In this document: positions 1-64,000 of the stretch, one piece after another | Position numbering within the stretch: position 1 is the stretch's first letter | Layout of the letters: every line of letters begins with the position of its first letter | Made by a program: the position numbers and the translations under genes | Assembly: GCA_963977015.1 (NCBI GenBank) | Contig: CAXBMO010000006.1 | Coordinates: forward strand, 128,001 to 192,000 | Source of the DNA: an uncultured bacterium | GTDB taxonomy: Bacteria; Verrucomicrobiota; Verrucomicrobiia; Verrucomicrobiales; DEV007 | Reading direction: 5' to 3' | DNA length: 64,000 nt | The notes under the pieces: model-generated | Databases searched by the model: none | Seen by the model: only the letters and a program-made list of their open reading frames with translations | Told to the model about the DNA's origin: nothing

Positions 1-306
1 CGCGAAAACGCCGCGATTCGCCGGTCTCAAGGCAGCGAGAACGATCTCGGCAGTCTCGACTTTCTCGACGACTTCGGTTCTTCGTTTGGCGACTCTGACA
101 AAGCCGTTTTTCAGATGAACGCCGATACCCGCGTCATCCAGCAACTCCTCGCCGCGACCGATGGGCCGCGCACGCGTCGCGGAATCCGCGTCCTCTATCA
201 CCTCGCCCTGCTCGCCGCTCGGCAAACGCCCAATCAACGCGAAAGCGCCGCGTTCGAAGACGCCTTCACCGCGCTTTTCGAAATGGGGGAGGGAGGTGCC
301 GAATGA
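1..306 (+). CDS. C-terminal fragment of an HSP90/HtpG-like family protein (5' truncated by window edge)
   Basis: Frame 1 is open from base 1 (RENAAIRRSQ...AVFQMNADTRVIQQLL...VLYHLALL...ESAAF), resembling the LxLNxxNPxIxxL...LYxxALL C-terminus of HSP90-like proteins; stop overlaps the next ATG (ATGA). Confidence 0.55.
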   Translation, partial: RENAAIRRSQGSENDLGSLDFLDDFGSSFGDSDKAVFQMNADTRVIQQLLAATDGPRTRRGIRVLYHLALLAARQTPNQRESAAFEDAFTALFEMGEGGAE

Positions 307-1430
307 GCGAGGATCGATGGGAAACCAGTGCCAGGATCAGCGAGCTGATCGATGATGCCTTTAACGAGAGCAATCATCACCAGCGGGCGCGCCTCTACCG
401 CCAGGCCCTCGCGCTCGCCTATCAACACGGCGATGAGGAGCTCACCCAACGCGCCGCCTTCATGTTCGCGCTCATGAACTCCAGTCTGGGCTATGCCGAG
501 GAAGCGATGCGCGCCTACCTCCCGCACGTCAAAGAGCACCAAATCGTGAATCAGATGTTCGGCGCGGATCGTTACGAAGTCTGGCCCTACATCAAAGTCG
601 TCGAGCATCTCCCCGAATTCCCCGGCATCAACGCGGAACGAATCGAGCGCTATGTCGCCAATCTCTCCGAGCGGGTGCAGGAGCGCTTCAGTTGGCGGCT
701 CGCGGAGTGGAATACCCGTCTCCAGATCGCCAACACCATGGGCGATGCCGTTTCCGCGCGTCGTTGGCTCGACCTGCGCGAACGCGAAGACCGCGAACTC
801 GCCCGCAAGGCCAAACCGTTCGAAGACAACCAGGAACTCGCCATGGAAACCGGCTCTCCCATTTGCGGGGCACGCAGCCGCCAAATGGCGATCGAAACTC
901 TCCTCCTCGAAGGCGAGTATGAAGCGGCGTTTGAGAAGCTCGAGCGTCTTCGCACCATGGCCGGAAGCTGCATGAACATCTGCCGCTCCGCTCCCCATCG
1001 CATCTTCGGCCTCATCCTCCGCCCGCTCCGCGAAAACGGGAAGCTCGATCTCGCCGAAGAAATCCACCAACGCGGCGTCGCCATCGTGCAAGGCAACGGC
1101 GGCCAACTCCGCGCCGTCGGCGAGCACATCCAACACCTCGCGGTCACCGATCGCCCGGAAGCCGCCGCCAAACTCTTCCACGATCACCTCGCCATCAGCT
1201 TCACCTCCGCCACGCCCTATCACCAGTTCCACTTCCTCGCCCACGCCCTCCCGCTCGGCGAAACCGCCTTCAACCAGGTCGCCCTCGAAGCGCTCCCCCG
1301 CGAAATTCGTCGCCCCTTCACCGCTCCCGCCGCCCTCCAATCCTGGGCCGAAGAGCGCGTCCAGCTTCTCGCGCGTCAGTTTGATGCCCGGAATGGGAAT
1401 GCGATGTTTGCGGACGTGCTGAATCGGTAA
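303..1430 (+). CDS. TPR-like helical protein typically paired with HSP90-family gene
   Basis: 375 aa all-helical ORF with SC...PH...LxPL segment and C-terminal LAxxFDARNGN; translationally coupled to the upstream gene. Confidence 0.6.
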   Translation: MSEDRWETSARISELIDDAFNESNHHQRARLYRQALALAYQHGDEELTQRAAFMFALMNSSLGYAEEAMRAYLPHVKEHQIVNQMFGADRYEVWPYIKVVEHLPEFPGINAERIERYVANLSERVQERFSWRLAEWNTRLQIANTMGDAVSARRWLDLREREDRELARKAKPFEDNQELAMETGSPICGARSRQMAIETLLLEGEYEAAFEKLERLRTMAGSCMNICRSAPHRIFGLILRPLRENGKLDLAEEIHQRGVAIVQGNGGQLRAVGEHIQHLAVTDRPEAAAKLFHDHLAISFTSATPYHQFHFLAHALPLGETAFNQVALEALPREIRRPFTAPAALQSWAEERVQLLARQFDARNGNAMFADVLNR

Positions 1431-1493
1431 ATCTACAGAAGGGCTTGTGACCCCTCTGGGGGCGTTGCTTTCTCGCGGGCTCTTGACAAAGGT

Positions 1494-1527
1494 TCCGTGG
1501 GCGACAGGATTGTCGCCTCTCCTTGTT
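1494..1527 (+). repeat. REP element, left copy
   Basis: tccGTGGgcgacaggattgtcgcctctccttgtt: GTGG tetranucleotide followed by hairpin ggcgaca-ggat-tgtcgcc; exact reverse complement of 2191-2224. Confidence 0.9.
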
Positions 1528-1535
1528 GATGAATC

Positions 1536-2192
1536 ATGGATTCGTTTGATGACATGCTGCAGTTTCTTGATGGTCAGGCGGACATCCGGAAGCACGGGGT
1601 CAAACTTCCCCATTGGCAACAGCCCGGCGCTTGCACGTTCGTGACGTTTCGACTGGCCGATTCCATCCCGCGCGAGAAGTTGGAAATCTGGAAGGAGGAA
1701 CGCGAGGAATGGTTGGAGCGTCATCCCAAACCCTGGAACGCGGATACGGAGCAAACCTATCATCGCCAGTTTTCCGGGCAGGTTGAGCGATGGCTCGATG
1801 AATCGCATGGCGACTGTGTCCTGCGGGAGCCGCCGGTTGCCGCGGATCTGGCGGAGGTGCTGGGCTTTCATGAGCCGGATCGCTACCTGCATCACAGCTG
1901 GGTGATCATGCCGAACCACGTGCATCTTCTGTTCACTTTGCATCCCGAAGAATCGCTCGAAGATCGCCTCAAAAATTGGAAAGGCATTTCCGCTCGGCGC
2001 ATCAATCAGCGCTTCGGACGAAACGGGAAGCTTTGGCAACGCGATTACTTCGATCGGTTGATCCGCGACGGGAAGCATTTTCGGAACGTAGCGCGCTACA
2101 TTCGGCGCAATCCCGAGAAAGCGCGACTCGGAGAGGGAAGCTATCGGCTCTACGAGAGTGAGTTGGTGAAGGCCATGCTCGACGACGAGTAA
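1536..2192 (+). mobile_element. REP-associated tyrosine transposase (RAYT, Y1 HUH family)
   Basis: KLPHW...FVTFRLADS, WVIMPNHVHLL (HUH), LWQRDYFDRLIRD, YIRRNP (catalytic Tyr); flanked by REP pair. Confidence 0.92.
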
Positions 2193-2224
2193 CAAGGAGA
2201 GGCGACAATCCTGTCGCCCACGGA
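2191..2224 (-). repeat. REP element, right copy (inverted)
   Basis: aacaaggagaggcgacaatcctgtcgcccacgga; 34/34 reverse-complement match to 1494-1527; overlaps the RAYT stop codon. Confidence 0.9.
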
Positions 2225-2410
2225 GAATGCGCGCAACGGTCGTGCAAACGAGCCAGGAAATTCGGCAAAAGCTTCGAAGTCGAAAGGGTTGTCCTAATTG
2301 AAAGAATGTGAAATTTTTTCTTCCGGTACGAGCGACTCCGTCTGACGACAAAAAATCCTCCAGCGATGCTCGATGGCACCACTGAAGGAAGTTTCGGTTT
2401 GGGGTTTCGA

Positions 2411-2707
2411 TTATGGGCGGGTCAACTTGCGCTTGTGATAAGGCGTCGCCTTGGGAGTGGCTTTGGTTGACAGGGTGAGGCCGATGGTTTGAGGCCGGGG
2501 CTGCGCTTTACTGATCGCTGCTGTGCCTTTGGACCGTTTCGAGGTGGCGGCGGAGTTGGCGGCCACCTTCACCTTGGGATGAGCCACTGCGGGAGTGGTT
2601 TTGGAGGGCGGCATGGCACTTGCGTCGATGCTGAAGAGGGCGCAAAGGCCGGCTGCAGCGATGAGGGTGAAGATGCCGTTGTTCATTTTGAATGTGGATG
2701 TTTTCAT
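2411..2707 (-). CDS. Small secreted Lys/Pro/Thr-rich hypothetical protein
   Basis: Signal-peptide-like N-terminus ending ASA; cationic mature region; A-rich leader upstream of the ATG. Confidence 0.6.
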   Translation of the reverse strand: MKTSTFKMNNGIFTLIAAAGLCALFSIDASAMPPSKTTPAVAHPKVKVAANSAATSKRSKGTAAISKAQPRPQTIGLTLSTKATPKATPYHKRKLTRP

Positions 2708-2806
2708 TGTCTTATTTGTTGTTGTTTTGGTTTATGGTTAGATAGGGAGTTAGGTTTTCCGGGCTGTTGTGTCCCGGGGTTGGGTGTTGGTGAGAGGTGG
2801 TGCCTC

Positions 2807-3295
2807 TCAGGAGAGCGTTCTCAGAGCGAGGACGAAGACGATCGAGGCAGCGAGGGTGCTGATCGTGCGGACGTGGTTCCAGGGGAGCCAGCGTCGCACA
2901 TACTCCTGCCATTCCTGGGTGAGTGCGGGAGCTTCCGGATCTGTCTGGGCCGCCAGCCGATTGTTGAGCGGCACATTGCAGCTCATGGTGATGACAATGC
3001 AGCCGACGAGGTAGAGAACTCCGCCGGAGAATGCCAGCGCAACGGCCGGTGTGCCCCAGTCGCGGATCGCGAGGATCACGGTTGCCAGGCTGGTCAGCGC
3101 CGTTCCGAAAAACAGGAGTATGAACCAGGGATTGATGATGGTCACGTTGATGTGTTGCATCGCCGCAGCGCCATGGATGGGGGGAAGTTTAAGCAGTGCC
3201 TTCATCACAACGTTGGAGAAGGTGAAGAACAGGCCGCTCATCAAGCCGGAGCCGATCGCGCTGGCCAATGTCGTCGCAATGAGGAGGTCCTTCAT
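2807..3295 (-). CDS. DUF1772 / anthrone oxygenase family membrane protein
   Basis: GLFFTFSNVVMKAL...AMQHIN...NVPLNNRL...WLPWNHVRT. Confidence 0.88.
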   Translation of the reverse strand: MKDLLIATTLASAIGSGLMSGLFFTFSNVVMKALLKLPPIHGAAAMQHINVTIINPWFILLFFGTALTSLATVILAIRDWGTPAVALAFSGGVLYLVGCIVITMSCNVPLNNRLAAQTDPEAPALTQEWQEYVRRWLPWNHVRTISTLAASIVFVLALRTLS

Positions 3296-4182
3296 GACAG
3301 AGCTGGAGCGAGGGATGCGGTTGCCGCGGGTTCGCGATTCCAGAGTCCGGCCCGAACCACCTTCTGGCAGTAGGAGGCGAACGACTCGGGTTCTCGGCCG
3401 AGGGCGCGTTGCACTCCGTCGCCAAGGTAGGCGTTCCGGCCATCCAGGACCGAGGTGAAGAGATAGTCGAGGAGGCTGACCAGATCCGGCGGCAGTTGTT
3501 GGGCGAGCAACCCGTTCACAAAGTCTTCCCGCGTGATGGGTTGAAAGTGCAACGGACGGCCCGTCGCCTTCGCAATCTCCGCAACCACCTCGGGGAAGGT
3601 GAGCAGCTCCGGCCCGGTCAGCTCATAAAGCTCACCAATGTGCCGGTCATCGATCAAGGCCGCGACTGCGACGTCGGCGATGTCGTCCGTATCGACAAAG
3701 GGCTCGGCCACCGTCGTTACCGGCAACGCCACGACGCCGTCGAGCACCATGTCGCGCAGGAAGTTTTCGCTGAAGTTCTGGTTGAACCAGCTGCAGCGGA
3801 CGATGGTCGACGCGATCCCGGAATTGCGGACAATCTCTTCGCAACGTTGCGCTTCTTCCTCGCCGCGGCCGGAAAGCAGCACCAGTTTCCGGACGTCCAG
3901 GGTTCGGCAGAGGTCGACCAGCTTCTGGATCTTCTCCGGCGCGCCGGGAGCCGCCAGATCCGGCGTGTAAGAGATGTAGACCGAAGTGATGCCCTGCAGA
4001 GCCGGTCCCCAAGTCGTGGCGTCTTCCCAGATAAAGGGAGGAGTTCCGGAGCGGGAGCCGATGCGAACATTGCGGCCGAGGGCATGAAGTCGTGAGACGA
4101 TGCGCCGACCGGTTTTTCCGGTGCCGCCAAGCACCAGAATCGTTTCGTTTTGAGAGGGATTGGAGTGGGTGTGTTCATTCAT
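3292..4182 (-). CDS. NmrA-like NAD(P)H-binding protein
   Basis: LVLGGTGKTGRR Rossmann motif, WFNQNF, DDIADVA, YELTGP; start reset to ATG at 4182. Confidence 0.88.
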   Translation of the reverse strand: MNEHTHSNPSQNETILVLGGTGKTGRRIVSRLHALGRNVRIGSRSGTPPFIWEDATTWGPALQGITSVYISYTPDLAAPGAPEKIQKLVDLCRTLDVRKLVLLSGRGEEEAQRCEEIVRNSGIASTIVRCSWFNQNFSENFLRDMVLDGVVALPVTTVAEPFVDTDDIADVAVAALIDDRHIGELYELTGPELLTFPEVVAEIAKATGRPLHFQPITREDFVNGLLAQQLPPDLVSLLDYLFTSVLDGRNAYLGDGVQRALGREPESFASYCQKVVRAGLWNREPAATASLAPALS

Positions 4183-4296
4183 GATGGAGAACCATAGTGA
4201 ACAAATTCTGGATAAACAATGCCACTTGGTCTGTCTGTTTTGCTCTTTCGTCCAAAATGGCTGGACTTTGTGGGCGTCATCGATAAAATCGCAGGC

Positions 4297-5280
4297 ATGA
4301 GCAAGGAACCCGCCATCTTCATATCCAAGGATGACGCCATGGAATGCGCCTGGAAGCCCGCCGATCCCCTGGGGGAGGCGCTCCACTCCCTGCGCATGAG
4401 CGGCACCTTCTATAGTCGCTCGGAGCTTACCGCACCCTGGGGAATGGATTTGCCGCCGATGGACGGGACCCTCATGTTTCACACCGTCACTGCCGGAAGC
4501 TGTTGGGTCGATGTTCCCGGCACGCAAAGCCGCCTGCTGCGGGCGGGAGACTTCGCCCTGATTCCCCACGGCGACGGCCACATCATCAAAAGCGACTCGC
4601 AGGCCGAGGCGATCCCGCTCTTCGATGTCCCCCGCACCGTCTGGGGCGATCGCTACGAACACATTCGCTTTGGCGGAGGCGGCGCGGAGACCGGGCTCGT
4701 TTGCGGAGCGGTCCACTTCGAGCATCCCACCGCCGTTCGCCTCATCCAGATGCTCCCCAAGATCATCACGATCGACGCCTCCACTCCCGGCAGCGACTGG
4801 ATTCTCACCACCGTCCGCCTCATGATTTCCGAAGCGCAGGAGATGCGTCCGGGAGGCGACACCGTCATCCAGCGCGTTTCCGACATTCTCGTGATCCAGG
4901 CGATTCGTTCCTGGCTCGATCACGATCCCAAAGCGAAAACCGGCTGGTTGGGCGCTCTTCAGGACGAGAAAATCGGTCACGCCATCATGCTCGTGCACCG
5001 CGATCCCATCGAGCCCTGGACCGTCGCGACTCTCGCTGAACGCGTCGGCATGTCGCGCTCCTCCTTCGCCGCCAAATTCATGGAACTGGTGGGGGAAGGC
5101 CCCATGCAATACGTCCGGCAATGGCGCATGCAGGTCGCCGTCACCTGGCTCAAGGAAACCGACGCCTCAGTTGGCGAAATGGCCGAACGGCTCGGCTACC
5201 AATCCGAAGCCGCCTTCAACCGCGCCTTCAAGAACTTCGTCGGGGAAACCCCGGGAGCGGTGCGTCGCAGAGCTGCGTAA
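4297..5280 (+). CDS. AraC family regulator with N-terminal cupin domain
   Basis: DPLGEAL, FHTVTAGSCW, PWTVATLAERVGMSRSSFA, LGYQSEAAFNRAFK; divergent from NmrA gene; start uncertain (4297 or 4339). Confidence 0.92.
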   Translation: MSKEPAIFISKDDAMECAWKPADPLGEALHSLRMSGTFYSRSELTAPWGMDLPPMDGTLMFHTVTAGSCWVDVPGTQSRLLRAGDFALIPHGDGHIIKSDSQAEAIPLFDVPRTVWGDRYEHIRFGGGGAETGLVCGAVHFEHPTAVRLIQMLPKIITIDASTPGSDWILTTVRLMISEAQEMRPGGDTVIQRVSDILVIQAIRSWLDHDPKAKTGWLGALQDEKIGHAIMLVHRDPIEPWTVATLAERVGMSRSSFAAKFMELVGEGPMQYVRQWRMQVAVTWLKETDASVGEMAERLGYQSEAAFNRAFKNFVGETPGAVRRRAA

Positions 5281-5450
5281 TCGGGAGGCGCAGGAGAGGT
5301 GTTGGTGCGGTTACGGGAAAAGAAAGTCGGGTCGTAATTATTGACTTGCCGCGATGTATTCACATTGTAATCTCAGGAAGCCTAGCATGAAACACGACTC
5401 CAACTGAGGGTGGGGACGTGGTTTGTAACACAACATTTGGAGGAAATTTG

Positions 5451-6761
5451 ATGAACCAAGACCATGAACTGGCTGGCGAGGGCGAGGTGGCGACAGCGGT
5501 CGCGCCAAAGCCCCGATCGGCAAATCCGTATGCGACGCTCAATGCCGAGTCGTTGCGATTGGCAAGAGTGGGGCGTTTTGACGAAGCGCGAGGGTTGGCG
5601 AAAGAAGCGCTGCGACAAGCGGCCAATGGTTCCACGACGACGTTGAGCGACTTCATTGGCTGCCAGATGGCGATGGCGGATGTGTTGCGGTGTCGCGGAG
5701 AACTGGCCGAGGCGATCGATCTGCTCATCATGGCCGTGGACGCGGCCTACACGGCGGATCAGGCGCTGTTTGCAAAGGGGACCGTGGCGTTGGCGCATTG
5801 CATTCACCTGGCCGGGCAGTCGGAAGAGCGACCTTCGTTTGATGGATTCGAGCGGTTTGACCGCAACCTGGTGGCCTCGATGATTGATGAAGCGTTGTTG
5901 GCGCTGGAGGATGGGTTGCCGTCGGATCATCATCGCGTATTGGGCGATTTGGCGGAGTTGGTTCCGCGGAGTTTGGGGTATTCCGACAGTTTATCGCTCC
6001 AGATTTTGACCGGGTTTGCCAGTTTTCTCCAAGGTCAGGAGGAATACGCCCAAATGCGGGTGGATTTGGTCCAGTTGATCGTGGATTCGCGGCGCAAGCG
6101 TGGGGAAGACATGGAGATGTTCGAGGCGATGGAAGCCCTGGCATTGGCGCAGACCGAGGCCGGCCGGACTGAGGATGCGGAAGCGACTTATCAAGAGTTG
6201 ATTGCGGCGTCGAATGGGTTTGGCGCGAAGTCAATGGAGTCTGAGGCGTTGCGCAATTACGGGATGTTTTTGCGCACGATGCGACGTCCGACTGATGAGT
6301 CGATCGAGGTGTTGCTGCAGGCGGTTCAGGCGGGGATCGATTCGCGCGACAAGGAGGTCGAGGGGCGCGCTCGCAGCGTGTATGGCGTGTTTTTGACGCA
6401 TTTGGACGAGGTGACGCGGGCGAAGCTGCAGTTGACGCGGGCGGTGGAGTTGCTGCCGGCCGAGCATCGCGATGCGATTTTGGCCGAGGATCACCTTCAG
6501 GCATTGGAGCTTGGGCGTCCCTGTTCGTGCATGGATTCGCGCGAGGAACTGGTCACCGGAGTGCAGACCTACATTTTGGAACGCGTTCCGGAAGGCGTCA
6601 TCAGCGCGCTCGACGTGCAGATTGATCAGGCTGGAAGGGTCGATTTCGGCCTCGAAGTGACGCGTTCGCTTTCTGAAGAGGAGGTTGCCCAACTGGAGAG
6701 AGTGACCGACGAAGCGCTCGCCGAATTCAGCCTGCAAACCCAGCCGGGTTTGGAGGTTTGA
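5451..6761 (+). CDS. TPR-like repeat hypothetical protein
   Basis: Helical repeats (GRFDEARGL, GRTEDAEATY, ALRNYGMFL); GGAGG Shine-Dalgarno before ATG 5451. Confidence 0.7.
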   Translation: MNQDHELAGEGEVATAVAPKPRSANPYATLNAESLRLARVGRFDEARGLAKEALRQAANGSTTTLSDFIGCQMAMADVLRCRGELAEAIDLLIMAVDAAYTADQALFAKGTVALAHCIHLAGQSEERPSFDGFERFDRNLVASMIDEALLALEDGLPSDHHRVLGDLAELVPRSLGYSDSLSLQILTGFASFLQGQEEYAQMRVDLVQLIVDSRRKRGEDMEMFEAMEALALAQTEAGRTEDAEATYQELIAASNGFGAKSMESEALRNYGMFLRTMRRPTDESIEVLLQAVQAGIDSRDKEVEGRARSVYGVFLTHLDEVTRAKLQLTRAVELLPAEHRDAILAEDHLQALELGRPCSCMDSREELVTGVQTYILERVPEGVISALDVQIDQAGRVDFGLEVTRSLSEEEVAQLERVTDEALAEFSLQTQPGLEV

Positions 6762-6882
6762 ACGCAAAAGTCCGTTGCTGAACGTCGCCATTTCCCCGTT
6801 TGAGTGGGGGATCCCTCCAAAACCAACGCTTGAAACCTGTGTCGGGGCGGGCTAGGGAGCATTCGCTAGGTTTTTCCGCGCT

Positions 6883-7878
6883 ATGAAATACGAAGAGCTT
6901 CACCGCATTTATCATCAACCCTTCTTTGAATTGCTGAAACAGGGGCGTGCCGTTCACGAGGAGAATTGGCCGGAGAACGAGGTGCAGCTTTGCACGTTGC
7001 TCAGCATCAAAACGGGCGGTTGCAGCGAGGATTGCTCCTATTGCGCGCAGAGCGCTCGCTATTCCACCGGCGTTGAGTCGGAGCGGTTGATGGAAAAATG
7101 CGACATCATGGAACGCGCCAAGCAGGCCCGCGACAATGGTTCGACCCGTTTCTGCATGGGCGCGGCGTGGAAGGGCGTTCGCGAAGGAACCAAGCGTTTT
7201 GATCAGGTGCTCGAGATCGTGAACGACGTTTCCCAACTCGGCATGGAAGTCTGTGTCACGCTGGGGGAACTCGGCGCGGAAGAAGCCAGGAAGCTGAAGG
7301 AAGCCGGCGTCACGGCCTACAATCACAACGTGGATACGTCCCCGGAGCATTACGAAAACATCGTCACCACGCACACGTTTCAGGATCGTCTCAACACGAT
7401 TCGCCACGTCCAGGACGCGGGCATGAGCGTTTGCTGTGGCGGAATCCTCGGTCTCGGTGAGACGACGGACGATCGCCTGAAAATGTTGGAGGTGATCAGC
7501 GAATTCAACCCGCAACCGGAGAGCGTGCCGATCAACAGCCTGATGCCGATGCCAGGAACGCCGATGGAAGGGTCCGATCCGGTCACGAACTTCGATCTCA
7601 TCCGCATGATTGCGACCACGCGAATCGCGGTGCCCAAGGCGAAGGTGCGCCTCTCAGCCGGCCGGACCCAGATGAGCGAGGAAACCCAGACGCTTTGCTT
7701 CTTTGCCGGTGCGAACTCGATTTTCTACGGCGAGAAACTGCTCACCGCCGGAAATCCCGGAACGAAGCAGGATCTCGAACTGATTGCGAAGCTGGATTTG
7801 CGGCCGCAAGCACCGAATCGCGATCTTGAAGCCCCCGAGGCGGAAGGATCCAAGGATCTGGAGCCGGCTTTGGCCTAG
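6883..7878 (+). CDS. bioB: Biotin synthase
   Basis: SIKTGGCSEDCSYCAQS radical-SAM motif, RFCMGAAW, YNHNVDTS, RLSAGR, GANSIFYG. Confidence 0.97.
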   Translation: MKYEELHRIYHQPFFELLKQGRAVHEENWPENEVQLCTLLSIKTGGCSEDCSYCAQSARYSTGVESERLMEKCDIMERAKQARDNGSTRFCMGAAWKGVREGTKRFDQVLEIVNDVSQLGMEVCVTLGELGAEEARKLKEAGVTAYNHNVDTSPEHYENIVTTHTFQDRLNTIRHVQDAGMSVCCGGILGLGETTDDRLKMLEVISEFNPQPESVPINSLMPMPGTPMEGSDPVTNFDLIRMIATTRIAVPKAKVRLSAGRTQMSEETQTLCFFAGANSIFYGEKLLTAGNPGTKQDLELIAKLDLRPQAPNRDLEAPEAEGSKDLEPALA

Positions 7879-8783
7879 ACCGGGCTAGACTTATCGAGAA
7901 GGCGAGTTCCTTCGGTTTTGGTCAGTTCGGTGAAGAGGTCGCTCAGGCGGGCGGTGAGATTGCCGGGTGCGAATTCGGTTTCGTCGATTCGCACGACGGG
8001 CGCCAGTTCGCCCATGGTTCCGGTGCAGAACACTTCGTCGGCTGCGTGAATTTCAGCTTCCGGGATGTGGCGAACCTCGTGAGGAATCCCGTGTTGTGCG
8101 CAAAGATTGAGCACGGTGGAACGGGTGATCCCTTCGGGACAGGCATCGGTCGTGGAAGTCAGCACCGTCCCACCTTTGACGAGAAAAACGTGGGTCGCGT
8201 TGGTTTCGGCGAGATTGCCGTCGGTATCGAGCATGAGCGCGTCATCCGCACCGGCGGCATTCGCTTCGAGCTTTGCCAGGATTGAGGTTAGCTGATTGCA
8301 GGAGTGGATGTGCTGGTTGAGGACATTGGCGAATGGGCGTCGAGTTTTTGCGGTGGCAAGGGTGACGCCGCTCTTGTCGTAGACCGGGGGTTTGTGTTCG
8401 GCGAGGATGAAGAAGGAGCAGCCGAGTTGATTGATGCGCGGATCGAGACCGGAGGTGTATTTTTCGCCGCGGCTGACGGTGAGGCGGATGTGGACCTCGT
8501 CGCGCATCGCGTTGGCCTCAAGGGTGCGGCGCAGTTCGTCGATGAGGCGCGTTTCTCCCGGGTAGCCTTCGTAACTCAGCAGGGTTGCGCTCTTGCGAAG
8601 CCGGGCGAGATGCTCGTCGAGTTTGAAGATGCGCCCATCGTAGAGACGAAGCCCTTCCCAGACCGCGTCTCCGTTCTGGACCGACGAATCAAACGGGCTG
8701 ACGCCGGCCTGGTCGCGGTGCATGAGGTTGCCGTTGATGTTGACGATGAGATCGCGATTGGCGGGGTTGTTGGCTTGGAGCAT
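7875..8783 (-). CDS. Aminotransferase class IV-like protein
   Basis: VSPFDSSVQNGDAVWEGLR, ETNATHVF, GITR, ADEVFCTGT; start reset to ATG 8783. Confidence 0.85.
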   Translation of the reverse strand: MLQANNPANRDLIVNINGNLMHRDQAGVSPFDSSVQNGDAVWEGLRLYDGRIFKLDEHLARLRKSATLLSYEGYPGETRLIDELRRTLEANAMRDEVHIRLTVSRGEKYTSGLDPRINQLGCSFFILAEHKPPVYDKSGVTLATAKTRRPFANVLNQHIHSCNQLTSILAKLEANAAGADDALMLDTDGNLAETNATHVFLVKGGTVLTSTTDACPEGITRSTVLNLCAQHGIPHEVRHIPEAEIHAADEVFCTGTMGELAPVVRIDETEFAPGNLTARLSDLFTELTKTEGTRLLDKSSPV

Positions 8784-8850
8784 GGGGTCAGGCAAGGTTG
8801 GTGCTGAGTTTCCGGTGTTCAAATGCGGATTTTGCGCAACGGTCAAAGGC

Positions 8851-9270
8851 GTGACCCGAACCCTTGCCAGTATTGAAGAGACCTTTGCCTTTGGGCGCGA
8901 GATCGCCAACGCGCTCTCGGCCGGTGATGTGATTGCGTTGGTCGGAGACCTTGGCGCGGGAAAAACGCATCTGACCAAGGGCATTGTCGCCGGGCTGGGG
9001 TCGGACGCGGAAGTGACGAGCCCGACGTTCACGCTCGTTCACGAATATGGCGACGGGCGGCTTCCCGCGTTTCACTTCGACTTCTATCGCCTCGATCATC
9101 CGGACGAACTTCTCGCGATCGGCTGGGATGAGTATTGCGAGAGCGACGGAGTGGTGATTGTGGAATGGGCGGACAAGTTTCCCGATCTCATTCCCGGCGG
9201 CGCGACCTGGTGGACGCTGCGGATCGATGGCGAAGCTCGGGTGGCAACCTCGAGCGACACATTTTCATGA
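8851..9270 (+). CDS. tsaE: tRNA t6A biosynthesis ATPase TsaE
   Basis: GDLGAGKT, VTSPTFTLV, HFDFYRL, VEWAD; GTG start inferred. Confidence 0.93.
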   Translation: MTRTLASIEETFAFGREIANALSAGDVIALVGDLGAGKTHLTKGIVAGLGSDAEVTSPTFTLVHEYGDGRLPAFHFDFYRLDHPDELLAIGWDEYCESDGVVIVEWADKFPDLIPGGATWWTLRIDGEARVATSSDTFS

Positions 9271-9342
9271 CGCTGACATCTCTTTTACAACTTCCTTACG
9301 CCCGTCTGACGCTTTCCGCGTCAAATTGAGCATGCTGTCTGC

Positions 9343-10755
9343 ATGATGAAACGAATCACTACCTCACTTGTCGCCCTTTTGGCTCTTTCCGGAATTTCGG
9401 AGGCCAGGCAAGTCCAAATGGATGTTGCGCTCGCCAATCCGTTTCTGGAAGCCGGCAAAAAGAACACGACGTATCTGAAGGTCGGCTTGACCGGCTTTGA
9501 AATGGCGGATGATCAGGAGCGAACGCCCGTCAATGTCGCGCTCGTGATCGATAAATCCTCGTCCATGGGCGGCGAAAAAATCGCGCAAGCCCGCAATGCC
9601 GCAAAGATGGCCATCGAGCGACTGCGCGAGGACGACATCGTCTCGATCGTGACCTACGATTCAAACGTCCAGGTTTTGGTGCCGGCGACGAAGTTGACCG
9701 ACAAGGCGGAGGTTTTGCGGCGAATCGATGAAATACAGGCGGGAGGATCGACCGCGTTGTTTGCCGGGGTGAGCAAGGGCGCCGCTGAGTTGCGCAAGTT
9801 TCTCGCCAACGATCGGGTCAATCGGGTGATCCTGCTGTCCGATGGTCAGGCCAACGTCGGGCCGAAGTCTCCGGGAGAGTTGGGGGAGCTGGGCGAGTCG
9901 CTCGTGAAGGAAGGGATCTCGGTTTCCACGATTGGTCTGGGATTGGGTTACAACGAAGACCTGATGGTCAAACTCGCGTTCAAGAGCGATGGCAATCACA
10001 TCTTTGTGGAGGATGAAGACCAACTGGTCGGGATTTTTGACGAAGAGTTTGGCGACATCCTTTCCGTGGTTGCGCAGGAAGTCGTTGTCGAAATCGAGTG
10101 TGCTCCGGGAATTCGTCCGGTTCGGATGCTTGGACGTGAGGCCGATATTTCCGGGCAACGGGTAATCACCATGTTGAACCAAATCTACAGCGGTCAGGAA
10201 AAATACATCCTGCTCGAGGTCGAGGTTCCTGTGGGCAGGCCTGATGCGACCCTTCAGGTGGCGACCGTGAACGTGGCCTACGCCAACATGTCAACGCAGA
10301 CGACCGACGAATTGGCGAGCACGTTGGGAGTTCGTTTCACCGCTTCGGCGGAACTCGCGGCAAGCGAGGCCAATGAAGAAGTGATGGAAGCTTCCGTGTT
10401 ATTGATCGCGACCGATCGCAATAAGTTGGCGGTGAAACTGCGCGACGAGGGCAAAGTGAAAGAGGCAAAGGTCCTTTTGACCGAAAATGCGATTTACCTG
10501 GAAGAGAATGCACAGGTCCTGGAATCGAAGCAGTTGGCCGATTACGCGGTGAGCAATCGTGATGATGCGGACAACGTGGACAAGGACTGGGGACGTCAGC
10601 GCAAGGCGATGGTTCAGCAGGGATACACCAACACCGTCCAGCAAAAGGAGTCGCTGTCGATTGGGAGTCTCGGGAAGCGTCGCAGTGATGCCACAGCTCC
10701 GAATCCTCCCGCATCAAAGACGGATAAACCTCAACTCCAGAAGAAGTCGAAGTAG
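9343..10755 (+). CDS. Secreted vWA domain protein (YfbK-like)
   Basis: Signal peptide; MIDAS residues DKSSSM, GGSTAL, LLSDGQAN. Confidence 0.88.
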   Translation: MMKRITTSLVALLALSGISEARQVQMDVALANPFLEAGKKNTTYLKVGLTGFEMADDQERTPVNVALVIDKSSSMGGEKIAQARNAAKMAIERLREDDIVSIVTYDSNVQVLVPATKLTDKAEVLRRIDEIQAGGSTALFAGVSKGAAELRKFLANDRVNRVILLSDGQANVGPKSPGELGELGESLVKEGISVSTIGLGLGYNEDLMVKLAFKSDGNHIFVEDEDQLVGIFDEEFGDILSVVAQEVVVEIECAPGIRPVRMLGREADISGQRVITMLNQIYSGQEKYILLEVEVPVGRPDATLQVATVNVAYANMSTQTTDELASTLGVRFTASAELAASEANEEVMEASVLLIATDRNKLAVKLRDEGKVKEAKVLLTENAIYLEENAQVLESKQLADYAVSNRDDADNVDKDWGRQRKAMVQQGYTNTVQQKESLSIGSLGKRRSDATAPNPPASKTDKPQLQKKSK

Positions 10756-10760
10756 ATGGA

Positions 10761-12317
10761 ATGAAGCCCCGTTTGCTCCTCATCTTTTTAACGATTGTGC
10801 TGGTCCCAGCCGGGTTGATTACCTGGCTGGGATTGCGCGTCAGTGAAGAGGAACAGCATCGCGAACGCCGTCAACTTCGGGCGCTCATGACCGATGCCCT
10901 GGTGAATACGCGAACGGGGATTGATCGACTGGTTCAAGATCGCGCCCAGCACATTTTTTCGATCATCGAACAGGCCGCTGTGGTTTCGGATGAAGAACGG
11001 CAAACCATCAGCCGGACCAATCCCTGGATTCGTCAGATTTTCGTGGTGACGGCTCGGGGAGAGTTTTTGTTCCCGAATGTGGATGAAGTTGCGAGGTTGA
11101 CCCGGCGTGAGCGCGACTTTTTTGAGCGATCGCAGGCGATGTGGGAATCGGGGCCCGATTTTGGAAATGGCGACGAAAAGGGGAGGGGGCAGAGCCGCGG
11201 CTGGCACACGTGGTATTGGAATGACGGTTTGCACATTCTCGCCTGGTCGCGGAATCTCAAAACCGGTCACATCGTGGGAGCCGAAATTGAACGCATGCGG
11301 CTTCTCTCCGATGTCCTAGCTTCGCTTCCGTCGCAGGGAACGGACGATGATCTGCCGGAGCAGGCGCGCATTCAGCTTCGGGATGTCTCCGGGCGTCTGC
11401 TTTATGCGTGGGGAGGTTTTGAGCCTGCCGAAAATAGTGAACCGATGACGGAGTTGAAGCTCAATGAACCTCTGGCCGGGTGGCGGTTGGAGTATTTCTC
11501 AAACCTGTCGATCTATCGCGACGCCGGCACGAGCAGTTTCGCGAGTTTTGCCTGGACGCTGGCGTTGACGATCGTGGCGTCGTTGGTTTTGGCGGCTTAT
11601 TTTTATCGGGAATACTGTCGCGAAATGCACGAGGCCGGTCAGCGGGTGACGTTTGTGAACCAGGTCAGCCATGAGCTGAAAACTCCGCTGACGAACATCC
11701 GGATGTATGCCGAGATGCTGGAAGCAAGAATGGATCCGGAGGATCAGGAAACCCGGCGGAGTGTGGAGGTGATTGTCGATGAGAGTCAGCGGCTGAGCCG
11801 GTTGATTAGCAATGTTCTGACCTTTTCGCGAGCTCGTCAGGACAAGTTGGAGATTCGAAAGAAAGCCGGAGTGGTGGACGAGGTCATCGCGAATGCGGTG
11901 GAGCATTTTCGTCCCGGTCTTGAGAAGCTTGGATTTGAGATCGAATTAGAGGGAGGCGCTTCCGGGAAATGCGGGTTTGATCCGGATGCTCTGGAGCAAA
12001 TTCTCATCAACTTGATCAGCAACGTGGAGAAGTATGCGCCGGAAGGGAAGTTTCTCGGGATTCGCAGCACCTTGAAGGGAGCGGAGTGCCGCATCGAAGT
12101 TTGCGATCGCGGGTCGGGAATTCCCGCGGGCCAGAATGAATGGGTTTTTCAGCCGTTCGAACGGTTGAGCGACAAGCTTTCCGATGCCGCCGGAACCGGA
12201 ATCGGATTGAACATCGCCCGGAATCTCGCCCGGATGCACGGCGGTGATGTCGTTGTGAAGACTGAGCAGGAGGCCGGCGCTTGTTTTGTGGTAACCATTA
12301 CTGTTGACCCGTTATGA
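10761..12317 (+). CDS. Membrane sensor histidine kinase
   Basis: Two TM segments; VSHELKTPL, NLISNVEKY, DRGSGI, GTGIGL boxes. Confidence 0.95.
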   Translation: MKPRLLLIFLTIVLVPAGLITWLGLRVSEEEQHRERRQLRALMTDALVNTRTGIDRLVQDRAQHIFSIIEQAAVVSDEERQTISRTNPWIRQIFVVTARGEFLFPNVDEVARLTRRERDFFERSQAMWESGPDFGNGDEKGRGQSRGWHTWYWNDGLHILAWSRNLKTGHIVGAEIERMRLLSDVLASLPSQGTDDDLPEQARIQLRDVSGRLLYAWGGFEPAENSEPMTELKLNEPLAGWRLEYFSNLSIYRDAGTSSFASFAWTLALTIVASLVLAAYFYREYCREMHEAGQRVTFVNQVSHELKTPLTNIRMYAEMLEARMDPEDQETRRSVEVIVDESQRLSRLISNVLTFSRARQDKLEIRKKAGVVDEVIANAVEHFRPGLEKLGFEIELEGGASGKCGFDPDALEQILINLISNVEKYAPEGKFLGIRSTLKGAECRIEVCDRGSGIPAGQNEWVFQPFERLSDKLSDAAGTGIGLNIARNLARMHGGDVVVKTEQEAGACFVVTITVDPL

Positions 12318-12994
12318 AAGTTCTCGTTGCTGAAGATGATCCCAATACCCGCGAAGGGCTCCGCCAGATTCTCGCGGACGAAGGCTATGATGTGGTGACG
12401 GCGCCCAACGGAGAGGATGCGCTGGCTGTCTTTCAGTCGGACGGGCCTCAGGTGGTCTGCCTGGATGTGATGATGCCGAGAATGGATGGTTATGAAGTCT
12501 GCCGACGGATTCGCAAGACGGACGATGAGGTTGCGATCCTCTTTATCACCGCGAAGTCCGAAGAAATTGATGCGGTGTTAGGACTGGAGTTGGGCGCGGA
12601 CGACTTCATTCAGAAGCCGTTCGGCATCAAGGAGGTCGTCGCCCGGATTCGCGCGGTGACGCGGCGCGTTTACGCGAAGCGAGGATCGGAAAGCGCCGCG
12701 GAGTTCCGAATTGCGGACCTTGTCGTCAAGCCGGATCAGCTGCGGGCGTTTCGTGATGAGGAAGCCATGGAGTTGAGTTTGCGCGATGTGAAGATTCTCC
12801 AATTGCTCGTTGAGAATCAAGGCAAGGCGCTGAACCGCGATGTGTTTTTTGATGAGTGTTGGGGCTTTGATTACCTCCCGAACAGTCGAACTCTGGATCA
12901 ACACATTTCCCAGCTCCGGAAGAAGGTCGAAAAGGATCCCAAAGAGCCTGCCATCATCAAAACCGTTCACGGTGTGGGATATCGATACGAGTAA
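12314..12994 (+). CDS. OmpR-family response regulator
   Basis: VAEDD, LDVMMP, GADDFIQKPF, RTLDQHISQLRKK, TVHGVGY. Confidence 0.95.
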   Translation: MKVLVAEDDPNTREGLRQILADEGYDVVTAPNGEDALAVFQSDGPQVVCLDVMMPRMDGYEVCRRIRKTDDEVAILFITAKSEEIDAVLGLELGADDFIQKPFGIKEVVARIRAVTRRVYAKRGSESAAEFRIADLVVKPDQLRAFRDEEAMELSLRDVKILQLLVENQGKALNRDVFFDECWGFDYLPNSRTLDQHISQLRKKVEKDPKEPAIIKTVHGVGYRYE

Positions 12995-13034
12995 GTCGTT
13001 GTAAGGAAAGTTGCCGATGGTAGATCTGACCACC

Positions 13035-13481
13035 ATGAGCAACCTTCAAGAACTCGCCCTCGATCTGACCCAAGACGTTCCCCGTAGTCCGCGCGAAACG
13101 CTTGCCGGATATGTCGTCGCCGGACGCATGCTGGACAAATGCCGCGCGGTCGCAGCGGGAACGAATGGCGAATACCATTTCGACTGTCCGCTGGATAACC
13201 AGTTCCTTTCGTTCGCGGAGATCGCCGCGGAAGACTTCAAAAGCTTTGTCGCGACCGGCGCATCGGATGACGAAGTCGCGGATTGGATTCAGCAACATGC
13301 CAAACCCCGCGAGCGCCGGGAGATCATCGCCTGGAACAACAAAATGCGGGCAACGCGCCCCTGCGACATGCCGATCGAACTCCAGGAGTTTCTGGAAGGA
13401 TATATTCCCGAGGTGATTCCGACGGGGAAAATCGTCTACGTGTGGTTTGATGTCTACGACATCGAAGAGGGGCGAATCTGA
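13035..13481 (+). CDS. DUF5069 family protein
   Basis: DLTQDVPRSPRETLAGY...RMLDKCRA...GEYHFDCPLD...D.EEGR pattern. Confidence 0.75.
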   Translation: MSNLQELALDLTQDVPRSPRETLAGYVVAGRMLDKCRAVAAGTNGEYHFDCPLDNQFLSFAEIAAEDFKSFVATGASDDEVADWIQQHAKPRERREIIAWNNKMRATRPCDMPIELQEFLEGYIPEVIPTGKIVYVWFDVYDIEEGRI

Positions 13482-13557
13482 ATCTTGGGGCAAATTCTGG
13501 AAATTCGAAACTGATTCTTGACTTTGCGTCTCAGCAGCCAAAGGTTAGCAAATCGCC

Positions 13558-13585
13558 TAAACCCGACCAATCCTATAGGGAAATA
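13558..13585 (+). promoter_or_regulatory. Putative Rrf2-family (CymR/IscR-like) operator upstream of cysH
   Basis: TAAACCCGACCAATCCTATAGGGAAATA lies just downstream of TTGACT(13518)-N17-AAGGTT and ahead of the cys operon; resembles IscR type-1/CymR boxes. Confidence 0.55.
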
Positions 13586-13595
13586 GGTATTAACG

Positions 13596-14417
13596 ATGAC
13601 TCAGTCCAAAAAGAAGCGCTCGAAACGAAAGCTTGCCAAGAAGAAAAGCTCGGCAAAGTCCAAGTCTCCGACCCGTCGTGCTGCGGCGCCCAAGAAGTCT
13701 TTGGATCTCAAAGTCTCGACGGAAAGTCTCGAAAAAGTCAGTGCCGAAGAGCGGATCGCCTGGGCTCTGAAGCATTTTCCCACGCAAACCGTGGTTTCTT
13801 CCAGTTTTGGCGCGCAATCTGCAGTGAGTCTGCACATGGCGACGCAGTTGAAGCCGGATGTCCCAGTCGTTCTCATCGACACCGGCTACCTGTTCCCGGA
13901 GACCTACGATTTCATCGATCAATTGAAGGAGCGCCTGGATTTGAATCTTCGGGTCTTTAGTCCTGCGATGAGTCCGGCCTGGCAGGAGCGGCGTTACGGC
14001 AAGCTTTGGGAACAGGGGACGGAGGGCATCGAACGTTACAACCAAATGAACAAGGTCGAGCCCATGAATCGCGCCATTGAGGAATTGAAGGCGAAGGTCT
14101 GGATTTCGGGGGTTCGCCGCGATCAAAGCGACACGCGAGGCCAAATGGACGTGCTCGGGGTCAAGAATGGAACGCTGCGGGTTCACCCGATCATTGATTG
14201 GAATGACAAGGATATTTACGACTATCTCACGAAACACGATCTGCCGTATCACCCACTTTGGGAGCAGGGCTACATTTCGATCGGAGATTGGCACACTTCC
14301 CACAAATTGACGGATTTACAGAATCCCAACGACGCCCGTTTCTTTGGTTTGAAGCGGGAATGCGGATTGCACGAAGACACTGAAACCGCTGCGCAAGCTG
14401 GCGATTACATGATTTAG
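13596..14417 (+). CDS. cysH: Phosphoadenosine phosphosulfate (PAPS) reductase
   Basis: [38 protein letters not shown]; lacks the Fe-S Cys motifs of APS reductases. Confidence 0.93.
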
Positions 14418-14419
14418 AA

Positions 14420-15028
14420 ATGGCTGAAGGAGAACACATTCATCCCGTTTTTGACCGCATGATTGGTCGCGAGGCCAAAGAGAAGCGACTGGGCCAGCGT
14501 GGAATGGTTATTTGGCTCTACGGACTTTCGGGATCCGGGAAATCGACCCTGGCCATCGCGCTCGAAAAGGCGCTGGCCGAAGAGGGCGTGTTTACCCAGA
14601 TTCTGGATGGCGACAACATTCGGACCGGGCTGAACGGGAATCTGGGATTCAGTGATGAAGACCGGAAAGAGAACATTCGCCGGATCTCCGAGGTCGCGAA
14701 GCTCTTCGCGCAAGCCGGGGTGGTGACCATCACCTCCTTTATCACGCCAAAGATTGAACTCCGCGAATCGGCCCGCGAAATCGTCGGGAAAGACGATTTC
14801 CTCGAAGTCTACGTTCGCGCCAGTTTCGAGACCTGCGCCGAGCGCGATCCCAAAGGCCTTTACGCCAAAGCCAAAGCTGGCGAAGTGAAGCAATTCACCG
14901 GGAAAGATTCATCGTTCGAAGAGCCGGAAGCTCCGGATCTCTTCATCGATACTGAAAATGCCTCCATTGAAGAATCCTTGAACCAACTCCTTGAGGTGGT
15001 TCGACCAAGAATCCAACAGACAACCTAA
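14420..15028 (+). CDS. cysC: Adenylyl-sulfate kinase
   Basis: GLSGSGKST, LDGDNIR, ENIRR, RDPKGLY. Confidence 0.97.
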   Translation: MAEGEHIHPVFDRMIGREAKEKRLGQRGMVIWLYGLSGSGKSTLAIALEKALAEEGVFTQILDGDNIRTGLNGNLGFSDEDRKENIRRISEVAKLFAQAGVVTITSFITPKIELRESAREIVGKDDFLEVYVRASFETCAERDPKGLYAKAKAGEVKQFTGKDSSFEEPEAPDLFIDTENASIEESLNQLLEVVRPRIQQTT

Positions 15029-15031
15029 GAC

Positions 15032-15937
15032 ATGCACGGATACACCGTCACACACCTGAAACAGCTCGAGTCCGAAGCCATTTATGTGCTTCGCGAAACC
15101 GCAGCACAATTCGAGAAACCCGCATTGCTCTTTAGTGGAGGCAAGGACTCGATCGTCATGGCCCACCTCGCCCGGAAGGCCTTTCACCCCGCAAAACTCC
15201 CGTTCCCCCTGGTTCACGTTGATACCGGGCACAACTTTGAGGAGACCATGACGTTCCGCGACCAGTTCGTGGAAGAAGTTGGTGCCCGCCTGGTTGTCGG
15301 AAGCGTTCAACAATCGATCGACGAAGGAAAAGTCGCTGAAGAAAAAGGGCCGAATGCGAGCCGGAACCGTCTTCAGATCACGACGTTGCTCGATACCTTG
15401 GCCGAGAACGAATATGACGCAGCCTTGGGTGGTGGACGACGTGACGAAGAGAAGGCGCGGGCCAAGGAACGCTTCTTTTCCCATCGCGATGACTTCGGTC
15501 AATGGGATCCAAAGAACCAGCGTCCCGAGTTGTGGAATATCTTCAACGGTCGCCATCTCCAGGGTGAGCACTTCCGCGTGTTTCCGCTTAGCAACTGGAC
15601 GGAGATGGACGTGTGGCAATACATCAAGATGGAAGAGATTCCCTTGCCGATGCTTTACTTCGCTCACGAGCGTCCCGTGGTTGCCCGGGGTGGCACCTAC
15701 CTGGCGTTGACGGATTTCATCACCGTTGCCGATGATGAGAAAGTCGAGACCAAGCAGATTCGATTCCGGACCATCGGGGACGCCACCTGCACTGGTGCGG
15801 TGGAGTCCGATGCCGACACGGTCGACAAGATTATCGACGAAGTGGCTGCCGCACGGCAAACCGAGCGGGGAACCCGCGCTGACGACAAGCGCTCCGAAAC
15901 CGCCATGGAGGATCGCAAGAAGGAAGGATATTTCTAG
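15032..15937 (+). CDS. cysD: Sulfate adenylyltransferase subunit 2
   Basis: FSGGKDS, HVDTGHNF, RRDEEKARAKER, WDPKNQRPELW, KKEGYF. Confidence 0.97.
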   Translation: MHGYTVTHLKQLESEAIYVLRETAAQFEKPALLFSGGKDSIVMAHLARKAFHPAKLPFPLVHVDTGHNFEETMTFRDQFVEEVGARLVVGSVQQSIDEGKVAEEKGPNASRNRLQITTLLDTLAENEYDAALGGGRRDEEKARAKERFFSHRDDFGQWDPKNQRPELWNIFNGRHLQGEHFRVFPLSNWTEMDVWQYIKMEEIPLPMLYFAHERPVVARGGTYLALTDFITVADDEKVETKQIRFRTIGDATCTGAVESDADTVDKIIDEVAAARQTERGTRADDKRSETAMEDRKKEGYF

Positions 15938-15986
15938 GCCGACGCGATATTCCCAATCTGAAATTGAACCATTTTATACTGAAGAC

Positions 15987-17264
15987 ATGAGCGAAGACAC
16001 AAAAGGATACCTCGACATGGACCTCCTGCGGTTCACCACTGCAGGAAGCGTCGATGACGGAAAATCCACCCTAATTGGACGACTGCTTTACGACTCCAAA
16101 GCGATTTTTGAAGATCAACTCGATGCGATGGAACGCGTTTCCCAAAATCGGGGAGACGAAAACATGGACCTGGCGTTGTTGACCGATGGTTTGCGTGCCG
16201 AGCGCGAGCAGGGCATCACCATTGACGTGGCGTATCGTTACTTTGCGACGCCGAAACGCAAGTTCATCATTGCGGACACTCCGGGCCACATTCAATACAC
16301 ACGGAACATGGTTACGGGAGCTTCCACCGCCGATCTCGCGATCGTTTTGGTGGATGCGCGAAAGGGGGTGATTGAGCAAACCTGCCGTCACGCCTTTATT
16401 GCCAGCCTTCTGCGGATTCAGCACGTCGTCGTAGCGATCAACAAGATGGATTTGGTCGACTATGCGGAAGAGACGTTCGAGAAGATCAAAGAGGAGTTTG
16501 AGGACTTTGCGTCCCGGCTCGAAAACTTGGTCGAAGTCACCTTCATCCCGATCAGTGCGTTGAAAGGGGACAACGTCGTCGACAAGTCCGACCAAATGCC
16601 ATGGTATAAGGGGCCACCGCTTCTCTACCACTTGGAAACCGTCTACATTGGAGCGAACGAGAACCATGTTGACGCCCGATTCCCGGTTCAATGGGTGATT
16701 CGTCCCCAGAGCGACCAATTCCACGATTTTCGTGGCTACGGTGGTCGGGTCGCAGGCGGCGTTTTCAAACCTGGAGACGAGGTCACGGTCTTGCCTTCCG
16801 GATTCAATTCCAAGGTTAAGTCGGTGGAGTGCTACAACGATAGTCTCGAGGAAGCTTACGCCCCGTTGTCTGTGACGATGACTCTCGAAGATGAGATCGA
16901 CATCAGCCGCGGCGACATGATTGCCAAGCCGAACAATCAACCTGAGGTTTCCCAGGATATTGACGCAATGATCTGCTGGTTCAGTGAAGCCAAGAAGCTT
17001 CAGCAGCGTGGCAAATACGTGCTGCGACACACCACCAAAGAGGTGAAGGCGATCGTGAAGGATGTTCGTTACAAGGTGAACATCAATAATCTGCACAAAA
17101 TCGAGGACGATTTGGAGTTCTCTCTGAACGATATCGGTCGAATCTCGATCCGGACCTCGGCTCCGCTGTTCTACGATCGCTATCGACGCAACCGCAACAC
17201 GGGGAGTTTCATCCTGATCGATGAAGCGACCAATGAAACGGTCGCGGCCGGAATGATCGTATAA
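15987..17264 (+). CDS. cysN: Sulfate adenylyltransferase subunit 1
   Basis: GSVDDGKST, EREQGITIDVAYRYF, DTPGH, NKMD; start reset to ATG 15987. Confidence 0.96.
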   Translation: MSEDTKGYLDMDLLRFTTAGSVDDGKSTLIGRLLYDSKAIFEDQLDAMERVSQNRGDENMDLALLTDGLRAEREQGITIDVAYRYFATPKRKFIIADTPGHIQYTRNMVTGASTADLAIVLVDARKGVIEQTCRHAFIASLLRIQHVVVAINKMDLVDYAEETFEKIKEEFEDFASRLENLVEVTFIPISALKGDNVVDKSDQMPWYKGPPLLYHLETVYIGANENHVDARFPVQWVIRPQSDQFHDFRGYGGRVAGGVFKPGDEVTVLPSGFNSKVKSVECYNDSLEEAYAPLSVTMTLEDEIDISRGDMIAKPNNQPEVSQDIDAMICWFSEAKKLQQRGKYVLRHTTKEVKAIVKDVRYKVNINNLHKIEDDLEFSLNDIGRISIRTSAPLFYDRYRRNRNTGSFILIDEATNETVAAGMIV

Positions 17265-17269
17265 ATTTC

Positions 17270-17992
17270 GTGGAATCCACGTTTCGCGTAGGGGACGGCT
17301 GCCTGCAAATTCGCGGGCTGGCCGTCCACTTTCACGCGATCCATGATGACGAAGGTGTCTATCTGATTGATGGTGGGTTTCTTGGCGCGATTCCGCGATT
17401 GGAAGCCGCGCTCGCCGGTATCAATCGGGAACTGACTGATGTCCGGGCGATCTTACTGACGCACGGGCATCTCGATCACACGTTCAACATTGCGGAGTTG
17501 CAAACTCGGACTGGTGCTCCGGTTTGGGCTCCGATACGGGATGCTGATCACGTCGCGGGCGCCTGTCCGTATCGTGGCCTTTCTCGCATTTGTGGTATGA
17601 TGGAGGGCGTGTCCCGTGCGTTGCTGGGCTTCGAGCCGCCTTCAGTTGATCATTGGTTTGAACCCGGAGACGAGCTTCCCTTCTGGGGCGGGTTGAAAGT
17701 TATCGGGTTGCCGGGCCACACGATTGGGCACTGTGGATTTTTTTCCGTGTCGAGGCGTTTGCTCTTTTCCGCCGACCTGTTTTCCAACTATTGGGGACCG
17801 GCTCGCAAACCGCCTCCCTGGTTCAATACCCACCCGGAATTGATCGACGAGAGCCTGCGGGTCGCTCTGGAGTCGGGCCCGGCGGGAGTGCTTCCGAACC
17901 ATTCCCGGCGTCAGGCGCCGGAGGCCCATTTGGAATCGTTGAAGAATCTGGCGCGAAGAAGGTTGGGATCCACATCTGAACCCAATCTTTAG
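17270..17992 (+). CDS. MBL-fold metallo-hydrolase
   Basis: THGHLDH (HxHxDH), PGHTIGH. Confidence 0.88.
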   Translation: MESTFRVGDGCLQIRGLAVHFHAIHDDEGVYLIDGGFLGAIPRLEAALAGINRELTDVRAILLTHGHLDHTFNIAELQTRTGAPVWAPIRDADHVAGACPYRGLSRICGMMEGVSRALLGFEPPSVDHWFEPGDELPFWGGLKVIGLPGHTIGHCGFFSVSRRLLFSADLFSNYWGPARKPPPWFNTHPELIDESLRVALESGPAGVLPNHSRRQAPEAHLESLKNLARRRLGSTSEPNL

Positions 17993-18066
17993 AAATTTCC
18001 GACGGCAAGGTTCGTGAAGTGTGTTACAAATTGCGTTTTTGCTCCGTAACATTCATACATTTCACG

Positions 18067-18948
18067 ATGGCATCCAAGGTTTACGTTGATGGAAAACTCT
18101 TAGACAAGGACGACGCAAAAGTGTCGGTCTTTGATCATGGTCTGCTTTATGGCGATGGCGTCTTCGAAGGGATCCGTTTCTACAATGATCGTGTTTTTCG
18201 CTGCGAGGAACATATCCGCCGACTTTATGACTCGGCGAACGCGATTGCCTTGACCATTCCGATGGAGCCGGAGGAAATGACGGAGGCCATGCTTGAGACG
18301 ATTCGGGCGAATGACCTTCATGATGGATACATCAGGCTTGTGGTGACCCGTGGAGAGGGGGGATTGGGACTGAATCCCAAACTGTGCCCCAAGGCTTCGG
18401 TCATCATCATTGCGGCGACGATCACACTCTACCCTGAAGACGACTACACCAATGGCCTCAAGTTGGTGACGTGCTCGACACGGCGTCCGACTCCGGCATC
18501 GTTGAGCCCGGAGGTAAAGTCGTTGAACTACCTGAACAACGTCATGGCCAAGCTGGAAGCGCTCAATGCCGGTGCGGTCGAAGGCATCATGCTGAATGAG
18601 CAGGGGTTTGTTGCCGAATGCACCGGCGACAATGTGTTTGCGGTGCGCGATGGCGCGATCAAAACGCCTCCGGTTTCAGCTGGAGCGCTGAACGGAATTA
18701 CCCGGAGCGTGATCTTTGACGTCACGAAAGAGCTCGATATCCCGTTGGAAGAGGGGAACATGACACGTTACGAACTCTACACGGCGGACGAAGTCTTTTT
18801 GACCGGCACTGCCGCTGAGGTCATTCCCGTTTCTGAATATGACGGGCGAAAAGTAGGCAAGGATGGGAAGCCCGGGCCGATCACCTTGCGGTGCATCGAA
18901 AAATTCCGCGAGCTTACCAAAAACAGCGGAACGCCAATTTACAATTAG
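18067..18948 (+). CDS. ilvE: Branched-chain amino acid aminotransferase
   Basis: FDHGLLYGDGVFEGIR, YIRLV, VKSLNY (Schiff-base Lys), GITR, GTAAEV. Confidence 0.94.
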   Translation: MASKVYVDGKLLDKDDAKVSVFDHGLLYGDGVFEGIRFYNDRVFRCEEHIRRLYDSANAIALTIPMEPEEMTEAMLETIRANDLHDGYIRLVVTRGEGGLGLNPKLCPKASVIIIAATITLYPEDDYTNGLKLVTCSTRRPTPASLSPEVKSLNYLNNVMAKLEALNAGAVEGIMLNEQGFVAECTGDNVFAVRDGAIKTPPVSAGALNGITRSVIFDVTKELDIPLEEGNMTRYELYTADEVFLTGTAAEVIPVSEYDGRKVGKDGKPGPITLRCIEKFRELTKNSGTPIYN

Positions 18949-18987
18949 TAAGGACAAGCTTAGGATATTTTTCAGAACCCAGCGATC

Positions 18988-19488
18988 ATGGAATGCGACG
19001 TCTGCCATAAAGATAATGCCACTGTGTTTCTCACGCAGGTCGTCGAAGGCCAGGTCCAAAAAGTCAATCTTTGCGACGAGTGTGCCGAAACCAAGGGGGT
19101 TACGGATCCTCAGGGGTTTAATTTGGCGGAGCTCTTAAAAGGTATGGGAGAAAAATCCACACAATCCAAGTCTTCACGGGGAACCATTTGTCCAGTCTGC
19201 GGCTTTTCCCAAGGCGATTTCAAGAAGACCGGACGGATGGGCTGTAGCCACTGCTACGTCATATTTGAAGCGGGTGTGGAAGGGCTCCTGAATGCGATGC
19301 ACAAGGGCACGAGCCATCTCGGAAAAGTTCCGGGTCAGGCGCCTGAAGAAGTGAAAATCGACAACCAGATTGGTGTCTTGCAGAAAAAACTCGCGGACTC
19401 CATCGAAAACGAAAACTACGAAGAGGCAGCCTTGATTCGCGACCAATTGAGGCAGTTGGAAAGCGAGAACATCGCTTCGGAGGCCTGA
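18988..19488 (+). CDS. mcsA: McsA activator (CxxC motifs + UVR domain)
   Basis: Four CxxC pairs, GRMGCSHCY, ENYEEAALIRD; upstream of mcsB-clpC. Confidence 0.9.
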   Translation: MECDVCHKDNATVFLTQVVEGQVQKVNLCDECAETKGVTDPQGFNLAELLKGMGEKSTQSKSSRGTICPVCGFSQGDFKKTGRMGCSHCYVIFEAGVEGLLNAMHKGTSHLGKVPGQAPEEVKIDNQIGVLQKKLADSIENENYEEAALIRDQLRQLESENIASEA

Positions 19489-19774
19489 ATTCGCGGCACG
19501 CGAGTTTTTGCGGGATCTGGAGGCGTTAGGATCATTTGATCCATGGGTGTGGTCGAAAAATCTGCGCCCAAGGGCTAATGCGGAGCGTATGGCAACGGAA
19601 TTGGGAGGCGATCAGTCTTCGAGTTTTTAGCTTTCAGTAATTTCCGTAGTTAATAAGATACATCAAATTGTCAGATTCGCCGTGAGAATGGGAAGATCGC
19701 TTTCTTTCGAGAATATTACTGAACTGACTAGCATTGACGCTAAACGCGTGTTTACTTTCAACAGTCGATAACCG

Positions 19775-20875
19775 ATGAAATTTTCCACTCTGTTGCATAG
19801 TCCTGCGGATTGGACCGCTGAAACCGGCCCTCACGGTGACATCGTCGTTACGAGTCGAATCCGACTGGCGCGCAACGTGGAGGGCGTGGCGTTTCCTGGG
19901 TGGGCCAAAAAACCGGTGCGTTCCGATCTTTTGGAGCAAATTCGCCCGAAAATTGAGAGCTTGCCTGAGATGGAGAATGCGTTCTCCGAGGAGCTCAAGG
20001 ACTTGACGGCCATTCAGAAGCAGGTGCTGGTCGAGCGACACCTGATCAGCCGGGAGCACGCGGCGAAAAGTGCCGGCAGTGCCTCAATCATGAATCGACC
20101 TCAAACGATCAGCATCATGATCAACGAGGAAGATCATCTCCGAATGCAGGCGATCCTGCCCGGTCTGCAATTGGGCAAGGCCTACGAGATGCTCAACAAT
20201 GTCGATACCAATTTGGAGAACCAGATCAGTTTCGCCTTCGACAAGCGTTGGGGATATTTGACCGCCTGTCCCACGAACTTGGGAACGGGGATGCGTGCGA
20301 GCGCCATGCTCCACCTTCCCGCGTTGGTGTTGAGTGAGTCGATCAATCAGGTGATCCAGGCCGTGAACAAAATCGGGTTGGCGGTGCGGGGACTTTACGG
20401 GGAAGGAACCGAGGCACTTGCAAACCTGTTCCAGATTTCGAACCAATCGACCTTGGGTGAAAGTGAGGCCGATATTTTGGCGAAGTTGGAGAAGGTGATT
20501 CACCAGATCATCGATCACGAGGAGAACGCGCGTCAGAAGCTGATGGAGGACAAGCTGGAAGTTCTTCAGGATCAAATTGGCCGTGCCTATGCCATCTTGC
20601 GCTACGCGCACATCATTCCCTCCAAGGAAGCGTTGAATCTGCTTTCGATGTTGCGGCTGGGGATCGACCTCAAATTCTTCCCGGAAGAGGAGCAGCCGTT
20701 GATTGATTTGCTCTTGATGGAAATCCAGCCCGCCCATCTTCAAACCGAGGCAAAAACCAAGCTCGGAGCCGAAGAACGCGACATGATGAGGGCCGAAATC
20801 ATGCGCCGTAAGTTGAAAACTTTGCCCGCACCGAGTAATAGTAGAAATTCTGGCCCCGATCCTACGTCCAACTGA
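19775..20875 (+). CDS. mcsB: Protein arginine kinase McsB
   Basis: SRIRLARN, NEEDHLR, YLTACPTNLGTGMRAS, VRGLYGEG, QISNQ. Confidence 0.94.
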   Translation: MKFSTLLHSPADWTAETGPHGDIVVTSRIRLARNVEGVAFPGWAKKPVRSDLLEQIRPKIESLPEMENAFSEELKDLTAIQKQVLVERHLISREHAAKSAGSASIMNRPQTISIMINEEDHLRMQAILPGLQLGKAYEMLNNVDTNLENQISFAFDKRWGYLTACPTNLGTGMRASAMLHLPALVLSESINQVIQAVNKIGLAVRGLYGEGTEALANLFQISNQSTLGESEADILAKLEKVIHQIIDHEENARQKLMEDKLEVLQDQIGRAYAILRYAHIIPSKEALNLLSMLRLGIDLKFFPEEEQPLIDLLLMEIQPAHLQTEAKTKLGAEERDMMRAEIMRRKLKTLPAPSNSRNSGPDPTSN

Positions 20876-20893
20876 TCTGACTTGTCTATTCCT

Positions 20894-23404
20894 ATGAACA
20901 ACTTCACTCCCAGAGCTCAACAAGTTCTCGCCTTGGCCCGTAAAGAGGCGGATCGATTCAATCATAATTACGTTGGAACCGAGCACTTGCTCCTCGGCCT
21001 GATTAAACTCGGTCAGGGTGTGGCGGTGAACGTGCTGCAGAAGATGGGATTGGATCTCGAAACCGTCCGAATGGAAGTCGAGAAACAGGTTGGATCAGGC
21101 GGCGACCAAAAAATGGTCGGGAACATCCCCTACACGCCTCGCGTGAAGAAGGTTTTGGCATTGGCCGGCAAAGAGGCCAAGGCGTTGAACCACTCCTACG
21201 TTGGAACCGAGCACATCCTGCTGGGGTTGTTGCGGGAAGGTGAGGGCGTGGCCGCTCGCGTTCTGAGAACGCTTGAAGTGGATATCGAACGCACCCGTAA
21301 TGAGATCCTGAAAGAACTCGATCCCAACTTCGCTCCTGAAGGTGACGAAGAGAGCGAATTTGGCGGTGGTGGTGGAGAGCCCGGCAAAAAGGACTCCAAG
21401 ACTCCAGCCCTCAAAGCCTTCGGTCGCGACTTGACCGAGCTTGCCAAAGAAGGGGAATTGGATCCGGTGATCGGACGTTCCGAGGAGATCGAGCGGGTGA
21501 TTCAGATTCTGTGCCGTCGCACGAAGAACAATCCGGTTCTGATCGGTGAAGCCGGCGTCGGGAAAACGGCGATTGTCGAAGGATTGGCCCAAGAGATCGA
21601 AATGGGGAACGTTCCTGAGATCCTCGCGGGCAAGAAAGTGATTACGCTGGATTTGGCGTTGATGGTGGCTGGAACCAAATATCGGGGTCAGTTTGAAGAG
21701 CGCATCAAGGCGGTGATGGATGAGATTCGCCGCAATAAGAACGTGATTCTCTTTATCGACGAGCTCCACACCATCGTGGGTGCGGGTTCGGCTGAAGGCG
21801 CGATGGATGCGAGCAACATCATCAAGCCTGCTCTGAGTCGCGGCGAATTGCAATGCGTTGGCGCGACGACCCTGAACGAGTATCGCAAATACATCGAAAA
21901 AGATGCAGCCTTGGCTCGACGTTTCCAAAGCGTGAAAGTGGATGAGCCAACCGTTGAGGATGCGATCCAGATTTTGATGGGACTTCGCCACAAGTACGAA
22001 ATCCACCACAAAGCCGAATACACGGATGATGCGATCGAGTCTTCGGTGAAGCTGAGTTCCCGTTATCTCACGGACCGATTCTTGCCGGACAAGGCGATCG
22101 ATGTCATGGACGAAGCCGGGGCAAAAGCCCGGATTGCCGCCATGACGCGTCCTCCGAAGTTCAAGGATCTCGAAGCCAATATCGAAGAGATCGTCACCGA
22201 AAAGGAAACGGCGATCCAGGATCAGGATTTCGAGAAAGCAGCTTCACTTCGCGACAAAGAGAAGCAGCACAAAGATGAGCTCGAGAGCCTTCTCGATGAG
22301 TGGCGCCAAAGTAACGAGGAGAAGAAAGTCACGGTTGATGAAGACGAAATCATGTCGGTCGTCAGCAAGTGGACGGGAGTTCCTCTCCAGCGAATGGAAG
22401 AGAAAGAGACCCAGAAACTGCTGGGAATGGAAGAAGAGCTGAAGAAGCACGTGATCGGCCAAGACGTTGCGGTCTCTGCGATCAGCAAAGCGCTCATCCG
22501 CTCTCGCGCCGATTTGAAAGATCCGCGTCGTCCCATCGGTTCGTTCATTTTCCTCGGACCAACGGGTGTTGGTAAGACGTTTCTCGCCAAGAACCTGGCC
22601 GAGTTCATGTTCGGTGATCCCGATGCCCTGATCCAAATCGACATGTCGGAATACATGGAGAAATTCTCCTCCAGCCGGCTGATCGGTTCGCCTCCAGGAT
22701 ACGTTGGCTACGAAGAAGGCGGTCAACTTTCAGAAGCCGTCCGTCGCCGTCCGTATTCCGTGGTGCTTTTCGATGAGATTGAGAAAGCGCACCCGGACGT
22801 GATGAACCTTTTGCTCCAGATTTTGGAGGAAGGACAGATCACGGACAGCTTTGGTCGCCGCGTCGATTTCCGGAACACGATCATTATTCTGACTTCGAAC
22901 GTTGGAGCGAACCTGATCAAGAATCAGTCCAAAGTCGGCTTTGGTGCAATCGACAAGGAAGAGTCCGATTACGATGGCATGAAAGAGCGCATCATGGAGG
23001 AATCCAAGACTGCGTTTAAGCCTGAGTTCCTGAACCGCCTCGATCAGTTTGTGGTCTTCCGCATGTTGGAGAAGCAAGATCTGCAGCAAATTGCCCAGCT
23101 GGAGATCGACAAGATTCTCAAGCGTCTCGAAGAGAAGCAGATCGAACTCAAGTTCGACAAGTCTGCGATGGACTTCATCATCGAGCAGGGTTCCGACCCG
23201 GCCTTTGGTGCCCGGCCCATGCGCCGCGCCGTCGAACGCCACGTGGAGGATCCCTTGGCGGAAGCTCTTCTTCGCGGAGAGGTCAAAGAGGGCGACAAAG
23301 TCAAGGTCTCGAAGCGCAAAGGTGAAGACGAGAAAACGCTTCGCTTCACCCCGGCCAAGACCAAAAAGGCGGCGGAGCCTGCCAAGTCAGCCGAGGGAGC
23401 CTGA
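20894..23404 (+). CDS. clpC: ATP-dependent Clp protease ATPase subunit ClpC
   Basis: Two Clp-N repeats, GEAGVGKT and GPTGVGKT Walker A motifs, short UVR-type middle domain. Confidence 0.96.
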
Positions 23405-23440
23405 AGTTGTTTCCGGCCAAGGCCGAACCAACCCAATTCC

Positions 23441-23473
23441 CAAAAGGCCTCGATCAATGGATCGGGGCCTTTT
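23441..23473. terminator. Intrinsic, likely bidirectional terminator
   Basis: caaaaggcctcgatc-aatg-gatcggggccttttg hairpin with A/T tails between convergent clpC and SOUL genes. Confidence 0.8.
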
Positions 23474-23497
23474 GCTTGGGTGGTGGTGACAGATCGG

Positions 23498-24088
23498 TCA
23501 CTTCACGGGCAGAAGAACTTCGTTGCGCCGCATCGGTCCCGGAGTCCACGGTGGGTCGTAATAGGCGAAGATGGGGCTTCCAGTCACCTTGAGTTCTTTG
23601 GTCGCGACCCATGTTTGAAGTTTCTGAAGGGCTTTCGCTTCCGATTTTGAGCTTCGCCATCCGCTGAACCGAAACACCACGTAGGTTCCGGAATCCATTT
23701 CGGAGAGGAAGACACGCTGGTCACTGGGCTTCGGGCTTCCTTGGCTCGCAATCTCAGCCGGAACGACAAAACTCATCACCCGTTCCTCGCTACCTGCTGG
23801 TCCGACAAAAACCGGCGTGGTCATGGCGATCTCCTGATTTTGCGCATTCTTCCCGGAAATGTAGCGGAACAGCTTTCCGAAACCGTCATTCATCGAATTC
23901 TTGCCGGTTTCCGCCATCGGTGTCGAGACCAGGGCGAGTCCACGATAAGCGCGGATTTCAAACTTCCCTTCCTTCTCCTTCAGCTCAAATGCAGCGGTTT
24001 CATACTTCCCGCGGCCTGTTGCATAAGTCGTCCAGCCGAGAAGGCCTACAACGAGAACGACGATTCCGATGATCAGTTTGTAAGTCAT
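23498..24088 (-). CDS. SOUL heme-binding family protein
   Basis: FEIRAY, FGKLFRYISGKN, IAMTTPV, YDPPWTPGPMRRNEV; N-terminal TM/signal; start reset. Confidence 0.9.
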   Translation of the reverse strand: MTYKLIIGIVVLVVGLLGWTTYATGRGKYETAAFELKEKEGKFEIRAYRGLALVSTPMAETGKNSMNDGFGKLFRYISGKNAQNQEIAMTTPVFVGPAGSEERVMSFVVPAEIASQGSPKPSDQRVFLSEMDSGTYVVFRFSGWRSSKSEAKALQKLQTWVATKELKVTGSPIFAYYDPPWTPGPMRRNEVLLPVK

Positions 24089-24095
24089 GACCGAC

Positions 24096-25238
24096 TTACG
24101 AATGGGGCGGGGCGCCCGGTTGCGGTTCGGGGCTGGCGCGACCTTTCCAACGGGTGCGTCTTCCGGCTTTGGCTCTCGCAAAGCCGATCCATTGAATCAG
24201 GATCAGGACGAAGACGCCGATCGGGTGGGTGACCACGCCAAACCAGGATTGGCCGAAGCGGATTGCGGCCAGAGCGCGAAGACCCAGGCCAAAAGAAGCC
24301 GCCAATAGGAAGAGTTGCCAGGCAAGGCCATCGCTGAAAAACAGGCCAATCCACGGCAAAACCTGGCCACCGATCAGCAAAACCGTCATGGGGCCAATCG
24401 TTTTGGGAGCGCCCATGCCCTCGGCCGCGTTTTTGAGCAACCCATCCCAGGTTTCTCTCGCGTTGAAATACATGCGACAGGTCATTTGTCCGCTGATCTC
24501 CGCCAGGTCCGTCATCTTGCCCGCTTCGCGAAAAATTCGCGGCAAGTTGAGCCCATCGTGAAAGGAGGATGCAATTTGAGAATGGCCGCCAACCTCAAAA
24601 TAGGCTTCGCGATTTGCGAGAATGACTTGGCCAACCGCGGCTCCAAAAGCGGGGTTCAAAAATCGGCGCATCGCAAAAACTGGGAGAAAACCGAGCAAAA
24701 CAAAGTGGATCAGCGGCAACAGCAGCTTCTCTCCCCAAGTGACGGTGATCTGGCGGGGAGGACCACTGACAAGAGCGGGCGCGGTTTTGCTGGTCCGGGC
24801 AAAATCGATCATCCGTCTCGCGGCATCGGGCGAAACCCGAACATCGGCATCGATAAAAAGGAGCCACGGTTGGGATGCCGCATTGGCCAATTGCCAACAG
24901 GCATACATTTTGCCGGCCCAACCTTTGGGGAGCGGTTTGCTCCTGAGAAGTTGGATTCGCGAATCGGATGCTGCCATCGCGTTGACGATCTCGCCGGTTC
25001 CATCGTCCGAATCATCGTCCAGAACGATCACCTCCAAATTGACGCCAGTGCTCTGAATTGCGCTTTCGACGACGCCCCGAATGTTGTTCGCTTCGTTTCG
25101 GGCTGGAATCAGCACCGATACCCCTGGAGCCGAGAGCGAGCAATCGCGTTGCGGAGCTTTGAAAATCGCGAGATTCCAGAGAAACAGAATCACGGGAATG
25201 GAGGCCAGAAGCAGGACGCAGCTTGCGAAAATGAGCAT
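24096..25238 (-). CDS. GT2 glycosyltransferase, CrtQ-like
   Basis: SVLIPARNE, PKGWAGKMYAC, FIDADV, CRMY; N- and C-terminal TM segments. Confidence 0.85.
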   Translation of the reverse strand: MLIFASCVLLLASIPVILFLWNLAIFKAPQRDCSLSAPGVSVLIPARNEANNIRGVVESAIQSTGVNLEVIVLDDDSDDGTGEIVNAMAASDSRIQLLRSKPLPKGWAGKMYACWQLANAASQPWLLFIDADVRVSPDAARRMIDFARTSKTAPALVSGPPRQITVTWGEKLLLPLIHFVLLGFLPVFAMRRFLNPAFGAAVGQVILANREAYFEVGGHSQIASSFHDGLNLPRIFREAGKMTDLAEISGQMTCRMYFNARETWDGLLKNAAEGMGAPKTIGPMTVLLIGGQVLPWIGLFFSDGLAWQLFLLAASFGLGLRALAAIRFGQSWFGVVTHPIGVFVLILIQWIGFARAKAGRRTRWKGRASPEPQPGAPPHS

Positions 25239-25346
25239 TACACCATGTGAAGTCGAATTGTTGCCAATGCCGCGGAATCGATGGCGAAGCCGCGCTCTTT
25301 CTGGATCCTCGTCATAGTCATCGGCAACAGGTTCACTGAAACGGCT

Positions 25347-26153
25347 CTAAAGATTGCTGTGTTTGAGTTCGTTGGGTTTGTGCCCTTTTGCGATCAGCCT
25401 GAAGCGTCGCCAGACGTCGTAAATTCCGCCAACTCCGACAGAGCCCTGAATGATTGCTTCAAAGTCTTCAGGATTTCGTCGGATCGCGCGTTCAGCCAGA
25501 AAATCCTGGACCGATTCCAGGGCGGTTTCGAGTTCGGCGGTCATCTCCTTCACCCCAAGCGTTGGGTCGAGGCGCAACGGGGTTCCTAAATGGATCAGTG
25601 CTTCGGGGCGGCTTTCTTCCCAAAACGGATACTCGATCGCCAAGGGCAGGAATTGGATTCCGCCAACCCGTTTTGCGATGTGGGAAATGCCGCGTTCGAA
25701 CGTGATGGGGCGGTCACGAACGTCCACGAAGCGCCCTTGAGGGGTCAGCCAAATCATCGAGAACGGTCGCTGCAAAACCGCTTCCGAGAGGCGAAGAAAC
25801 TGGCGTGAAGCGGAGGCTTTGTTCTCGCGATCGACTCCGATGAATCCAAGTTTCCGGAAAATGCCGTAGCGCTCCAGCATCGACGCATCGATCGGCGTGT
25901 AACCCGTTCGGTCAGGAAAAAATCGCGCTTTGAGGATCATCGAAATGAGTGGATCCCACCAGGAGGAATGGTTCGCAAAAACGACGAACGGCTCATCGTC
26001 CACTGGGGAGATGTTCTCAGCCGACTCCTTGGTGATTCGAACCTGATGAAATCCCTTTTTCAGTTTTTGCCGCGAGACTTCACAGAACCACGCCACAAAC
26101 CAACGGGCGGGTTCGGGAGGGAGCTCAAGTTCATGGGAAGGAGAATCGGCCAC
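25347..26153 (-). CDS. Lysophospholipid acyltransferase family protein
   Basis: NHSSWWD (HX4D), LTPQG, EYPFWEESRPE; GTG start inferred. Confidence 0.82.
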   Translation of the reverse strand: MADSPSHELELPPEPARWFVAWFCEVSRQKLKKGFHQVRITKESAENISPVDDEPFVVFANHSSWWDPLISMILKARFFPDRTGYTPIDASMLERYGIFRKLGFIGVDRENKASASRQFLRLSEAVLQRPFSMIWLTPQGRFVDVRDRPITFERGISHIAKRVGGIQFLPLAIEYPFWEESRPEALIHLGTPLRLDPTLGVKEMTAELETALESVQDFLAERAIRRNPEDFEAIIQGSVGVGGIYDVWRRFRLIAKGHKPNELKHSNL

Positions 26154-26270
26154 CGGAGTTTCTTCAGGATGATACGCATTGATTGGCAGGAGGGACCAAT
26201 CCTTCTTTGGCTCGAGATTGCGTTTTCGCGCGGCTTCACTAGGCTGAATGGTTCCAAACCCCTTCTGCAC

Positions 26271-27146
26271 ATGCAAAAATCCCTGCTTCCGCTCTTTTTG
26301 TTCGCTCTGATCCTTCCTGAATTTGCCTTCGCGCAAAAGAACTACCCGCCGAAAATCGTTGGTGCGGAGCGGGTCACCTACAAGGAGGTTGGCGAGGTCA
26401 AACTCGATCTCTGGGTCTTTAAGCCGGAGAGCTGGACGGCTGACGACCGGCGGCCCGCGGTGATTTTTTTCTTCGGAGGAGGGTGGAAAGCGGGAAGTCC
26501 GGGGCAGTTTACCGAGCAATGCAAAAAACTCGCTGCTCGCGGGATGGTTGCGATGACCGCAGATTACCGGGTTCGCAGTCGCCACGGAACGCTGGCGAAA
26601 GATTGTGTCGATGATGCGCGGGACGCGATGCGGTGGGCGCGGACGCATGCCGGTGAACTGGGAATCGATCCGGGGCGATTGGCGGCCGGTGGAGGCTCTG
26701 CCGGTGGTCATATTGCGGCGTGCCTTGGTGTGATTTCGCCGGAAGGGGAGGAAAGCGTTTCCTCTCGAGCGGATGCATTGCTTCTTTTCAATCCCGCCTG
26801 CGTCCTTGCTCCGATCGACGGGAAAATGCCGTGGAATGAAGATCGGAGCGAAGAGATGCGGGAACGCATGGGAGTCGATCCGATTGCCATTTCACCGGCC
26901 CATCACGTGGATGCCGGTGATCCGCCTGCCGCCCTGTTTCACGGAGTGGAAGATCCAACCGTCTCGGTCGAGACCGCCGAAATCTTCACGGCGAAGATGA
27001 ACGAAGCGGGCGTGCAATGCCGGCTGTTTGCCTATGAGGGTGAGAAGCACGGGTTTTTCAATTTTGGTCGAGGCGACAACAGGATGTTTGAGGCGACAAC
27101 GAAGGATATGGAGTCGTTTCTAACGGAGCTGGGCTGGTTGGAATGA
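26271..27146 (+). CDS. Secreted alpha/beta hydrolase (esterase-like)
   Basis: Signal peptide, FFGGGW, GGSAGG nucleophile, HGVEDPTV, HGFF. Confidence 0.88.
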   Translation: MQKSLLPLFLFALILPEFAFAQKNYPPKIVGAERVTYKEVGEVKLDLWVFKPESWTADDRRPAVIFFFGGGWKAGSPGQFTEQCKKLAARGMVAMTADYRVRSRHGTLAKDCVDDARDAMRWARTHAGELGIDPGRLAAGGGSAGGHIAACLGVISPEGEESVSSRADALLLFNPACVLAPIDGKMPWNEDRSEEMRERMGVDPIAISPAHHVDAGDPPAALFHGVEDPTVSVETAEIFTAKMNEAGVQCRLFAYEGEKHGFFNFGRGDNRMFEATTKDMESFLTELGWLE

Positions 27147-27748
27147 ACTGGAGTAAGGAGGGGCGAGCCGGTTTTGAGCGGTTTGGGTTGGATGCCGTGC
27201 ATCAGCTCTGGATGGGGCGTTTGCCAGACGATCTTCGGCGGGATGAGGCCGGATTCGAAGAACTGTGGCGCCTCCATCCTCCTGAATTCCATGATGTCAG
27301 GATGGGTGGACGCTGGGTCAAAACGCCGCGTTGGCAGCAGGCCTACAATCGTGACTACGCCTATTCCGGTTCGACCAATTCCGCCCTCGAGGTTCCCGAA
27401 TTGCTGTTTCCCTATTGGCAGTGGGCCCTGGATTCGGTCGACGAGCGACTAAATGGTCTCCTCGTAAATTGGTATGATGGGGCGCTCGGACACTACATCG
27501 GAAAGCACCGCGACACGCCGAACCAACTCACGCCGGGCTCGCCGATTGTGACAATCTCGTTTGGTGAAGCGCGTGTTTTTCGAATGCGGCCGTGGAGAGG
27601 GAAGGGGTTTCAAGACTTCCATGTGACCGATGGGAGCGTGGTTGTCCTTCCGTTCACCACCAACGAAACCTGGTCCCATGAGGTCACGCCAACGCGGAAC
27701 CGTCAGGGACGCCGGGTTTCCGTCACTCTGCGGGTCTTTGAGGATTGA
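27143..27748 (+). CDS. AlkB-family 2OG-Fe(II) dioxygenase
   Basis: LVNWY, HRD, WSHEV, RVSVTLR. Confidence 0.88.
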   Translation: MNWSKEGRAGFERFGLDAVHQLWMGRLPDDLRRDEAGFEELWRLHPPEFHDVRMGGRWVKTPRWQQAYNRDYAYSGSTNSALEVPELLFPYWQWALDSVDERLNGLLVNWYDGALGHYIGKHRDTPNQLTPGSPIVTISFGEARVFRMRPWRGKGFQDFHVTDGSVVVLPFTTNETWSHEVTPTRNRQGRRVSVTLRVFED

Positions 27749-27840
27749 GGATGGGGGCGTGCTCGGGCGATTTGTTTTGGCGACACAAAACTTGTTTCCC
27801 TGAACGACTTACAGGCGTAGAAAAAAGTACGGATAAACGC

Positions 27841-27858
27841 TTGTGAAATTTTTCACAA
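27841..27858. promoter_or_regulatory. Rex-type operator
   Basis: TTGTGAA-ATTT-TTCACAA equals the Rex consensus TTGTGAA-N4-TTCACAA; palindrome extends to 27839-27860; 30 bp upstream of actA. Confidence 0.8.
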
Positions 27859-27888
27859 GCTCTATACCTTCCGCTCACCGAGACCGAA

Positions 27889-28662
27889 ATGGGGAACTTT
27901 TTTCCACGCTGGACGAACTTCTTACCGCTCAAACTCATCGCTGCCGTCATCGTTTTAGGCACGGGAGCAGTAGCGGCAATCACCGTATATTGGACGCCCA
28001 AGTATAGCCGAGTCGGCTATCAACCGGAGCAGCCGATACCGTTTGATCATAGCCTACATGCGGGGCAGTTGGGGATGGATTGTCGTTACTGTCATACGCA
28101 GGTCGAAAATTCGTTGCACTCAAATGTTCCGACGTCGCAGACCTGCTGGAACTGTCACCAATTCGTGAAAAAGGATAGCCCGAAGCTTGCGAAGCTTCGT
28201 GAGGCGATGGCGGTAGGGACTGATGAGTATACGGGGGATCCGATCGAGTGGGTGCAGGTTCATAAAACGCCGGACTACGCCTACTTTAGTCACCAGGCTC
28301 ACGTGAATCGAGGGGTTAGCTGTGTTGAGTGCCACGGTAAGGTGAATGAGATGGAGGTTGTTCGCCACGAAGAGTCCTTGAGCATGAGTTTCTGTTTGGA
28401 TTGTCATCGGAATCCGGAAAAGGCGCTTCGCCCGTTGGATGAAATAACGAATTTGGACTGGACTGCGGAAGATGCGGATCGGGATGAGTTTTACGCTTAT
28501 CTGGCGGGTGTGACGAAAAAGTCGCCCGAGGAGTTGCTGGAGGTTGCGAAGAGTCATGGTCTGACGCCGGAAGGTGGGATGACGCAGAAAGAAATTGGCA
28601 CCCAGCTTAGAGAGGCTTGGGGTGTGCATCCGCCTGAGAGTTGCACGGCTTGTCATCGATAA
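27889..28662 (+). CDS. actA: Alternative complex III pentaheme cytochrome c
   Basis: N-terminal TM; five CxxCH (CRYCH, CWNCH, CVECH, CLDCH, CTACH); QPIPFDH. Confidence 0.92.
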   Translation: MGNFFPRWTNFLPLKLIAAVIVLGTGAVAAITVYWTPKYSRVGYQPEQPIPFDHSLHAGQLGMDCRYCHTQVENSLHSNVPTSQTCWNCHQFVKKDSPKLAKLREAMAVGTDEYTGDPIEWVQVHKTPDYAYFSHQAHVNRGVSCVECHGKVNEMEVVRHEESLSMSFCLDCHRNPEKALRPLDEITNLDWTAEDADRDEFYAYLAGVTKKSPEELLEVAKSHGLTPEGGMTQKEIGTQLREAWGVHPPESCTACHR

Positions 28663-28697
28663 TTCGCAGAACCACGAAATTTTCCCGAAGCGCCTGA

Positions 28698-31600
28698 ATG
28701 AAACGTAAGTGGCATCATCCTAAAGCTGAACGCATCGAATCGACTGTTGATCGGAAGTATTGGCGTGGATACGACGAATTGGAGGATACTCCTGAGTTCC
28801 GGGGGTGGTTGGAAAAAGAATTCCCGCGCGGTGCTGCAGAAGTTTCTGGCCCTGAAGCGGATGAAACTACTCGCCGTGGTTTCATGAAATACATGGGGGC
28901 TTCTGCTTCTCTTGCGGGTTTGGGGTTGGCGAGTTGTCGTCGCCCGGATCAATATCTGATCCCCTACAATGAGCATGTTGAGCATCTCATTCCGGGTAAG
29001 GCGTTGCTTTATTCTTCGGCGATGCCGACTGCGGATGGGTGTGTTCCATTGGTTGTGACGACCCACGAAGGGCGGCCGACAAAGGTGGACGGAAACCGTC
29101 TTCATCCTGAGCTTGCGGGTGGGACCAGCGCGTTTGTTCAGGCTTCGGTTCTCAATCTCTATGATCCGGATCGCTCGAGGGATTACCGCAAGGGTGGTGA
29201 AAAGGTTTCGGTTGGTGAGTTTGAGGAGGGGTTTTTAAATGGGTTTCGTGCTTCCGGTGGTGAAAAGGCGGCGATTCTTCTTGGGGGTAGCACTTCACCG
29301 ACTCGTGCTCGGGTTTTGGAGCAGGTGAAAGCCAAGTTTCCTCAGGTTCAGATTTTCGAATATGAGCCGCTGCTTTCTGAAGCGAAGAAACGGGCTGAGA
29401 AGCAATTGTTTGGTGAGGGTGTTTCGGCGGTTCCTCGGATTGATTTTGCGGATAAGATCCTGTCCTTGGATTGCGACTTTTTGGGGCTCGATCCGCAAGG
29501 TGAGGATCCTGCTGCGCAATGGGCAAAGCGTCGTGATCCGGAGGGTGAGATGGCTCGCTTGTATGCCGTTGAGTCTGCGTTCACGGTCACGGGTGGTATT
29601 TCTGATCACCGGCTTCGGGTGCCCGCGAGCCAGGTGGTGAAGGTTGCCGCGCTGTTTGCTAAAGCGCTCGGAGATCTGACCGGTGATGCGAAATTGAAGG
29701 CGGCGGCTGCGGGTGTGGTTTCGAAGTTTCGCGCCGAAGTTTTTGATCAGGAGTGGATCTCAGAGGCGGCCAAAGATCTGGCTGTATCGAAAGGAAAAGC
29801 GCTTGTGGTTGCCGGTTCTCGTCAGCCTGTTGCGGTTCAGGTGTTGGCTGGATTGATGAATTCAGCACTGGGTTCTGTCGGTGGTGGACGTGTGCCGGTT
29901 CAGCTTTTCAAGCATGGTCGGAAGTCGGTTCCGGGTATTGTTGAATTGGCTGCGGCGATGGGAGCTGGCGATGTCGATACGCTCATCGTGAGCGGTCCCA
30001 GTGATCCTGTTTATGATGCGCCGGCGGATTTGGGGTTTGCCGGGCTTTATGGGAAGTTGAAAAATTCTGTTCATATCGGGTTCCGTTACAACGCGACGGC
30101 CAAGGCCTCGGTATGGCATGTTCCTGGTTCGCATTATTTGGAGAGCTGGGGTGATGCAAGGACGGCGACCGGTGTCCTGTCCGTGGTGCAGCCGATGATT
30201 CTGCCGCTTTATGGCGGGGTATCCGATCTGGAGTTCCTGCTTTCGTTGGTGAAGGAAGAAGCTCCTGAAGGAGAGGTTGTGGAAGGTGGCGCGGATAAGG
30301 ATTTGGCCTACGAGGCGGTTCGTGAGACGTTTAAAGGATTGGCCAAAGGGGATGTTGAAAAAGCTTGGAATTTGACGCTTCGCGACGGATTTTTGGATGG
30401 TGTTCGTTATCAGCGTGTCAATTCGGCGCCTGCAGGTGGCGTGGTTGAGGTTGGCGACCTGCCAGCCTATCCCGGAAAGGATGCGATTGAGGTGGTGTTA
30501 AGCCCCAGTTGGCATGTTTGGGATGGTCGCTATGTCAATAATAGCTGGCTCCAGGAAGTTCCGGACCCGATCACCAAGTTGACTTGGGATAATGCGGCGG
30601 TGATGAGCAAAAAGACCGCGGATCGCATTGGTGTTACTCACGACGGGCAGATGGTTTCGATTTCTGTCGGCGGTCGTCCGGTGGAGGCTCCGGCTTTCCG
30701 TGTGCCTGGTCAGGCTGACTTCTCAATTCAACTGGCTCTGGGGTATGGGCAGGAAAATCCAGGCCGTGTTGGTGAGGGGACTGGGTTTAATGCATATCCG
30801 TTGATGACAACGGTGACTCCCTATTTTGTTCCTGGCGCGACGGTAACTCGCACCGGTGAAAATTACGAACTTGCTCCAACAGCGATTCATTGGAGTATGC
30901 AAGGTCGGGCCATCGTGCGCGAGGGAACGAAGGAGATGTTCGACGAGGATCATCATTTTGCGGTGGATGACGGAATGGATGCGCACATCCCGCCGAACAT
31001 TTCGCTCTACCAGGGTCCTGATTACTTTCAGAAAAATTCCGAGCAGACCGCACATGGTGCTCCTTTGCAGCGGACCAATGGTGGTTACCGGGTTGATGAG
31101 CATCATCAGTGGGGGATGACCATTGATCTCAATACCTGCACAGGTTGCAACGCTTGCACCATCGCGTGTCAGGCTGAGAACAATATTCCGGTTGTCGGAA
31201 AGCGCGAAGTGATTCGCGGACGCGAGATGCACTGGATTCGGATGGATCGCTACTTCTCCAGTCCGGCGGAGAAAGAGGGAGATCATTCCGGAATGACTTC
31301 GCAGAAAGTTCTGACCAACGATCGGAGAGGGCGCCCTGCTCACGACGACGATCATGTCGAAATGCTGATGCAGCCCGTTGCTTGTGTGCAATGTGAGTCT
31401 GCTCCTTGCGAAACCGTTTGTCCGGTGAACGCGACCGTTCACAGCGCGGATGGTCTCAATGCGATGACCTACAATCGTTGTATCGGCACGCGTTACTGCG
31501 CCAACAACTGCCCCTACAAGGCTCGTCGTTTCAACTACTTCGACTACAACAAGCGGAGTGTGGTTCAGGAAACCGAGAAGGCCGGCATCAAGGCGAACGA

Positions 31601-32054
31601 TCTTGATTGGGGCCCGCTGGCTGAGGCTCGCGGACTGGGAACGACAAGTCTCAAGCTGCAGAAGAACCCCAACGTGACCGTCCGGATGCGGGGTGTGATT
31701 GAAAAGTGCACCTACTGCGTGCAGAGAATTCAAGCGGCCAAGATCGATCAGAAGGCCAAGGCGCGTGATTCCAAAGATGTCCAGGTTCCCGCAAATACGG
31801 TGCGGACGGCTTGCCAGGATGCCTGCGGGTCCGGAGCCATTACCTTCGGGAATATGCTGGCCAAAGGCGACGATATCCGGAAGCAGAAGGGAACGCCGGA
31901 GAAGAATTTTGAAGATGCGAATCCGAGGAGCTATGACCTGCTCAAGTATATCGGAACGCGCCCGCGCACCAGTTATCTGGCCAAAGTGCGCAACCCCAAT
32001 TCGAAGATGCCCGGTGCTGAGCATGTCGGGCAGGCAACCGCGCAGATGCACTAA
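28698..32054 (+). CDS. actB: ACIII molybdopterin-fold + Fe-S subunit
   Basis: KYWR, internal Tat motif TRRGFMK plus lipobox LASC, GRPTKVDGN; C-terminal CTGCNAC, CVQC..PC..VCP, CIGTRYCANNCP, EKCTYC. Confidence 0.94.
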   Translation: MKRKWHHPKAERIESTVDRKYWRGYDELEDTPEFRGWLEKEFPRGAAEVSGPEADETTRRGFMKYMGASASLAGLGLASCRRPDQYLIPYNEHVEHLIPGKALLYSSAMPTADGCVPLVVTTHEGRPTKVDGNRLHPELAGGTSAFVQASVLNLYDPDRSRDYRKGGEKVSVGEFEEGFLNGFRASGGEKAAILLGGSTSPTRARVLEQVKAKFPQVQIFEYEPLLSEAKKRAEKQLFGEGVSAVPRIDFADKILSLDCDFLGLDPQGEDPAAQWAKRRDPEGEMARLYAVESAFTVTGGISDHRLRVPASQVVKVAALFAKALGDLTGDAKLKAAAAGVVSKFRAEVFDQEWISEAAKDLAVSKGKALVVAGSRQPVAVQVLAGLMNSALGSVGGGRVPVQLFKHGRKSVPGIVELAAAMGAGDVDTLIVSGPSDPVYDAPADLGFAGLYGKLKNSVHIGFRYNATAKASVWHVPGSHYLESWGDARTATGVLSVVQPMILPLYGGVSDLEFLLSLVKEEAPEGEVVEGGADKDLAYEAVRETFKGLAKGDVEKAWNLTLRDGFLDGVRYQRVNSAPAGGVVEVGDLPAYPGKDAIEVVLSPSWHVWDGRYVNNSWLQEVPDPITKLTWDNAAVMSKKTADRIGVTHDGQMVSISVGGRPVEAPAFRVPGQADFSIQLALGYGQENPGRVGEGTGFNAYPLMTTVTPYFVPGATVTRTGENYELAPTAIHWSMQGRAIVREGTKEMFDEDHHFAVDDGMDAHIPPNISLYQGPDYFQKNSEQTAHGAPLQRTNGGYRVDEHHQWGMTIDLNTCTGCNACTIACQAENNIPVVGKREVIRGREMHWIRMDRYFSSPAEKEGDHSGMTSQKVLTNDRRGRPAHDDDHVEMLMQPVACVQCESAPCETVCPVNATVHSADGLNAMTYNRCIGTRYCANNCPYKARRFNYFDYNKRSVVQETEKAGIKANDLDWGPLAEARGLGTTSLKLQKNPNVTVRMRGVIEKCTYCVQRIQAAKIDQKAKARDSKDVQVPANTVRTACQDACGSGAITFGNMLAKGDDIRKQKGTPEKNFEDANPRSYDLLKYIGTRPRTSYLAKVRNPNSKMPGAEHVGQATAQMH

Positions 32055-32069
32055 TTTTTACTGACCCAG

Positions 32070-33455
<1,386 letters not shown>

Positions 33456-33457
33456 CA

Positions 33458-34018
33458 TTGAGCGATTCCGAGAAATTAACCAGAGCCTGGGGCTATGTGG
33501 CGGAGTTCGAAAGCCCGAAAGCGGTTTTCGATGCTGCTAAAAAGTGTCGTGAAGAGGGATTTAAGCGATGGGATGTCCATTCGCCGTTCCCGATCCACGG
33601 GATGGATGCCGCGATGGGATTGGGGCCCTCCTACCTTTCAAAGTTCGTCTTCTGCGGAGGACTTTTTGGGACGTTGACAGCCCTGGCCCTCCAGTTTGGA
33701 ACGCAGGTTGGCCTTTATCCGACGATTGTTCAGAACAAGCCGGCGAACCTTTGGACGATACCGGCGTTCTTCCCAATCACGTTTGAGCTGACGATTCTGT
33801 TCGCCGCATTCACCATTCTTTTTGGCCTGTTGATCATCATCAAGCTGCCGAGACTTCATCATCCACTGTTTGGATCCAAGTCCTTCACCAAGTTTTCGGA
33901 CGACGGCTTCATTATCGCGATCGAAGCGCGGGATCCCAAATTCTCCAGGGAGAAAACCAAGGAGTTTCTCCTCTCCGTGGGAGCGACCGAAGTTGAACTC
34001 GTGGAGGAAGAACTCTGA
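33458..34018 (+). CDS. actD: ACIII subunit D (DUF3341)
   Basis: AEF, SPFPIHGMD, FFPITFELTILFAA; TTG start. Confidence 0.92.
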   Translation: MSDSEKLTRAWGYVAEFESPKAVFDAAKKCREEGFKRWDVHSPFPIHGMDAAMGLGPSYLSKFVFCGGLFGTLTALALQFGTQVGLYPTIVQNKPANLWTIPAFFPITFELTILFAAFTILFGLLIIIKLPRLHHPLFGSKSFTKFSDDGFIIAIEARDPKFSREKTKEFLLSVGATEVELVEEEL

Positions 34019-34034
34019 GACTTTTTTAGGAACA

Positions 34035-34733
34035 ATGCGCTGGTTTTTCCTCATTACTTTTCTATTTGCAGTCCTCTGGGTCGGCCTTTGGGGCTGGCAG
34101 GGACAGACGTCGACCAATAATCCGGTCGAGGTGTTCCAGGACATGGATCATCAATACAAACTGCGTCCCCAGAAGCAGAGCGACTTCTTTGCTGACGGAA
34201 TGGTCAGTCGCAAGCCGGTGGAAGGAACCGTTCCCATGGGATACGTGGTTCCGGACAAGGCGATTTCCAAAGGTGGAAAGACCGATCCCCGGCTTGGCTT
34301 GTCCAATGACTACTACAGCACGGGACTGATCGGAGAGTTTTTCGGCTCCGGATTCCCTGAAGGGATTGAGGTCAGTGAGGACTTGCTGGATCGCGGTGAG
34401 CAGCGATTTGATATCTATTGCAGCGTTTGTCACGGGATGAGCGGTTACGGGAAAGGGGTTGTCGCCTCGTTCTGGTTGGGAGGAACACTTCCGCCGACCG
34501 CGAATCTGATTGATCCGAGAGTTGCTGAAATGCCGGAGGGACAGATTTTCCACACCATCACCAACGGGAAAGGCCTGATGGGGCCTTATGGAGGAAATAT
34601 CCCGCCAAATGATCGCTGGGCGATTGTGGCCTATTTACGTGCTCTTCAATTGAGCCAGAAGGCAGATCTGAAAAATCCGAAGGTGAAGGCTGCCTTCGAT
34701 GCCGCAGCCCAGAGCACCGAATCTACTCAATGA
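34035..34733 (+). CDS. actE: ACIII monoheme cytochrome c
   Basis: DMDHQYK..PQ...FF.DG...R.PV.GTV, CSVCH, distal Met in GLMGPY, RWAIVAY; start reset. Confidence 0.92.
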   Translation: MRWFFLITFLFAVLWVGLWGWQGQTSTNNPVEVFQDMDHQYKLRPQKQSDFFADGMVSRKPVEGTVPMGYVVPDKAISKGGKTDPRLGLSNDYYSTGLIGEFFGSGFPEGIEVSEDLLDRGEQRFDIYCSVCHGMSGYGKGVVASFWLGGTLPPTANLIDPRVAEMPEGQIFHTITNGKGLMGPYGGNIPPNDRWAIVAYLRALQLSQKADLKNPKVKAAFDAAAQSTESTQ

Positions 34734-36280
34734 GCGCCCACAAATCTGTTAAAGACCTCCCGAAAGGTGGAGAAAAGATCGACGGCAGCAAGGTTGCTGG
34801 AGCCAAGATGTTGTTTGCCCTGCTTGGGGTGATCGGCTTGGGAGGTATCCTGATTGCTTTCTTCATGGACGGTGAAAGTCATGAAGACGTTGCCGACCAG
34901 GCATCCTATTCTTATTTGTTCGCCTTTACCTTTGCTCTCACTTTGGGAATGGGCGGTTTGTTTTGGACCATTCTGCATCACGCGACCAACTCGGGATGGG
35001 GGATTTCAGTCCGTCGCCAAATGGAGAACATCATGGGGCTGCTGCCGTGGGTGTTCGTGCTTTCGATTCCTTTTTGGATTCCCAGCATTCGCGAAGATCT
35101 CTGGGAGTGGGAAGCCAAGGCGGTAAAACTGAAGGCTGAGGCCGGGAAGCTTGTTTCAGGTCACCTTGCGACGGAAAATGCTGAGTGGTCCCATCAGGTA
35201 GAGGATCTCAAGGGAAAAATCGCCGAACGAAAGGCATTGCTCGGAAATCTTGAGACGGGTGGGGGCGTAACGCCCGGAGACCTTGAGGCGATCAAGGAAC
35301 AAAGCATCGATCTCGAAGCAAAACTCGCGGTGCTTGAATCTGAGAAGCCGAATGCGAAGTCGGTTCTCAAACACCTGATGAAAGTCGGTGATGAAGAGCA
35401 TGGTCTTCAGGGAGATACCCTTTTGACGGAGAAATGGTTCTTCTACTTTAAGGACACCAAATTGCGCCTCGTTCTCTACACGGTCATTTTCGTGCTGATC
35501 GTCTATCTTCTAAGAAGTTGGTCGATTCGAAACGATAAGATCGCCGGAGAGGACTTGTTCAAACGCTCTCGTTACTGGAGCTGCTTCTTCCTGATTCCGT
35601 TTGCGGCTGGCTACACCTTCATGGTGATCGATTTCCTCATGTCCCTGAACTACAAGTGGTTCTCGACCATGTGGGGAGTTTACCTGTTTGCCGGCGCCGC
35701 CCTCAATGGGATGGGACTGTTGGTAATTGTTATCACCTGGTTGCGCAGCAAGGGTTATCTGAAGGAAGTCGTCAGTGACGAGCACTATCACCTGATGGGG
35801 AAACTGATGTTTACCTTCTGTGTGTTCTGGGCCTACATCGCATTCAGTCAGTATTTCTTGATTTGGTATGCCAACATTACGGAAGAGACGGAATTCTTCC
35901 TCCTGCGGAACAGCGGCGAGTGGCGAACTGTGAGTATGGCCCTCGTGGTGGGACACTTCTTCATCCCGTTTGTGATTCTTCTATGGCGGGGTGTGAAGAA
36001 GAAGGCCCATTTGATTTGCACGGTAGCGGTTTGGAACCTGGTGATGCACGTTGTTGATGTTTACTGGATCGTGATTCCCGAGCGCGCACCGAGCCTGAGT
36101 GCCTTGGCTCATTCTAAAGAGCCTGTTCTCTGGTATCCAGGAGCTCTCCTCTTTGATCTTTTAGCCTTGGTCGGCGTTGTCGGTGTCTTGGGATACGTTC
36201 TCATCCACATCATTCAGAAATCGAGTCTCTACCCCTGTGGTGACCCTCGGTTGGAAGAGTCAATTAACGTTGTGAACTAG
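34730..36280 (+). CDS. actF: ACIII membrane subunit F (with coiled-coil insertion)
   Basis: WFSTMWG, HLMGKLMF.F..FWAYIAFSQY.LIWYANI.EET, terminal DPRL.ES. Confidence 0.92.
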   Translation: MSAHKSVKDLPKGGEKIDGSKVAGAKMLFALLGVIGLGGILIAFFMDGESHEDVADQASYSYLFAFTFALTLGMGGLFWTILHHATNSGWGISVRRQMENIMGLLPWVFVLSIPFWIPSIREDLWEWEAKAVKLKAEAGKLVSGHLATENAEWSHQVEDLKGKIAERKALLGNLETGGGVTPGDLEAIKEQSIDLEAKLAVLESEKPNAKSVLKHLMKVGDEEHGLQGDTLLTEKWFFYFKDTKLRLVLYTVIFVLIVYLLRSWSIRNDKIAGEDLFKRSRYWSCFFLIPFAAGYTFMVIDFLMSLNYKWFSTMWGVYLFAGAALNGMGLLVIVITWLRSKGYLKEVVSDEHYHLMGKLMFTFCVFWAYIAFSQYFLIWYANITEETEFFLLRNSGEWRTVSMALVVGHFFIPFVILLWRGVKKKAHLICTVAVWNLVMHVVDVYWIVIPERAPSLSALAHSKEPVLWYPGALLFDLLALVGVVGVLGYVLIHIIQKSSLYPCGDPRLEESINVVN

Positions 36281-36287
36281 AATTTCG

Positions 36288-36878
36288 ATGAGTAAGCAAC
36301 TTCATCCCGCAGACAAACCACTTCTCAGACTCGGCGCCTATCTTGGCGGTTTCGTCGCCATTTTCGCTTTCGCTTTGTTGGGGCTCCTCATTGCCAAAGC
36401 TCCCGTTCGAAGCAGCGAACCTTCCTTTTCGGAGGAGACAGCCAATGCTCGGAAAGCGATCGCTGATAAAGTCAAGGCAGCAGATGTCGCTGCCCTTACC
36501 GAGCCGGAGTTGATTGATGAAGCTTCCGGGGTTGTTCGAATTCCGATTGCAGCGGCCAAAGACGTGGTTCTTGAAGAACTCCAGAGCCTGAAGCCGAAGA
36601 AGTCTGCCATTCCCCTTCCGGGTTCGGCTGCCGCAACCAAGCTCATGCAAGAGCAGTCCGCGCCGGCTCCAGCAGCCAAAGCTGAGCCAAAGGAGGAAGC
36701 GCCCAAGAAACCCAAGGCCAAACCACAAGCAGCGGAGAAGAAAACGCCTGCTGCTGCGGAGCCGAAGCAACCAAAGAAGCCTCAGCAAAAGCCGAAGGCG
36801 GACGCTGTGCCGACGGACGAGGCCAAGCCTGCTTCCAAGCCTGAAACTCCCGCGAAACCATCAAACCCGCAGGGTTAG
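36288..36878 (+). CDS. ActG-like single-TM protein with Pro/Lys/Ala-rich tail
   Basis: One TM helix, GVVRIPI..A motif, position directly after actF. Confidence 0.6.
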   Translation: MSKQLHPADKPLLRLGAYLGGFVAIFAFALLGLLIAKAPVRSSEPSFSEETANARKAIADKVKAADVAALTEPELIDEASGVVRIPIAAAKDVVLEELQSLKPKKSAIPLPGSAAATKLMQEQSAPAPAAKAEPKEEAPKKPKAKPQAAEKKTPAAAEPKQPKKPQQKPKADAVPTDEAKPASKPETPAKPSNPQG

Positions 36879-36883
36879 TTTTT

Positions 36884-38356
36884 ATGAGTTCCGATACCAA
36901 CGAAATCGATATTAACCTTCGCGCGCAGATTGATCGCTCACTGCGCTTTCCGTTGCTATTTTTCTTCACGAGCGCCGCTGTATGGTTGGTTTTCGGCACG
37001 GCGTTGGGGTTTGTCAGCTCCTTGAGCTTGAATTTCCCCGGCCTGTTTGAAGGATGCGCGTTCCTGTCCTACGGCCGGGTCTTTCCAGCTCAAATGAATG
37101 CGCTGGTATACGGTTGGGGAATGCAGGCCGGTTTTGGAGTCGCCCTGTGGATTATGGCTCGTTTGAGTCGCTCCACCTTGAAAAACCCGGCGACAGTCAT
37201 CGTCGCCGGCCATGTCTGGAATGCGATGATCCTGTTTGGCTTGTTCTCGATCCTTTTTGGTTGGGGGACTTCAATTATGTGGTTGGATTTTCCGAAGGCC
37301 TTCGCACCTGCCGTGGTCGGAACCTTTATCGTGATCATGATCTGGGCGTTGGGAATGTTTGCGGCACGCCGCGACCGCGAAGCCTACGTATCCCAATGGT
37401 ACATTCTCGCCTCTATTCTCTGGTTTCCTTGGATTTACCTCACCGCCAATTGGTTCATCCACATTGATGAAGGTGCGGCCGTGATCAAGGCTGGGATTGA
37501 TGCCTGGTATGTCAGCAACATGATTTACATGGTGCTCGCCCCAATCGCGTTGGCTTCTGCCTACTATATTGTTCCCAAGGTCATTGGTCGGCCGATCTAT
37601 AGCAACAGTATCGCAGTGTTTGGATTTTGGACGCTGGCGATTTTCGCCGGTTGGACGGGGATGAATCGAATCATGGGCGGGCCTCTTCCGGCTTGGATGC
37701 CCACCTTTGGAAGCGCCGCTGCCATATTCCTGCTCATTCCTGCGTTGGCAGTTGCCTTTAACCTGGTAAAGACGCTCGGTTCACGTTCGGATTGGATCAG
37801 CTACAGTCCTTCGTTGCGATTCACCATTTTCGGAGTCTTCGCCTTTGTCGTGACCGTGGCGCTCGGCGCGATCATGTCCATCTTCCCTGCCGGAAAGATC
37901 TTTCAATTCACTCATGCGCAGGCCGGCTACGACCTGCTCGCGGTATATGGGTTTTACTCAATGACCATTCTTGGTGCGATCTACTTTATCGTTCCCCGGA
38001 TTGTCGGTTGCGAGTGGATCAACGGGGGCTGGATTCGATTCCATTTCTGGTTTTCGGCCTATGGAACCATCGCCATTGTGGCGTTCATGGTGTTCGCCGG
38101 CATGGCCCAGGGTTACATCATCAACAACTGGGGAGAGGATTTCTTAACCTCCGTCGAACGAGGAAAGCCCTACTTGGCTTCGCTCTGTTTGGGATGGGGA
38201 CTCATCGTTATTTCAAACATCGCCTTCCTGTTTCACCTCGGTCTGATGGCGATTAAGCGCGGCCGAACCGATGAGGTCGGGCCGACCTTGATTCATAAAC
38301 AGCCAGAGGATTACTTTGCAGAAACAGAACTAAGCAAGGAAGGAGCAAACGCATGA
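36884..38356 (+). CDS. CcoN-like (cbb3 subunit I fold) protein lacking all metal ligands
   Basis: CcoN landmarks SYGR, YVSQWY, YYIVPK...RPIYS, LPAW, GAIYFIVPR, HFW retained; His ligands substituted; followed by ccoO-like gene. Confidence 0.88.
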   Translation: MSSDTNEIDINLRAQIDRSLRFPLLFFFTSAAVWLVFGTALGFVSSLSLNFPGLFEGCAFLSYGRVFPAQMNALVYGWGMQAGFGVALWIMARLSRSTLKNPATVIVAGHVWNAMILFGLFSILFGWGTSIMWLDFPKAFAPAVVGTFIVIMIWALGMFAARRDREAYVSQWYILASILWFPWIYLTANWFIHIDEGAAVIKAGIDAWYVSNMIYMVLAPIALASAYYIVPKVIGRPIYSNSIAVFGFWTLAIFAGWTGMNRIMGGPLPAWMPTFGSAAAIFLLIPALAVAFNLVKTLGSRSDWISYSPSLRFTIFGVFAFVVTVALGAIMSIFPAGKIFQFTHAQAGYDLLAVYGFYSMTILGAIYFIVPRIVGCEWINGGWIRFHFWFSAYGTIAIVAFMVFAGMAQGYIINNWGEDFLTSVERGKPYLASLCLGWGLIVISNIAFLFHLGLMAIKRGRTDEVGPTLIHKQPEDYFAETELSKEGANA

Positions 38357-39000
38357 ACAGTTTTCGCGGTTTCATTTTATGTTTAGGGGCAACTTTCGCC
38401 CTCCCTTGGATCTTCCTGATCGTGGTTCCTTTCAAGGCGACCTCCAATCTGGATGTCGTAGAGTTTGAGGTCGAAGGCGAGAAGGTGACCTATCCACCAG
38501 CGCGTGTCGGAGCCGTTCGCGGCGCGGAAGTTTATGCCAGGAATGGTTGCGCCTACTGCCATACACAGATGGTTCGGCCAACGTATGCCGGGACTGATAT
38601 GTGGAGACCCGGTTGGGCTGGAAGAGGGGGCGAGGAATCAACCCTGCGTTCCACCATCCCACAAGATTACCTTGGAGAGAAGTATGCTTATCTGGGAGCC
38701 TTGCGCCACGGACCTGATTTGAGCAACGTCGGTTGGCGGATCACCGACCGGAAATGGCACTACGAGCATTTGTATGATCCTCGCTCGATCAAACCGACAA
38801 CCATCATGCCGAGCTACCGCAACCTTTTCGAGAAACGCCGGGTGATTGGGCAGCTCTCCGCAGATGCGATCGAGACGTTTGAGAAGAATGGCGAAACCTG
38901 GGAAGTGGTTCCCAGCAATGACGCAAAGTCTCTGGTCGATTACTTGATGTCGCTGAAGAAGGACTTTCTCGTACCCGACAGTCTTGCAGCAACGAAATAA
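38353..39000 (+). CDS. CcoO-like (cbb3 subunit II) monoheme cytochrome c
   Basis: G.EVY..NGCAYCHTQMVRP, GPDLSNVG, HLYDPR, IMPSY distal Met. Confidence 0.9.
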   Translation: MNSFRGFILCLGATFALPWIFLIVVPFKATSNLDVVEFEVEGEKVTYPPARVGAVRGAEVYARNGCAYCHTQMVRPTYAGTDMWRPGWAGRGGEESTLRSTIPQDYLGEKYAYLGALRHGPDLSNVGWRITDRKWHYEHLYDPRSIKPTTIMPSYRNLFEKRRVIGQLSADAIETFEKNGETWEVVPSNDAKSLVDYLMSLKKDFLVPDSLAATK

Positions 39001-39774
39001 ATGGCGATGGACGAAGATCACAATCAGAACTTGGATTACGGCGAACGCTCAAGCGTTGCGGATTTGAACTCAGCGGTGAAGCGTGAAAAATCGGAGCCTA
39101 CCGCAGGGTTGGAGCCCGTTTCGATCTGGGCTTTCATCATTGCGGGATTGGTGATGGTCGCTGGCGGTGCCTACCTCGGCGCGTATTCAGCGGGTGGCTT
39201 GAGCATGAAGAACACTTACGCGGTTGCCAACTACGTTCCAGCGGAACGCCCGGTGCTTGAAGGATCTGTTGTGGTCGAGGATACGCGACCTTGGATTGAC
39301 AAGTGGATGGCTGGTGGGAAATCCGTCTATGCCACCTGTCAGGCTTGTCACCAGACCAACGGAAACGGGATGCCTGGCCAATTTCCTCCTCTTGGCGATT
39401 CAGAGTGGGTGGTGAACGGCACTGAACGACTTGGCGCAATCCTGTTTCCCGGGATTCAAGGGCCGATGAGCGTCAAAGGATCGACTTACAATGGGTTGAT
39501 GCCAGCCCAAGGCGCAATGTTAAGCGACAAGCAGATCGCACAGGTCATGACCTATATCCGCCGCAGTTTCGGAAATGATGCGTCTGTTGTGACGGAAGAA
39601 ATGGTGAAGAATGCGCGGGCCAAGTATGGTTCCCGAACCGCACCATGGTCCGAAGCAGAACTTCTGGAAATTCCTCAAGACGCGATGCTTCCGGGCGCTG
39701 AAGTTGATTTGCAGACAGGGGAGCCGTTGGGAGGCGGGGAATCTGGAGGTGACGAACCTGCATCGGACGTATAG
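39001..39774 (+). CDS. Membrane-anchored monoheme cytochrome c
   Basis: TM helix, CQACH, FPPL, YNGLMPA, IAQVMTYIR. Confidence 0.9.
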   Translation: MAMDEDHNQNLDYGERSSVADLNSAVKREKSEPTAGLEPVSIWAFIIAGLVMVAGGAYLGAYSAGGLSMKNTYAVANYVPAERPVLEGSVVVEDTRPWIDKWMAGGKSVYATCQACHQTNGNGMPGQFPPLGDSEWVVNGTERLGAILFPGIQGPMSVKGSTYNGLMPAQGAMLSDKQIAQVMTYIRRSFGNDASVVTEEMVKNARAKYGSRTAPWSEAELLEIPQDAMLPGAEVDLQTGEPLGGGESGGDEPASDV

Positions 39775-39838
39775 GATGCGTCCCGCTTGCCTCGAGATAC
39801 GAAACAAGTAAGCCTAGAAGAACAACCACCATTTTTTC

Positions 39839-41758
39839 ATGAGTTCGACGACCGAATCTGCTGCTGGCCACGGCCACGACGATCACGACCACCACGATCC
39901 TTCGTTCTGGCAGAAGTACATTTTTTCGACCGATCACAAGGTAATCGGAATCCAGTACGGAATCACCTCGCTGGTCTTCATGGCGTTTGGATTTTTCCTC
40001 ATGATGGTGATGCGATGGAGCATCGCGTATCCTGACCAACCACTTCCCCTGGTCGGGAACTGGCCGTTTTTCCGGAATTGGATTGGCGAAGACGGATTGG
40101 TGACTGGTGAGCTTTACAACATGTTTGGGGCCATGCATGGCACGATCATGGTGTTCCTGGCCGTGGTGCCTCTCGCGTTCGGGGCTTTCGGGAACTACGT
40201 GACTCCTCTGCAAATTGGAGCCCCGGATATGGCGTTTCCCCGCTTAAATATGGTGAGTTATTGGTCTTACCTGTTTGGCGGAATCTTGATGCTGACAAGC
40301 TTCTTCCTGACCTCTGGTGCCGCCAAGGTGGGTTGGACAAACTACTCACCGCTCGCCACCACGACAGACCTTCATTTCCGCGATAAGTTCTGGACCGGGC
40401 AAACCCAGTGGCTCGTTGCGATGGTCTTCTTGATCAGCTCGTCACTGTTGGGCGCGGTCAATTTCATCACCACCATCATCAACCTCCGTGCGCCGGGAAT
40501 GACCTGGTTTCGGATGCCCTTCTTCTGCTGGGCACAGTTGGTGACCGCCTTTCTCCTGCTGCTCGCGTTCCCGCCACTGGAAGTGGCCGCAGTGATGCAG
40601 CTGATGGACCGTCTTGCCGGAACCAGTTTCTTCGTCCCGACCGGATTGGTCGTTGGAGGATCGCTCTTTGATTCTGCCGGCGGCGGTAGTCCGTTGCTCT
40701 ATCAGCACCTGTTCTGGTTTTTGGGACACCCGGAGGTTTACGTTTTGATCCTACCAGCGATCGGAATTGTTTCGGAAGTTGTCGTCAACAATACCCGAAA
40801 GCCTCTCTGGGGGTATCGGACCATGGTCGGAGCCGTGATGGTGCTCGGATTTCTGAGCTTTATCGTATGGGCCCACCACATGTATCTCACGGGAATGGGG
40901 ACCGCGATATCGACGTTCTTCCAAACCACGACGGTGCTCATTTCTGTTCCGTCGGTGATACTGATCACCTCCCTCCTCATTTCGATGTGGGGTGGTTCGA
41001 TCCGCTTCACGATGCCCATGCTCTGGGCGACCGCTTTCATTCCCATGTTCGGAATTGGAGGTCTTACCGGGTTGCCTCTGGCGTTTAACCTCATCGATCT
41101 TCACCTTCACGATACCTACTACGTCATCGGGCACTTCCATTACGTCGTCGCGCCGGGAACCATTTTCGGGCTGTTTGCCGGCATCTACTATTGGTTTCCA
41201 AAACAGACGGGGAGACAGATGAACAAACTCCTCGGCCACCTCCATTTTTGGCCATCGCTCATCTGTATGAACCTGATTTTCGCGCCGATGTTTATTCAGG
41301 GCATGTCAGGAATGCACCGCCGAGCGTTTGATGGCGGGGCTGCCTACGAGCAGATCGCAAGTCAGGTTTACTTGGGAGCGGATCATCCGTTGGCAAGAAT
41401 GTTCAATGCCTTCTTCAAGAACGGTGCCCACCTACCCGTCGAGGTGATTGACCTGAACCTGGTGACCTCTTTTGGGGCGTTCGTCCTCGCCTTGGCTCAG
41501 ATCCCATTTGTGGTGAATTTCTTCTGGAGCATGTTCAAAGGAGGGAAGAGCACCGAGCGCAATCCCTGGCAGGCAACTACCTTGGAGTGGGCCTGCCCAA
41601 CGCCTCCTCCTCACGGGAATTTTGACAAGGACCCGGTGGCTTATCGCGATCCTTACGAATACAGTGTGCCTGGAGCTGAGTCAGACTACACTCCACAGTT
41701 TGAGCCTGATCCAGCCGAGGTTACCGAACCTGAAAAGAAGGATGCTGCGGCTTCCTAG
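39839..41758 (+). CDS. ctaD: Cytochrome c oxidase subunit I, A1 type
   Basis: MHGTIM, GAPDMAFPRLN, GHPEVY, WAHHM, HDTYYVIGHFHY; all six His ligands present. Confidence 0.96.
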   Translation: MSSTTESAAGHGHDDHDHHDPSFWQKYIFSTDHKVIGIQYGITSLVFMAFGFFLMMVMRWSIAYPDQPLPLVGNWPFFRNWIGEDGLVTGELYNMFGAMHGTIMVFLAVVPLAFGAFGNYVTPLQIGAPDMAFPRLNMVSYWSYLFGGILMLTSFFLTSGAAKVGWTNYSPLATTTDLHFRDKFWTGQTQWLVAMVFLISSSLLGAVNFITTIINLRAPGMTWFRMPFFCWAQLVTAFLLLLAFPPLEVAAVMQLMDRLAGTSFFVPTGLVVGGSLFDSAGGGSPLLYQHLFWFLGHPEVYVLILPAIGIVSEVVVNNTRKPLWGYRTMVGAVMVLGFLSFIVWAHHMYLTGMGTAISTFFQTTTVLISVPSVILITSLLISMWGGSIRFTMPMLWATAFIPMFGIGGLTGLPLAFNLIDLHLHDTYYVIGHFHYVVAPGTIFGLFAGIYYWFPKQTGRQMNKLLGHLHFWPSLICMNLIFAPMFIQGMSGMHRRAFDGGAAYEQIASQVYLGADHPLARMFNAFFKNGAHLPVEVIDLNLVTSFGAFVLALAQIPFVVNFFWSMFKGGKSTERNPWQATTLEWACPTPPPHGNFDKDPVAYRDPYEYSVPGAESDYTPQFEPDPAEVTEPEKKDAAAS

Positions 41759-41794
41759 CTCGCAGAACGCAGTCTAGTGACAAGATAGAATAAG

Positions 41795-43294
41795 ATGGAA
41801 ATTCCATACACCGTCAATCCCCGTCGCGATACGGGCCTCTTCAATGCAAAAGTTGGCATCTGGCTGTTTTTGGCATCAGAGGTGATGCTCTTTGGGGGAT
41901 TGTTCTCCGCCTACATATTCCTGCGCACCGGCGTTCGTGAAGGCGTTGATATTCCTTGGCCGAACGGACTCGACGTCCATGGCTGGATGTACTGGATCGG
42001 GTTCATCAACACCCTGATTTTGATTGCCTCGAGTGTGTTCGTCGTCATGGCGTGGGCGCAACTCAAGCTTCGGAATTACGGCAAGTATCAGCTCTACATG
42101 GCTGGCGTGTTGATCTGTTCCGCTCTCTTCATGGTCAACAAGGGCTATGAATACAACTCCAAGCTGAATCATCACTTCGGCATCTATCTCACGGATGGGA
42201 CGCTTCTGGATGGTGCCCTCGTTAAGGATGAAAAGCATGGCATCAAGGGCGACGAAATTGTTTTCCAGGCCGATGAGGTGGATTTTGCCTTGGTTGGGAC
42301 TGGTGTGTTTGGAAAGGCCGATCCCTACTTCCTCGATTTCGCAGAGAACAAGGATCTGACCTATGACATCCAACTCTTCAAAGCGGAGTCGGCGGATGGA
42401 AAACTGGAGTTCGTGGAAGGCGAAATGAAGTCAGGTTTGTCGGCCGACCTTATCCCCGGCGTGCTTGATGTTCATATTGCGGAGTTGGAGAAAGCGGCTG
42501 CGGCAGATGCCGTCGAGCGGAAGAAGGCTTTGAAGCAGAAGATTCGCGAAGCTGAGGGAGCTGCAAAGATTGCCCTTCAGAGGGAATTGGCTCTGCTCCG
42601 TCCCATCAAGATTCCAGGCAAGGTCGTTGGAAAGCCTTCCGAGCCTGCCAACTACGTATTTAAGCGGAAGGAAATTTTGGGCGGTAAGCCAGGCAAGGAA
42701 TCGATCGCATTTTTCCGCGGCAATGGGCTGCGGGGAACCTTGGTTGATGACACCGTGGATATCGAGGTTCACACCATCGATCTTCAAATGGTGGCGGTGG
42801 ATACCGAATCGATGGCCTGGGGCAATGACATTTGGTCTCATGGCGAAGGCGAGGCGATGAAAGAAGGCTACCTCCATCACAAGGCGGAAGCGGAAGAGCA
42901 CTACCGGGAATTCATTCAGCAAGGGTATTTCCCGGCTGACAAGATTTACCGCTGGCATCACGCACATGCGGCTCACTCCAAAGCCGAGACCGGAGGAGAG
43001 GACAGCCACAGCGAGTATTCAGTCGTTTCTGTTCCCGGTGATCAGGTGAGAAGGATGGGGAACCATGGACCCAAGTTTGGCCCTTACTATGCAATTTACT
43101 TCACGATGACGGCCTTACACGGACTTCACGTGGTTGGTGGAGCGATTGTGCTTGGCTATTTCCTCTTCTTTGGTCGGAAGCTCTACAAGAAGAATCCTGA
43201 ACACCTTGCCAACCGCGTCGAGGTTGGAGGTTTGTTCTGGCACTTTGTGGATCTGGTTTGGATCTTCCTCTTCCCGCTCTATTATCTCCTTTAA
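41795..43294 (+). CDS. ctaE: Cytochrome c oxidase subunit III with large soluble insertion
   Basis: WLFLASEVMLFGGLF, NTLILIASS, K.YEY, then YF.MTALHGLHV and WHFVDLVWIFLFP, separated by ~300 aa hydrophilic sequence. Confidence 0.9.
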   Translation: MEIPYTVNPRRDTGLFNAKVGIWLFLASEVMLFGGLFSAYIFLRTGVREGVDIPWPNGLDVHGWMYWIGFINTLILIASSVFVVMAWAQLKLRNYGKYQLYMAGVLICSALFMVNKGYEYNSKLNHHFGIYLTDGTLLDGALVKDEKHGIKGDEIVFQADEVDFALVGTGVFGKADPYFLDFAENKDLTYDIQLFKAESADGKLEFVEGEMKSGLSADLIPGVLDVHIAELEKAAAADAVERKKALKQKIREAEGAAKIALQRELALLRPIKIPGKVVGKPSEPANYVFKRKEILGGKPGKESIAFFRGNGLRGTLVDDTVDIEVHTIDLQMVAVDTESMAWGNDIWSHGEGEAMKEGYLHHKAEAEEHYREFIQQGYFPADKIYRWHHAHAAHSKAETGGEDSHSEYSVVSVPGDQVRRMGNHGPKFGPYYAIYFTMTALHGLHVVGGAIVLGYFLFFGRKLYKKNPEHLANRVEVGGLFWHFVDLVWIFLFPLYYLL

Positions 43295-43297
43295 GTC

Positions 43298-43720
43298 ATG
43301 GCAAGTTCACCCGAAGAAATTCGTAAACACATCAACACCTACTGGAAGGTTGGTGCCGCGCTCTGCGTGTTCACCTGCATCACCCTTGCGCTGGGGATTT
43401 GGCATCCGTTTGATTTTGGTTTTCCCGGTGTCGACACCATCGATATTGTTGTGGGTTTGTTGGTCGCCACCATCAAAACCAGCTTGGTGATGCTGATCTT
43501 CATGCACTTGAACCACGAGCGGGGTTTGATCTACAAGACCCTCCTGTTCACCGTTGCGTTCGCCATTAGTTTGATGGGCCTCTCGTTGTTTGCGAAGGCT
43601 GACCCGATCAAAGCGCATTCCGATGTTACGGTAAAAGTGGACCGCGAAGGCGAGAAGGAACGTATTATTGGTAGTGCGAACCAACCTCACTCCGATTCGA
43701 CGAAGGAGAGTTCCCACTAA
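43298..43720 (+). CDS. ctaF: Cytochrome c oxidase subunit IV family
   Basis: Three TM segments, ATIKTSLVMLIFMHL. Confidence 0.88.
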   Translation: MASSPEEIRKHINTYWKVGAALCVFTCITLALGIWHPFDFGFPGVDTIDIVVGLLVATIKTSLVMLIFMHLNHERGLIYKTLLFTVAFAISLMGLSLFAKADPIKAHSDVTVKVDREGEKERIIGSANQPHSDSTKESSH

Positions 43721-43747
43721 GGAAACACCCATCCGAAACTTCCAACC

Positions 43748-43951
43748 ATGAGTCTGAAGCAATTCCATGTCTTTTTCATCACACTAGCAGTGCTCTGCAC
43801 GTTTAGTTTTGGTGTTTGGGCACTCTTTGCTCCATCAGACATCGTGGGAACATGGGGAAGAGTGGGTGGTTTCTTAAGCGCCGCCATCGGAGTTGCCCTG
43901 GTTCCTTATGGCATCTGGTTCGTCCGGAAATCGAAGAACATCATCACGTAA
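43748..43951 (+). CDS. Small two-TM protein in oxidase operon
   Basis: MSLKQFHVFFI..., two hydrophobic helices, operonic position. Confidence 0.7.
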   Translation: MSLKQFHVFFITLAVLCTFSFGVWALFAPSDIVGTWGRVGGFLSAAIGVALVPYGIWFVRKSKNIIT

Positions 43952-43983
43952 TCGCACGCGGCCACCCCTGACCTATACTTCCC

Positions 43984-44184
43984 ATGGACCTTCTTAATTT
44001 AGATACCATTCTAGCCTGTCCCGCTTGCCGGTTTAATGACTCCAGTGTAACCCAGGCCGCCAATCTTGCGATCGGGGTCATGGTGATGGTGGTTTTTGGA
44101 GTTCTCAGTGCCTTCATAGCCTTTATTGTCAAACTAGCAAAGGGCGAGCGCGCTGTAGCCGCCGTGGAAACACGCCAGCATTAA
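43984..44184 (+). CDS. Small membrane protein with CPxC motif
   Basis: LACPAC followed by a TM helix, immediately upstream of subunit II. Confidence 0.65.
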   Translation: MDLLNLDTILACPACRFNDSSVTQAANLAIGVMVMVVFGVLSAFIAFIVKLAKGERAVAAVETRQH

Positions 44185-44225
44185 TTGTGTGAGACTGGCT
44201 GGGAAGCCTCAATTGATTTAGTAAA

Positions 44226-45020
44226 ATGGATCCTATTCTTGGTTTTAGTATTAACGAACTTCTTGGACAGCCTGAGTTGGCTTCAAAGCATGGTGGTCAG
44301 ATCGATCACATGCTGGAAGTCGTTCACTGGTTCATGGCCATTCTCGGAATTGGATGGACCATTTTCTTTTTCACCGTTCTCTTCAAATTCAACAAGAGGG
44401 CGAATCCGGCGGCAAGTTACAAGGGAGTAACCTCGCATTTTACGACCCACCTTGAGGTGCTGGTTGTGATTGTCGAAGTCGTTCTGCTCTTGGGTTTCGC
44501 GTTTCCACTCTGGGCCAAGCGCGTTGAGGACATTCCGAGCGAGGACGATCCCAATGTGGTGCGAGTCCGTGCTGTCGGAGAGCAATTCCGATGGAATTTT
44601 CATTATGCAGGAGCTGACGGTCGTTTTGGTTTGGTCAAGCCGGAGAACATCAACGGGACCAATCCTGTTGGTTTGGTCAACGCCGATCCGAATGCCTTTG
44701 ACGACTTCCTCGCGAACGAGCTGATCTTGCCAAAGGATCGGATGTGTATTGTTCAGGTATCCTCCAAAGACGTCATTCATAACCTGGCGCTGATCCCCAT
44801 GCGGATTCAGCAGGACGCGATTCCAGGAATGGAGATTCCGATGTATTTCACCCCAACCAAGACCGGTCGTTGGGACATTGTTTGTGCCCAGCTCTGTGGT
44901 GCAGGCCATGCCAAAATGGTCGCCTTTCTGGACGTTCAGGAACAAGAGGAGTTTGATTCATGGTTTACCCAGAAAACCGAATCTGCTGCTGCCAAGGCAA
45001 CCGCTGCGGCTGCCCAGTAG
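44226..45020 (+). CDS. ctaC: Cytochrome c oxidase subunit II (CuA, no fused cytochrome c)
   Basis: Two TM, QFRWNF.Y, DVIH, CAQLCGAGHAKM CuA motif; ends without CxxCH. Confidence 0.94.
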   Translation: MDPILGFSINELLGQPELASKHGGQIDHMLEVVHWFMAILGIGWTIFFFTVLFKFNKRANPAASYKGVTSHFTTHLEVLVVIVEVVLLLGFAFPLWAKRVEDIPSEDDPNVVRVRAVGEQFRWNFHYAGADGRFGLVKPENINGTNPVGLVNADPNAFDDFLANELILPKDRMCIVQVSSKDVIHNLALIPMRIQQDAIPGMEIPMYFTPTKTGRWDIVCAQLCGAGHAKMVAFLDVQEQEEFDSWFTQKTESAAAKATAAAAQ

Positions 45021-45113
45021 TCTTTTCGTTGGGGATGAGACGGCCCGGGAACTCCTGGGGCTGACACTCATGATCCAAACCCGCGCGAGGCATGATGCTC
45101 GGGCTGTTGAACT

Positions 45114-46112
45114 ATGTCTCTCGTCCTCAGAACTGCTCAAGTAGCGCTCGTTTCGGTCATCGTGCTCGTCTTTGTCGGCGCGATTGTGAGGTCATCCGGC
45201 GCTGGATTGGGATGCCCTGATTGGCCGACTTGCTGGGGACGCATCATTCCTCCCACCAAAGCGGAGCAGATCGATCCGGAGAAGCTGGACATTCCCAGAT
45301 TCAAGCGATACGCGGAGCGCCACGGCATCGACCCCGACACGGTTGAGCGAGAATCGGTTCTGGGTAGCTTCAATGCGGTTCACACTTGGACGGAGTTCAT
45401 CAATCGTCTCACATCGTTGCCCTTGGGGGTATCGACCCTGCTCCTGGCCATCTTCTCGTTTCGGGCAAGCCGTCATCGCAAGTGGGTAGTCGCCTTGGCT
45501 TGGTTTGCCCTCCTCGATGTTCTCTTCAATGCGTGGATGGGGGCCGAAGTCGTCCGCAGTGGATTGAAGCCGGGCATCATCACCCTTCACATGGCGCTCG
45601 CATTGCTGCTGATCTGTGTGCTGGTCACCATCACATGGTTGTCCCGCACCCCAAAGGTGTTGGACATTGGTGAAACCCGCCATCTCCGATGGGTGTCGCT
45701 TCTCTTTTTCGTCTGTCTCTTCGCGGAAGGCATCTTCGGGAGCCAGGTGCGCGAAATGACCGACCAACTGGCCAAAGCGGCTGGAGATATGCCGCGAAGT
45801 GAGTGGATTGGCGCGCTTGCCTCCACCTCCATTTACCAGATTCACCGGAGCTTTTCGTGGTCACTGCTCGTTTCCGCCGGAGCCGTGTTCTGGCTTGCCC
45901 GGCGCAGCAGGAGCGGCGCTGAGGCTTGGGAGCCCAAAGTGATCCTTGGAATCGTTCTCGCCATGATGTGCATGGGAATCATTCTCGCCCACGTTGCGAT
46001 TTATCCCGTCGTTCAGGTCCTCCACGTTGGACTCACCGCAATTTTGCTTGCCGTAACCTGGAAATGGGTGCTGGAAGTCTTATCCGCCCCACGCCATGAG
46101 CACTCCATCTGA
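45114..46112 (+). CDS. ctaA: Heme A synthase (COX15/CtaA)
   Basis: GAGLGCPDWPTC, EFINR, TLHM, IHR, VLHV. Confidence 0.9.
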   Translation: MSLVLRTAQVALVSVIVLVFVGAIVRSSGAGLGCPDWPTCWGRIIPPTKAEQIDPEKLDIPRFKRYAERHGIDPDTVERESVLGSFNAVHTWTEFINRLTSLPLGVSTLLLAIFSFRASRHRKWVVALAWFALLDVLFNAWMGAEVVRSGLKPGIITLHMALALLLICVLVTITWLSRTPKVLDIGETRHLRWVSLLFFVCLFAEGIFGSQVREMTDQLAKAAGDMPRSEWIGALASTSIYQIHRSFSWSLLVSAGAVFWLARRSRSGAEAWEPKVILGIVLAMMCMGIILAHVAIYPVVQVLHVGLTAILLAVTWKWVLEVLSAPRHEHSI

Positions 46113-46974
46113 TATTCCTTCTCGCGCCGATCTCGTCGAGCTCACCAAAGCTCGGTTGAGCATCATGGTGGTCGTGACAACGGGGGCCGGCTTCATCTCC
46201 GGTTGGCCTGACGAGACGCCATTCCATTTCGCGCTTCTGTTTCACACCGTTTTTGGAACGATTTTGTCCGCCTTTGGCGCCGCCGTCTTCAATCAGCTGA
46301 TGGAGATTCAGGCCGACAAGAAGATGAAACGCACGGCAGACCGGCCGTTGCCTGCGGGGCGCATTCCGCCGGCTGGTGCGTTTGTGATTGGTTGGGTGTT
46401 GTCCGCCTTTGGCGTGGTTCACCTCGGTGTCAAAGTCAATACCTGGGCCGCGGTCATCGCCGGCCTTACGTTGGTGGTTTACATCTTCATCTACACGCCC
46501 CTCAAGCGCCGTTCGAGTTGGAACACGATTGTCGGCGCGGTCGCGGGTGCGCTTCCTCCGGTGATCGGCTGGGTTGGAGCGGGCCGGGGCTTGGATGCTG
46601 GAGCACTCTGGTGGTTTGCCCTGCTGTTCTTTTGGCAGCTTCCCCACTTCTTCGCCATCAACTGGATTTACCGGGAAGAGTATCAGAAAGGGGGCTTCAT
46701 CATGTTGGCCAATCAGGATGACGATGGGAGCAAGACATCGCGTTGGGCGCTCATCTTTGCCGTCTCGTTGGTGCTGCTGGCGTTCGTTGCACCCGTGGCT
46801 GAAATCACGCGGTGGTGGTTTGTCTTTCCCGGAGCCCTTGCGGCGGGATGGCTCGTGATGCTGTCGCTCAAGTTCGTCAAAACGCCCGAACGTTCGACCG
46901 GACGCCGTCTCTTTTTCGGGACCTTGATCTATCTGCCGATCGTGCTTGTTGCAGCGCTGCTCGCGAAGCCGTAG
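46096..46974 (+). CDS. ctaB: Protoheme IX farnesyltransferase (heme O synthase)
   Basis: LTKAR, NQ..E...D..M.RT..RPLP, YTPLKR, WQLPHF. Confidence 0.95.
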   Translation: MSTPSDIPSRADLVELTKARLSIMVVVTTGAGFISGWPDETPFHFALLFHTVFGTILSAFGAAVFNQLMEIQADKKMKRTADRPLPAGRIPPAGAFVIGWVLSAFGVVHLGVKVNTWAAVIAGLTLVVYIFIYTPLKRRSSWNTIVGAVAGALPPVIGWVGAGRGLDAGALWWFALLFFWQLPHFFAINWIYREEYQKGGFIMLANQDDDGSKTSRWALIFAVSLVLLAFVAPVAEITRWWFVFPGALAAGWLVMLSLKFVKTPERSTGRRLFFGTLIYLPIVLVAALLAKP

Positions 46975-46985
46975 CATGGTTGGCG

Positions 46986-47498
46986 ATGGAGCCATTCGAA
47001 CTCAATACGGAGCGCCTCCAATTGCGTCACCTCGGCTTGGACGACTTTGACGCGATGCGCGAGATCCAGGGCGACGACGAAACGATGAGTTTCTACGGTG
47101 GTGCGTTTTGTTCCGAGAAAACCACGAACTGGATCGAACGAAGTCTCGCTTCCTACGCAGAAAACGGATTTGGGCTCTGGGCCGTCATTCATCGCCAGGA
47201 AGCGCGCTTGGTGGGGCTGTGCGGAATCACCTATCAACTTATCGATGGGGAGCAAATCCCCGAAATCGGTTATCAGTTCAATCGCAACTATTGGGGGCGG
47301 GGTCTCGCCACGGAAGCGGCGATCGCCTGTCGAGATCATGGATTCACGGAACTGCGCTTCCCGAGGTTGGTGTCGTGGATGGCGCCGGACAACTTTCCCT
47401 CCCGCCGGGTCGCCGAACGTGTCGGAATGACGATGTGGAAGGAAGTCATCAATTCCAAAACCGGAACTCCCCATGTGGTCTACGCGATCGAGCCATGA
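46986..47498 (+). CDS. GNAT acetyltransferase, RimJ/RimL-like
   Basis: TERLQLR, EIGY, YWGRGLATEAA, N.PSRRVAERVGM; start reset. Confidence 0.9.
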   Translation: MEPFELNTERLQLRHLGLDDFDAMREIQGDDETMSFYGGAFCSEKTTNWIERSLASYAENGFGLWAVIHRQEARLVGLCGITYQLIDGEQIPEIGYQFNRNYWGRGLATEAAIACRDHGFTELRFPRLVSWMAPDNFPSRRVAERVGMTMWKEVINSKTGTPHVVYAIEP

Positions 47499-47505
47499 CC
47501 GCGAC

Positions 47506-50445
47506 CTACTCGAACAACGCCGCAACATCGTCTTCCTCAAACTTGAGCTTCGCGCTTTCGCCGCCACTCAGGATTCCCTCCGCCAGAGCGGCTTTGCGTT
47601 TCTGCATCGCGACGATCTTTTCCTCGACCGTTCCTTCGGCGATCATCTTGTAAACAAAGACGGGACGTTGCTGCCCAATCCGGTAAGCCCGATCCGTTGC
47701 CTGGTTCTCGACCTGGGGATTCCACCACGGATCGTAATGAATGACGGTGTTCGCTTCCGTCAGGTTCAATCCGGTACCGCCTGCGCGGAGACTGATCAGG
47801 AAGAGGGGAACCTTGCCGGATTGAAACGCATCGACTGCCCGCCCACGATTCTGCGTGCTGCCGGTCAGCTTCACATGATCAATCTTCGCGGCGTGAAGTT
47901 GCTCTTCAATCAGCTTCAACATGCTCGTAAACTGGGAAAAAACCAGAATCCGGTGCCCGTCGCCGAGCATGTCGGGAAGCAACTCCATCAACTCGGCCAA
48001 CTTCGCGCTGTGCTGCCAGGTGAGCCCCTCTTCGCCCAGTTTCGCGAGCCTCGGATCGCAGCAAATCTGGCGCAGCTTCATCAAGGCATCGAGAATCACG
48101 ATTTGCGATCGAGCCAGGCCGCGTTCCGCGATTTCACTTTTCACCTTCTTGTGCATCGCCACGCGAACACTCTCGTACACATCGGCCTGCTTCCGCGTCA
48201 TCTCGACGGGATGGTCGATCTCCGTCTTCGGCGGCAATTCACTCACCACTTCGATTTTCTTGCGTCGCAGCAAGAACGGCTTCACCCGGCGCGTCAGCAC
48301 ACCCAGCATCGCCTCGTTCTGTTCCTGCTCGATTGGAATGCGGAACTGGCGCTTGAAGGATTCCTCCTCGCCGAGGAATCCCGGCATCAGGAAGTGGAAC
48401 AAACTCCACAGTTCGCCCAAGTGGTTCTCAATTGGTGTTCCGGTCAGGCAGAGGCGACGGTCGCTCTTCAGTTTGCTGAGAACTTCGGTTACTTTGGAGT
48501 TCGGGTTCTTAATGAACTGAGCCTCGTCGAGGATGATCCAGGAGTAGTTGATCTCCGCATGGCGAAACGCATCGCGACGCATCAAACCATAGGTCGTGAT
48601 CACGATGTCCGCGTTCGACACCGCGCGAAACTGTTGCAGGCGATCATTCCCATGCAGGGTGATCGCGACGAGATGGGGCGCGAATTTCTCCAGTTCATCG
48701 CGCCAGTTCTTCATCAAACTCGTCGGCGCGACCAAGAGGGCAGGGCGGTCGAGCCGTCCCGCGTCTTTCTCGCTCACCAGATGGGCAATCGTCTGGAGCG
48801 TCTTCCCCAGTCCCATGTCATCCGCCAGCACCCCGTTCAATTGGTTCTCCGCGAGGAACCGCAGCCAACCCACGCCGATCTTCTGATAGTCGCGAAGCTC
48901 GGCTTGGAGCTTTTCTGGATCTGCGACCGGAGCGATCGTGATTCCGTCACGCAGAATTCGTGCAATCTGCCGCACCGACTCCGGAATCCCCGGGATTTCG
49001 CCATCCACCTCGAACAACTCCGCCAACTCCGCCGCGCGCAGCGAGCCGACCTCCATCTTCTCGCCCGCATGAAAGGGATCGCGATCGTACAGCTCAAAGA
49101 TGCGTTCCACCATGGCGGCAAAGCGTTCGCCGGTGAAGACATGCGTCATCCCACCGATTGTTGGAACGAAAAACACTTGGCCTGCGATCTCATCCCGAAA
49201 CTGATCCGGCGATACCTTCGCATAGCGCTTCAACAAATCGTGAACCAGTGGCAACAGATTCACCCGCTTTCCATCCACCAGAATCCCAAGCTCAAATTCA
49301 AACCAGCCCTGCTTTTCGGAAGGGCCAATCGTCACCACATTCTCCGTTGGAGCCACCGCCAACCGGCGTTGTCCCTCAAACCGAAACGTCCAACCCCGCT
49401 TCTCCAATTCACCTTGAGCGTGCGCCAGAAAATGATGCCAACGACTCTGTCCCACGGCGGGCGCCGAAGGATCGGTCGTCTCCTCTGGCGGAACCACAAA
49501 ATCATTCGCCGCATCCTCCAATTCATACCCGGCGCCCACCTCCGCCAATGGCTTCAAACCCAGCTTCAACAACCATTCCGCCTCTTTCGTTTCCAAGTTC
49601 CGGTTCCGCTGAATCTCGATCAACTCGTTTTCCTGTACCGTCGTCGCAGCCGCCCGTTTCGATTGGTAACGCAGGAGATGTCCGTCGTAATCAAAAGTCA
49701 ATTTCCCGACAAACAGCTTCAGTGGACAGCCCAACGCTCGGGGATAGAATTCCCGTTGGCGAATGTCGAACACCGGCCTGGGGATGACATTCGTCACCGT
49801 CCGTTTCTTGAACGCGCCGGGCTCGGGCACCTTGCACTCTGGAAACTTCTTCGCCATCTCCGCAAAAAAATGCGATGCCATCTCGGCTTCCATCTCCCCT
49901 GTATTCAGCCACGCGCAGGCCAACGTGCTCGGAAAGCCGCACTCCACCTCCATCACCTCTCCGGTCATCAAATCGACGCCCGCAAGGGGCGCAGTCGCCA
50001 CAATCTCCAGGTTCGATGTTGTTTCCAGGCAGGGGCGTTGCGTCGGCAACACCGCATCCTTTCCCTTGGGATCCAGCAACTTCCAGCCCAGCTTTGCCCG
50101 CACCTTGCGCTCGCTCCAGTGGAGCGCCGTCGTCCCTTCCTCCCACACACATCGCCCCGTCCTCACAATATCCTCCAAAATCTGAAACCCCACCTTTCCC
50201 GTGAACTGAATCTGCTGTTGCTCCTTCGACGCCGCCATGTAGAGCCGCATCAAAATCCGCCGATCCTGTGCCGTCACAAACTCCTTCTTTCCCAGTCGTT
50301 GCAGCCCCTTCTTGTCATAGAGCGGCTTCGATCGTTTCAAATTCGAGCCCGGAAAGCGAATTTCACACAACGTCGCCCCATCCTCACCTGGGGTGAGCAC
50401 ATAGGTCATTAACTCCTCGCTGGCAGCGGCGGCAGACATCATCAA
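47506..50445 (-). CDS. SNF2-family helicase/ATPase
   Basis: LRDYQ, LADDMGLGKT, LDEAQ, LTGTPIENHL, LRQICCDP, GGTGLNL, DPWWNP, RAYRIGQ; exact start uncertain. Confidence 0.94.
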   Translation of the reverse strand: MMMSAAAASEELMTYVLTPGEDGATLCEIRFPGSNLKRSKPLYDKKGLQRLGKKEFVTAQDRRILMRLYMAASKEQQQIQFTGKVGFQILEDIVRTGRCVWEEGTTALHWSERKVRAKLGWKLLDPKGKDAVLPTQRPCLETTSNLEIVATAPLAGVDLMTGEVMEVECGFPSTLACAWLNTGEMEAEMASHFFAEMAKKFPECKVPEPGAFKKRTVTNVIPRPVFDIRQREFYPRALGCPLKLFVGKLTFDYDGHLLRYQSKRAAATTVQENELIEIQRNRNLETKEAEWLLKLGLKPLAEVGAGYELEDAANDFVVPPEETTDPSAPAVGQSRWHHFLAHAQGELEKRGWTFRFEGQRRLAVAPTENVVTIGPSEKQGWFEFELGILVDGKRVNLLPLVHDLLKRYAKVSPDQFRDEIAGQVFFVPTIGGMTHVFTGERFAAMVERIFELYDRDPFHAGEKMEVGSLRAAELAELFEVDGEIPGIPESVRQIARILRDGITIAPVADPEKLQAELRDYQKIGVGWLRFLAENQLNGVLADDMGLGKTLQTIAHLVSEKDAGRLDRPALLVAPTSLMKNWRDELEKFAPHLVAITLHGNDRLQQFRAVSNADIVITTYGLMRRDAFRHAEINYSWIILDEAQFIKNPNSKVTEVLSKLKSDRRLCLTGTPIENHLGELWSLFHFLMPGFLGEEESFKRQFRIPIEQEQNEAMLGVLTRRVKPFLLRRKKIEVVSELPPKTEIDHPVEMTRKQADVYESVRVAMHKKVKSEIAERGLARSQIVILDALMKLRQICCDPRLAKLGEEGLTWQHSAKLAELMELLPDMLGDGHRILVFSQFTSMLKLIEEQLHAAKIDHVKLTGSTQNRGRAVDAFQSGKVPLFLISLRAGGTGLNLTEANTVIHYDPWWNPQVENQATDRAYRIGQQRPVFVYKMIAEGTVEEKIVAMQKRKAALAEGILSGGESAKLKFEEDDVAALFE

Positions 50446-50639
50446 CGTTCGGGAAATAGACTGCCGAGAACTATTGGAAATTCAACTGCTCTTAACTACT
50501 TTAGAGTGAAGCGCATCGTAAGTTGGATCGCCGATTTGGGGCCACAACCTCAGCCGCCAATTCCTCGAGGCGGCCAAGCCTAACGGAGCACCTGACTAAA
50601 ATAGGTCGAAAAGTTAGAGACGAACTTCTTGCGCACAAT

Positions 50640-51233
50640 TCAAGCGGCCGGGACACATCGCCCTGTCAGGAAGGAGACGTGGATTTTCACGGTCGCGGCG
50701 AGGAGCTGCTCGAGTTCCGCAACCTCCTTCACCGAATACTTCAACTCCGCGGTCGAGACCGCGATCAAGCGGGCCACCAGCTCAATTCCCAATCCCGCCT
50801 TGGCCAGGGCGTCCCGGTTCGTCTCCGGGTCGGAGCGAATGGCATCCGCGAGCTGTTCTTCGAACATTTTCAGCATCCGCTTGCGGAGATCGGGGGCGAA
50901 GGAGTAAACGAAATCCAGAAGTTCCTGCGATTCGGGGCTGGTTTGGATCAGTTTGAAGGGGGCCAGGATCCAGGCATCGAGAATGGCCGTCATCCTGGCT
51001 TCCATTCCGGAGCATTGACTGGCGTTCTCCTGCGCCTCCTGAAACGAATGGTCGATCTTCCGGGTGATCACAGCTCTGAGGATCTCTTCCTTATTGCAGT
51101 AGACCAAGTAGACGGAGGGACGCGACATCCCGGCACCGCGGGCGATGTCGCCCATGGTGGCTTTCTTGAAGCCGTAACGGAGGAACACCTCCTGGGCGGC
51201 ATCGAGAATTTTGCACTGTTTTTCGGAATCCAA
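50640..51233 (-). CDS. TetR family regulator
   Basis: ILDAAQEVF.RYGF..ATMGDIA..AGMSRPSVY HTH; start uncertain (TTG 51233 or GTG 51242). Confidence 0.9.
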   Translation of the reverse strand: MDSEKQCKILDAAQEVFLRYGFKKATMGDIARGAGMSRPSVYLVYCNKEEILRAVITRKIDHSFQEAQENASQCSGMEARMTAILDAWILAPFKLIQTSPESQELLDFVYSFAPDLRKRMLKMFEEQLADAIRSDPETNRDALAKAGLGIELVARLIAVSTAELKYSVKEVAELEQLLAATVKIHVSFLTGRCVPAA

Positions 51234-51243
51234 GAAAAACACG

Positions 51244-51305
51244 TTGACACTTTTTGGTAAAGTGTCAAGAATGCGCGGCGCTGACAATTTTACAAAAACT
51301 GTCAG
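51244..51305. promoter_or_regulatory. Twin palindromic operators TGACA-N13-TGTCA (likely TetR sites)
   Basis: TTGACACTTT-TTGGT-AAAGTGTCAA (51244-51268) and CTGACAATTTTACAAAAACTGTCAG (51281-51305) between divergent tetR and efflux operon. Confidence 0.8.
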
Positions 51306-51338
51306 AAGTTCTCTCCTCGCCACACTCCTCCCGCTCTC

Positions 51339-52463
51339 ATGACTTTGAGTTCCTTTTCATTTCCAGCCGGCCTTCCGCGAAAGGCCCGTATTCTCTTGGC
51401 CGTGCTTCCGGCTGTTGCGCTCATTTCCTGCAATCCGGAGCCAGAGGGAGAACCGACCGAGACTTCTCGCCCGCGACCGGTCAAAGTCACGGCGATCCAC
51501 AATGGCGGATTGGCCAAGGTGGTCGAGTTTCCCGGTCAGATCGAGCCGGTTCAGAAAGCCTGGAAGGCGTTCGAAGTCACCGGACGCATCGTCGAGATGC
51601 CGGTGAAGGAAGGGCAGGCGATCAAGAAGGGGGAGGTTCTGGCCAAGTTGGATCCGCGCGACTTTCAATCGGCTCGCGACTCGGCGCAGGCGAGCCATGA
51701 GGCGGCTCAAACCATGGCGGAACGGCTCCGCAAATTGATTCAGGGCAACGCCGTCTCGCGCCAGGAACTCGAGCTGGCCGAGCGCGACCTGCGAACGGCC
51801 GAGGCTGAGTATGAGCGCGCCGCGAAAGCGCTGGAAGACACCGTGATGGTCGCCGATTTCGACGGAAACGTTGCAGAGATATTGGTCGAGGACTTTGCCA
51901 ACGTGACGGCCAAACAGAACGTGATGCTGATTCAGGACACCTCGTCGCTGGAGATCGTGATCCAGGTGCCGGAGAGCATCATGACCATCCCCATTTCCGG
52001 CGAAACCGATGCCGAGAAAGTCGCCAGCACCAATCCCGTGGTCCTCGTCAGTTCCCTGCCGGACCAGGAGTTTCCCGCACGCTTCAGCGAGTTGTCGGAA
52101 ACGGCTGATCCCGTGACGCGAACCTACGAGGCAACCCTCTCCTTCACCGTACCGGAAGATTCGCTTATCCAGCCCGGGATGACCGCGAAAGTGAAAGCCG
52201 TCATCCCCCCGAACGAACGCTCCAAGACGGAAGGGTTCCCGGTGCCCGCCAAAGCGGTGTTCTCGAACAACGAGGGCGCGGCGCAGATCTGGAGGCTCGA
52301 TCCGGCGACCTCGACGGTCTCGGCCGTTACCGTGGAACCCGGCGCGTTGGCCGAAGACACGATCGTGGTCACCGGCGATCTCGACAACGGCGATCTCATC
52401 GTGACCTCCGGCGTGCATCATCTGCAGGAAGGCCGCGAAGTGCGGATTTGGGACGCGAAGTAG
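51339..52463 (+). CDS. RND efflux periplasmic adaptor (MFP), lipoprotein
   Basis: Lipobox LISC, G.I.E.PVKEGQ.IKKGEVLAKLD, ADPVTRTY, PGMTA. Confidence 0.93.
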   Translation: MTLSSFSFPAGLPRKARILLAVLPAVALISCNPEPEGEPTETSRPRPVKVTAIHNGGLAKVVEFPGQIEPVQKAWKAFEVTGRIVEMPVKEGQAIKKGEVLAKLDPRDFQSARDSAQASHEAAQTMAERLRKLIQGNAVSRQELELAERDLRTAEAEYERAAKALEDTVMVADFDGNVAEILVEDFANVTAKQNVMLIQDTSSLEIVIQVPESIMTIPISGETDAEKVASTNPVVLVSSLPDQEFPARFSELSETADPVTRTYEATLSFTVPEDSLIQPGMTAKVKAVIPPNERSKTEGFPVPAKAVFSNNEGAAQIWRLDPATSTVSAVTVEPGALAEDTIVVTGDLDNGDLIVTSGVHHLQEGREVRIWDAK

Positions 52464-52494
52464 TCACGCTGGACGACCAACGATTTCTGTTCCC

Positions 52495-55400
52495 ATGAAT
52501 CTTGCTGAATTCTGTATTCGCCGAAAGACGACCACGCTGGTCCTGACCGTTGTCCTCCTGCTGGGCGGCCTGGTCAACTACCTCGACATGAGCCGGCTCG
52601 AGGACCCGGAGTTTACCCTCAAAGATGTCCTCGTCGTCACTCCCTACCCGGGAGCCTCGCCGGAAGAGGTCGAAGAAGAAGTGACCGACGAGGTCGAGAT
52701 CGCGATTCAACAGCTCGGCCAGCTTGAGGAAATCCTCTCCCGCTCCGAACGCGGCCTGTCCACGATCACCGTCAGCGTGCTCGAAAAATACGACAAGCAC
52801 ACCTTGCCCCAGGTCTGGGATGAGCTTCGCCGGAAGGTCAGCGACGTTCAATCCAGTCTCCCTCCGGGCGCGGGGCCATCCATCGTGATCGACGACTATG
52901 GAGACGTCTTCGGAATCTATCTGGTGCTTCATGGTGACGAGTTCTCCTACGCCGAGCTGAAGGAAGTGGCCGACTTCCTCAAACGCGAACTGCTGCTCGT
53001 CGAGGACGTCGCCAAGATTGAAATCCACGGCGACCGCACCGAGGCGATCATCGTCGAGCCGCTCTGGGAACAAATGGCCCGCATCGGCGTCGCCCCGGAA
53101 GCGATACTGGCTCAGTTGCAGGAGAAAAACCTGGTTCGCGACACCGGCCGGGTCCGAATCGGCGACGAATTCATTGCCCTGAATCCGACGGGCGAAATCA
53201 CCTCTCTCGAAGACTTCGAGCAACTCATCTTCTCTCACGAAGGCAAGCAGTTTCACCTGCGGGACATCGCCAGGGTGCGGCGCGGTTACGTCGAACCTCA
53301 GCAGGAGATTCTGCGCTACGATTCCATGAATGGCGTGGCGCTGGGAATCTCCACGATCTCCGGCGGTAACGTAGTGACGATGGGCAAGGCGCTCGACAAA
53401 CGCCTCGCGGAACTGGAAAACGACATTCCTCTCGGCATGGAAATCGGGATCATCTCGCATCAGTCGGCCTCGGTCTCCACCGCGATCAACGGTTTCATCG
53501 CCAGCCTGCTGCAGGCCCTGATCATCGTCATCGTCGTCCTGTTGGTCTTCATGGGCTTGCGTAGCGGGTTGCTGATCGGGCTCATTTTGGTTCTCACGAT
53601 CATGGGGAGCTTCGTCTTTCTGAATCCCATGGGCGTGGCGCTGGAACGCATCTCGCTGGGCGCCTTGATCATCGCGCTGGGCATGCTGGTCGATAACGCG
53701 ATCGTGATTGTCGACGGCATGCTGGTGGGGATGCGCCGCGGTCAAAGTGCCACGGAGGCCGCGATCGGCGTGGTGAAGCAGTCGGCGCTTCCCCTGCTGG
53801 GTGCCACCGCGATTGCCGTGTTCGCCTTTGCCGCGATCGGCACAACCGACAATGCGGCGGGCGAGTTCTGCCGTTCCCTCTTTCTGGTCATCTGCGTGTC
53901 GTTGTTCCTCAGCTGGATTACGGCGGTGACGGTCACGCCGCTCCTCGGCGTCCTGGTTCTCAAAGTCCGCACGGTGGAGCCCGGTGAGGAACCGAAGGAA
54001 CCGTTCAACGGTTGGTTCTATCGCCTTTACAAAGGGTTGCTGCGTGGCTGCATCCGGTTCCGCTGGGTAACGGTCCTGGTGGTTGCCGCCATGTTCGTGA
54101 CCTCGATGTGGGGGTTCGGCTTCGTCAAACAATCGTTCTTCCCGCCCTCGACTCGACCGCAGTTCCTGGTCGACTTCTGGTTGCCCCAAGGCACCCACAT
54201 CGATGTGACGAACCGGCAGGCTCAACGCGTCGAAGCCTGGCTCGCCGAGCAACCGGAAATCGGGCACGTCACCACGACGATCGGCCGTGGAGGTTTGCGC
54301 TTTCTCCTGACCTTTCAGCCCGAACTGCCGAACCCGGCGTATGCCCAGTTCATCGTGGACGTGGACGACTCGCGCTCGGTTCCCGGCTTGATCGAGCGCA
54401 CCGATGCCTTTCTCGAACAGGAGTTTCCGGATGCGCTGGGTTACGGCGTCAAATTCGAGTTCGGTCCCGGCGGCAAGGGCAAAATCCAGGCGCGCTTCTC
54501 CGGTCCGGATTCCGAGACGCTGCGCAATCTCGCGAGCCAGGCGGCGTCGATCATCCGCGCCCATCCCAACTCCAAGGCGATCCGCACGGACTGGCGTCAA
54601 CGCGTCAAGCTCCTGCGGCCCCAACTGGCCGAAGACCGCGCCAACCTGCTCGGCATCGGCAAACCGGAGCTTTCCCAGGCGATTCGTCAGGCCTTCGCCG
54701 GAGTGACCGTCGGCGTTTACCGCGAAGGCGACCTGCTTCTTCCGGTGATCATGCGGGCGCCGGAAGATCAACACAGCGACATCAACCTGTTGGAGAGCAT
54801 CCAGATCTGGAGCCCGGTCGCTCAAAAGCGGATTCCCCTGAGTCAGGTCGTTTCCGGAATCGAAACCGAGTTCGAAGATGAAATCCGGATCCGGCTCGAT
54901 CGCAAACCGATCATCACGGTCTACGCGGATCCGATCGAAGGCCCGGCCAGCGAGTTGTTTGCGGAACTGCGACCGCAGATCGAAGCCATGCCGCTGCCCG
55001 AAGGGTACGAGCTGCTCTGGTATGGGGAATACAAGGACTCCAATGACGCCAACGCCGCTCTGGCCGCTGGCATTCCCCTGTTCATGTTGCTCATGGTCCT
55101 GACCACGCTGATCCTCTTTAACTCCATTCGTCAGCCGCTCGTTATCTGGCTTTGTGTGCCGCTCGCGCTCATCGGCGTTTCCGTGGGGCTCGTCACGACC
55201 GGTCAGCCGTTTTCCTTCATGGCGTTGCTGGGTTTTCTCAGTCTGTCGGGGATGCTGATCAAAAACGCCATCGTCATGATCGACGAACTGAACGTGCAGC
55301 TCGCCGACGGCAAGGAGCCCTTCGCCGCGGTGATCGACTCCGCGGCCAGCCGCCTCCTGCCGGTCGCGATGGCTGCCTCGACCACCGCGCTCGGTATGAT

Positions 55401-55533
55401 TCCGCTGTTCTTCGACGCCTTCTTCGCGGCCATGGCCGTCACCATCGTGTTCGGCCTCATGTTCGCCACCGTCCTGACGACCATTGTCGTGCCGGTGTTC
55501 TACTCCATCTTTTACCGCGTCCGGACGACGTGA
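52495..55533 (+). CDS. RND efflux permease (AcrB-like superfamily)
   Basis: EDPEFT, YPGASPEEVE, GMLVDNAIV, GMLIKNAIV, RLLPV; 1012 aa. Confidence 0.96.
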   Translation: MNLAEFCIRRKTTTLVLTVVLLLGGLVNYLDMSRLEDPEFTLKDVLVVTPYPGASPEEVEEEVTDEVEIAIQQLGQLEEILSRSERGLSTITVSVLEKYDKHTLPQVWDELRRKVSDVQSSLPPGAGPSIVIDDYGDVFGIYLVLHGDEFSYAELKEVADFLKRELLLVEDVAKIEIHGDRTEAIIVEPLWEQMARIGVAPEAILAQLQEKNLVRDTGRVRIGDEFIALNPTGEITSLEDFEQLIFSHEGKQFHLRDIARVRRGYVEPQQEILRYDSMNGVALGISTISGGNVVTMGKALDKRLAELENDIPLGMEIGIISHQSASVSTAINGFIASLLQALIIVIVVLLVFMGLRSGLLIGLILVLTIMGSFVFLNPMGVALERISLGALIIALGMLVDNAIVIVDGMLVGMRRGQSATEAAIGVVKQSALPLLGATAIAVFAFAAIGTTDNAAGEFCRSLFLVICVSLFLSWITAVTVTPLLGVLVLKVRTVEPGEEPKEPFNGWFYRLYKGLLRGCIRFRWVTVLVVAAMFVTSMWGFGFVKQSFFPPSTRPQFLVDFWLPQGTHIDVTNRQAQRVEAWLAEQPEIGHVTTTIGRGGLRFLLTFQPELPNPAYAQFIVDVDDSRSVPGLIERTDAFLEQEFPDALGYGVKFEFGPGGKGKIQARFSGPDSETLRNLASQAASIIRAHPNSKAIRTDWRQRVKLLRPQLAEDRANLLGIGKPELSQAIRQAFAGVTVGVYREGDLLLPVIMRAPEDQHSDINLLESIQIWSPVAQKRIPLSQVVSGIETEFEDEIRIRLDRKPIITVYADPIEGPASELFAELRPQIEAMPLPEGYELLWYGEYKDSNDANAALAAGIPLFMLLMVLTTLILFNSIRQPLVIWLCVPLALIGVSVGLVTTGQPFSFMALLGFLSLSGMLIKNAIVMIDELNVQLADGKEPFAAVIDSAASRLLPVAMAASTTALGMIPLFFDAFFAAMAVTIVFGLMFATVLTTIVVPVFYSIFYRVRTT

Positions 55534-55544
55534 ACCACGCAGCC

Positions 55545-56957
55545 ATGTCTTCTCCAAACGTCATCCTCCAAAGCCTGACCGCAACGCTCGTTGGCCTTGC
55601 CCTCACCAGCTGCACCTCGCTGGTCGATCGATGGTCGCCGGAAGGAGGCGAACCGCAAACGCCGGAACGCTTTCGTCACGCCGCCGCCAATGATAGTGCG
55701 GCGGCTCCGTCCAGCGGTCCCTGGTGGAAGACCTATCGCGACCCGGAACTCAATGAGTTGATGAGCCGGGTGGAAACCAACAACCCGGACGTCATGTCCG
55801 CCCTGGCACGGGTCGATCAAGCTTATGCGGCATTGGGGATCACGGGCGCCCAGCGCTTTCCCCAAGTCGGTGGCACCGGTTCATTTACCAATCTGAAGGA
55901 CAGCGCAAACAGTCTCCGGTTCACGTTGGACCCGCTGCAATACGAGCAATACCGGCTCGCCGTTAACGCGTCCTGGGAACTGGATCTCTGGGGTAGAATC
56001 CGGGGATCCTATCGCCGCGAAGAATTCCGGTCCGAGGCCGCCCAGGCCCAATACGAAGACGTTATGCTGTCGCTTCGAGCCGCCCTGGCCCGGCAGTATT
56101 TCGCGCTGCGTTTTGCGCAACAGGAAAAGGCCATCCTGGCCGATGGCGTGGCCGTTCGTGAGGAATCGCTGCAGCTGCAGGAAACTCGCATGGCGGAGGG
56201 AGCGGGCGTCAAACTGGACGTCGCGCGGGCCCGGACCGAGCTGGAATCGACTCGGGTGCAGGCCGCGGAACTGGACCGGGTGGCCGGCAAGCTGGAACAT
56301 GCCATCGCCGTTCTCGCCGGAGAAGCGCCGTCCAACTTCACGCCGTCGAAAGAAGCGTCCCCGGTCCGTCTTCCCAAGGTTCCCGCCGGCGTGCCCTCGG
56401 AACTGCTCAATCGCCGGCCCGACCTGCGCGTCGCGGAACGCAACCTCCGCGCCGCAGCCAAGCAAGTCGGGATTCGCAAAGTCGATTTCCTGCCGCGCAT
56501 CTCCCTGATGGGAGACGGTGGCGTTGCCAGCCTGCGGACGGACAATCTCTTTGCCAGCCCGGAAAGCGTGTACCGCTCCCTGGGGCCTCAGGTCGATCTC
56601 CCGCTCTTCCAGGGTGGCGTCCGGACCTCAGCCGTGGCCCAGGCCGAAGCGGCCTGGCGCGAGGCGGTCGAAAACTACCAAAGTGCTCTCCTGACCGCCG
56701 TGCGGGAAGTGGATGACTCCCTCCTGGACCTTCAGATTCTGCAACAGCAAATCGACGCCCAGGCACGCGCCGTCGACGCCGCCAACGAAACGGCGCAGTT
56801 GTCGAAAGAGCGTTTTGATCGCGGCCTGGTCAGTTACTTCGAAGTGGTCGATGCCGAGCGCGCGCGGCTCGAAGCCCAGCGAGTTGAGAACAGTTTGCGG
56901 AGCGAGCATGCCGCAGCCAGCGTCCAATTGATCCAGGCGCTTGGGGGGAGTCTATAG
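55545..56957 (+). CDS. Outer membrane efflux lipoprotein (NodT/OprM family)
   Basis: Lipobox LTSC, WW..Y.DPEL, SWELDLWG, PSELLNRRPD, ALGG; start reset. Confidence 0.93.
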   Translation: MSSPNVILQSLTATLVGLALTSCTSLVDRWSPEGGEPQTPERFRHAAANDSAAAPSSGPWWKTYRDPELNELMSRVETNNPDVMSALARVDQAYAALGITGAQRFPQVGGTGSFTNLKDSANSLRFTLDPLQYEQYRLAVNASWELDLWGRIRGSYRREEFRSEAAQAQYEDVMLSLRAALARQYFALRFAQQEKAILADGVAVREESLQLQETRMAEGAGVKLDVARARTELESTRVQAAELDRVAGKLEHAIAVLAGEAPSNFTPSKEASPVRLPKVPAGVPSELLNRRPDLRVAERNLRAAAKQVGIRKVDFLPRISLMGDGGVASLRTDNLFASPESVYRSLGPQVDLPLFQGGVRTSAVAQAEAAWREAVENYQSALLTAVREVDDSLLDLQILQQQIDAQARAVDAANETAQLSKERFDRGLVSYFEVVDAERARLEAQRVENSLRSEHAAASVQLIQALGGSL

Positions 56958-57118
56958 ACAGGCGCCGCTCACGGCTGGCAGCGCAAGCCTCCGGCTCGGT
57001 TCTTCGGTATGTTAGCGCGATCATCGCGTGCTACATTCCGGCGTCACTACACCTGCCCCGAAATGCCTCAAATCGTTTCACACGTTGATTTGCATCCATA
57101 AATCACCAAAGATCCGGC

Positions 57119-57859
57119 ATGGGAGAAACCAGCTTCACGCGCCACGACCAATTTCCGGAGACCCGCTGGACGCTCATTCGACGCGCCACGGACGCCAATC
57201 CCGAGCAAATGCGGTTGGCCTTGGAGGAGTTTTGCCGCACGTACTGGTTTCCACTTTACTGCTACGCAAGGCGTCGTGGCCACTCGGTCCACGATGCGCA
57301 GGACACCATCCAAAGCTTCTTTGTCCACTTGCTGGACCAAACCGAAAAGTTTCGACATCTCGACGCCAATCACGGCAAACTGCGATCCTGGCTTTTAACC
57401 TCACTTCGGAACTTTCTATCCAATGAACGGAAACGATCACTGGCCGCGAAACGAGGCGGGTCAGTTCCAATCCTGGCAATCGATATCGATCTGGCGGAAG
57501 AACGGTTGGGAACTTGGAACCCCGTCGCCGATGCGACGACGGCGGAGCATGATTTCGACCGTCTTTGGGCGGAAACGGTCTTGCGCCTGGCGCGGCAAAA
57601 GCTCAGAACCACGTTCGAGACGGCCGGGAAGGGCCGGGAGTATGAAATCCTCAAACCGTTCCTTACCAAGGGGACGCCCGAAGGCCTGATTCCAGAGGCC
57701 GCGGCGAAGCTGGAAAAAACAGAGGGTGCGGTCCGGATGGCGATCCTGCGGTTGCGGGATGACTACCGTGTCGCGATCCAGTGCGAGATCGCAGACACAT
57801 TGGATGTGGACGATGATGTGGAGGAAGAGGTGCGCTACCTCATCTCGTGTCTAGGGTAG
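57119..57859 (+). CDS. ECF sigma factor (kinase-associated PVC type)
   Basis: FPETRWTLI, LEEFCRTYWFPLY, DAQD.IQSFF, G.LRSWL, A.KRGG, FDR.WA. Confidence 0.85.
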   Translation: MGETSFTRHDQFPETRWTLIRRATDANPEQMRLALEEFCRTYWFPLYCYARRRGHSVHDAQDTIQSFFVHLLDQTEKFRHLDANHGKLRSWLLTSLRNFLSNERKRSLAAKRGGSVPILAIDIDLAEERLGTWNPVADATTAEHDFDRLWAETVLRLARQKLRTTFETAGKGREYEILKPFLTKGTPEGLIPEAAAKLEKTEGAVRMAILRLRDDYRVAIQCEIADTLDVDDDVEEEVRYLISCLG

Positions 57860-57920
57860 CGCAGTTTCGTCAGCAAATTGCATTTACTTTGCGGTCGCAT
57901 TGATCAGAATCTCGTTGCCG

Positions 57921-60900
57921 ATGGCCGATCTTGACAGCCTTTCCTCAGTTCCAAATCTCGACGCCTCGATTTCCGTTTCAGCCGGGGAGGTTACCTTCAA
58001 TGGCTATGAAATTCTGAGCACATTGGGACGTGGCGGGATGGGCGTCGTCTATCGTGCCCGGGACCCGAAGCTGAACCGGCAAATCGCACTGAAGCTCCTG
58101 CCATCTTCGATTTTCGCGTCAGCGGGCGAGCGGGCGCGGTTTCAACAAGAGGCGAAAGCCGCAGCCGCGATCGATCACCCGAACATCATCCCGGTTTACG
58201 AAATCGGCGAAGTCGAGGGCCAACCGTTTTTGGTGATGCGGCTCATTGAGGGGAAGTCGCTTTCCGAATGCGAAGCCGAGTTCCGGGGCCATCTTCAAAA
58301 AACGGCCCAACTCATTGCCACGGTCGCCCGCGCGGTGCAGGCCGCGCATGGAAAAGGGATTTTGCATCGCGATTTGAAGCCGTCGAACATTCTCGTCGAT
58401 GCAAAAACGGGCGAGCCGCATGTTGCTGACTTCGGCATTGCCAAGATCCTCGACGAAGACGGCGCTCCTGGTCTCACCCTCACTGGCGAAGTTCTCGGCA
58501 CGCCCGAATACATGTCGCCCGAACAAGCCAATGGCGAACGTCTCAGTCAGGCCGCCGATGTTTACAGCCTGGGCGCGGTTCTCTACCAACTCCTCACCGG
58601 GAATCTACCGATTCAAGGTAAAACGGCTGCCGACACGCTCCGCAAAATCGCCGAGGAAGTGCCCAATCGGCCCCAATTTGCCGGTGGCAAGCACGATTTG
58701 GATCTGGAGGCGATCACGATGAAGTGCTTGGAGAAGAATCCAGCCCATCGCTACGACTCAGCCGCTGCCCTGGCCGATGATTTGGAGAGTTGGCTTCGGC
58801 ACGAGCCAATTCGTGCGCGGAATCTTACGCGGACTCAGCGATTGGGGCGATGGGCGCGTCGCAAGCCAGTCCACGCGACTGCGGTAGGGCTGGCCTCGGC
58901 ATTTTTGTTGACGTTAGCGATCGGCGGACCCCTGGTGGCGCTCAATCAGAAGAGGCTCACCAAGGCCGCATTGGCTGCCGAGAATAACGCGAACACGGAA
59001 CGTGGCAAAGCCGAGCGGACAGCTGCTGAGCTTCGCCGCAGTCTCTACAACGTGGAAATGCGGGTCGCGTCTCAGGCCGCGCACGAACCGGGCGGGTTGG
59101 CGATCGTCGAGAACCTGACCTCGAAATGGGCCGGCGCCGAGGATCTAATCGGCTGGGAGTGGCGCCATTTCCGAAGCCAACTCGATCAGCCTTTCGAGAT
59201 TCTGGCCACTTCGTCCCCCACCCAGAACAGCGAACTTGCCATCAGTTCCGATGGCCGGCTCTTCGCAACGAAGCTGACAGCTCGTGGGCCCGTCTCTCTG
59301 CTCGATGCGGCCACTGGCGAACGGATCCTCGATTTTCAGGTCACGTCGAATTGGAACGCCACCATTTTGGAGTTCTTTCCGGACAACGCGAAGATTCTGA
59401 TCGGAGCCCAGCATCCTCTGCATTTCGGAGTCTTTTCGGTCGAGGACGGCCGAAAGCTCCACGGAGGAAGCGGTCAGCGTGAGGCGAATGAGATGACCTT
59501 GACCCCGGACGGGAGCCTGCTCATTCAGGCGACGCGACGAAGGACCCGGATTCTCCAAGCGTCCGATGGAAAGGTTCTTGCCGATGAACCGCATGGCGCG
59601 AACCCGACGAGCCTGGCCTTGAACCCAGCCGACTCGAGCGAGTTCCTCTCCGCCGGCTGGCAGGGGACGGTGATCCACGGACGGTTTGACCCCGCGTCCA
59701 GGAGTCTGGATTTGAAGGAGTTTCCGGCGGCGGGCATCGACACGGCCGTGTGGGAAGTCGACTGGAGCCCGGACGGCGGACACGTTGCCCTGATCAACAC
59801 GCCCGACTACTCGGTTTCGGTTCTCGATGGGGAAAACTTCGAACCGGTCTGGATTTCCGGAAGTTCTTCGGCGCCGCTCCACGCCGCTTCCTACAGCGTC
59901 GACGGACGCTTTCTCGCCGTCTCGGGAGAGGACCGCGCCATCCGGATCTACGAAGCCGGCTCGGGAATCCTGGTTTCGACCCTTCGCGGTCATTCGGGAA
60001 ACGTGTATCAGATCGCCTGGCATCCTGATGGGACGAAACTTTACTCCTGCTCCCAGGATGAAACGCTTCGGGTCTGGGACGTTTCCCGGATCGGTGAAGC
60101 GCTGGCTCTCCCCAACCGGAACTTTGAAATCTATTCGCTGGTCTGGGAGCCCCAGGGGCAGGTGCTGCTCGCCTGCAACGGTCTTCATGCGAATGCCTGG
60201 AGGTTGCAGCCGGAGGTGGATGAAAAACCCGCCTTCAGTCTGGGCTATCTGAAAGGGGCTGAGGTTTCGGTGCATCCGGACGGCGACCGGGTGGCCGCCG
60301 CCACCGAAGGGCATCTGCGGATTTTCTCCATGGAGAACGGCAGGGAGTTGGGATCGTTCGATCTGCTGAAGGACAGCTTTTTCGAGAATTGGAAGAACCT
60401 ATCCCGGATACGCTGGTCTCCGGATGGCGCCTGGATTGCGTTGAGTCGCAACTACTCGAATCTGGTCTATCTGCTGCCGGAAAACCTCGGACGGCCCGGC
60501 CCGAAATTCAGCGCATTGTCCGTCTCCAAATTCGGCGCGAGCTGGTGCTGGGCGCCGGACAGCAGCGCGATCATTTCCATTCGTAACCGGACCCAGCTTT
60601 TGCGCACGCCGCTCGATGGCGAGCCCGAGCAGTTGCTGGCGAAAACGACGGACACGATTCTCGATCTCGCCTTCGATCCGAAGGGACGCTGGCTGGCGTT
60701 GACGGGTGAGAACGTGATCGAACTGCGCGATGTGGAGAATTTCGAACTTCAGAAAACGATGATTGGCCATTCGAGCAACATCCACCAGGTTGCCTGGGCG
60801 CCGGACGGGCGCAGGTTGGCGTCGCTTGAGCAAAGCGGTGTCATCGGGATCTGGGATCCGGATACGGGGGAAGCCGTGGCGATGCTGGAGAGCCCGAACG

Positions 60901-61016
60901 GTGAGCGAATCACGGCGATCGCGTGGAGTCCGGACGGTCAGACGCTCGCGGCGGGCGATGCGACCGCGGTAACGCACCTGCTGGAGGGAAATGTAAAACG
61001 AACTTCAGTTCGTTGA
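57921..61016 (+). CDS. Ser/Thr protein kinase with TM segment and WD40 repeats
   Basis: LGRGGMGVVY, ALK, HRDLKPSN, DFG, GTPEYMSPEQ; GH...W.PDG...WD repeats. Confidence 0.94.
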   Translation: MADLDSLSSVPNLDASISVSAGEVTFNGYEILSTLGRGGMGVVYRARDPKLNRQIALKLLPSSIFASAGERARFQQEAKAAAAIDHPNIIPVYEIGEVEGQPFLVMRLIEGKSLSECEAEFRGHLQKTAQLIATVARAVQAAHGKGILHRDLKPSNILVDAKTGEPHVADFGIAKILDEDGAPGLTLTGEVLGTPEYMSPEQANGERLSQAADVYSLGAVLYQLLTGNLPIQGKTAADTLRKIAEEVPNRPQFAGGKHDLDLEAITMKCLEKNPAHRYDSAAALADDLESWLRHEPIRARNLTRTQRLGRWARRKPVHATAVGLASAFLLTLAIGGPLVALNQKRLTKAALAAENNANTERGKAERTAAELRRSLYNVEMRVASQAAHEPGGLAIVENLTSKWAGAEDLIGWEWRHFRSQLDQPFEILATSSPTQNSELAISSDGRLFATKLTARGPVSLLDAATGERILDFQVTSNWNATILEFFPDNAKILIGAQHPLHFGVFSVEDGRKLHGGSGQREANEMTLTPDGSLLIQATRRRTRILQASDGKVLADEPHGANPTSLALNPADSSEFLSAGWQGTVIHGRFDPASRSLDLKEFPAAGIDTAVWEVDWSPDGGHVALINTPDYSVSVLDGENFEPVWISGSSSAPLHAASYSVDGRFLAVSGEDRAIRIYEAGSGILVSTLRGHSGNVYQIAWHPDGTKLYSCSQDETLRVWDVSRIGEALALPNRNFEIYSLVWEPQGQVLLACNGLHANAWRLQPEVDEKPAFSLGYLKGAEVSVHPDGDRVAAATEGHLRIFSMENGRELGSFDLLKDSFFENWKNLSRIRWSPDGAWIALSRNYSNLVYLLPENLGRPGPKFSALSVSKFGASWCWAPDSSAIISIRNRTQLLRTPLDGEPEQLLAKTTDTILDLAFDPKGRWLALTGENVIELRDVENFELQKTMIGHSSNIHQVAWAPDGRRLASLEQSGVIGIWDPDTGEAVAMLESPNGERITAIAWSPDGQTLAAGDATAVTHLLEGNVKRTSVR

Positions 61017-61064
61017 GTTGTTCGCCGCGCCAGTCTGTAACAAACTGAAGTTTGTTTTACGTTT

Positions 61065-63107
61065 ATGCCCGTCTTCATTCTCACCATCTTCCTCAGCGCG
61101 TTCCTGCTCTTTCAGGTCCAGCCGATCATCGCGCGTTACATCCTTCCCTGGTTCGGCGGCAGCCCGGCGGTCTGGACGACTTGCATGCTCTTCTTCCAAG
61201 TCGGCCTTCTCGTCGGCTACACCTACGCCCATCTCCTCGTTTCCAAACTCCGCGCGGAACCCAAAATCCAGATCGCCGTCCACCTCGGTCTCCTCGCGAT
61301 TTCACTCCTGCTCCTGCCGGTCACGCCGTCCGAGAGCTTCAAGCCGACCGCCGATTCCGACCCGACGCTCGGCGTCCTGAAGCTGCTGGCCGCGACCGTC
61401 GGTCTGCCTTACATCTTCATCTCCGCCTCCGGCCCGCTCCTCCAGCACTGGTTCAGCGAAGCCCTCCCCGGCAAATCACCCTACCGCCTCTACGCCGTCT
61501 CGAATTTCGGCTCGTTGCTCGGATTGCTCTCTTACCCCTTCCTCTTTCAACCCGCCTTCGGTCTGACGACCCAGACGGTCTTCTGGTCGATCGGTTACGG
61601 CGGCTACGCAGTGGCGGCCGGAGTCTGCGCCTGGCTTTTTTTGCGAAAGCGACAACTGGCGGGCCCGGGGGCCGAACGGGAAACCGCCTTGGCCAGGCCC
61701 AGCGTCCGCCATCGCTTGCTTTGGATCGCCTTCGCCGCCTGCGGATCGGTCATCCTCCTCGCCGGGACCAATCAAATGACGCAGGACGTCTCCGTCACAC
61801 CGGTTTTCTGGGTCCTGCCGCTCGCGCTTTACCTGATCACCCTCATCATCGCCTTCGATCACCCCCGCTGGTACCGGCGCGCGGTCTGGATTCCGCTCGC
61901 GATCGTTTCTGTCGCCGCGCTGGCCGCTCTGCTCAATCTCGAAGGCGAGCTGCCGGTCCACCTGACCATCCAGGTCGCGATCTTCCTCGCGACGATTTTC
62001 ACGGTCTGCATGGTCTGCCACGGCGAGATGGTAAGGCTCAAACCCGCGCCGCGATTTCTGACTTCGTTCTACCTTTCCGTCTCGCTCGGCGGCGCACTCG
62101 GTGGGGTGTTGGTGAGTCTCGTCGCTCCGGCCATCTTCAACGGCTATTTTGAACTCCACGCCGGCCTCGTCCTGACCTTGATCCTCGTCGCCGTCAATCT
62201 CGGCCCGAAACGCCGCATTCTGTCCTTCGCGTTGTTCGCCGTCCTAGTCGTGTTTCTGGGCCGACACATCTACCTGCAAATCAACGGCTCCATCGACGCG
62301 CGCCGCAATTTCTACGGCGTGCTCCGCGTTTACGAACACTACGTCGGCGAGCCCGATCACCAGAAAGAACTCTACCACGGGCGGATCGATCACGGACACC
62401 AGTTCCTGACCGATCCCTTCAACCGGATTCCGTCCAGTTACTTCGGCAAACACAGCGGTGCCGGCGTTTTCTTCCGGATGCACCCGAGCCGCGATTCACA
62501 CAGCCCCAAGCCGATGAAAATCGGCGTTCTGGGTCTTGGAATCGGCACACTGGCCAACTACGCGCAGCCGGGCGACGAAGTTCGATTCTACGAGATCAAC
62601 CCCGATGTCGAGATCCTCGCGCGGAAACATTTTTTGTATCTCGAACACTGCAAGGGCGAAGTCGAGGTCGTCCTCGGCGACGGCCGCACGGAGCTGGAGC
62701 GCGAACTGCAACGCGGCGAGCCGCAGCAGTTCGATGTTCTGTTTCTCGATGCCTTCAGCGGCGACTCGATCCCGATGCATCTGCTGACGCGGGAGGCGTT
62801 CGAGATCTACGAAAAGCACCTCAAACCCGGCGGCCACATCGTCGCGCAAATCACGAATCTACATGTGGATCTGAGCGACCCGTTGCGAGTGCTTGCGGCG
62901 GATCTCGGCAAGGAAATCATGCATATCGAAGCACCGCCGCGGGAGGCGTGGGAGTTTTATTCGCGATGGATCGTGATTGGCGATGATCGCACCGTAATCG
63001 ACCGGATTCACGCCGCGGGATACGCGACCGATTGGGAGCGAAAAGAGCCGAAACCTGTGCGCTGGACGGACGACTACAGCAATTTGCTTGAGGTGATGTA
63101 TTGGTGA
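61065..63107 (+). CDS. Fused membrane / spermidine-synthase-like SAM-binding protein
   Basis: Many TM helices (FLLFQVQP, LYAVSNFGS, CHGE), then RNFYGV, GLGIGTL, YEINP, GDGR, LDAFSGDSIP.HL, WTDD. Confidence 0.88.
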   Translation: MPVFILTIFLSAFLLFQVQPIIARYILPWFGGSPAVWTTCMLFFQVGLLVGYTYAHLLVSKLRAEPKIQIAVHLGLLAISLLLLPVTPSESFKPTADSDPTLGVLKLLAATVGLPYIFISASGPLLQHWFSEALPGKSPYRLYAVSNFGSLLGLLSYPFLFQPAFGLTTQTVFWSIGYGGYAVAAGVCAWLFLRKRQLAGPGAERETALARPSVRHRLLWIAFAACGSVILLAGTNQMTQDVSVTPVFWVLPLALYLITLIIAFDHPRWYRRAVWIPLAIVSVAALAALLNLEGELPVHLTIQVAIFLATIFTVCMVCHGEMVRLKPAPRFLTSFYLSVSLGGALGGVLVSLVAPAIFNGYFELHAGLVLTLILVAVNLGPKRRILSFALFAVLVVFLGRHIYLQINGSIDARRNFYGVLRVYEHYVGEPDHQKELYHGRIDHGHQFLTDPFNRIPSSYFGKHSGAGVFFRMHPSRDSHSPKPMKIGVLGLGIGTLANYAQPGDEVRFYEINPDVEILARKHFLYLEHCKGEVEVVLGDGRTELERELQRGEPQQFDVLFLDAFSGDSIPMHLLTREAFEIYEKHLKPGGHIVAQITNLHVDLSDPLRVLAADLGKEIMHIEAPPREAWEFYSRWIVIGDDRTVIDRIHAAGYATDWERKEPKPVRWTDDYSNLLEVMYW

Positions 63108-63215
63108 GGCGAATTCGGGAAGGCAAAAAAAACATCATCTTTTTTGTGACAGGGCCCCCTGAAAATCTGTTGCAAGGGATGCACCCGCCATTTTTGCGCG
63201 GGCAAACCTTCTCCC

Positions 63216-63503
63216 ATGCTTTCCAAAGAGTATTCCGATCTCCCCGAACCCACCACCTGGTGGCCGTCAGATGTCATTGATGCGATCTACGCCAGTCTCA
63301 CGGCGGAAGAACGCCTCATCCTCCGCGCCATTACCAATGGCGAAACAAACAGTCAGATCGCCGCTCGCCTCGGAATCGCGGAAAAGTCTGCCGAGAAGCA
63401 TATCACCCGTCTGTTCGCGAAAATCGGCGTTTCGGTGCGAACCAAGGCCGCCGTGTTTTACACGCTTTGGGCCGCAACCCACCAAGCCAGAGCAGGCACT
63501 TAA
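63216..63503 (+). CDS. Stand-alone LuxR-type HTH protein
   Basis: LTAEE..IL.....G.TNSQIA..LGI.EK....HI..LF.KIGV..R. Confidence 0.85.
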   Translation: MLSKEYSDLPEPTTWWPSDVIDAIYASLTAEERLILRAITNGETNSQIAARLGIAEKSAEKHITRLFAKIGVSVRTKAAVFYTLWAATHQARAGT

Positions 63504-63524
63504 ATTTAAACAAAGCCTAACCAA

Positions 63525-63572
63525 AATGGGGAGATTCCCCCATTGACCTTTTCTCGGATTGTCCTCCAATCT
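63525..63572 (+). promoter_or_regulatory. Inverted-repeat activator box abutting a sigma70-like promoter
   Basis: AATGGGG-AGATTC-CCCCATT (63525-63544) overlapping TTGACC (63543) with CAATCT 18 bp later. Confidence 0.6.
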
Positions 63573-63589
63573 CGCAACGGGCCGCCACC

Positions 63590-64000
63590 ATGAACACTTG
63601 CCGCAATTTTACCACCTTACTTACCTGTTTTGCGCTTCTTCAATCGCCACTCGCCGTGGCAAATCCTGCCAATGGCATCATCAAGTTCGGCGATGGCGAA
63701 ATTAACTTCGACACTGAGAACGCAGTCTTCATCCACCAGGATTCCGACAAACTCATCATCGACTGGGAATCTTTCTCCATCGATCCCGGCGAACTGACGA
63801 AATTCCTTCAGCCCAATTCCTCCTCTGCGGCTCTGAACCGCGTTTTCTCGGGCGATCCCAGCGCGATCCACGGACAATTGCAGGCCAATGGCCGCGTTCT
63901 GCTCCTTAACCCGAACGGAATCCTCGTCGGCCCCAACGGCCAAATCGACACCGCCGGCTTTGTCGCGTCCACCCTCAACCTCAGCGATTCCGACTTCCTC
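63590..64000 (+). CDS. TpsA / filamentous-haemagglutinin N-terminal domain exoprotein (3' truncated; not in ORF track)
   Basis: Manual translation: signal peptide ..LAVA|NPANG, HQDSDKLIIDWESFSI, FLQP, LNRV, GQLQANG, LNPNGI, GFVAST. Confidence 0.92.
   Translation, partial: MNTCRNFTTLLTCFALLQSPLAVANPANGIIKFGDGEINFDTENAVFIHQDSDKLIIDWESFSIDPGELTKFLQPNSSSAALNRVFSGDPSAIHGQLQANGRVLLLNPNGILVGPNGQIDTAGFVASTLNLSDSDFL

Follow-up and report, generated by a model that had tools for sequence, protein, structure and literature searches.

A ligand-less homologue of cbb3 oxidase subunit I encoded between Alternative complex III and an aa3 oxidase in Verrucomicrobiales: a candidate adaptor

Introduction

What role could be left for a cbb3 oxidase subunit I homologue that lacks its metal ligands and is encoded between the genes for Alternative complex III (ACIII) and those for an aa3 oxidase? 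This question is raised by a gene cluster in a 64,000-nucleotide stretch of DNA (the window) from an uncultured bacterium of the Verrucomicrobiales. The cluster contains a module of three genes: psN, which encodes the subunit I homologue (referred to here as CcoN*), psO, which encodes a CcoO-like cytochrome c, and cytc, which encodes a membrane-anchored cytochrome c. CcoN is in use as a marker for high-affinity, microaerobic respiration, and the psN genes of this kind carry the database name “cbb3-type cytochrome c oxidase subunit I.” The reading favoured in this study, which is held with somewhat better than even confidence, is that the ACIII, former cbb3 oxidase and aa3 oxidase encoded in the cluster form one chain from quinol to oxygen.

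Gene content of the cluster

The original prediction described an operon-like series of 18 co-directional genes, and this order was borne out by ORF coordinates and family searches (Table 1). An ORF check confirmed all 18 ORFs on the + strand between 27889 and 46974, with intergenic spacings of -17 to +93 bases. The linkage far exceeds chance. A sequence scan of 27500-47499 found four promoter-like sites against 9.8 expected, and terminator-like matches that lay mostly within genes.

Table 1. Genes of the cluster, with the main basis for each assignment.
Gene and product	Coordinates	Strand	Basis
actA, pentahaem cytochrome c, 257 aa, short form without sixth-haem domain	27889..28662	+	5 CxxCH
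actB, fused molybdopterin-like + 4Fe-4S subunit, 1118 aa	28698..32054	+	Fer4 domains (Pfam)
actC, quinol-binding NrfD-type membrane subunit	32070..33455	+	PF03916 NrfD, 78.9 bits
actD	33458..34018	+	PF11821 ActD, 197 bits
actE, monohaem cytochrome c, N-terminal membrane helix	34035..34733	+	one CSVCH, PF13442
actF, second NrfD-like membrane subunit	34730..36280	+	solved ActF chains
One-helix protein, Lys/Pro/Ala-rich tail, 196 aa, actG position	36288..36878	+	position and helix
psN (CcoN*), full-length cbb3 subunit I homologue without haem/CuB ligands	36884..38356	+	3mk7_A alignment
psO, CcoO-like monohaem cytochrome c	38353..39000	+	PF02433 FixO, 73.9 bits
cytc, membrane-anchored monohaem cytochrome c, c552-like	39001..39774	+	one CQACH
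coxI, A-family subunit I, 639 aa	39839..41758	+	PF00115, 440.7 bits
coxIII, five-helix type, 499 aa	41795..43294	+	COX3 matches at both ends only
coxIV	43298..43720	+	PF03626, 40.8 bits; TIGR02229, 41.1 bits, above cut-off
Two-helix small membrane protein, 67 aa	43748..43951	+	no family match
Small membrane protein, 66 aa, N-terminal CPAC motif	43984..44184	+	no family match
coxII, CuA site, no cytochrome c domain	44226..45020	+	PF00116
ctaA, haem A synthase	45114..46112	+	PF02628, 153.9 bits
ctaB, haem O synthase	46096..46974	+	TIGR01473, 247.3 bits, above cut-off

ACIII subunits were identified by Pfam, NCBIfam and comparison with solved ACIII chains, and the actA-F gene set is complete: ActA, ActB, ActC, ActD, ActE and ActF were all identified. 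ActA matched 8k9e_A (E 2.5e-56) and 6f0k_A (E 9.4e-55) and aligned only to residues 250-404 of 6btm_A, the 444-aa ActA of F. johnsoniae. It had been described as having “only five hemes.” The five CxxCH motifs are present, but five is the common form rather than a reduction, as it occurs in R. marinus as well and in most of 80 Verrucomicrobiales loci. ActB carries a TAT-variant signal (TIGR04519, above cut-off) and has further QrcB/QrcC-like matches in NCBIfam. ActC is 57-74% identical among related loci, the PF11821 match of ActD is unique in the genome, and the start of ActE is most likely, from the sequence, the ATG at 34035 and not that at 33870. ActF was without a Pfam match and was recognized by 6f0k_F (E 2.2e-47) and 6btm_F (E 4.5e-24). 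An ActG subunit of ACIII has been described (PMC5928083). The one-helix protein had been called actG-like; its position and single membrane helix agree with this, but no family in Pfam or NCBIfam matched its sequence and the solved chains gave chance-level matches only (E 0.38). Of the 80 Verrucomicrobiales loci, 13 gave tblastn matches to it, and 24 others have a small cytochrome c gene at the actG position.

The oxidase downstream is of the aa3 type. CoxI scored 568.9 bits with TIGR02891, below the cut-off of 670.75, and the ligand motifs for haem a, haem a3 and CuB (HPEVY, WAHHMY and GHFHY) were read in its translation. CoxII scored 118.5 bits with TIGR02866, also below cut-off, and its translation contains the CuA motif H...CAQLCGAGHAKM, i.e. 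the pattern H...CxxxCxxxHxxM. The claim that subunit II has no fused cytochrome c proved correct: CxxCH is absent from CoxII in the window and from all 62 CoxII sequences in Verrucomicrobiales loci, which identifies the enzyme as aa3 and not caa3. Both haem A synthesis genes, ctaA and ctaB, are present. CoxIII owes its length to an insert that separates helix 3 from helix 4 by about 300 aa (about residues 125-425); this insert was found in all Verrucomicrobiales loci and is missing from other orders. An AF2 model of CoxIII had a pLDDT of 82.4. Foldseek with the whole model gave no match at E <= 0.001, and the best VIA-align result for the whole protein (7q21_E, Z 12.2, rmsd 5.8, 181 aligned) was driven by the helical COX3 part. 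The insert is probably periplasmic and could be a contact surface. Among the small proteins, the 67-aa two-helix protein had tblastn matches at the same position in most related loci, and the 66-aa CPAC protein in a subset of Verrucomicrobiales loci.

Loss of metal ligands and constraint in CcoN*

CcoN* is a COX1 homologue with the 12-helix fold (PF00115, 141 bits) and aligned to 3mk7_A at E 4.4e-30 over residues 28-436 (409 residues). In this alignment the positions of the six haem and CuB histidines are occupied by Q70, S211, N261, R262, Y349 and L351. The description of a “ligand-less ccoN” was thus upheld, with none of six ligand histidines present. The TIGR00780 score was 121.2 bits, about one fifth of the 583.15 equivalog cut-off. 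Judged from the alignment, CcoN* has no means of binding haem b, haem b3 or CuB, since all their ligands are lost, and so cannot reduce oxygen.

The loss is not confined to the window. None of the 80 Verrucomicrobiales psN sequences has six histidines and none has H345 or H347. The first haem b ligand, H60, is kept in 67 of the 80, which together with very strong conservation and the debate over proton pumping by ACIII (PMC8498564) would fit a CcoN* with a new activity, either a cofactor bound through other residues or a route for ions or protons that is coupled to ACIII. This is regarded as highly improbable. Glutamine replaces H60 in the window protein and its two nearest relatives, the second axial ligand is retained in no Verrucomicrobiales psN sequence, and, apart from H387, which is also found in solved CcoN, none of the His, Met or Cys columns of the psN alignment stands out as newly invariant.

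CcoN* is nevertheless under strong constraint. Its ORF is full-length and 40-50% identical across the order. In comparison with locus L077, psN had a dN of 0.082, the fourth lowest among the 18 cluster genes; only ActC (0.050), CoxI (0.061) and ActD (0.067) were lower, and ActA, ActB and CoxII were higher. The value for ActE is an artefact of an over-long ORF. Since synonymous sites are saturated even against the nearest relatives (pS 0.68-0.81 for L077), the genes were compared by dN rank in place of dN/dS ratios.

The CcoO-like protein, the anchored cytochrome and their predicted complex

The original prediction described psO as ccoO-like with an intact CAYCH and Met, and the alignment with solved CcoO (8smr_F, E 5.1e-16), in which the CAYCH and MP motifs correspond, agrees with this. 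PF02433 was above cut-off and TIGR00781 below it (71.5 bits vs 200.65). Residues C66, C69 and H70 are invariant among 29 aligned sequences, and psO has one CxxCH in all 80 Verrucomicrobiales loci. At class or phylum level, two of 40 psO ORFs (L054 and L073) lack the motif as called.

The window CcoO might serve a canonical CcoN encoded elsewhere, which would make CcoN* irrelevant, and a canonical, ligand-bearing CcoN is present in the genome. However, this protein, the genome's only other CcoN, is a fused CcoN-CcoO: it lies in one 805-aa frame with a FixO domain (267.6 bits). Because the canonical CcoN carries its own CcoO, the window CcoO is not borrowed. In addition, psO begins before psN ends, with 4 bases shared, and the pair occurs together in all 120 loci examined. 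This explanation was dropped as scarcely credible.

The third gene of the module, which abuts psO, encodes a monohaem cytochrome c as had been claimed, with a single CQACH. It is not a dihaem CcoP, as there is one CxxCH and the TIGR00782 score is 32.5 bits vs 179.95. A single CxxCH was found in 77 of 79 Verrucomicrobiales loci; the other two ORFs (L126 and L138) lack one, again as called. The best solved relatives of the haem domain were the cytochrome domain of Cu nitrite reductase (E 1.5e-18) and Thermus c552 (E 1.1e-17), and matches to solved CcoP were weaker (E 8.6e-7 to 9.5e-4). Both Thermus c552 and the nitrite reductase domain donate electrons to copper centres.

The multimer prediction that had been proposed as a check was carried out for the CcoN*-CcoO-cytochrome c part, which scored 0.76, in comparison with 0.06 for the best of three controls. 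Among solved complexes 116 of 157 came up to this mark, and among mismatched pairs 2 of 215; contact agreement between runs was at least 65% and partner pLDDT at least 74. Resemblance to solved cbb3 may account for part of this result. Residues 25-84 of the cytochrome, comprising the membrane helix and linker, were the predicted binding part on psN and psO and made confident contacts with psN helices. The haem domain was not confidently docked, as expected if it is tethered and mobile. The cytochrome is thus predicted to anchor on CcoN*/CcoO through its membrane helix and linker.

The same contacts could mean that psN matters only as an anchor. CcoN* and CcoO would then be remnants with no electron role, kept for cytochrome anchoring, assembly of neighbours or translational coupling, and electrons would pass from ActE to the anchored cytochrome or directly to CuA. 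The overlapping or abutting junctions of the three genes fit such an explanation, which is considered improbable. A dN below those of ActA, ActB and CoxII and a full-length ORF across the order argue against it, and the invariant haem motif of CcoO would be unexpected if its haem carried no electrons.

Synteny and evolution across relatives

Two samples were compared: the 80 related Verrucomicrobiales loci, and 40 class- or phylum-level loci chosen from 121 other genomes with a match. In Verrucomicrobiales, psO directly follows psN in 80 of 80 loci and cytc is next in 79, the remaining one stopping at a contig edge. CoxI is next in 76, while the other four end short of it, and actF lies upstream in 65, with 15 loci that begin too close to psN for judgement. 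No alternative gene order was found among the 80. In the wider sample, complete ACIII genes lie directly upstream of the module in 33 of 40 loci and A-type oxidase genes beside it in 11. The synteny survey that had been called for therefore confirmed the order within Verrucomicrobiales, but across the class the constant neighbour is ACIII and not aa3.

These counts bear on a serious though unlikely alternative, namely that CcoN*, CcoO and the cytochrome form a general electron output of ACIII with no specific tie to aa3 and no three-part supercomplex. The tethered cytochrome would serve any acceptor, such as aa3, a fused cbb3 or periplasmic reductases. The predominance of ACIII over A-type genes as neighbour favours this, as do the fused CcoN-CcoO oxidase in the window's own genome and the occurrence of ligand loss both with and without an adjoining aa3. 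Within Verrucomicrobiales, however, the gene after cytc is never anything other than coxI, CoxII has no haem c of its own, and the order-specific CoxIII insert offers a possible contact surface.

The history of the ligands was also considered. About half of the sampled class-level relatives keep all six histidines. At least four changes of ligand state, forced by starred branches, are required on a 59-row tree, so the ligands appear to have been lost at least four separate times in the class. A single ancient loss was dropped, as a first tree needs two changes and the larger tree four. Both ligand states occur in G366, and in genus g12 two genomes differ in state, which bears on the choice between repeated loss and old paralogy.

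A tie between ligand loss and aa3 adjacency was not supported. The raw counts were 21 loci with ligands lost and aa3 adjacent, 14 lost and not adjacent, 2 intact and adjacent, and 18 intact and not adjacent. Among four phylogenetically independent contrasts of ligand state, aa3 adjacency was the same in about 3.8, which gives no signal, so the raw association rests on one clade. Adjacency preceded ligand loss in two lineages. L043 and L042 have intact ligands with aa3 downstream, and 11 of 19 ligand-less wider loci have no adjoining oxidase genes. An A-type oxidase was found somewhere in the genome in 10 of 10 ligand-less and six of eight intact genomes searched; as it is common whatever the ligand state, its presence says little.

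Proposed electron path and significance

An adaptor role for CcoN*, CcoO and the cytochrome between ACIII and aa3 is plausible but unproven. CcoN* would be a part of ACIII that serves as a membrane platform without catalysis, holding one or two c-type haems where the haem wire of ActA and ActE ends. On the oxidation side, electrons would pass from menaquinol at ActC through the FeS centres of ActB to the five haems of ActA and on to ActE. From ActE they would move to CcoO, the tethered c552-like cytochrome or both, and in this organism would be handed to CuA of the co-encoded aa3 and thence to haem a, haem a3/CuB and O2. The haems of the module would replace the relay haem found on ActA in F. 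johnsoniae or on subunit II in R. marinus.

Several parts of this idea fared well: CcoN* is ligand-less yet constrained, the haem motifs of CcoO and the cytochrome are kept, the cytochrome is c552-like and its anchoring is predicted. Against it, across the class the module keeps to ACIII whether aa3 is beside it or not, and in the four independent contrasts ligand loss did not go with aa3 adjacency. CuA might also receive its electrons straight from ActE, or from the anchored cytochrome with no need of CcoN* or CcoO. A bolder form, in which an oxidase subunit I that turned cofactor-less at least four times within one class bridges an ACIII-aa3 megacomplex with a two-haem relay, is possible though rather doubtful. 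It would represent a third, independently evolved ACIII-CuA wiring, beside the sixth haem of ActA and the caa3 subunit II, and no pseudo-enzyme descended from oxidase subunit I would precede it.

Reading these genes as such a marker of microaerobic respiration is wrong in Verrucomicrobiales and for the Methylacidiphilum protein checked, and it would follow that the three terminal oxidase types published for verrucomicrobial methanotrophs become one fewer. If the adaptor idea is true, the module would be a natural example of an oxidase core retained purely as a scaffold. It would answer how ACIII reaches aa3 when neither partner has a relay haem. Cultured members of the carrier groups exist (Luteolibacter, Prosthecobacter, Verrucomicrobium and Methylacidiphilum), and the idea is directly testable.

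Comparison with known systems

The relay haem of the two solved ACIII-oxidase supercomplexes is absent from the window ActA and CoxII. First, the F. johnsoniae ACIII-aa3 system (6BTM) shares the order actABCDEF followed by an aa3 oxidase that likewise lacks a cytochrome c on subunit II. Electrons there pass directly with no soluble carrier, and ActA supplies the relay, in the form of a sixth haem in a mobile domain at its N terminus (PMC8552683, PMC5928083). In contrast, the window ActA is the 257-aa pentahaem form and not the 444-aa form with the sixth haem, and the ACIII genes are separated from those of aa3 by the genes for CcoN*, CcoO and an anchored cytochrome c. Secondly, the R. marinus ACIII-caa3 system (6F0K) shares the pentahaem ActA, the monohaem ActE and downstream oxidase genes, and the window ActA and ActF most resemble R. 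marinus-type chains. Its relay is a cytochrome c domain on subunit II of caa3 (PMC5928083, PMC8552683), whereas the window CoxII has no such domain.

Third, the same neighbourhood, with ACIII beside “cbb3” (and aa3) genes, has been reported for Methylacidiphilum and Opitutaceae, where this “cbb3” is counted as a third, high-affinity oxidase (PMC8498564, PMC6688271, PMC11102522). In the portions of the literature on ACIII, cbb3/CcoN and Verrucomicrobia that were covered, no description of a ligand-less CcoN was found. The psN of L059, in which the order is ACIII-psN-psO-cytc-CoxI-CoxIII-CoxII, is identical to the protein recorded as cbb3 subunit I of Methylacidiphilum kamchatkense and keeps one of six ligand histidines (alignment to 9g6b_A).

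Lastly, the cbb3 oxidase CcoNOP of Pseudomonas stutzeri (3MK7) has the same order of N, O and a third cytochrome, and the window CcoO is a true homologue of its counterpart with a haem site. The window differs in that CcoN* has none of six metal ligands and a c552-like monohaem subunit takes the place of dihaem CcoP. The nearest solved relatives of that haem domain are Thermus thermophilus c552 (1C52) and the Cu nitrite reductase domain (2YQB, 3ZIY); in contrast to these, the window haem domain is tethered by a membrane helix at the N terminus, for which packing against CcoN* is predicted.

Organization of the gene cluster

The 18 co-directional genes of the original prediction were confirmed as ORFs on the plus strand, separated by intergenic gaps of -17 to +93 bases. 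Neighbouring genes are unrelated to the cluster: genes for a hydrolase and a 2OG oxygenase precede it, a GNAT gene lies downstream, and an SNF2 helicase is encoded on the opposite strand.

Features of the gene cluster with their positions in the window
Feature	Positions	Strand	Identification or context
Whole cluster	27889-46974	+	18 ORFs
actA, actB, actC, actD, actE, actF (alternative complex III, ACIII)	actE start placed at ATG 34035	+	Family scans and solved ACIII chains
One-helix protein, 196 aa, Lys/Pro/Ala-rich tail		+	Directly after actF
COX1/CcoN homologue, 490 aa (CcoN*)	36884-38356	+	After one-helix protein
FixO/CcoO homologue	38353-39000	+	After CcoN homologue
Cytochrome c, 257 aa, N-terminal helix	39001-39774	+	After CcoO homologue
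coxI		+	After cytochrome c
coxIII, 499 aa	41795-43294	+	After coxI
coxIV		+	After coxIII
Two small membrane proteins, 67 and 66 aa	43748-44184	+	Between coxIV and coxII
coxII, ctaA, ctaB		+	In that order

Five CxxCH motifs were counted in ActA, and CoxII contains the CuA motif but none for haem c, so the five-haem ActA and the subunit II without fused cytochrome c also stand. Only one ActD was found in this genome. The 196-aa one-helix protein had no match in family scans or a PDB chain search. The two small membrane proteins had no family match, yet they hold the same position in related loci; the 66-aa protein has a CPAC motif near its N terminus. CoxIII owes its length of 499 aa to an insert of about 300 residues that separates helices 3 and 4. 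This insert occurs in every Verrucomicrobiales locus (CoxIII of 436-584 aa) and is missing in other orders (200-313 aa). It is confidently folded in the predicted model, with beta-rich parts and one long helix, and the topology of a five-helix CoxIII would place it on the periplasmic side.

The ligand-less CcoN and the canonical oxidase

CcoN* was aligned over residues 28-436 to CcoN of Pseudomonas stutzeri (3mk7_A; E 4.4e-30). As had been predicted, all six histidine positions, H60, H207, H257, H258, H345 and H347 in 3mk7_A numbering, are replaced, by Q, S, N, R, Y and L, respectively. The TIGR00780 score was 121 bits against a cut-off of 583. CcoN* is nevertheless constrained, with a dN of 0.082, fourth lowest among the 18 cluster genes, against the nearest relative locus (87% identical), a comparison in which synonymous sites are saturated. 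The CcoO homologue keeps CAYCH and an aligned MP motif, in agreement with the intact haem site described originally.

An alternative was that this CcoO serves a canonical CcoN encoded elsewhere. The genome (95% complete) has three COX1 matches: coxI, CcoN* and an 805-aa frame on another contig (G000:C4:239581-241812; L002, L004). In this last frame a CcoN that retains the six histidines is fused to a CcoO (FixO domain, 268 bits), and a 355-aa ORF follows; the frame encodes the real cbb3-type oxidase of the genome. Since the canonical CcoN has its own fused CcoO, the CcoO of the window is not borrowed by it, and the alternative fails.

Conservation in Verrucomicrobiales

At least 844 relatives of CcoN* were found, most of them from Verrucomicrobia and recorded under the name "cbb3-type cytochrome c oxidase subunit I", and a scan of species genomes confirmed at least 591 among 600 stretches examined. 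The linkage was checked in the best 80 of these 591 or more, whose titles are all Verrucomicrobiales or unclassified Verrucomicrobia. The CcoO gene follows ccoN* in 80/80 loci, the cytochrome c gene is next in 79 (the remaining one is a contig end), coxI is next in 76 (four contig ends), and actF lies upstream in 65 (the other 15 begin too close to ccoN*). No different gene order was found in these 80 loci, and the order ACIII-module-coxI is thus kept wherever contigs extend. Within this set no CcoN* has all six histidines, none retains H345 or H347, and 67 of the 80 retain H60. One CxxCH was found in 80/80 CcoO homologues and 77/79 cytochromes c, and CoxII lacks CxxCH in 62/62. In 24 of the loci, of Luteolibacter/Prosthecobacter type (for example, L115, L118, L124 and L128), a small extra cytochrome c gene between actF and ccoN* takes the place that the one-helix protein has in the window.

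Ligand state across the phylum

CcoN* had a match in 122 of 401 genomes of the phylum (by family, 26/26, 34/35 and 4/4), but in 0/28 of one small-genome genus of the order to which the window belongs. Of the 121 other genomes with a match, 40 supplied loci of 20 kb; they were picked to spread over families and scores and not at random. Complete ACIII genes lie directly upstream in 33/40 and partial ones in two, and a further locus is cut by a contig end. One partial locus (L038, 1-6700, in genome G342) has only actE and actF, with actA-D not found in the preceding 6.7 kb; in the other (L060, about 10800-18000, in G132) actF lies about 7 kb from ccoN*. PMC11102522 describes a Methylacidiphilum strain whose ACIII genes are interrupted by a nos cluster. 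ACIII is absent beside CcoN-CcoO in the remaining four loci, of another class (family f43; L057, L058, L065, L066). These are intact stand-alone pairs lacking the third cytochrome gene, and they branch outside the ACIII-linked group. The CcoO and cytochrome c genes follow in 36/36 loci of the class, and A-type oxidase genes adjoin the module in only 11/40.

The six histidines are complete in 21/40 loci and incomplete in 19/40. In about half of the sampled lineages the ACIII-linked CcoN-CcoO-cytochrome c unit is thus a real cbb3-type oxidase, and in the others it is cofactor-less. The starred branches of a 59-row tree, which leaves out two very long rows, force at least four changes of ligand state, against two required by a smaller tree. 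The ligand-less Verrucomicrobiales clade has as its nearest outgroup an intact form with coxI-III-IV-II already downstream (L043), and an intact form with coxII-coxI downstream (L042) is sister to another ligand-less pair. Genome G366 has two separate copies (L157, L158), one of them ligand-less and linked to ACIII and the other intact, and two genomes of genus g12 (L159, L161) have opposite states, both ACIII-linked. These cases point to paralogy, operon exchange or very recent loss, and old paralogy may therefore be part of the pattern.

Among the 11 genomes with a ligand-less CcoN and no adjacent oxidase, all 10 searched encode one more COX1 frame, scoring 445-541 bits; a comparable frame was found in 6/8 intact-state genomes searched and in none of the other two. 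This is consistent with tolerance of ligand loss in genomes that have an A-type oxidase, but the base rate of such oxidases is high.

The third subunit and the proposed role

The cytochrome c has a single CQACH. The nearest matches to its haem domain are the tethered cytochrome domain found in copper nitrite reductases (E 1.5e-18) and Thermus c552 (E 1.1e-17), against 8.6e-7 at best for CcoP. Both of these closest relatives donate electrons to copper centres. The predicted complex of CcoN*, CcoO and cytochrome c scored 0.76 (highest of three controls, 0.06), a mark attained by 116/157 solved complexes and 2/215 mismatched pairs. At least 65% of contacts agree between runs, and partner pLDDT does not fall below 74. 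Since solved cbb3 structures exist, likeness to them may account for part of this result. The confident contacts of the cytochrome are residues 25-84 (helix and linker) against CcoN* helices and CcoO, with the haem domain outside them; the cytochrome is thus predicted to be anchored on these two subunits.

It is from ligand loss, constraint, linkage and this predicted anchoring that CcoN* is read as a non-catalytic platform of ACIII, which would anchor CcoO and the tethered c552-like cytochrome. We infer that these two may feed CuA of the co-encoded aa3 in this organism, as part of a putative supercomplex. The adaptor role originally proposed is thus supported in part. Against it, aa3 adjacency did not change with ligand state in four independent contrasts.

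Comparison with known systems

For verrucomicrobial methanotrophs and Opitutaceae, a review and two genome papers (PMC8498564, PMC6688271, PMC11102522) describe ACIII genes adjoining those named "cbb3-type", with aa3 genes as well in one strain, and count cbb3 as a third oxidase. Locus L059 (genome G279) has the gene order of the window. Its CcoN (9283-10728) is identical to a protein of Methylacidiphilum kamchatkense Kam1 recorded as cbb3 subunit I, keeps one of six ligand histidines when aligned to 9g6b_A, and matches solved CcoN only at E 6.7e-6. Therefore, the "cbb3" of the verrucomicrobial methanotrophs in these papers is of the ligand-less kind. No paper describing ligand loss in CcoN was found in the literature searched, whose reach excluded Refojo 2010 and 2012 and the primary F. 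johnsoniae paper. The results bear on the reading of cbb3 marker genes and are of clear interest to bioenergetics.

The cluster is a variant of known ACIII-oxidase systems. In F. johnsoniae, according to PMC8552683 and PMC5928083, a mobile ActA domain bearing a sixth haem connects ACIII to aa3, whereas Rhodothermus marinus uses the cytochrome domain of caa3 subunit II. The window has neither relay. Its ActA is a short form, matching only residues 250-404 of the 444-aa F. johnsoniae chain, and its CoxII carries no haem c.

Follow-up and report, generated by a model that had tools for sequence, protein, structure and literature searches.

A CcoN homologue without haem and CuB ligands in an ACIII-aa3 operon of Verrucomicrobiales, probably kept as a scaffold for cytochromes c

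The window (the whole stretch of DNA analysed, 64,000 nucleotides from an uncultured member of the Verrucomicrobiales) encodes a CcoN homologue that has lost all six His ligands and the cross-linked Tyr of a cbb3-type oxidase. The gene is intact and lies within an operon for alternative complex III (ACIII) and an aa3-type oxidase. It is probably the former CcoN of an ACIII-linked cbb3 oxidase, kept without catalytic activity as a scaffold that supports a haem-c relay. The operon contains the following features.

27889-28662, plus strand: ORF with Pfam matches to Cytochrome_C7/c3, found upstream of ActB in related loci.
28698-32054, plus strand: ActB, the Fe-S/molybdopterin-like ACIII subunit, with 4Fe-4S dicluster domains.
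32070-33455, plus strand: ActC, the NrfD-type membrane quinol-binding subunit (Pfam NrfD, 78.9 bits).
33458-34018, plus strand: ActD (Pfam ActD, PF11821, 197 bits).
33870-34733, plus strand: ActE, a monohaem cytochrome c (Cytochrome_CBB3/Cytochrom_C at residues 173-259 of the listed ORF).
34730-36280, plus strand: membrane subunit in the ActF position, which is conserved; without a Pfam or NCBIfam match.
36288-36878, plus strand: small single-TM protein with a Pro/Ala/Lys-rich tail (from the translation), between ActF and the CcoN homologue.
36884-38356, plus strand: ligand-less CcoN homologue, a 12-TM COX1 fold in which other residues stand in place of the six His ligands and the cross-link Tyr.
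38353-39000, plus strand: CcoO-like monohaem cytochrome c with an N-terminal TM anchor (Pfam FixO, 73.9 bits).
39001-39774, plus strand: membrane-anchored monohaem cytochrome c (CQACH) in the CcoP position (Pfam Cytochrom_C).
39839-41758, plus strand: CtaD, subunit I of an A-family (aa3-type) oxidase (Pfam COX1, 440.7 bits; TIGR02891, 568.9 bits).
41795-43294, plus strand: COX3-like subunit of 499 aa (Pfam COX3, 52.1 bits, best stretch 431-497).
43298-43720, plus strand: subunit IV (Pfam COX4_pro, 40.8 bits).
44226-45020, plus strand: subunit II with a CuA cupredoxin domain (Pfam COX2, 45.4 bits).
45114-46112, plus strand: CtaA, haem A/O synthesis (Pfam COX15-CtaA, 153.9 bits).
46096-46974, plus strand: CtaB, haem A/O synthesis (Pfam UbiA, 177.3 bits).

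The operon is tightly packed in the order actABCDEF, small TM protein, ligand-less CcoN, CcoO-like protein, cytochrome c, ctaD/E/F, coxB, ctaA and ctaB. The actABCDEF genes in one operon meet the criterion for an ACIII module. ActB has a TAT-variant MoCo-oxidoreductase N-terminus and QrcC/QrcB-like matches. Position 33870 is the limit of the listed ActE ORF, and the real start is probably after the ActD stop. ActF was found by tblastn between ActD and the CcoN gene in 65/80 close loci and 43/46 broader loci, with a weak cross-match in the ActC region at one locus. A family search with the small ORF at 36288-36878 gave no match; a one-TM ORF with a motif of the type "...G.V.IPI..AM..." occupies the same slot in canonical and ligand-less loci.

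The CcoO-like protein retains the haem motif CAYCH and the Met of "IMPSY" in its translation, which is motif evidence only for a covalent haem c. It scores 71.5 bits with TIGR00781, below the cutoff of 200. With the FixO/ccoO match and CAYCH it satisfies the partner-CcoO criterion of a C-family subunit I, the haem attachment itself being inferred. The membrane cytochrome c after it has a weak ccoP match (32.5 bits). Exactly one CXXCH is present in the CcoO-like protein at all 126 related loci, and one is present in the cytochrome c at 122 of 124. CtaD has its ligand motifs intact (GHPEVY, WAHHMY and IGHFHY in the translation). The match of the COX3-like subunit to COX3 is confined to its C-terminal part. 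Subunit II contains the CAQLCGAGHAKM motif (CuA) in translation and does not have a cytochrome c domain. A different contig of the same genome carries a further CcoN, fused to CcoO and with all its ligands, so C-family O2 reduction does not depend on the ligand-less gene.

The reading frame of the CcoN homologue runs from ATG at 36884 to TGA at 38354-38356 and encodes 490 aa without an internal stop. The sequence ATGA at 38353-38356 joins its stop to the start of the CcoO-like gene, and the third ORF (membrane cytochrome c) begins directly after the CcoO-like stop. An uninterrupted 490-aa frame that overlaps the ccoO-like start had been reported in the earlier note and is borne out. A phmmer alignment of the homologue with Pseudomonas stutzeri CcoN (3mk7_A) covers residues 28-436 against 18-439 (E 4.4e-30). 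In it GRLRPLHTN becomes GRVFPAQMN (Q70), WYGHN becomes WYVSN (S211), VYIWAGPHH becomes FAGWTGMNR (A255, N261 and R262) and IGHVH becomes AGYDL (Y349 and L351). These are exactly the replacements that the earlier note had read motif by motif, and a MAFFT alignment agrees. It used P0125, the canonical CcoN of the same genome, for comparison; the seven ligand and cross-link columns read QSANRYL in the homologue vs HHYHHHH in P0125.

None of the ligand criteria is met. The His pair of the low-spin haem b (H60 and H347 in P. stutzeri) is replaced by Q70 and L351, and the His of haem b3 (H345) by Y349. The CuB ligands H207, H257 and H258 are replaced by S211, N261 and R262. The cross-linked active-site Tyr of helix VII (Y251) is A255, in the same column of both alignments, as had been proposed. 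Six His residues remain (110, 193, 344, 387, 451 and 471), and the claim that all lie elsewhere is correct, since none is in a ligand column. H387 is the only conserved one, and canonical CcoN has it too.

Homology to CcoN by chance is not an issue. The homologue scores 141 bits with Pfam COX1, and a Foldseek search with its AF2 model (pLDDT 91.8, pTM 0.92) matched 3mk7_A with E 6e-22 and TM 0.86/0.90. Detectable homology and a 12-TM fold meet the criterion for the COX1 family. The suggested check by structure prediction thus came out in favour of a kept CcoN fold. The score with TIGR00780 (ccoN) is 121.2 bits, below the equivalog cutoff of 583.15; the canonical CcoN copy of the same genome has 382.7 bits with PF00115. 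A PDB search returned only canonical cbb3 chains and no solved structure with a ligand-less family member.

The CcoO-like protein is predicted to dock on the CcoN homologue, with a complex-model score of 0.87 vs 0.01 for the best control. Only this pair was modelled. The mark used was reached by 58/80 solved complexes and 2/110 mismatched pairs. Contact agreement between runs was at least 94%, and partner pLDDT was at least 80. This pass may reflect likeness only, because cbb3 structures are already solved.

We infer the following from the residues, the models and the gene order. The protein would keep its 12-helix body and would no longer bind haem b, haem b3 or CuB. Without these cofactors it could not reduce O2, and the absence of O2 (or NO) reduction is expected, as none of the metal ligands is left. 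It would serve as the membrane body on which the CcoO-like protein docks, and probably the adjacent membrane cytochrome c too, and this may be why it is retained. Together with the two cytochromes c it would form a fixed haem-c relay attached to ACIII. The relay would most likely pass electrons from the haems of ACIII (ActA/ActE) to the CuA subunit of the downstream aa3 oxidase. It is inference only that cofactors are completely absent, that the protein acts as a scaffold, that it is physically bound to ACIII and aa3, and that electrons flow in this direction.

A pseudogene, recently inactivated, still open and drifting towards loss, is the least credible of the alternatives, and we give it hardly any weight. 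Ligand-less lineages do sit on longer branches than their liganded neighbours, e.g., 0.67 for L100 vs about 0.1 in its sisters, and 41 once-conserved positions are relaxed. Against this, the ORF is intact in 80/80 close and 21/21 more distant ligand-less loci. In an independently ligand-less genus the gene is intact down to 60% identity. The search for related loci was seeded with a 12-row alignment; one of 60 rows was too broad to contain a conserved stretch. Where flanks allow, the operon order is repeated in 80/80 Verrucomicrobiales loci, which upholds the expected tie to act and cta neighbourhoods. The CcoO-like gene is next in 80 of these loci, the cytochrome c follows in 79 and CtaD in 76, and ActF precedes in 65. 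Missing neighbours coincide with contig ends, except at L052, where the 10 kb upstream contain no Act genes. The set for counting column conservation was the 121 closest 90% clusters, query included. Its members are only 46-91% identical, and 77 positions are at least 97% conserved across them. The dN of the CcoN homologue is 0.082-0.129, and synonymous sites are saturated in every available pair (pS 0.68-0.80). With dS saturated throughout, a dN/dS ratio is unusable, which leaves dN itself and an upper bound. Compared with the 87%-identical relative L004, dN is 0.082 for the CcoN homologue, 0.061 for CtaD, 0.050 for ActC, 0.164 for ActB, 0.144 for ActF, 0.159 for the CcoO-like protein and 0.187 for Cox3. 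It is below that of ActB, ActF, the CcoO-like protein, Cox2 and Cox3 of the same operon, all bona fide subunits. Selection is purifying, as the earlier note had supposed. Lost cofactor residues, an intact ORF and purifying selection across the clade meet the criterion for a pseudoenzyme.

The CcoN homologue may instead still hold at least one haem by way of unusual ligands and retain some redox role, e.g., as an electron sink, store or sensor; we think this improbable. The H60 column is the only ligand column that is often His (85/121 relatives; Q70 in the query), and the H347 column is Met in 26/121, so some relatives might hold one haem b. In addition, the Opitutales representative P0139 has the pattern HHAQYHH, in which the three haem His and a single CuB His are kept. 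The window's protein has none of these: its haem b sites are occupied by Q70 and L351, and its b3 site by Y349. Residues 349 (L/F/Y/I) and 351 (T/L/M/I) vary freely among close relatives. No alternative His, Met, Cys or Lys is conserved beyond the H387 shared with canonical CcoN. His occurs at the H207, H257, H258, H345 and H347 columns in only 1, 1, 3, 1 and 0 of the 121 clusters, and Tyr at the Y251 column in 0/121. Ligand loss is thus clade-wide with the exception of the H60 column. Haem ligation by residues other than His cannot be excluded from sequence, and there is no biochemical evidence. A new non-redox membrane role unrelated to carrying cytochromes, for instance in ion or proton conduction, in quinol binding or in the assembly of ACIII, is a little easier to entertain but still unlikely. 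Many TM residues are strongly conserved, and the gene is joined to act genes everywhere apart from L052. A charged pair occurs at the former binuclear site in the Verrucomicrobiales set, where R262 is paired with D/E350 in 97/99 Arg262 sequences and K with Q in 15/16. However, only two positions are specific to all ligand-less lineages, so there is no shared new motif. Repeated ligand loss is better explained by one function lost with an old structural one kept, and the haem-c partners are kept everywhere. The scaffold reading remains the one we favour.

In other Verrucomicrobiae the corresponding slot next to the act genes holds a fully liganded CcoN homologue, at 25/46 sampled loci. The pattern HHYHHHH is kept in 78/80 Opitutaceae-type loci, so these are presumably real oxidases. 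This liganded slot and the multiple losses from it are new here and were not foreseen by the earlier note. The statement that a C-type oxidase occurs with ACIII reportedly originates with Refojo et al. in 2010. The tree indicates five or more independent losses of the ligands (AU p 0.006). The nearest liganded relatives in the trees are the Opitutaceae-type CcoN and P0133 of Telmatocola sphagniphila. These liganded CcoNs (Opitutaceae-titled records and P0133) are 33-38% identical to the window's protein and share the operon slot and 45 conserved positions with it. They differ in keeping HHYHHHH, whereas the window's protein belongs to one of the ligand-losing lineages.

We compared constraint between 27 liganded ACIII-linked CcoNs (positions at least 90% conserved) and 41 ligand-less sequences. 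Those 45 positions are conserved in both groups and two in the ligand-less group only. The 41 relaxed positions include the seven ligand positions and their neighbours, E132, H294/H295 and four in TM9. This pattern fits subunits that have given up their redox and proton roles and have acquired no common new active site. The positions conserved in both groups were not significantly enriched at the predicted CcoO interface (11/45 vs 80/490 residues; Fisher p 0.14).

An aa3 cluster lies directly downstream in 7/21 ligand-less loci outside the close relatives vs 2/25 liganded loci. On these counts, loss of the ligands does not generally go with a neighbouring aa3 cluster, and the loci are not phylogenetically independent. 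A downstream aa3 is not general, and the relay to aa3 may be limited to the window's lineage. The tally for the phylum (121/401 genomes) mixes liganded, ligand-less and classical fused CcoNO genes and does not provide a count of the family.

The window's protein resembles P. stutzeri CcoN (3MK7/5DJQ) in its 12-TM fold and full-length alignment. The gene order is also similar, with a CcoO-type monohaem cytochrome c and then a further membrane cytochrome c, and docking of the CcoN-CcoO type is predicted. It differs in the missing ligands and cross-link Tyr, and the gene belongs to an ACIII-aa3 operon, not to the ccoNOQP operon of a canonical cbb3 oxidase. In the ACIII-aa3 supercomplex of Flavobacterium johnsoniae and the ACIII-caa3 supercomplex of Rhodothermus marinus, oxidase genes likewise follow the ACIII gene cluster, and transfer is directly from haem to oxidase without a soluble carrier (PMC5928083, PMC8361435). 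The extra cytochrome c domain is on ActA in F. johnsoniae and on subunit II in R. marinus (PMC5928083, PMC8361435). In the window the candidate relay would instead be the CcoO-like protein and the membrane cytochrome c on a cofactor-less CcoN. The portions of these two papers that were available do not mention such a subunit for ACIII-oxidase supercomplexes.

Methylacidiphilum has a similar arrangement of act genes, small ORF, CcoN homologue, CcoO-like gene, cytochrome c and ctaD. Its CcoN homologue shares only about 23% identity with the window's protein and belongs to a separate ligand-less clade. The copies from M. fumariolicum SolV and Methylacidiphilum sp. Yel are ligand-less save one His in the H258 column. 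The "cbb3 oxidase" of M. fumariolicum SolV is a ligand-less copy, which is a new observation here. As far as the available parts of the sources go, the ACIII-adjacent cbb3 of Methylacidiphilum is treated as a high-affinity oxidase (PMC8498564, PMC6688271, PMC10205796, PMC11102522, 10.1101/2024.01.15.574570) and is counted as one in reviews and physiology papers (PMC8498564, PMC10205796, 10.1101/2024.01.15.574570). Source records name the ligand-less relatives "cbb3-type cytochrome c oxidase subunit I", the mislabelling that the earlier note had anticipated. Literature searches, which did not cover supplementary tables, found no paper describing a ligand-less ACIII-linked CcoN.

A more far-reaching version of the scaffold reading is offered only tentatively, and we do not expect all of it to hold. 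An ACIII-bound cbb3 oxidase would have turned, at least five times within Verrucomicrobiae, from an O2 reductase into a cofactor-free structural bridge for a two-haem-c wire running from ACIII to other terminal oxidases. In the window's lineage a buried Arg262-Asp350 pair would stand in the former binuclear centre, and the bridge would be obligatory in an ACIII-(CcoN*-CcoO-c)-aa3 megacomplex. If this is true, many Verrucomicrobia, Methylacidiphilum among them, would lack the "high-affinity cbb3 oxidase" that they are assumed to have.

Claims from genomes that Verrucomicrobia respire at very low O2 often rest on genes named "cbb3-type cytochrome c oxidase subunit I". In the window's lineage and in the Methylacidiphilum records examined, the product of such a gene is, judged by its sequence, unable to hold the metals that O2 reduction requires. 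One slot with liganded and ligand-less versions and repeated loss is a natural experiment. It shows why a haem-copper oxidase subunit persists without its chemistry, and how ACIII and oxidases are wired.

The ligand-less CcoN gene (36884-38356, + strand) is an uninterrupted open reading frame of 490 aa, and its stop codon is shared with the start of the next gene (ATGA). The earlier note had described an intact frame with such an overlap, and that observation held in every detail. The protein matches Pfam COX1 with 141 bits. It scores only 121 bits against the NCBIfam ccoN equivalog, for which the cutoff is 583 bits. Its sole matches among PDB sequences (phmmer) were cbb3 subunit I chains, and the best was 3mk7_A from Pseudomonas stutzeri (E = 4.4e-30). 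All seven ligand and Tyr substitutions that the note had read by eye were seen again in the alignment to this chain.

Residues of the window CcoN at the ligand positions of P. stutzeri CcoN (phmmer alignment to 3mk7_A)
H60 (haem b): Q70
H207 (CuB): S211
Y251 (cross-link): A255
H257 (CuB): N261
H258 (CuB): R262
H345 (haem b3): Y349
H347 (haem b): L351

The six remaining His residues (110, 193, 344, 387, 451 and 471) all lie off the ligand sites, as had been claimed. Canonical ligation of haem b, haem b3 or CuB is impossible for this protein. Structure prediction, proposed earlier as a check, indicated that the CcoN fold is kept. The AlphaFold2 model, made with 100 homologues, was confident (pLDDT 91.8, pTM 0.92) and superposed on the CcoN of 3MK7 with TM scores of 0.86/0.90. 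The protein is homologous to cbb3 CcoN, yet it fails the features that define that family (all ligands, the cross-link Tyr and the equivalog cutoff). Filing it as a cbb3 oxidase was rejected on these grounds. Judged from its sequence, it is a non-catalytic derivative of a cbb3 oxidase.

The gene sits within one densely packed same-strand cluster that runs from ActA to CtaB. The act genes encode alternative complex III (ACIII). The order is as follows:

ActA, ActB, ActC, ActD, ActE and a membrane protein at the ActF position
36288-36878, small single-TM protein
36884-38356, + strand, ligand-less CcoN
CcoO-like monohaem cytochrome, with CAYCH and the IMPSY Met retained
Membrane-anchored monohaem cytochrome c, with CQACH
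CtaD, with A-family ligand motifs intact
COX3-like protein and COX4_pro
CuA-type subunit II without a cytochrome c domain
CtaA and CtaB

The small single-TM protein occupies the same slot between ActF and the CcoN gene in liganded and ligand-less operons (e.g., 9698-10069 in the related locus L084). Many copies have in common a motif of the type (W)VD..G.V.IPI..AM, and the window copy carries a long Pro/Ala/Lys-rich tail. A family search with it gave no match. The COX3-like frame (41795-43294) encodes 499 aa, and its Pfam COX3 match is limited to the last ~70 residues. The subunit II gene follows those for I, III and IV past a gap of ~500 bases (43720-44226), an unusual cta/cox gene order. Mirror-image open frames of 979 aa each lie on opposite strands at 47473-50412 (+) and 47506-50445 (-); the + frame has no Pfam match.

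On another contig (C4; locus L002, 1459-3843), the window's genome also encodes a CcoN-CcoO fusion (794 aa) in which every canonical ligand motif is present. Second matches in many genomes of the class, in open frames of ~780-850 aa, are probably similar fusions.

When 90%-identity clusters were searched, 844 of the 8000 candidates scored reached E <= 1e-5; identity to the window CcoN was 46-91% in the top 120. Where members of this top set are named, they come from Verrucomicrobiota and bear the label "cbb3-type cytochrome c oxidase subunit I," the mislabelling that had been predicted. In these 120 plus the query (n = 121), His stood at the H207, H257, H258, H345 and H347 columns in 1, 1, 3, 1 and 0 sequences, and Tyr was never found at the Y251 column (0/121). 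Ligand loss is therefore clade-wide, a point that the earlier note had wanted checked, except at the H60 column, where 85/121 retain His. Conservation was at least 97% at 77 positions. In a full HMMER scan, 1675 of the 50%-identity representatives matched at E <= 1e-3, 316 of them at E <= 1e-30. Of the best 150, 136 were full-length, and only 4 of those had the complete pattern (HHYHHHH); one came from Telmatocola sphagniphila and another from Burkholderiales.

Gene order was examined in species-representative genomes, where 577 of 599 pattern matches were confirmed and the best 80 loci were kept. All 80 carry Verrucomicrobiales-type titles. The suspected tie to act and cta neighbourhoods held: by tblastn with the window proteins, the order was the same in all 80 wherever the contig reaches. 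CcoO-like was found near the ligand-less CcoN in 80/80, cytochrome c in 79/80, CtaD in 76/80 and ActF in 65/80. Only one locus (L052) had no act genes within 10 kb upstream. A phylum-wide search gave matches in 121/401 genomes, a tally that mixes several kinds of CcoN.

Within the class, we compared 46 loci drawn from different genomes. ActF, the CcoN gene, CcoO-like and cytochrome c were in order in 43/46. Of the others, one contig ends ahead of the act genes (L121), one locus has neither act genes nor a cytochrome c match (L085), and in L084 ActF was just below the score threshold, though an ActF match was seen separately. All ligands were present in the CcoN of 25 loci, and the other 21 had a ligand-less one. 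Liganded and ligand-less CcoN share one operon slot.

In records titled Opitutaceae, 78/80 loci were liganded; in the other two, the Tyr is gone together with one or two of the CuB ligands. Partial patterns were HHAQYHH in P0139 (an Opitutales representative) and HHSARHH and HHQRHHH in L184 and L197 (Opitutaceae-titled MAG records). All three retain the haem ligands, but the cross-link Tyr is missing and so are one or two of the CuB His. Because of these patterns, the sequences suggest that the CuB/Tyr site may have been lost first, before the haem ligands.

At least five state changes were needed on an IQ-TREE phylogeny of 30 liganded and 41 ligand-less sequences (71 in all), and well-supported branches force these five. 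A single ligand-less clade was rejected (AU p 0.006, delta lnL 94.5). The AU alignment retained the ligand columns, a bias that would favour grouping the ligand-less rows. The group tested was defined by the trait but named after the tree had been seen. We read the changes as at least five independent losses, since regain of seven ligands is implausible. One loss is restricted to one genus that branches within liganded relatives; there the gene is ligand-less and intact in 3/3 genomes examined, with copies 60-75% identical to one another. Two liganded loci (L096 and L097) have aa3 (A-family) oxidase genes downstream and lie just outside the window's ligand-less clade, in the same well-supported group. 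Their position fits the inference that acquisition of the aa3 genes preceded ligand loss. The aa3 adjacency is not general across the class.

Recent decay of the gene is contradicted; conservation and intact frames speak against it. Between the window and its two nearest relatives, CcoN dN was 0.082 and 0.129. Synonymous sites were saturated (pS 0.68-0.80), and a precise dN/dS ratio was unobtainable. The CcoN dN fell between those of CtaD and ActC (0.05-0.09) and those of ActB, ActF, CcoO-like, Cox2 and Cox3 (0.11-0.25). The inference of selection on an intact gene stood on these values, without a ratio. The window CcoN is folded like CcoN and selected; it is a real, conserved and mis-annotated feature. 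Constraint was compared between 27 liganded ACIII-linked and 41 ligand-less sequences. Conserved among the liganded and relaxed among the ligand-less were 41 positions: all seven ligand positions and their neighbours, E132, H294/H295, several TM9 residues and others. Another 45 were conserved in both groups, and only two solely in the ligand-less group. Such a pattern would be expected had the redox and proton machinery been abandoned, with the fold kept and no common new site gained.

Residual non-canonical haem binding cannot be excluded in some relatives, namely those with His still at the H60 column or Met at the H347 column. Neither feature is present in the window protein, and conservation reveals no other ligand. 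A new function outside redox chemistry is possible. Among close relatives, the former binuclear site is taken by a charged pair: residues 262 and 350 covary in the 121 close homologues (R-D 86, R-E 11, K-Q 15; the sequences are related, and the counts are not independent). R262 is paired with D/E350 in 97/99 Arg262 sequences, and K with Q in 15/16. R262 (37667-37669) stands at the former CuB His258 column, and D350 (37931-37933) on helix X between the former haem His. Judged from covariation, they may form a buried polar pair that fills the former centre, as a structural plug or something more.

Genes for ACIII and for two intact haem-c proteins always accompany the ligand-less CcoN, apart from L052 with its missing act genes. 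CcoO-like has exactly one CXXCH in 126/126 loci, and the next cytochrome c has one in 122/124. The model of the window CcoN with CcoO-like scored 0.87 against 0.01 for the best control; the docking mark was reached by 58/80 solved complexes and 2/110 mismatched pairs. Contact agreement between runs was at least 94%, and partner pLDDT was at least 80. The predicted interface takes in the CcoO TM helix and haem-motif region. The pass shows likeness, not proof of binding, because cbb3 structures are already solved. Positions conserved in both groups were not significantly enriched at the predicted CcoO interface (11/45 vs 80/490 residues, p 0.14).

The earlier note had proposed a membrane scaffold. 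The ligand-less CcoN would be a membrane body that holds CcoO-like and cytochrome c on ACIII. In the window's lineage, the cytochrome pair would take electrons from ActA/ActE and deliver them to the aa3 oxidase encoded downstream, at its CuA subunit, which itself lacks a cytochrome c domain. Scaffold and relay are plausible but unproven. In published ACIII-oxidase supercomplexes, the same direct transfer runs by way of an additional cytochrome c domain carried by ActA or subunit II (passages of PMC5928083).

Literature searches found no paper on a ligand-less CcoN; a prior remark (Refojo et al. 2010, supplements) is not excluded. Refojo et al. 2010 reportedly gave the first report of C-type oxidase genes adjoining ACIII. 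For verrucomicrobial methanotrophs, the accessible parts of several papers state that a cbb3-type high-affinity oxidase lies beside ACIII (PMC8498564, PMC6688271, PMC10205796, PMC11102522, 10.1101/2024.01.15.574570). In strain IT6, 'cbb3' transcripts did not differ between O2-replete and anoxic growth, according to the part available of 10.1101/2024.01.15.574570. The ACIII-adjacent homologue of Methylacidiphilum fumariolicum SolV (L130, 3001-4443) and Methylacidiphilum sp. Yel (L131) has lost the haem and CuB ligands except one His, at the H258 column. It has S, E and F at the H60, H207 and Y251 columns and F and V at H345 and H347. In the SolV genome, six COX1-family members were found; the ligand-less one scores 49.5 bits, and the others score 434, 432, 267, 250 and 198 bits. 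The 198-bit member is NorB in a related genome (G279). A canonical CcoN was not found in SolV by this COX1-family search with these queries. Unlike the high-affinity oxidase of the accessible texts, the ACIII-adjacent "cbb3 subunit I" of these two Methylacidiphilum records lacks the ligands but for that one His.
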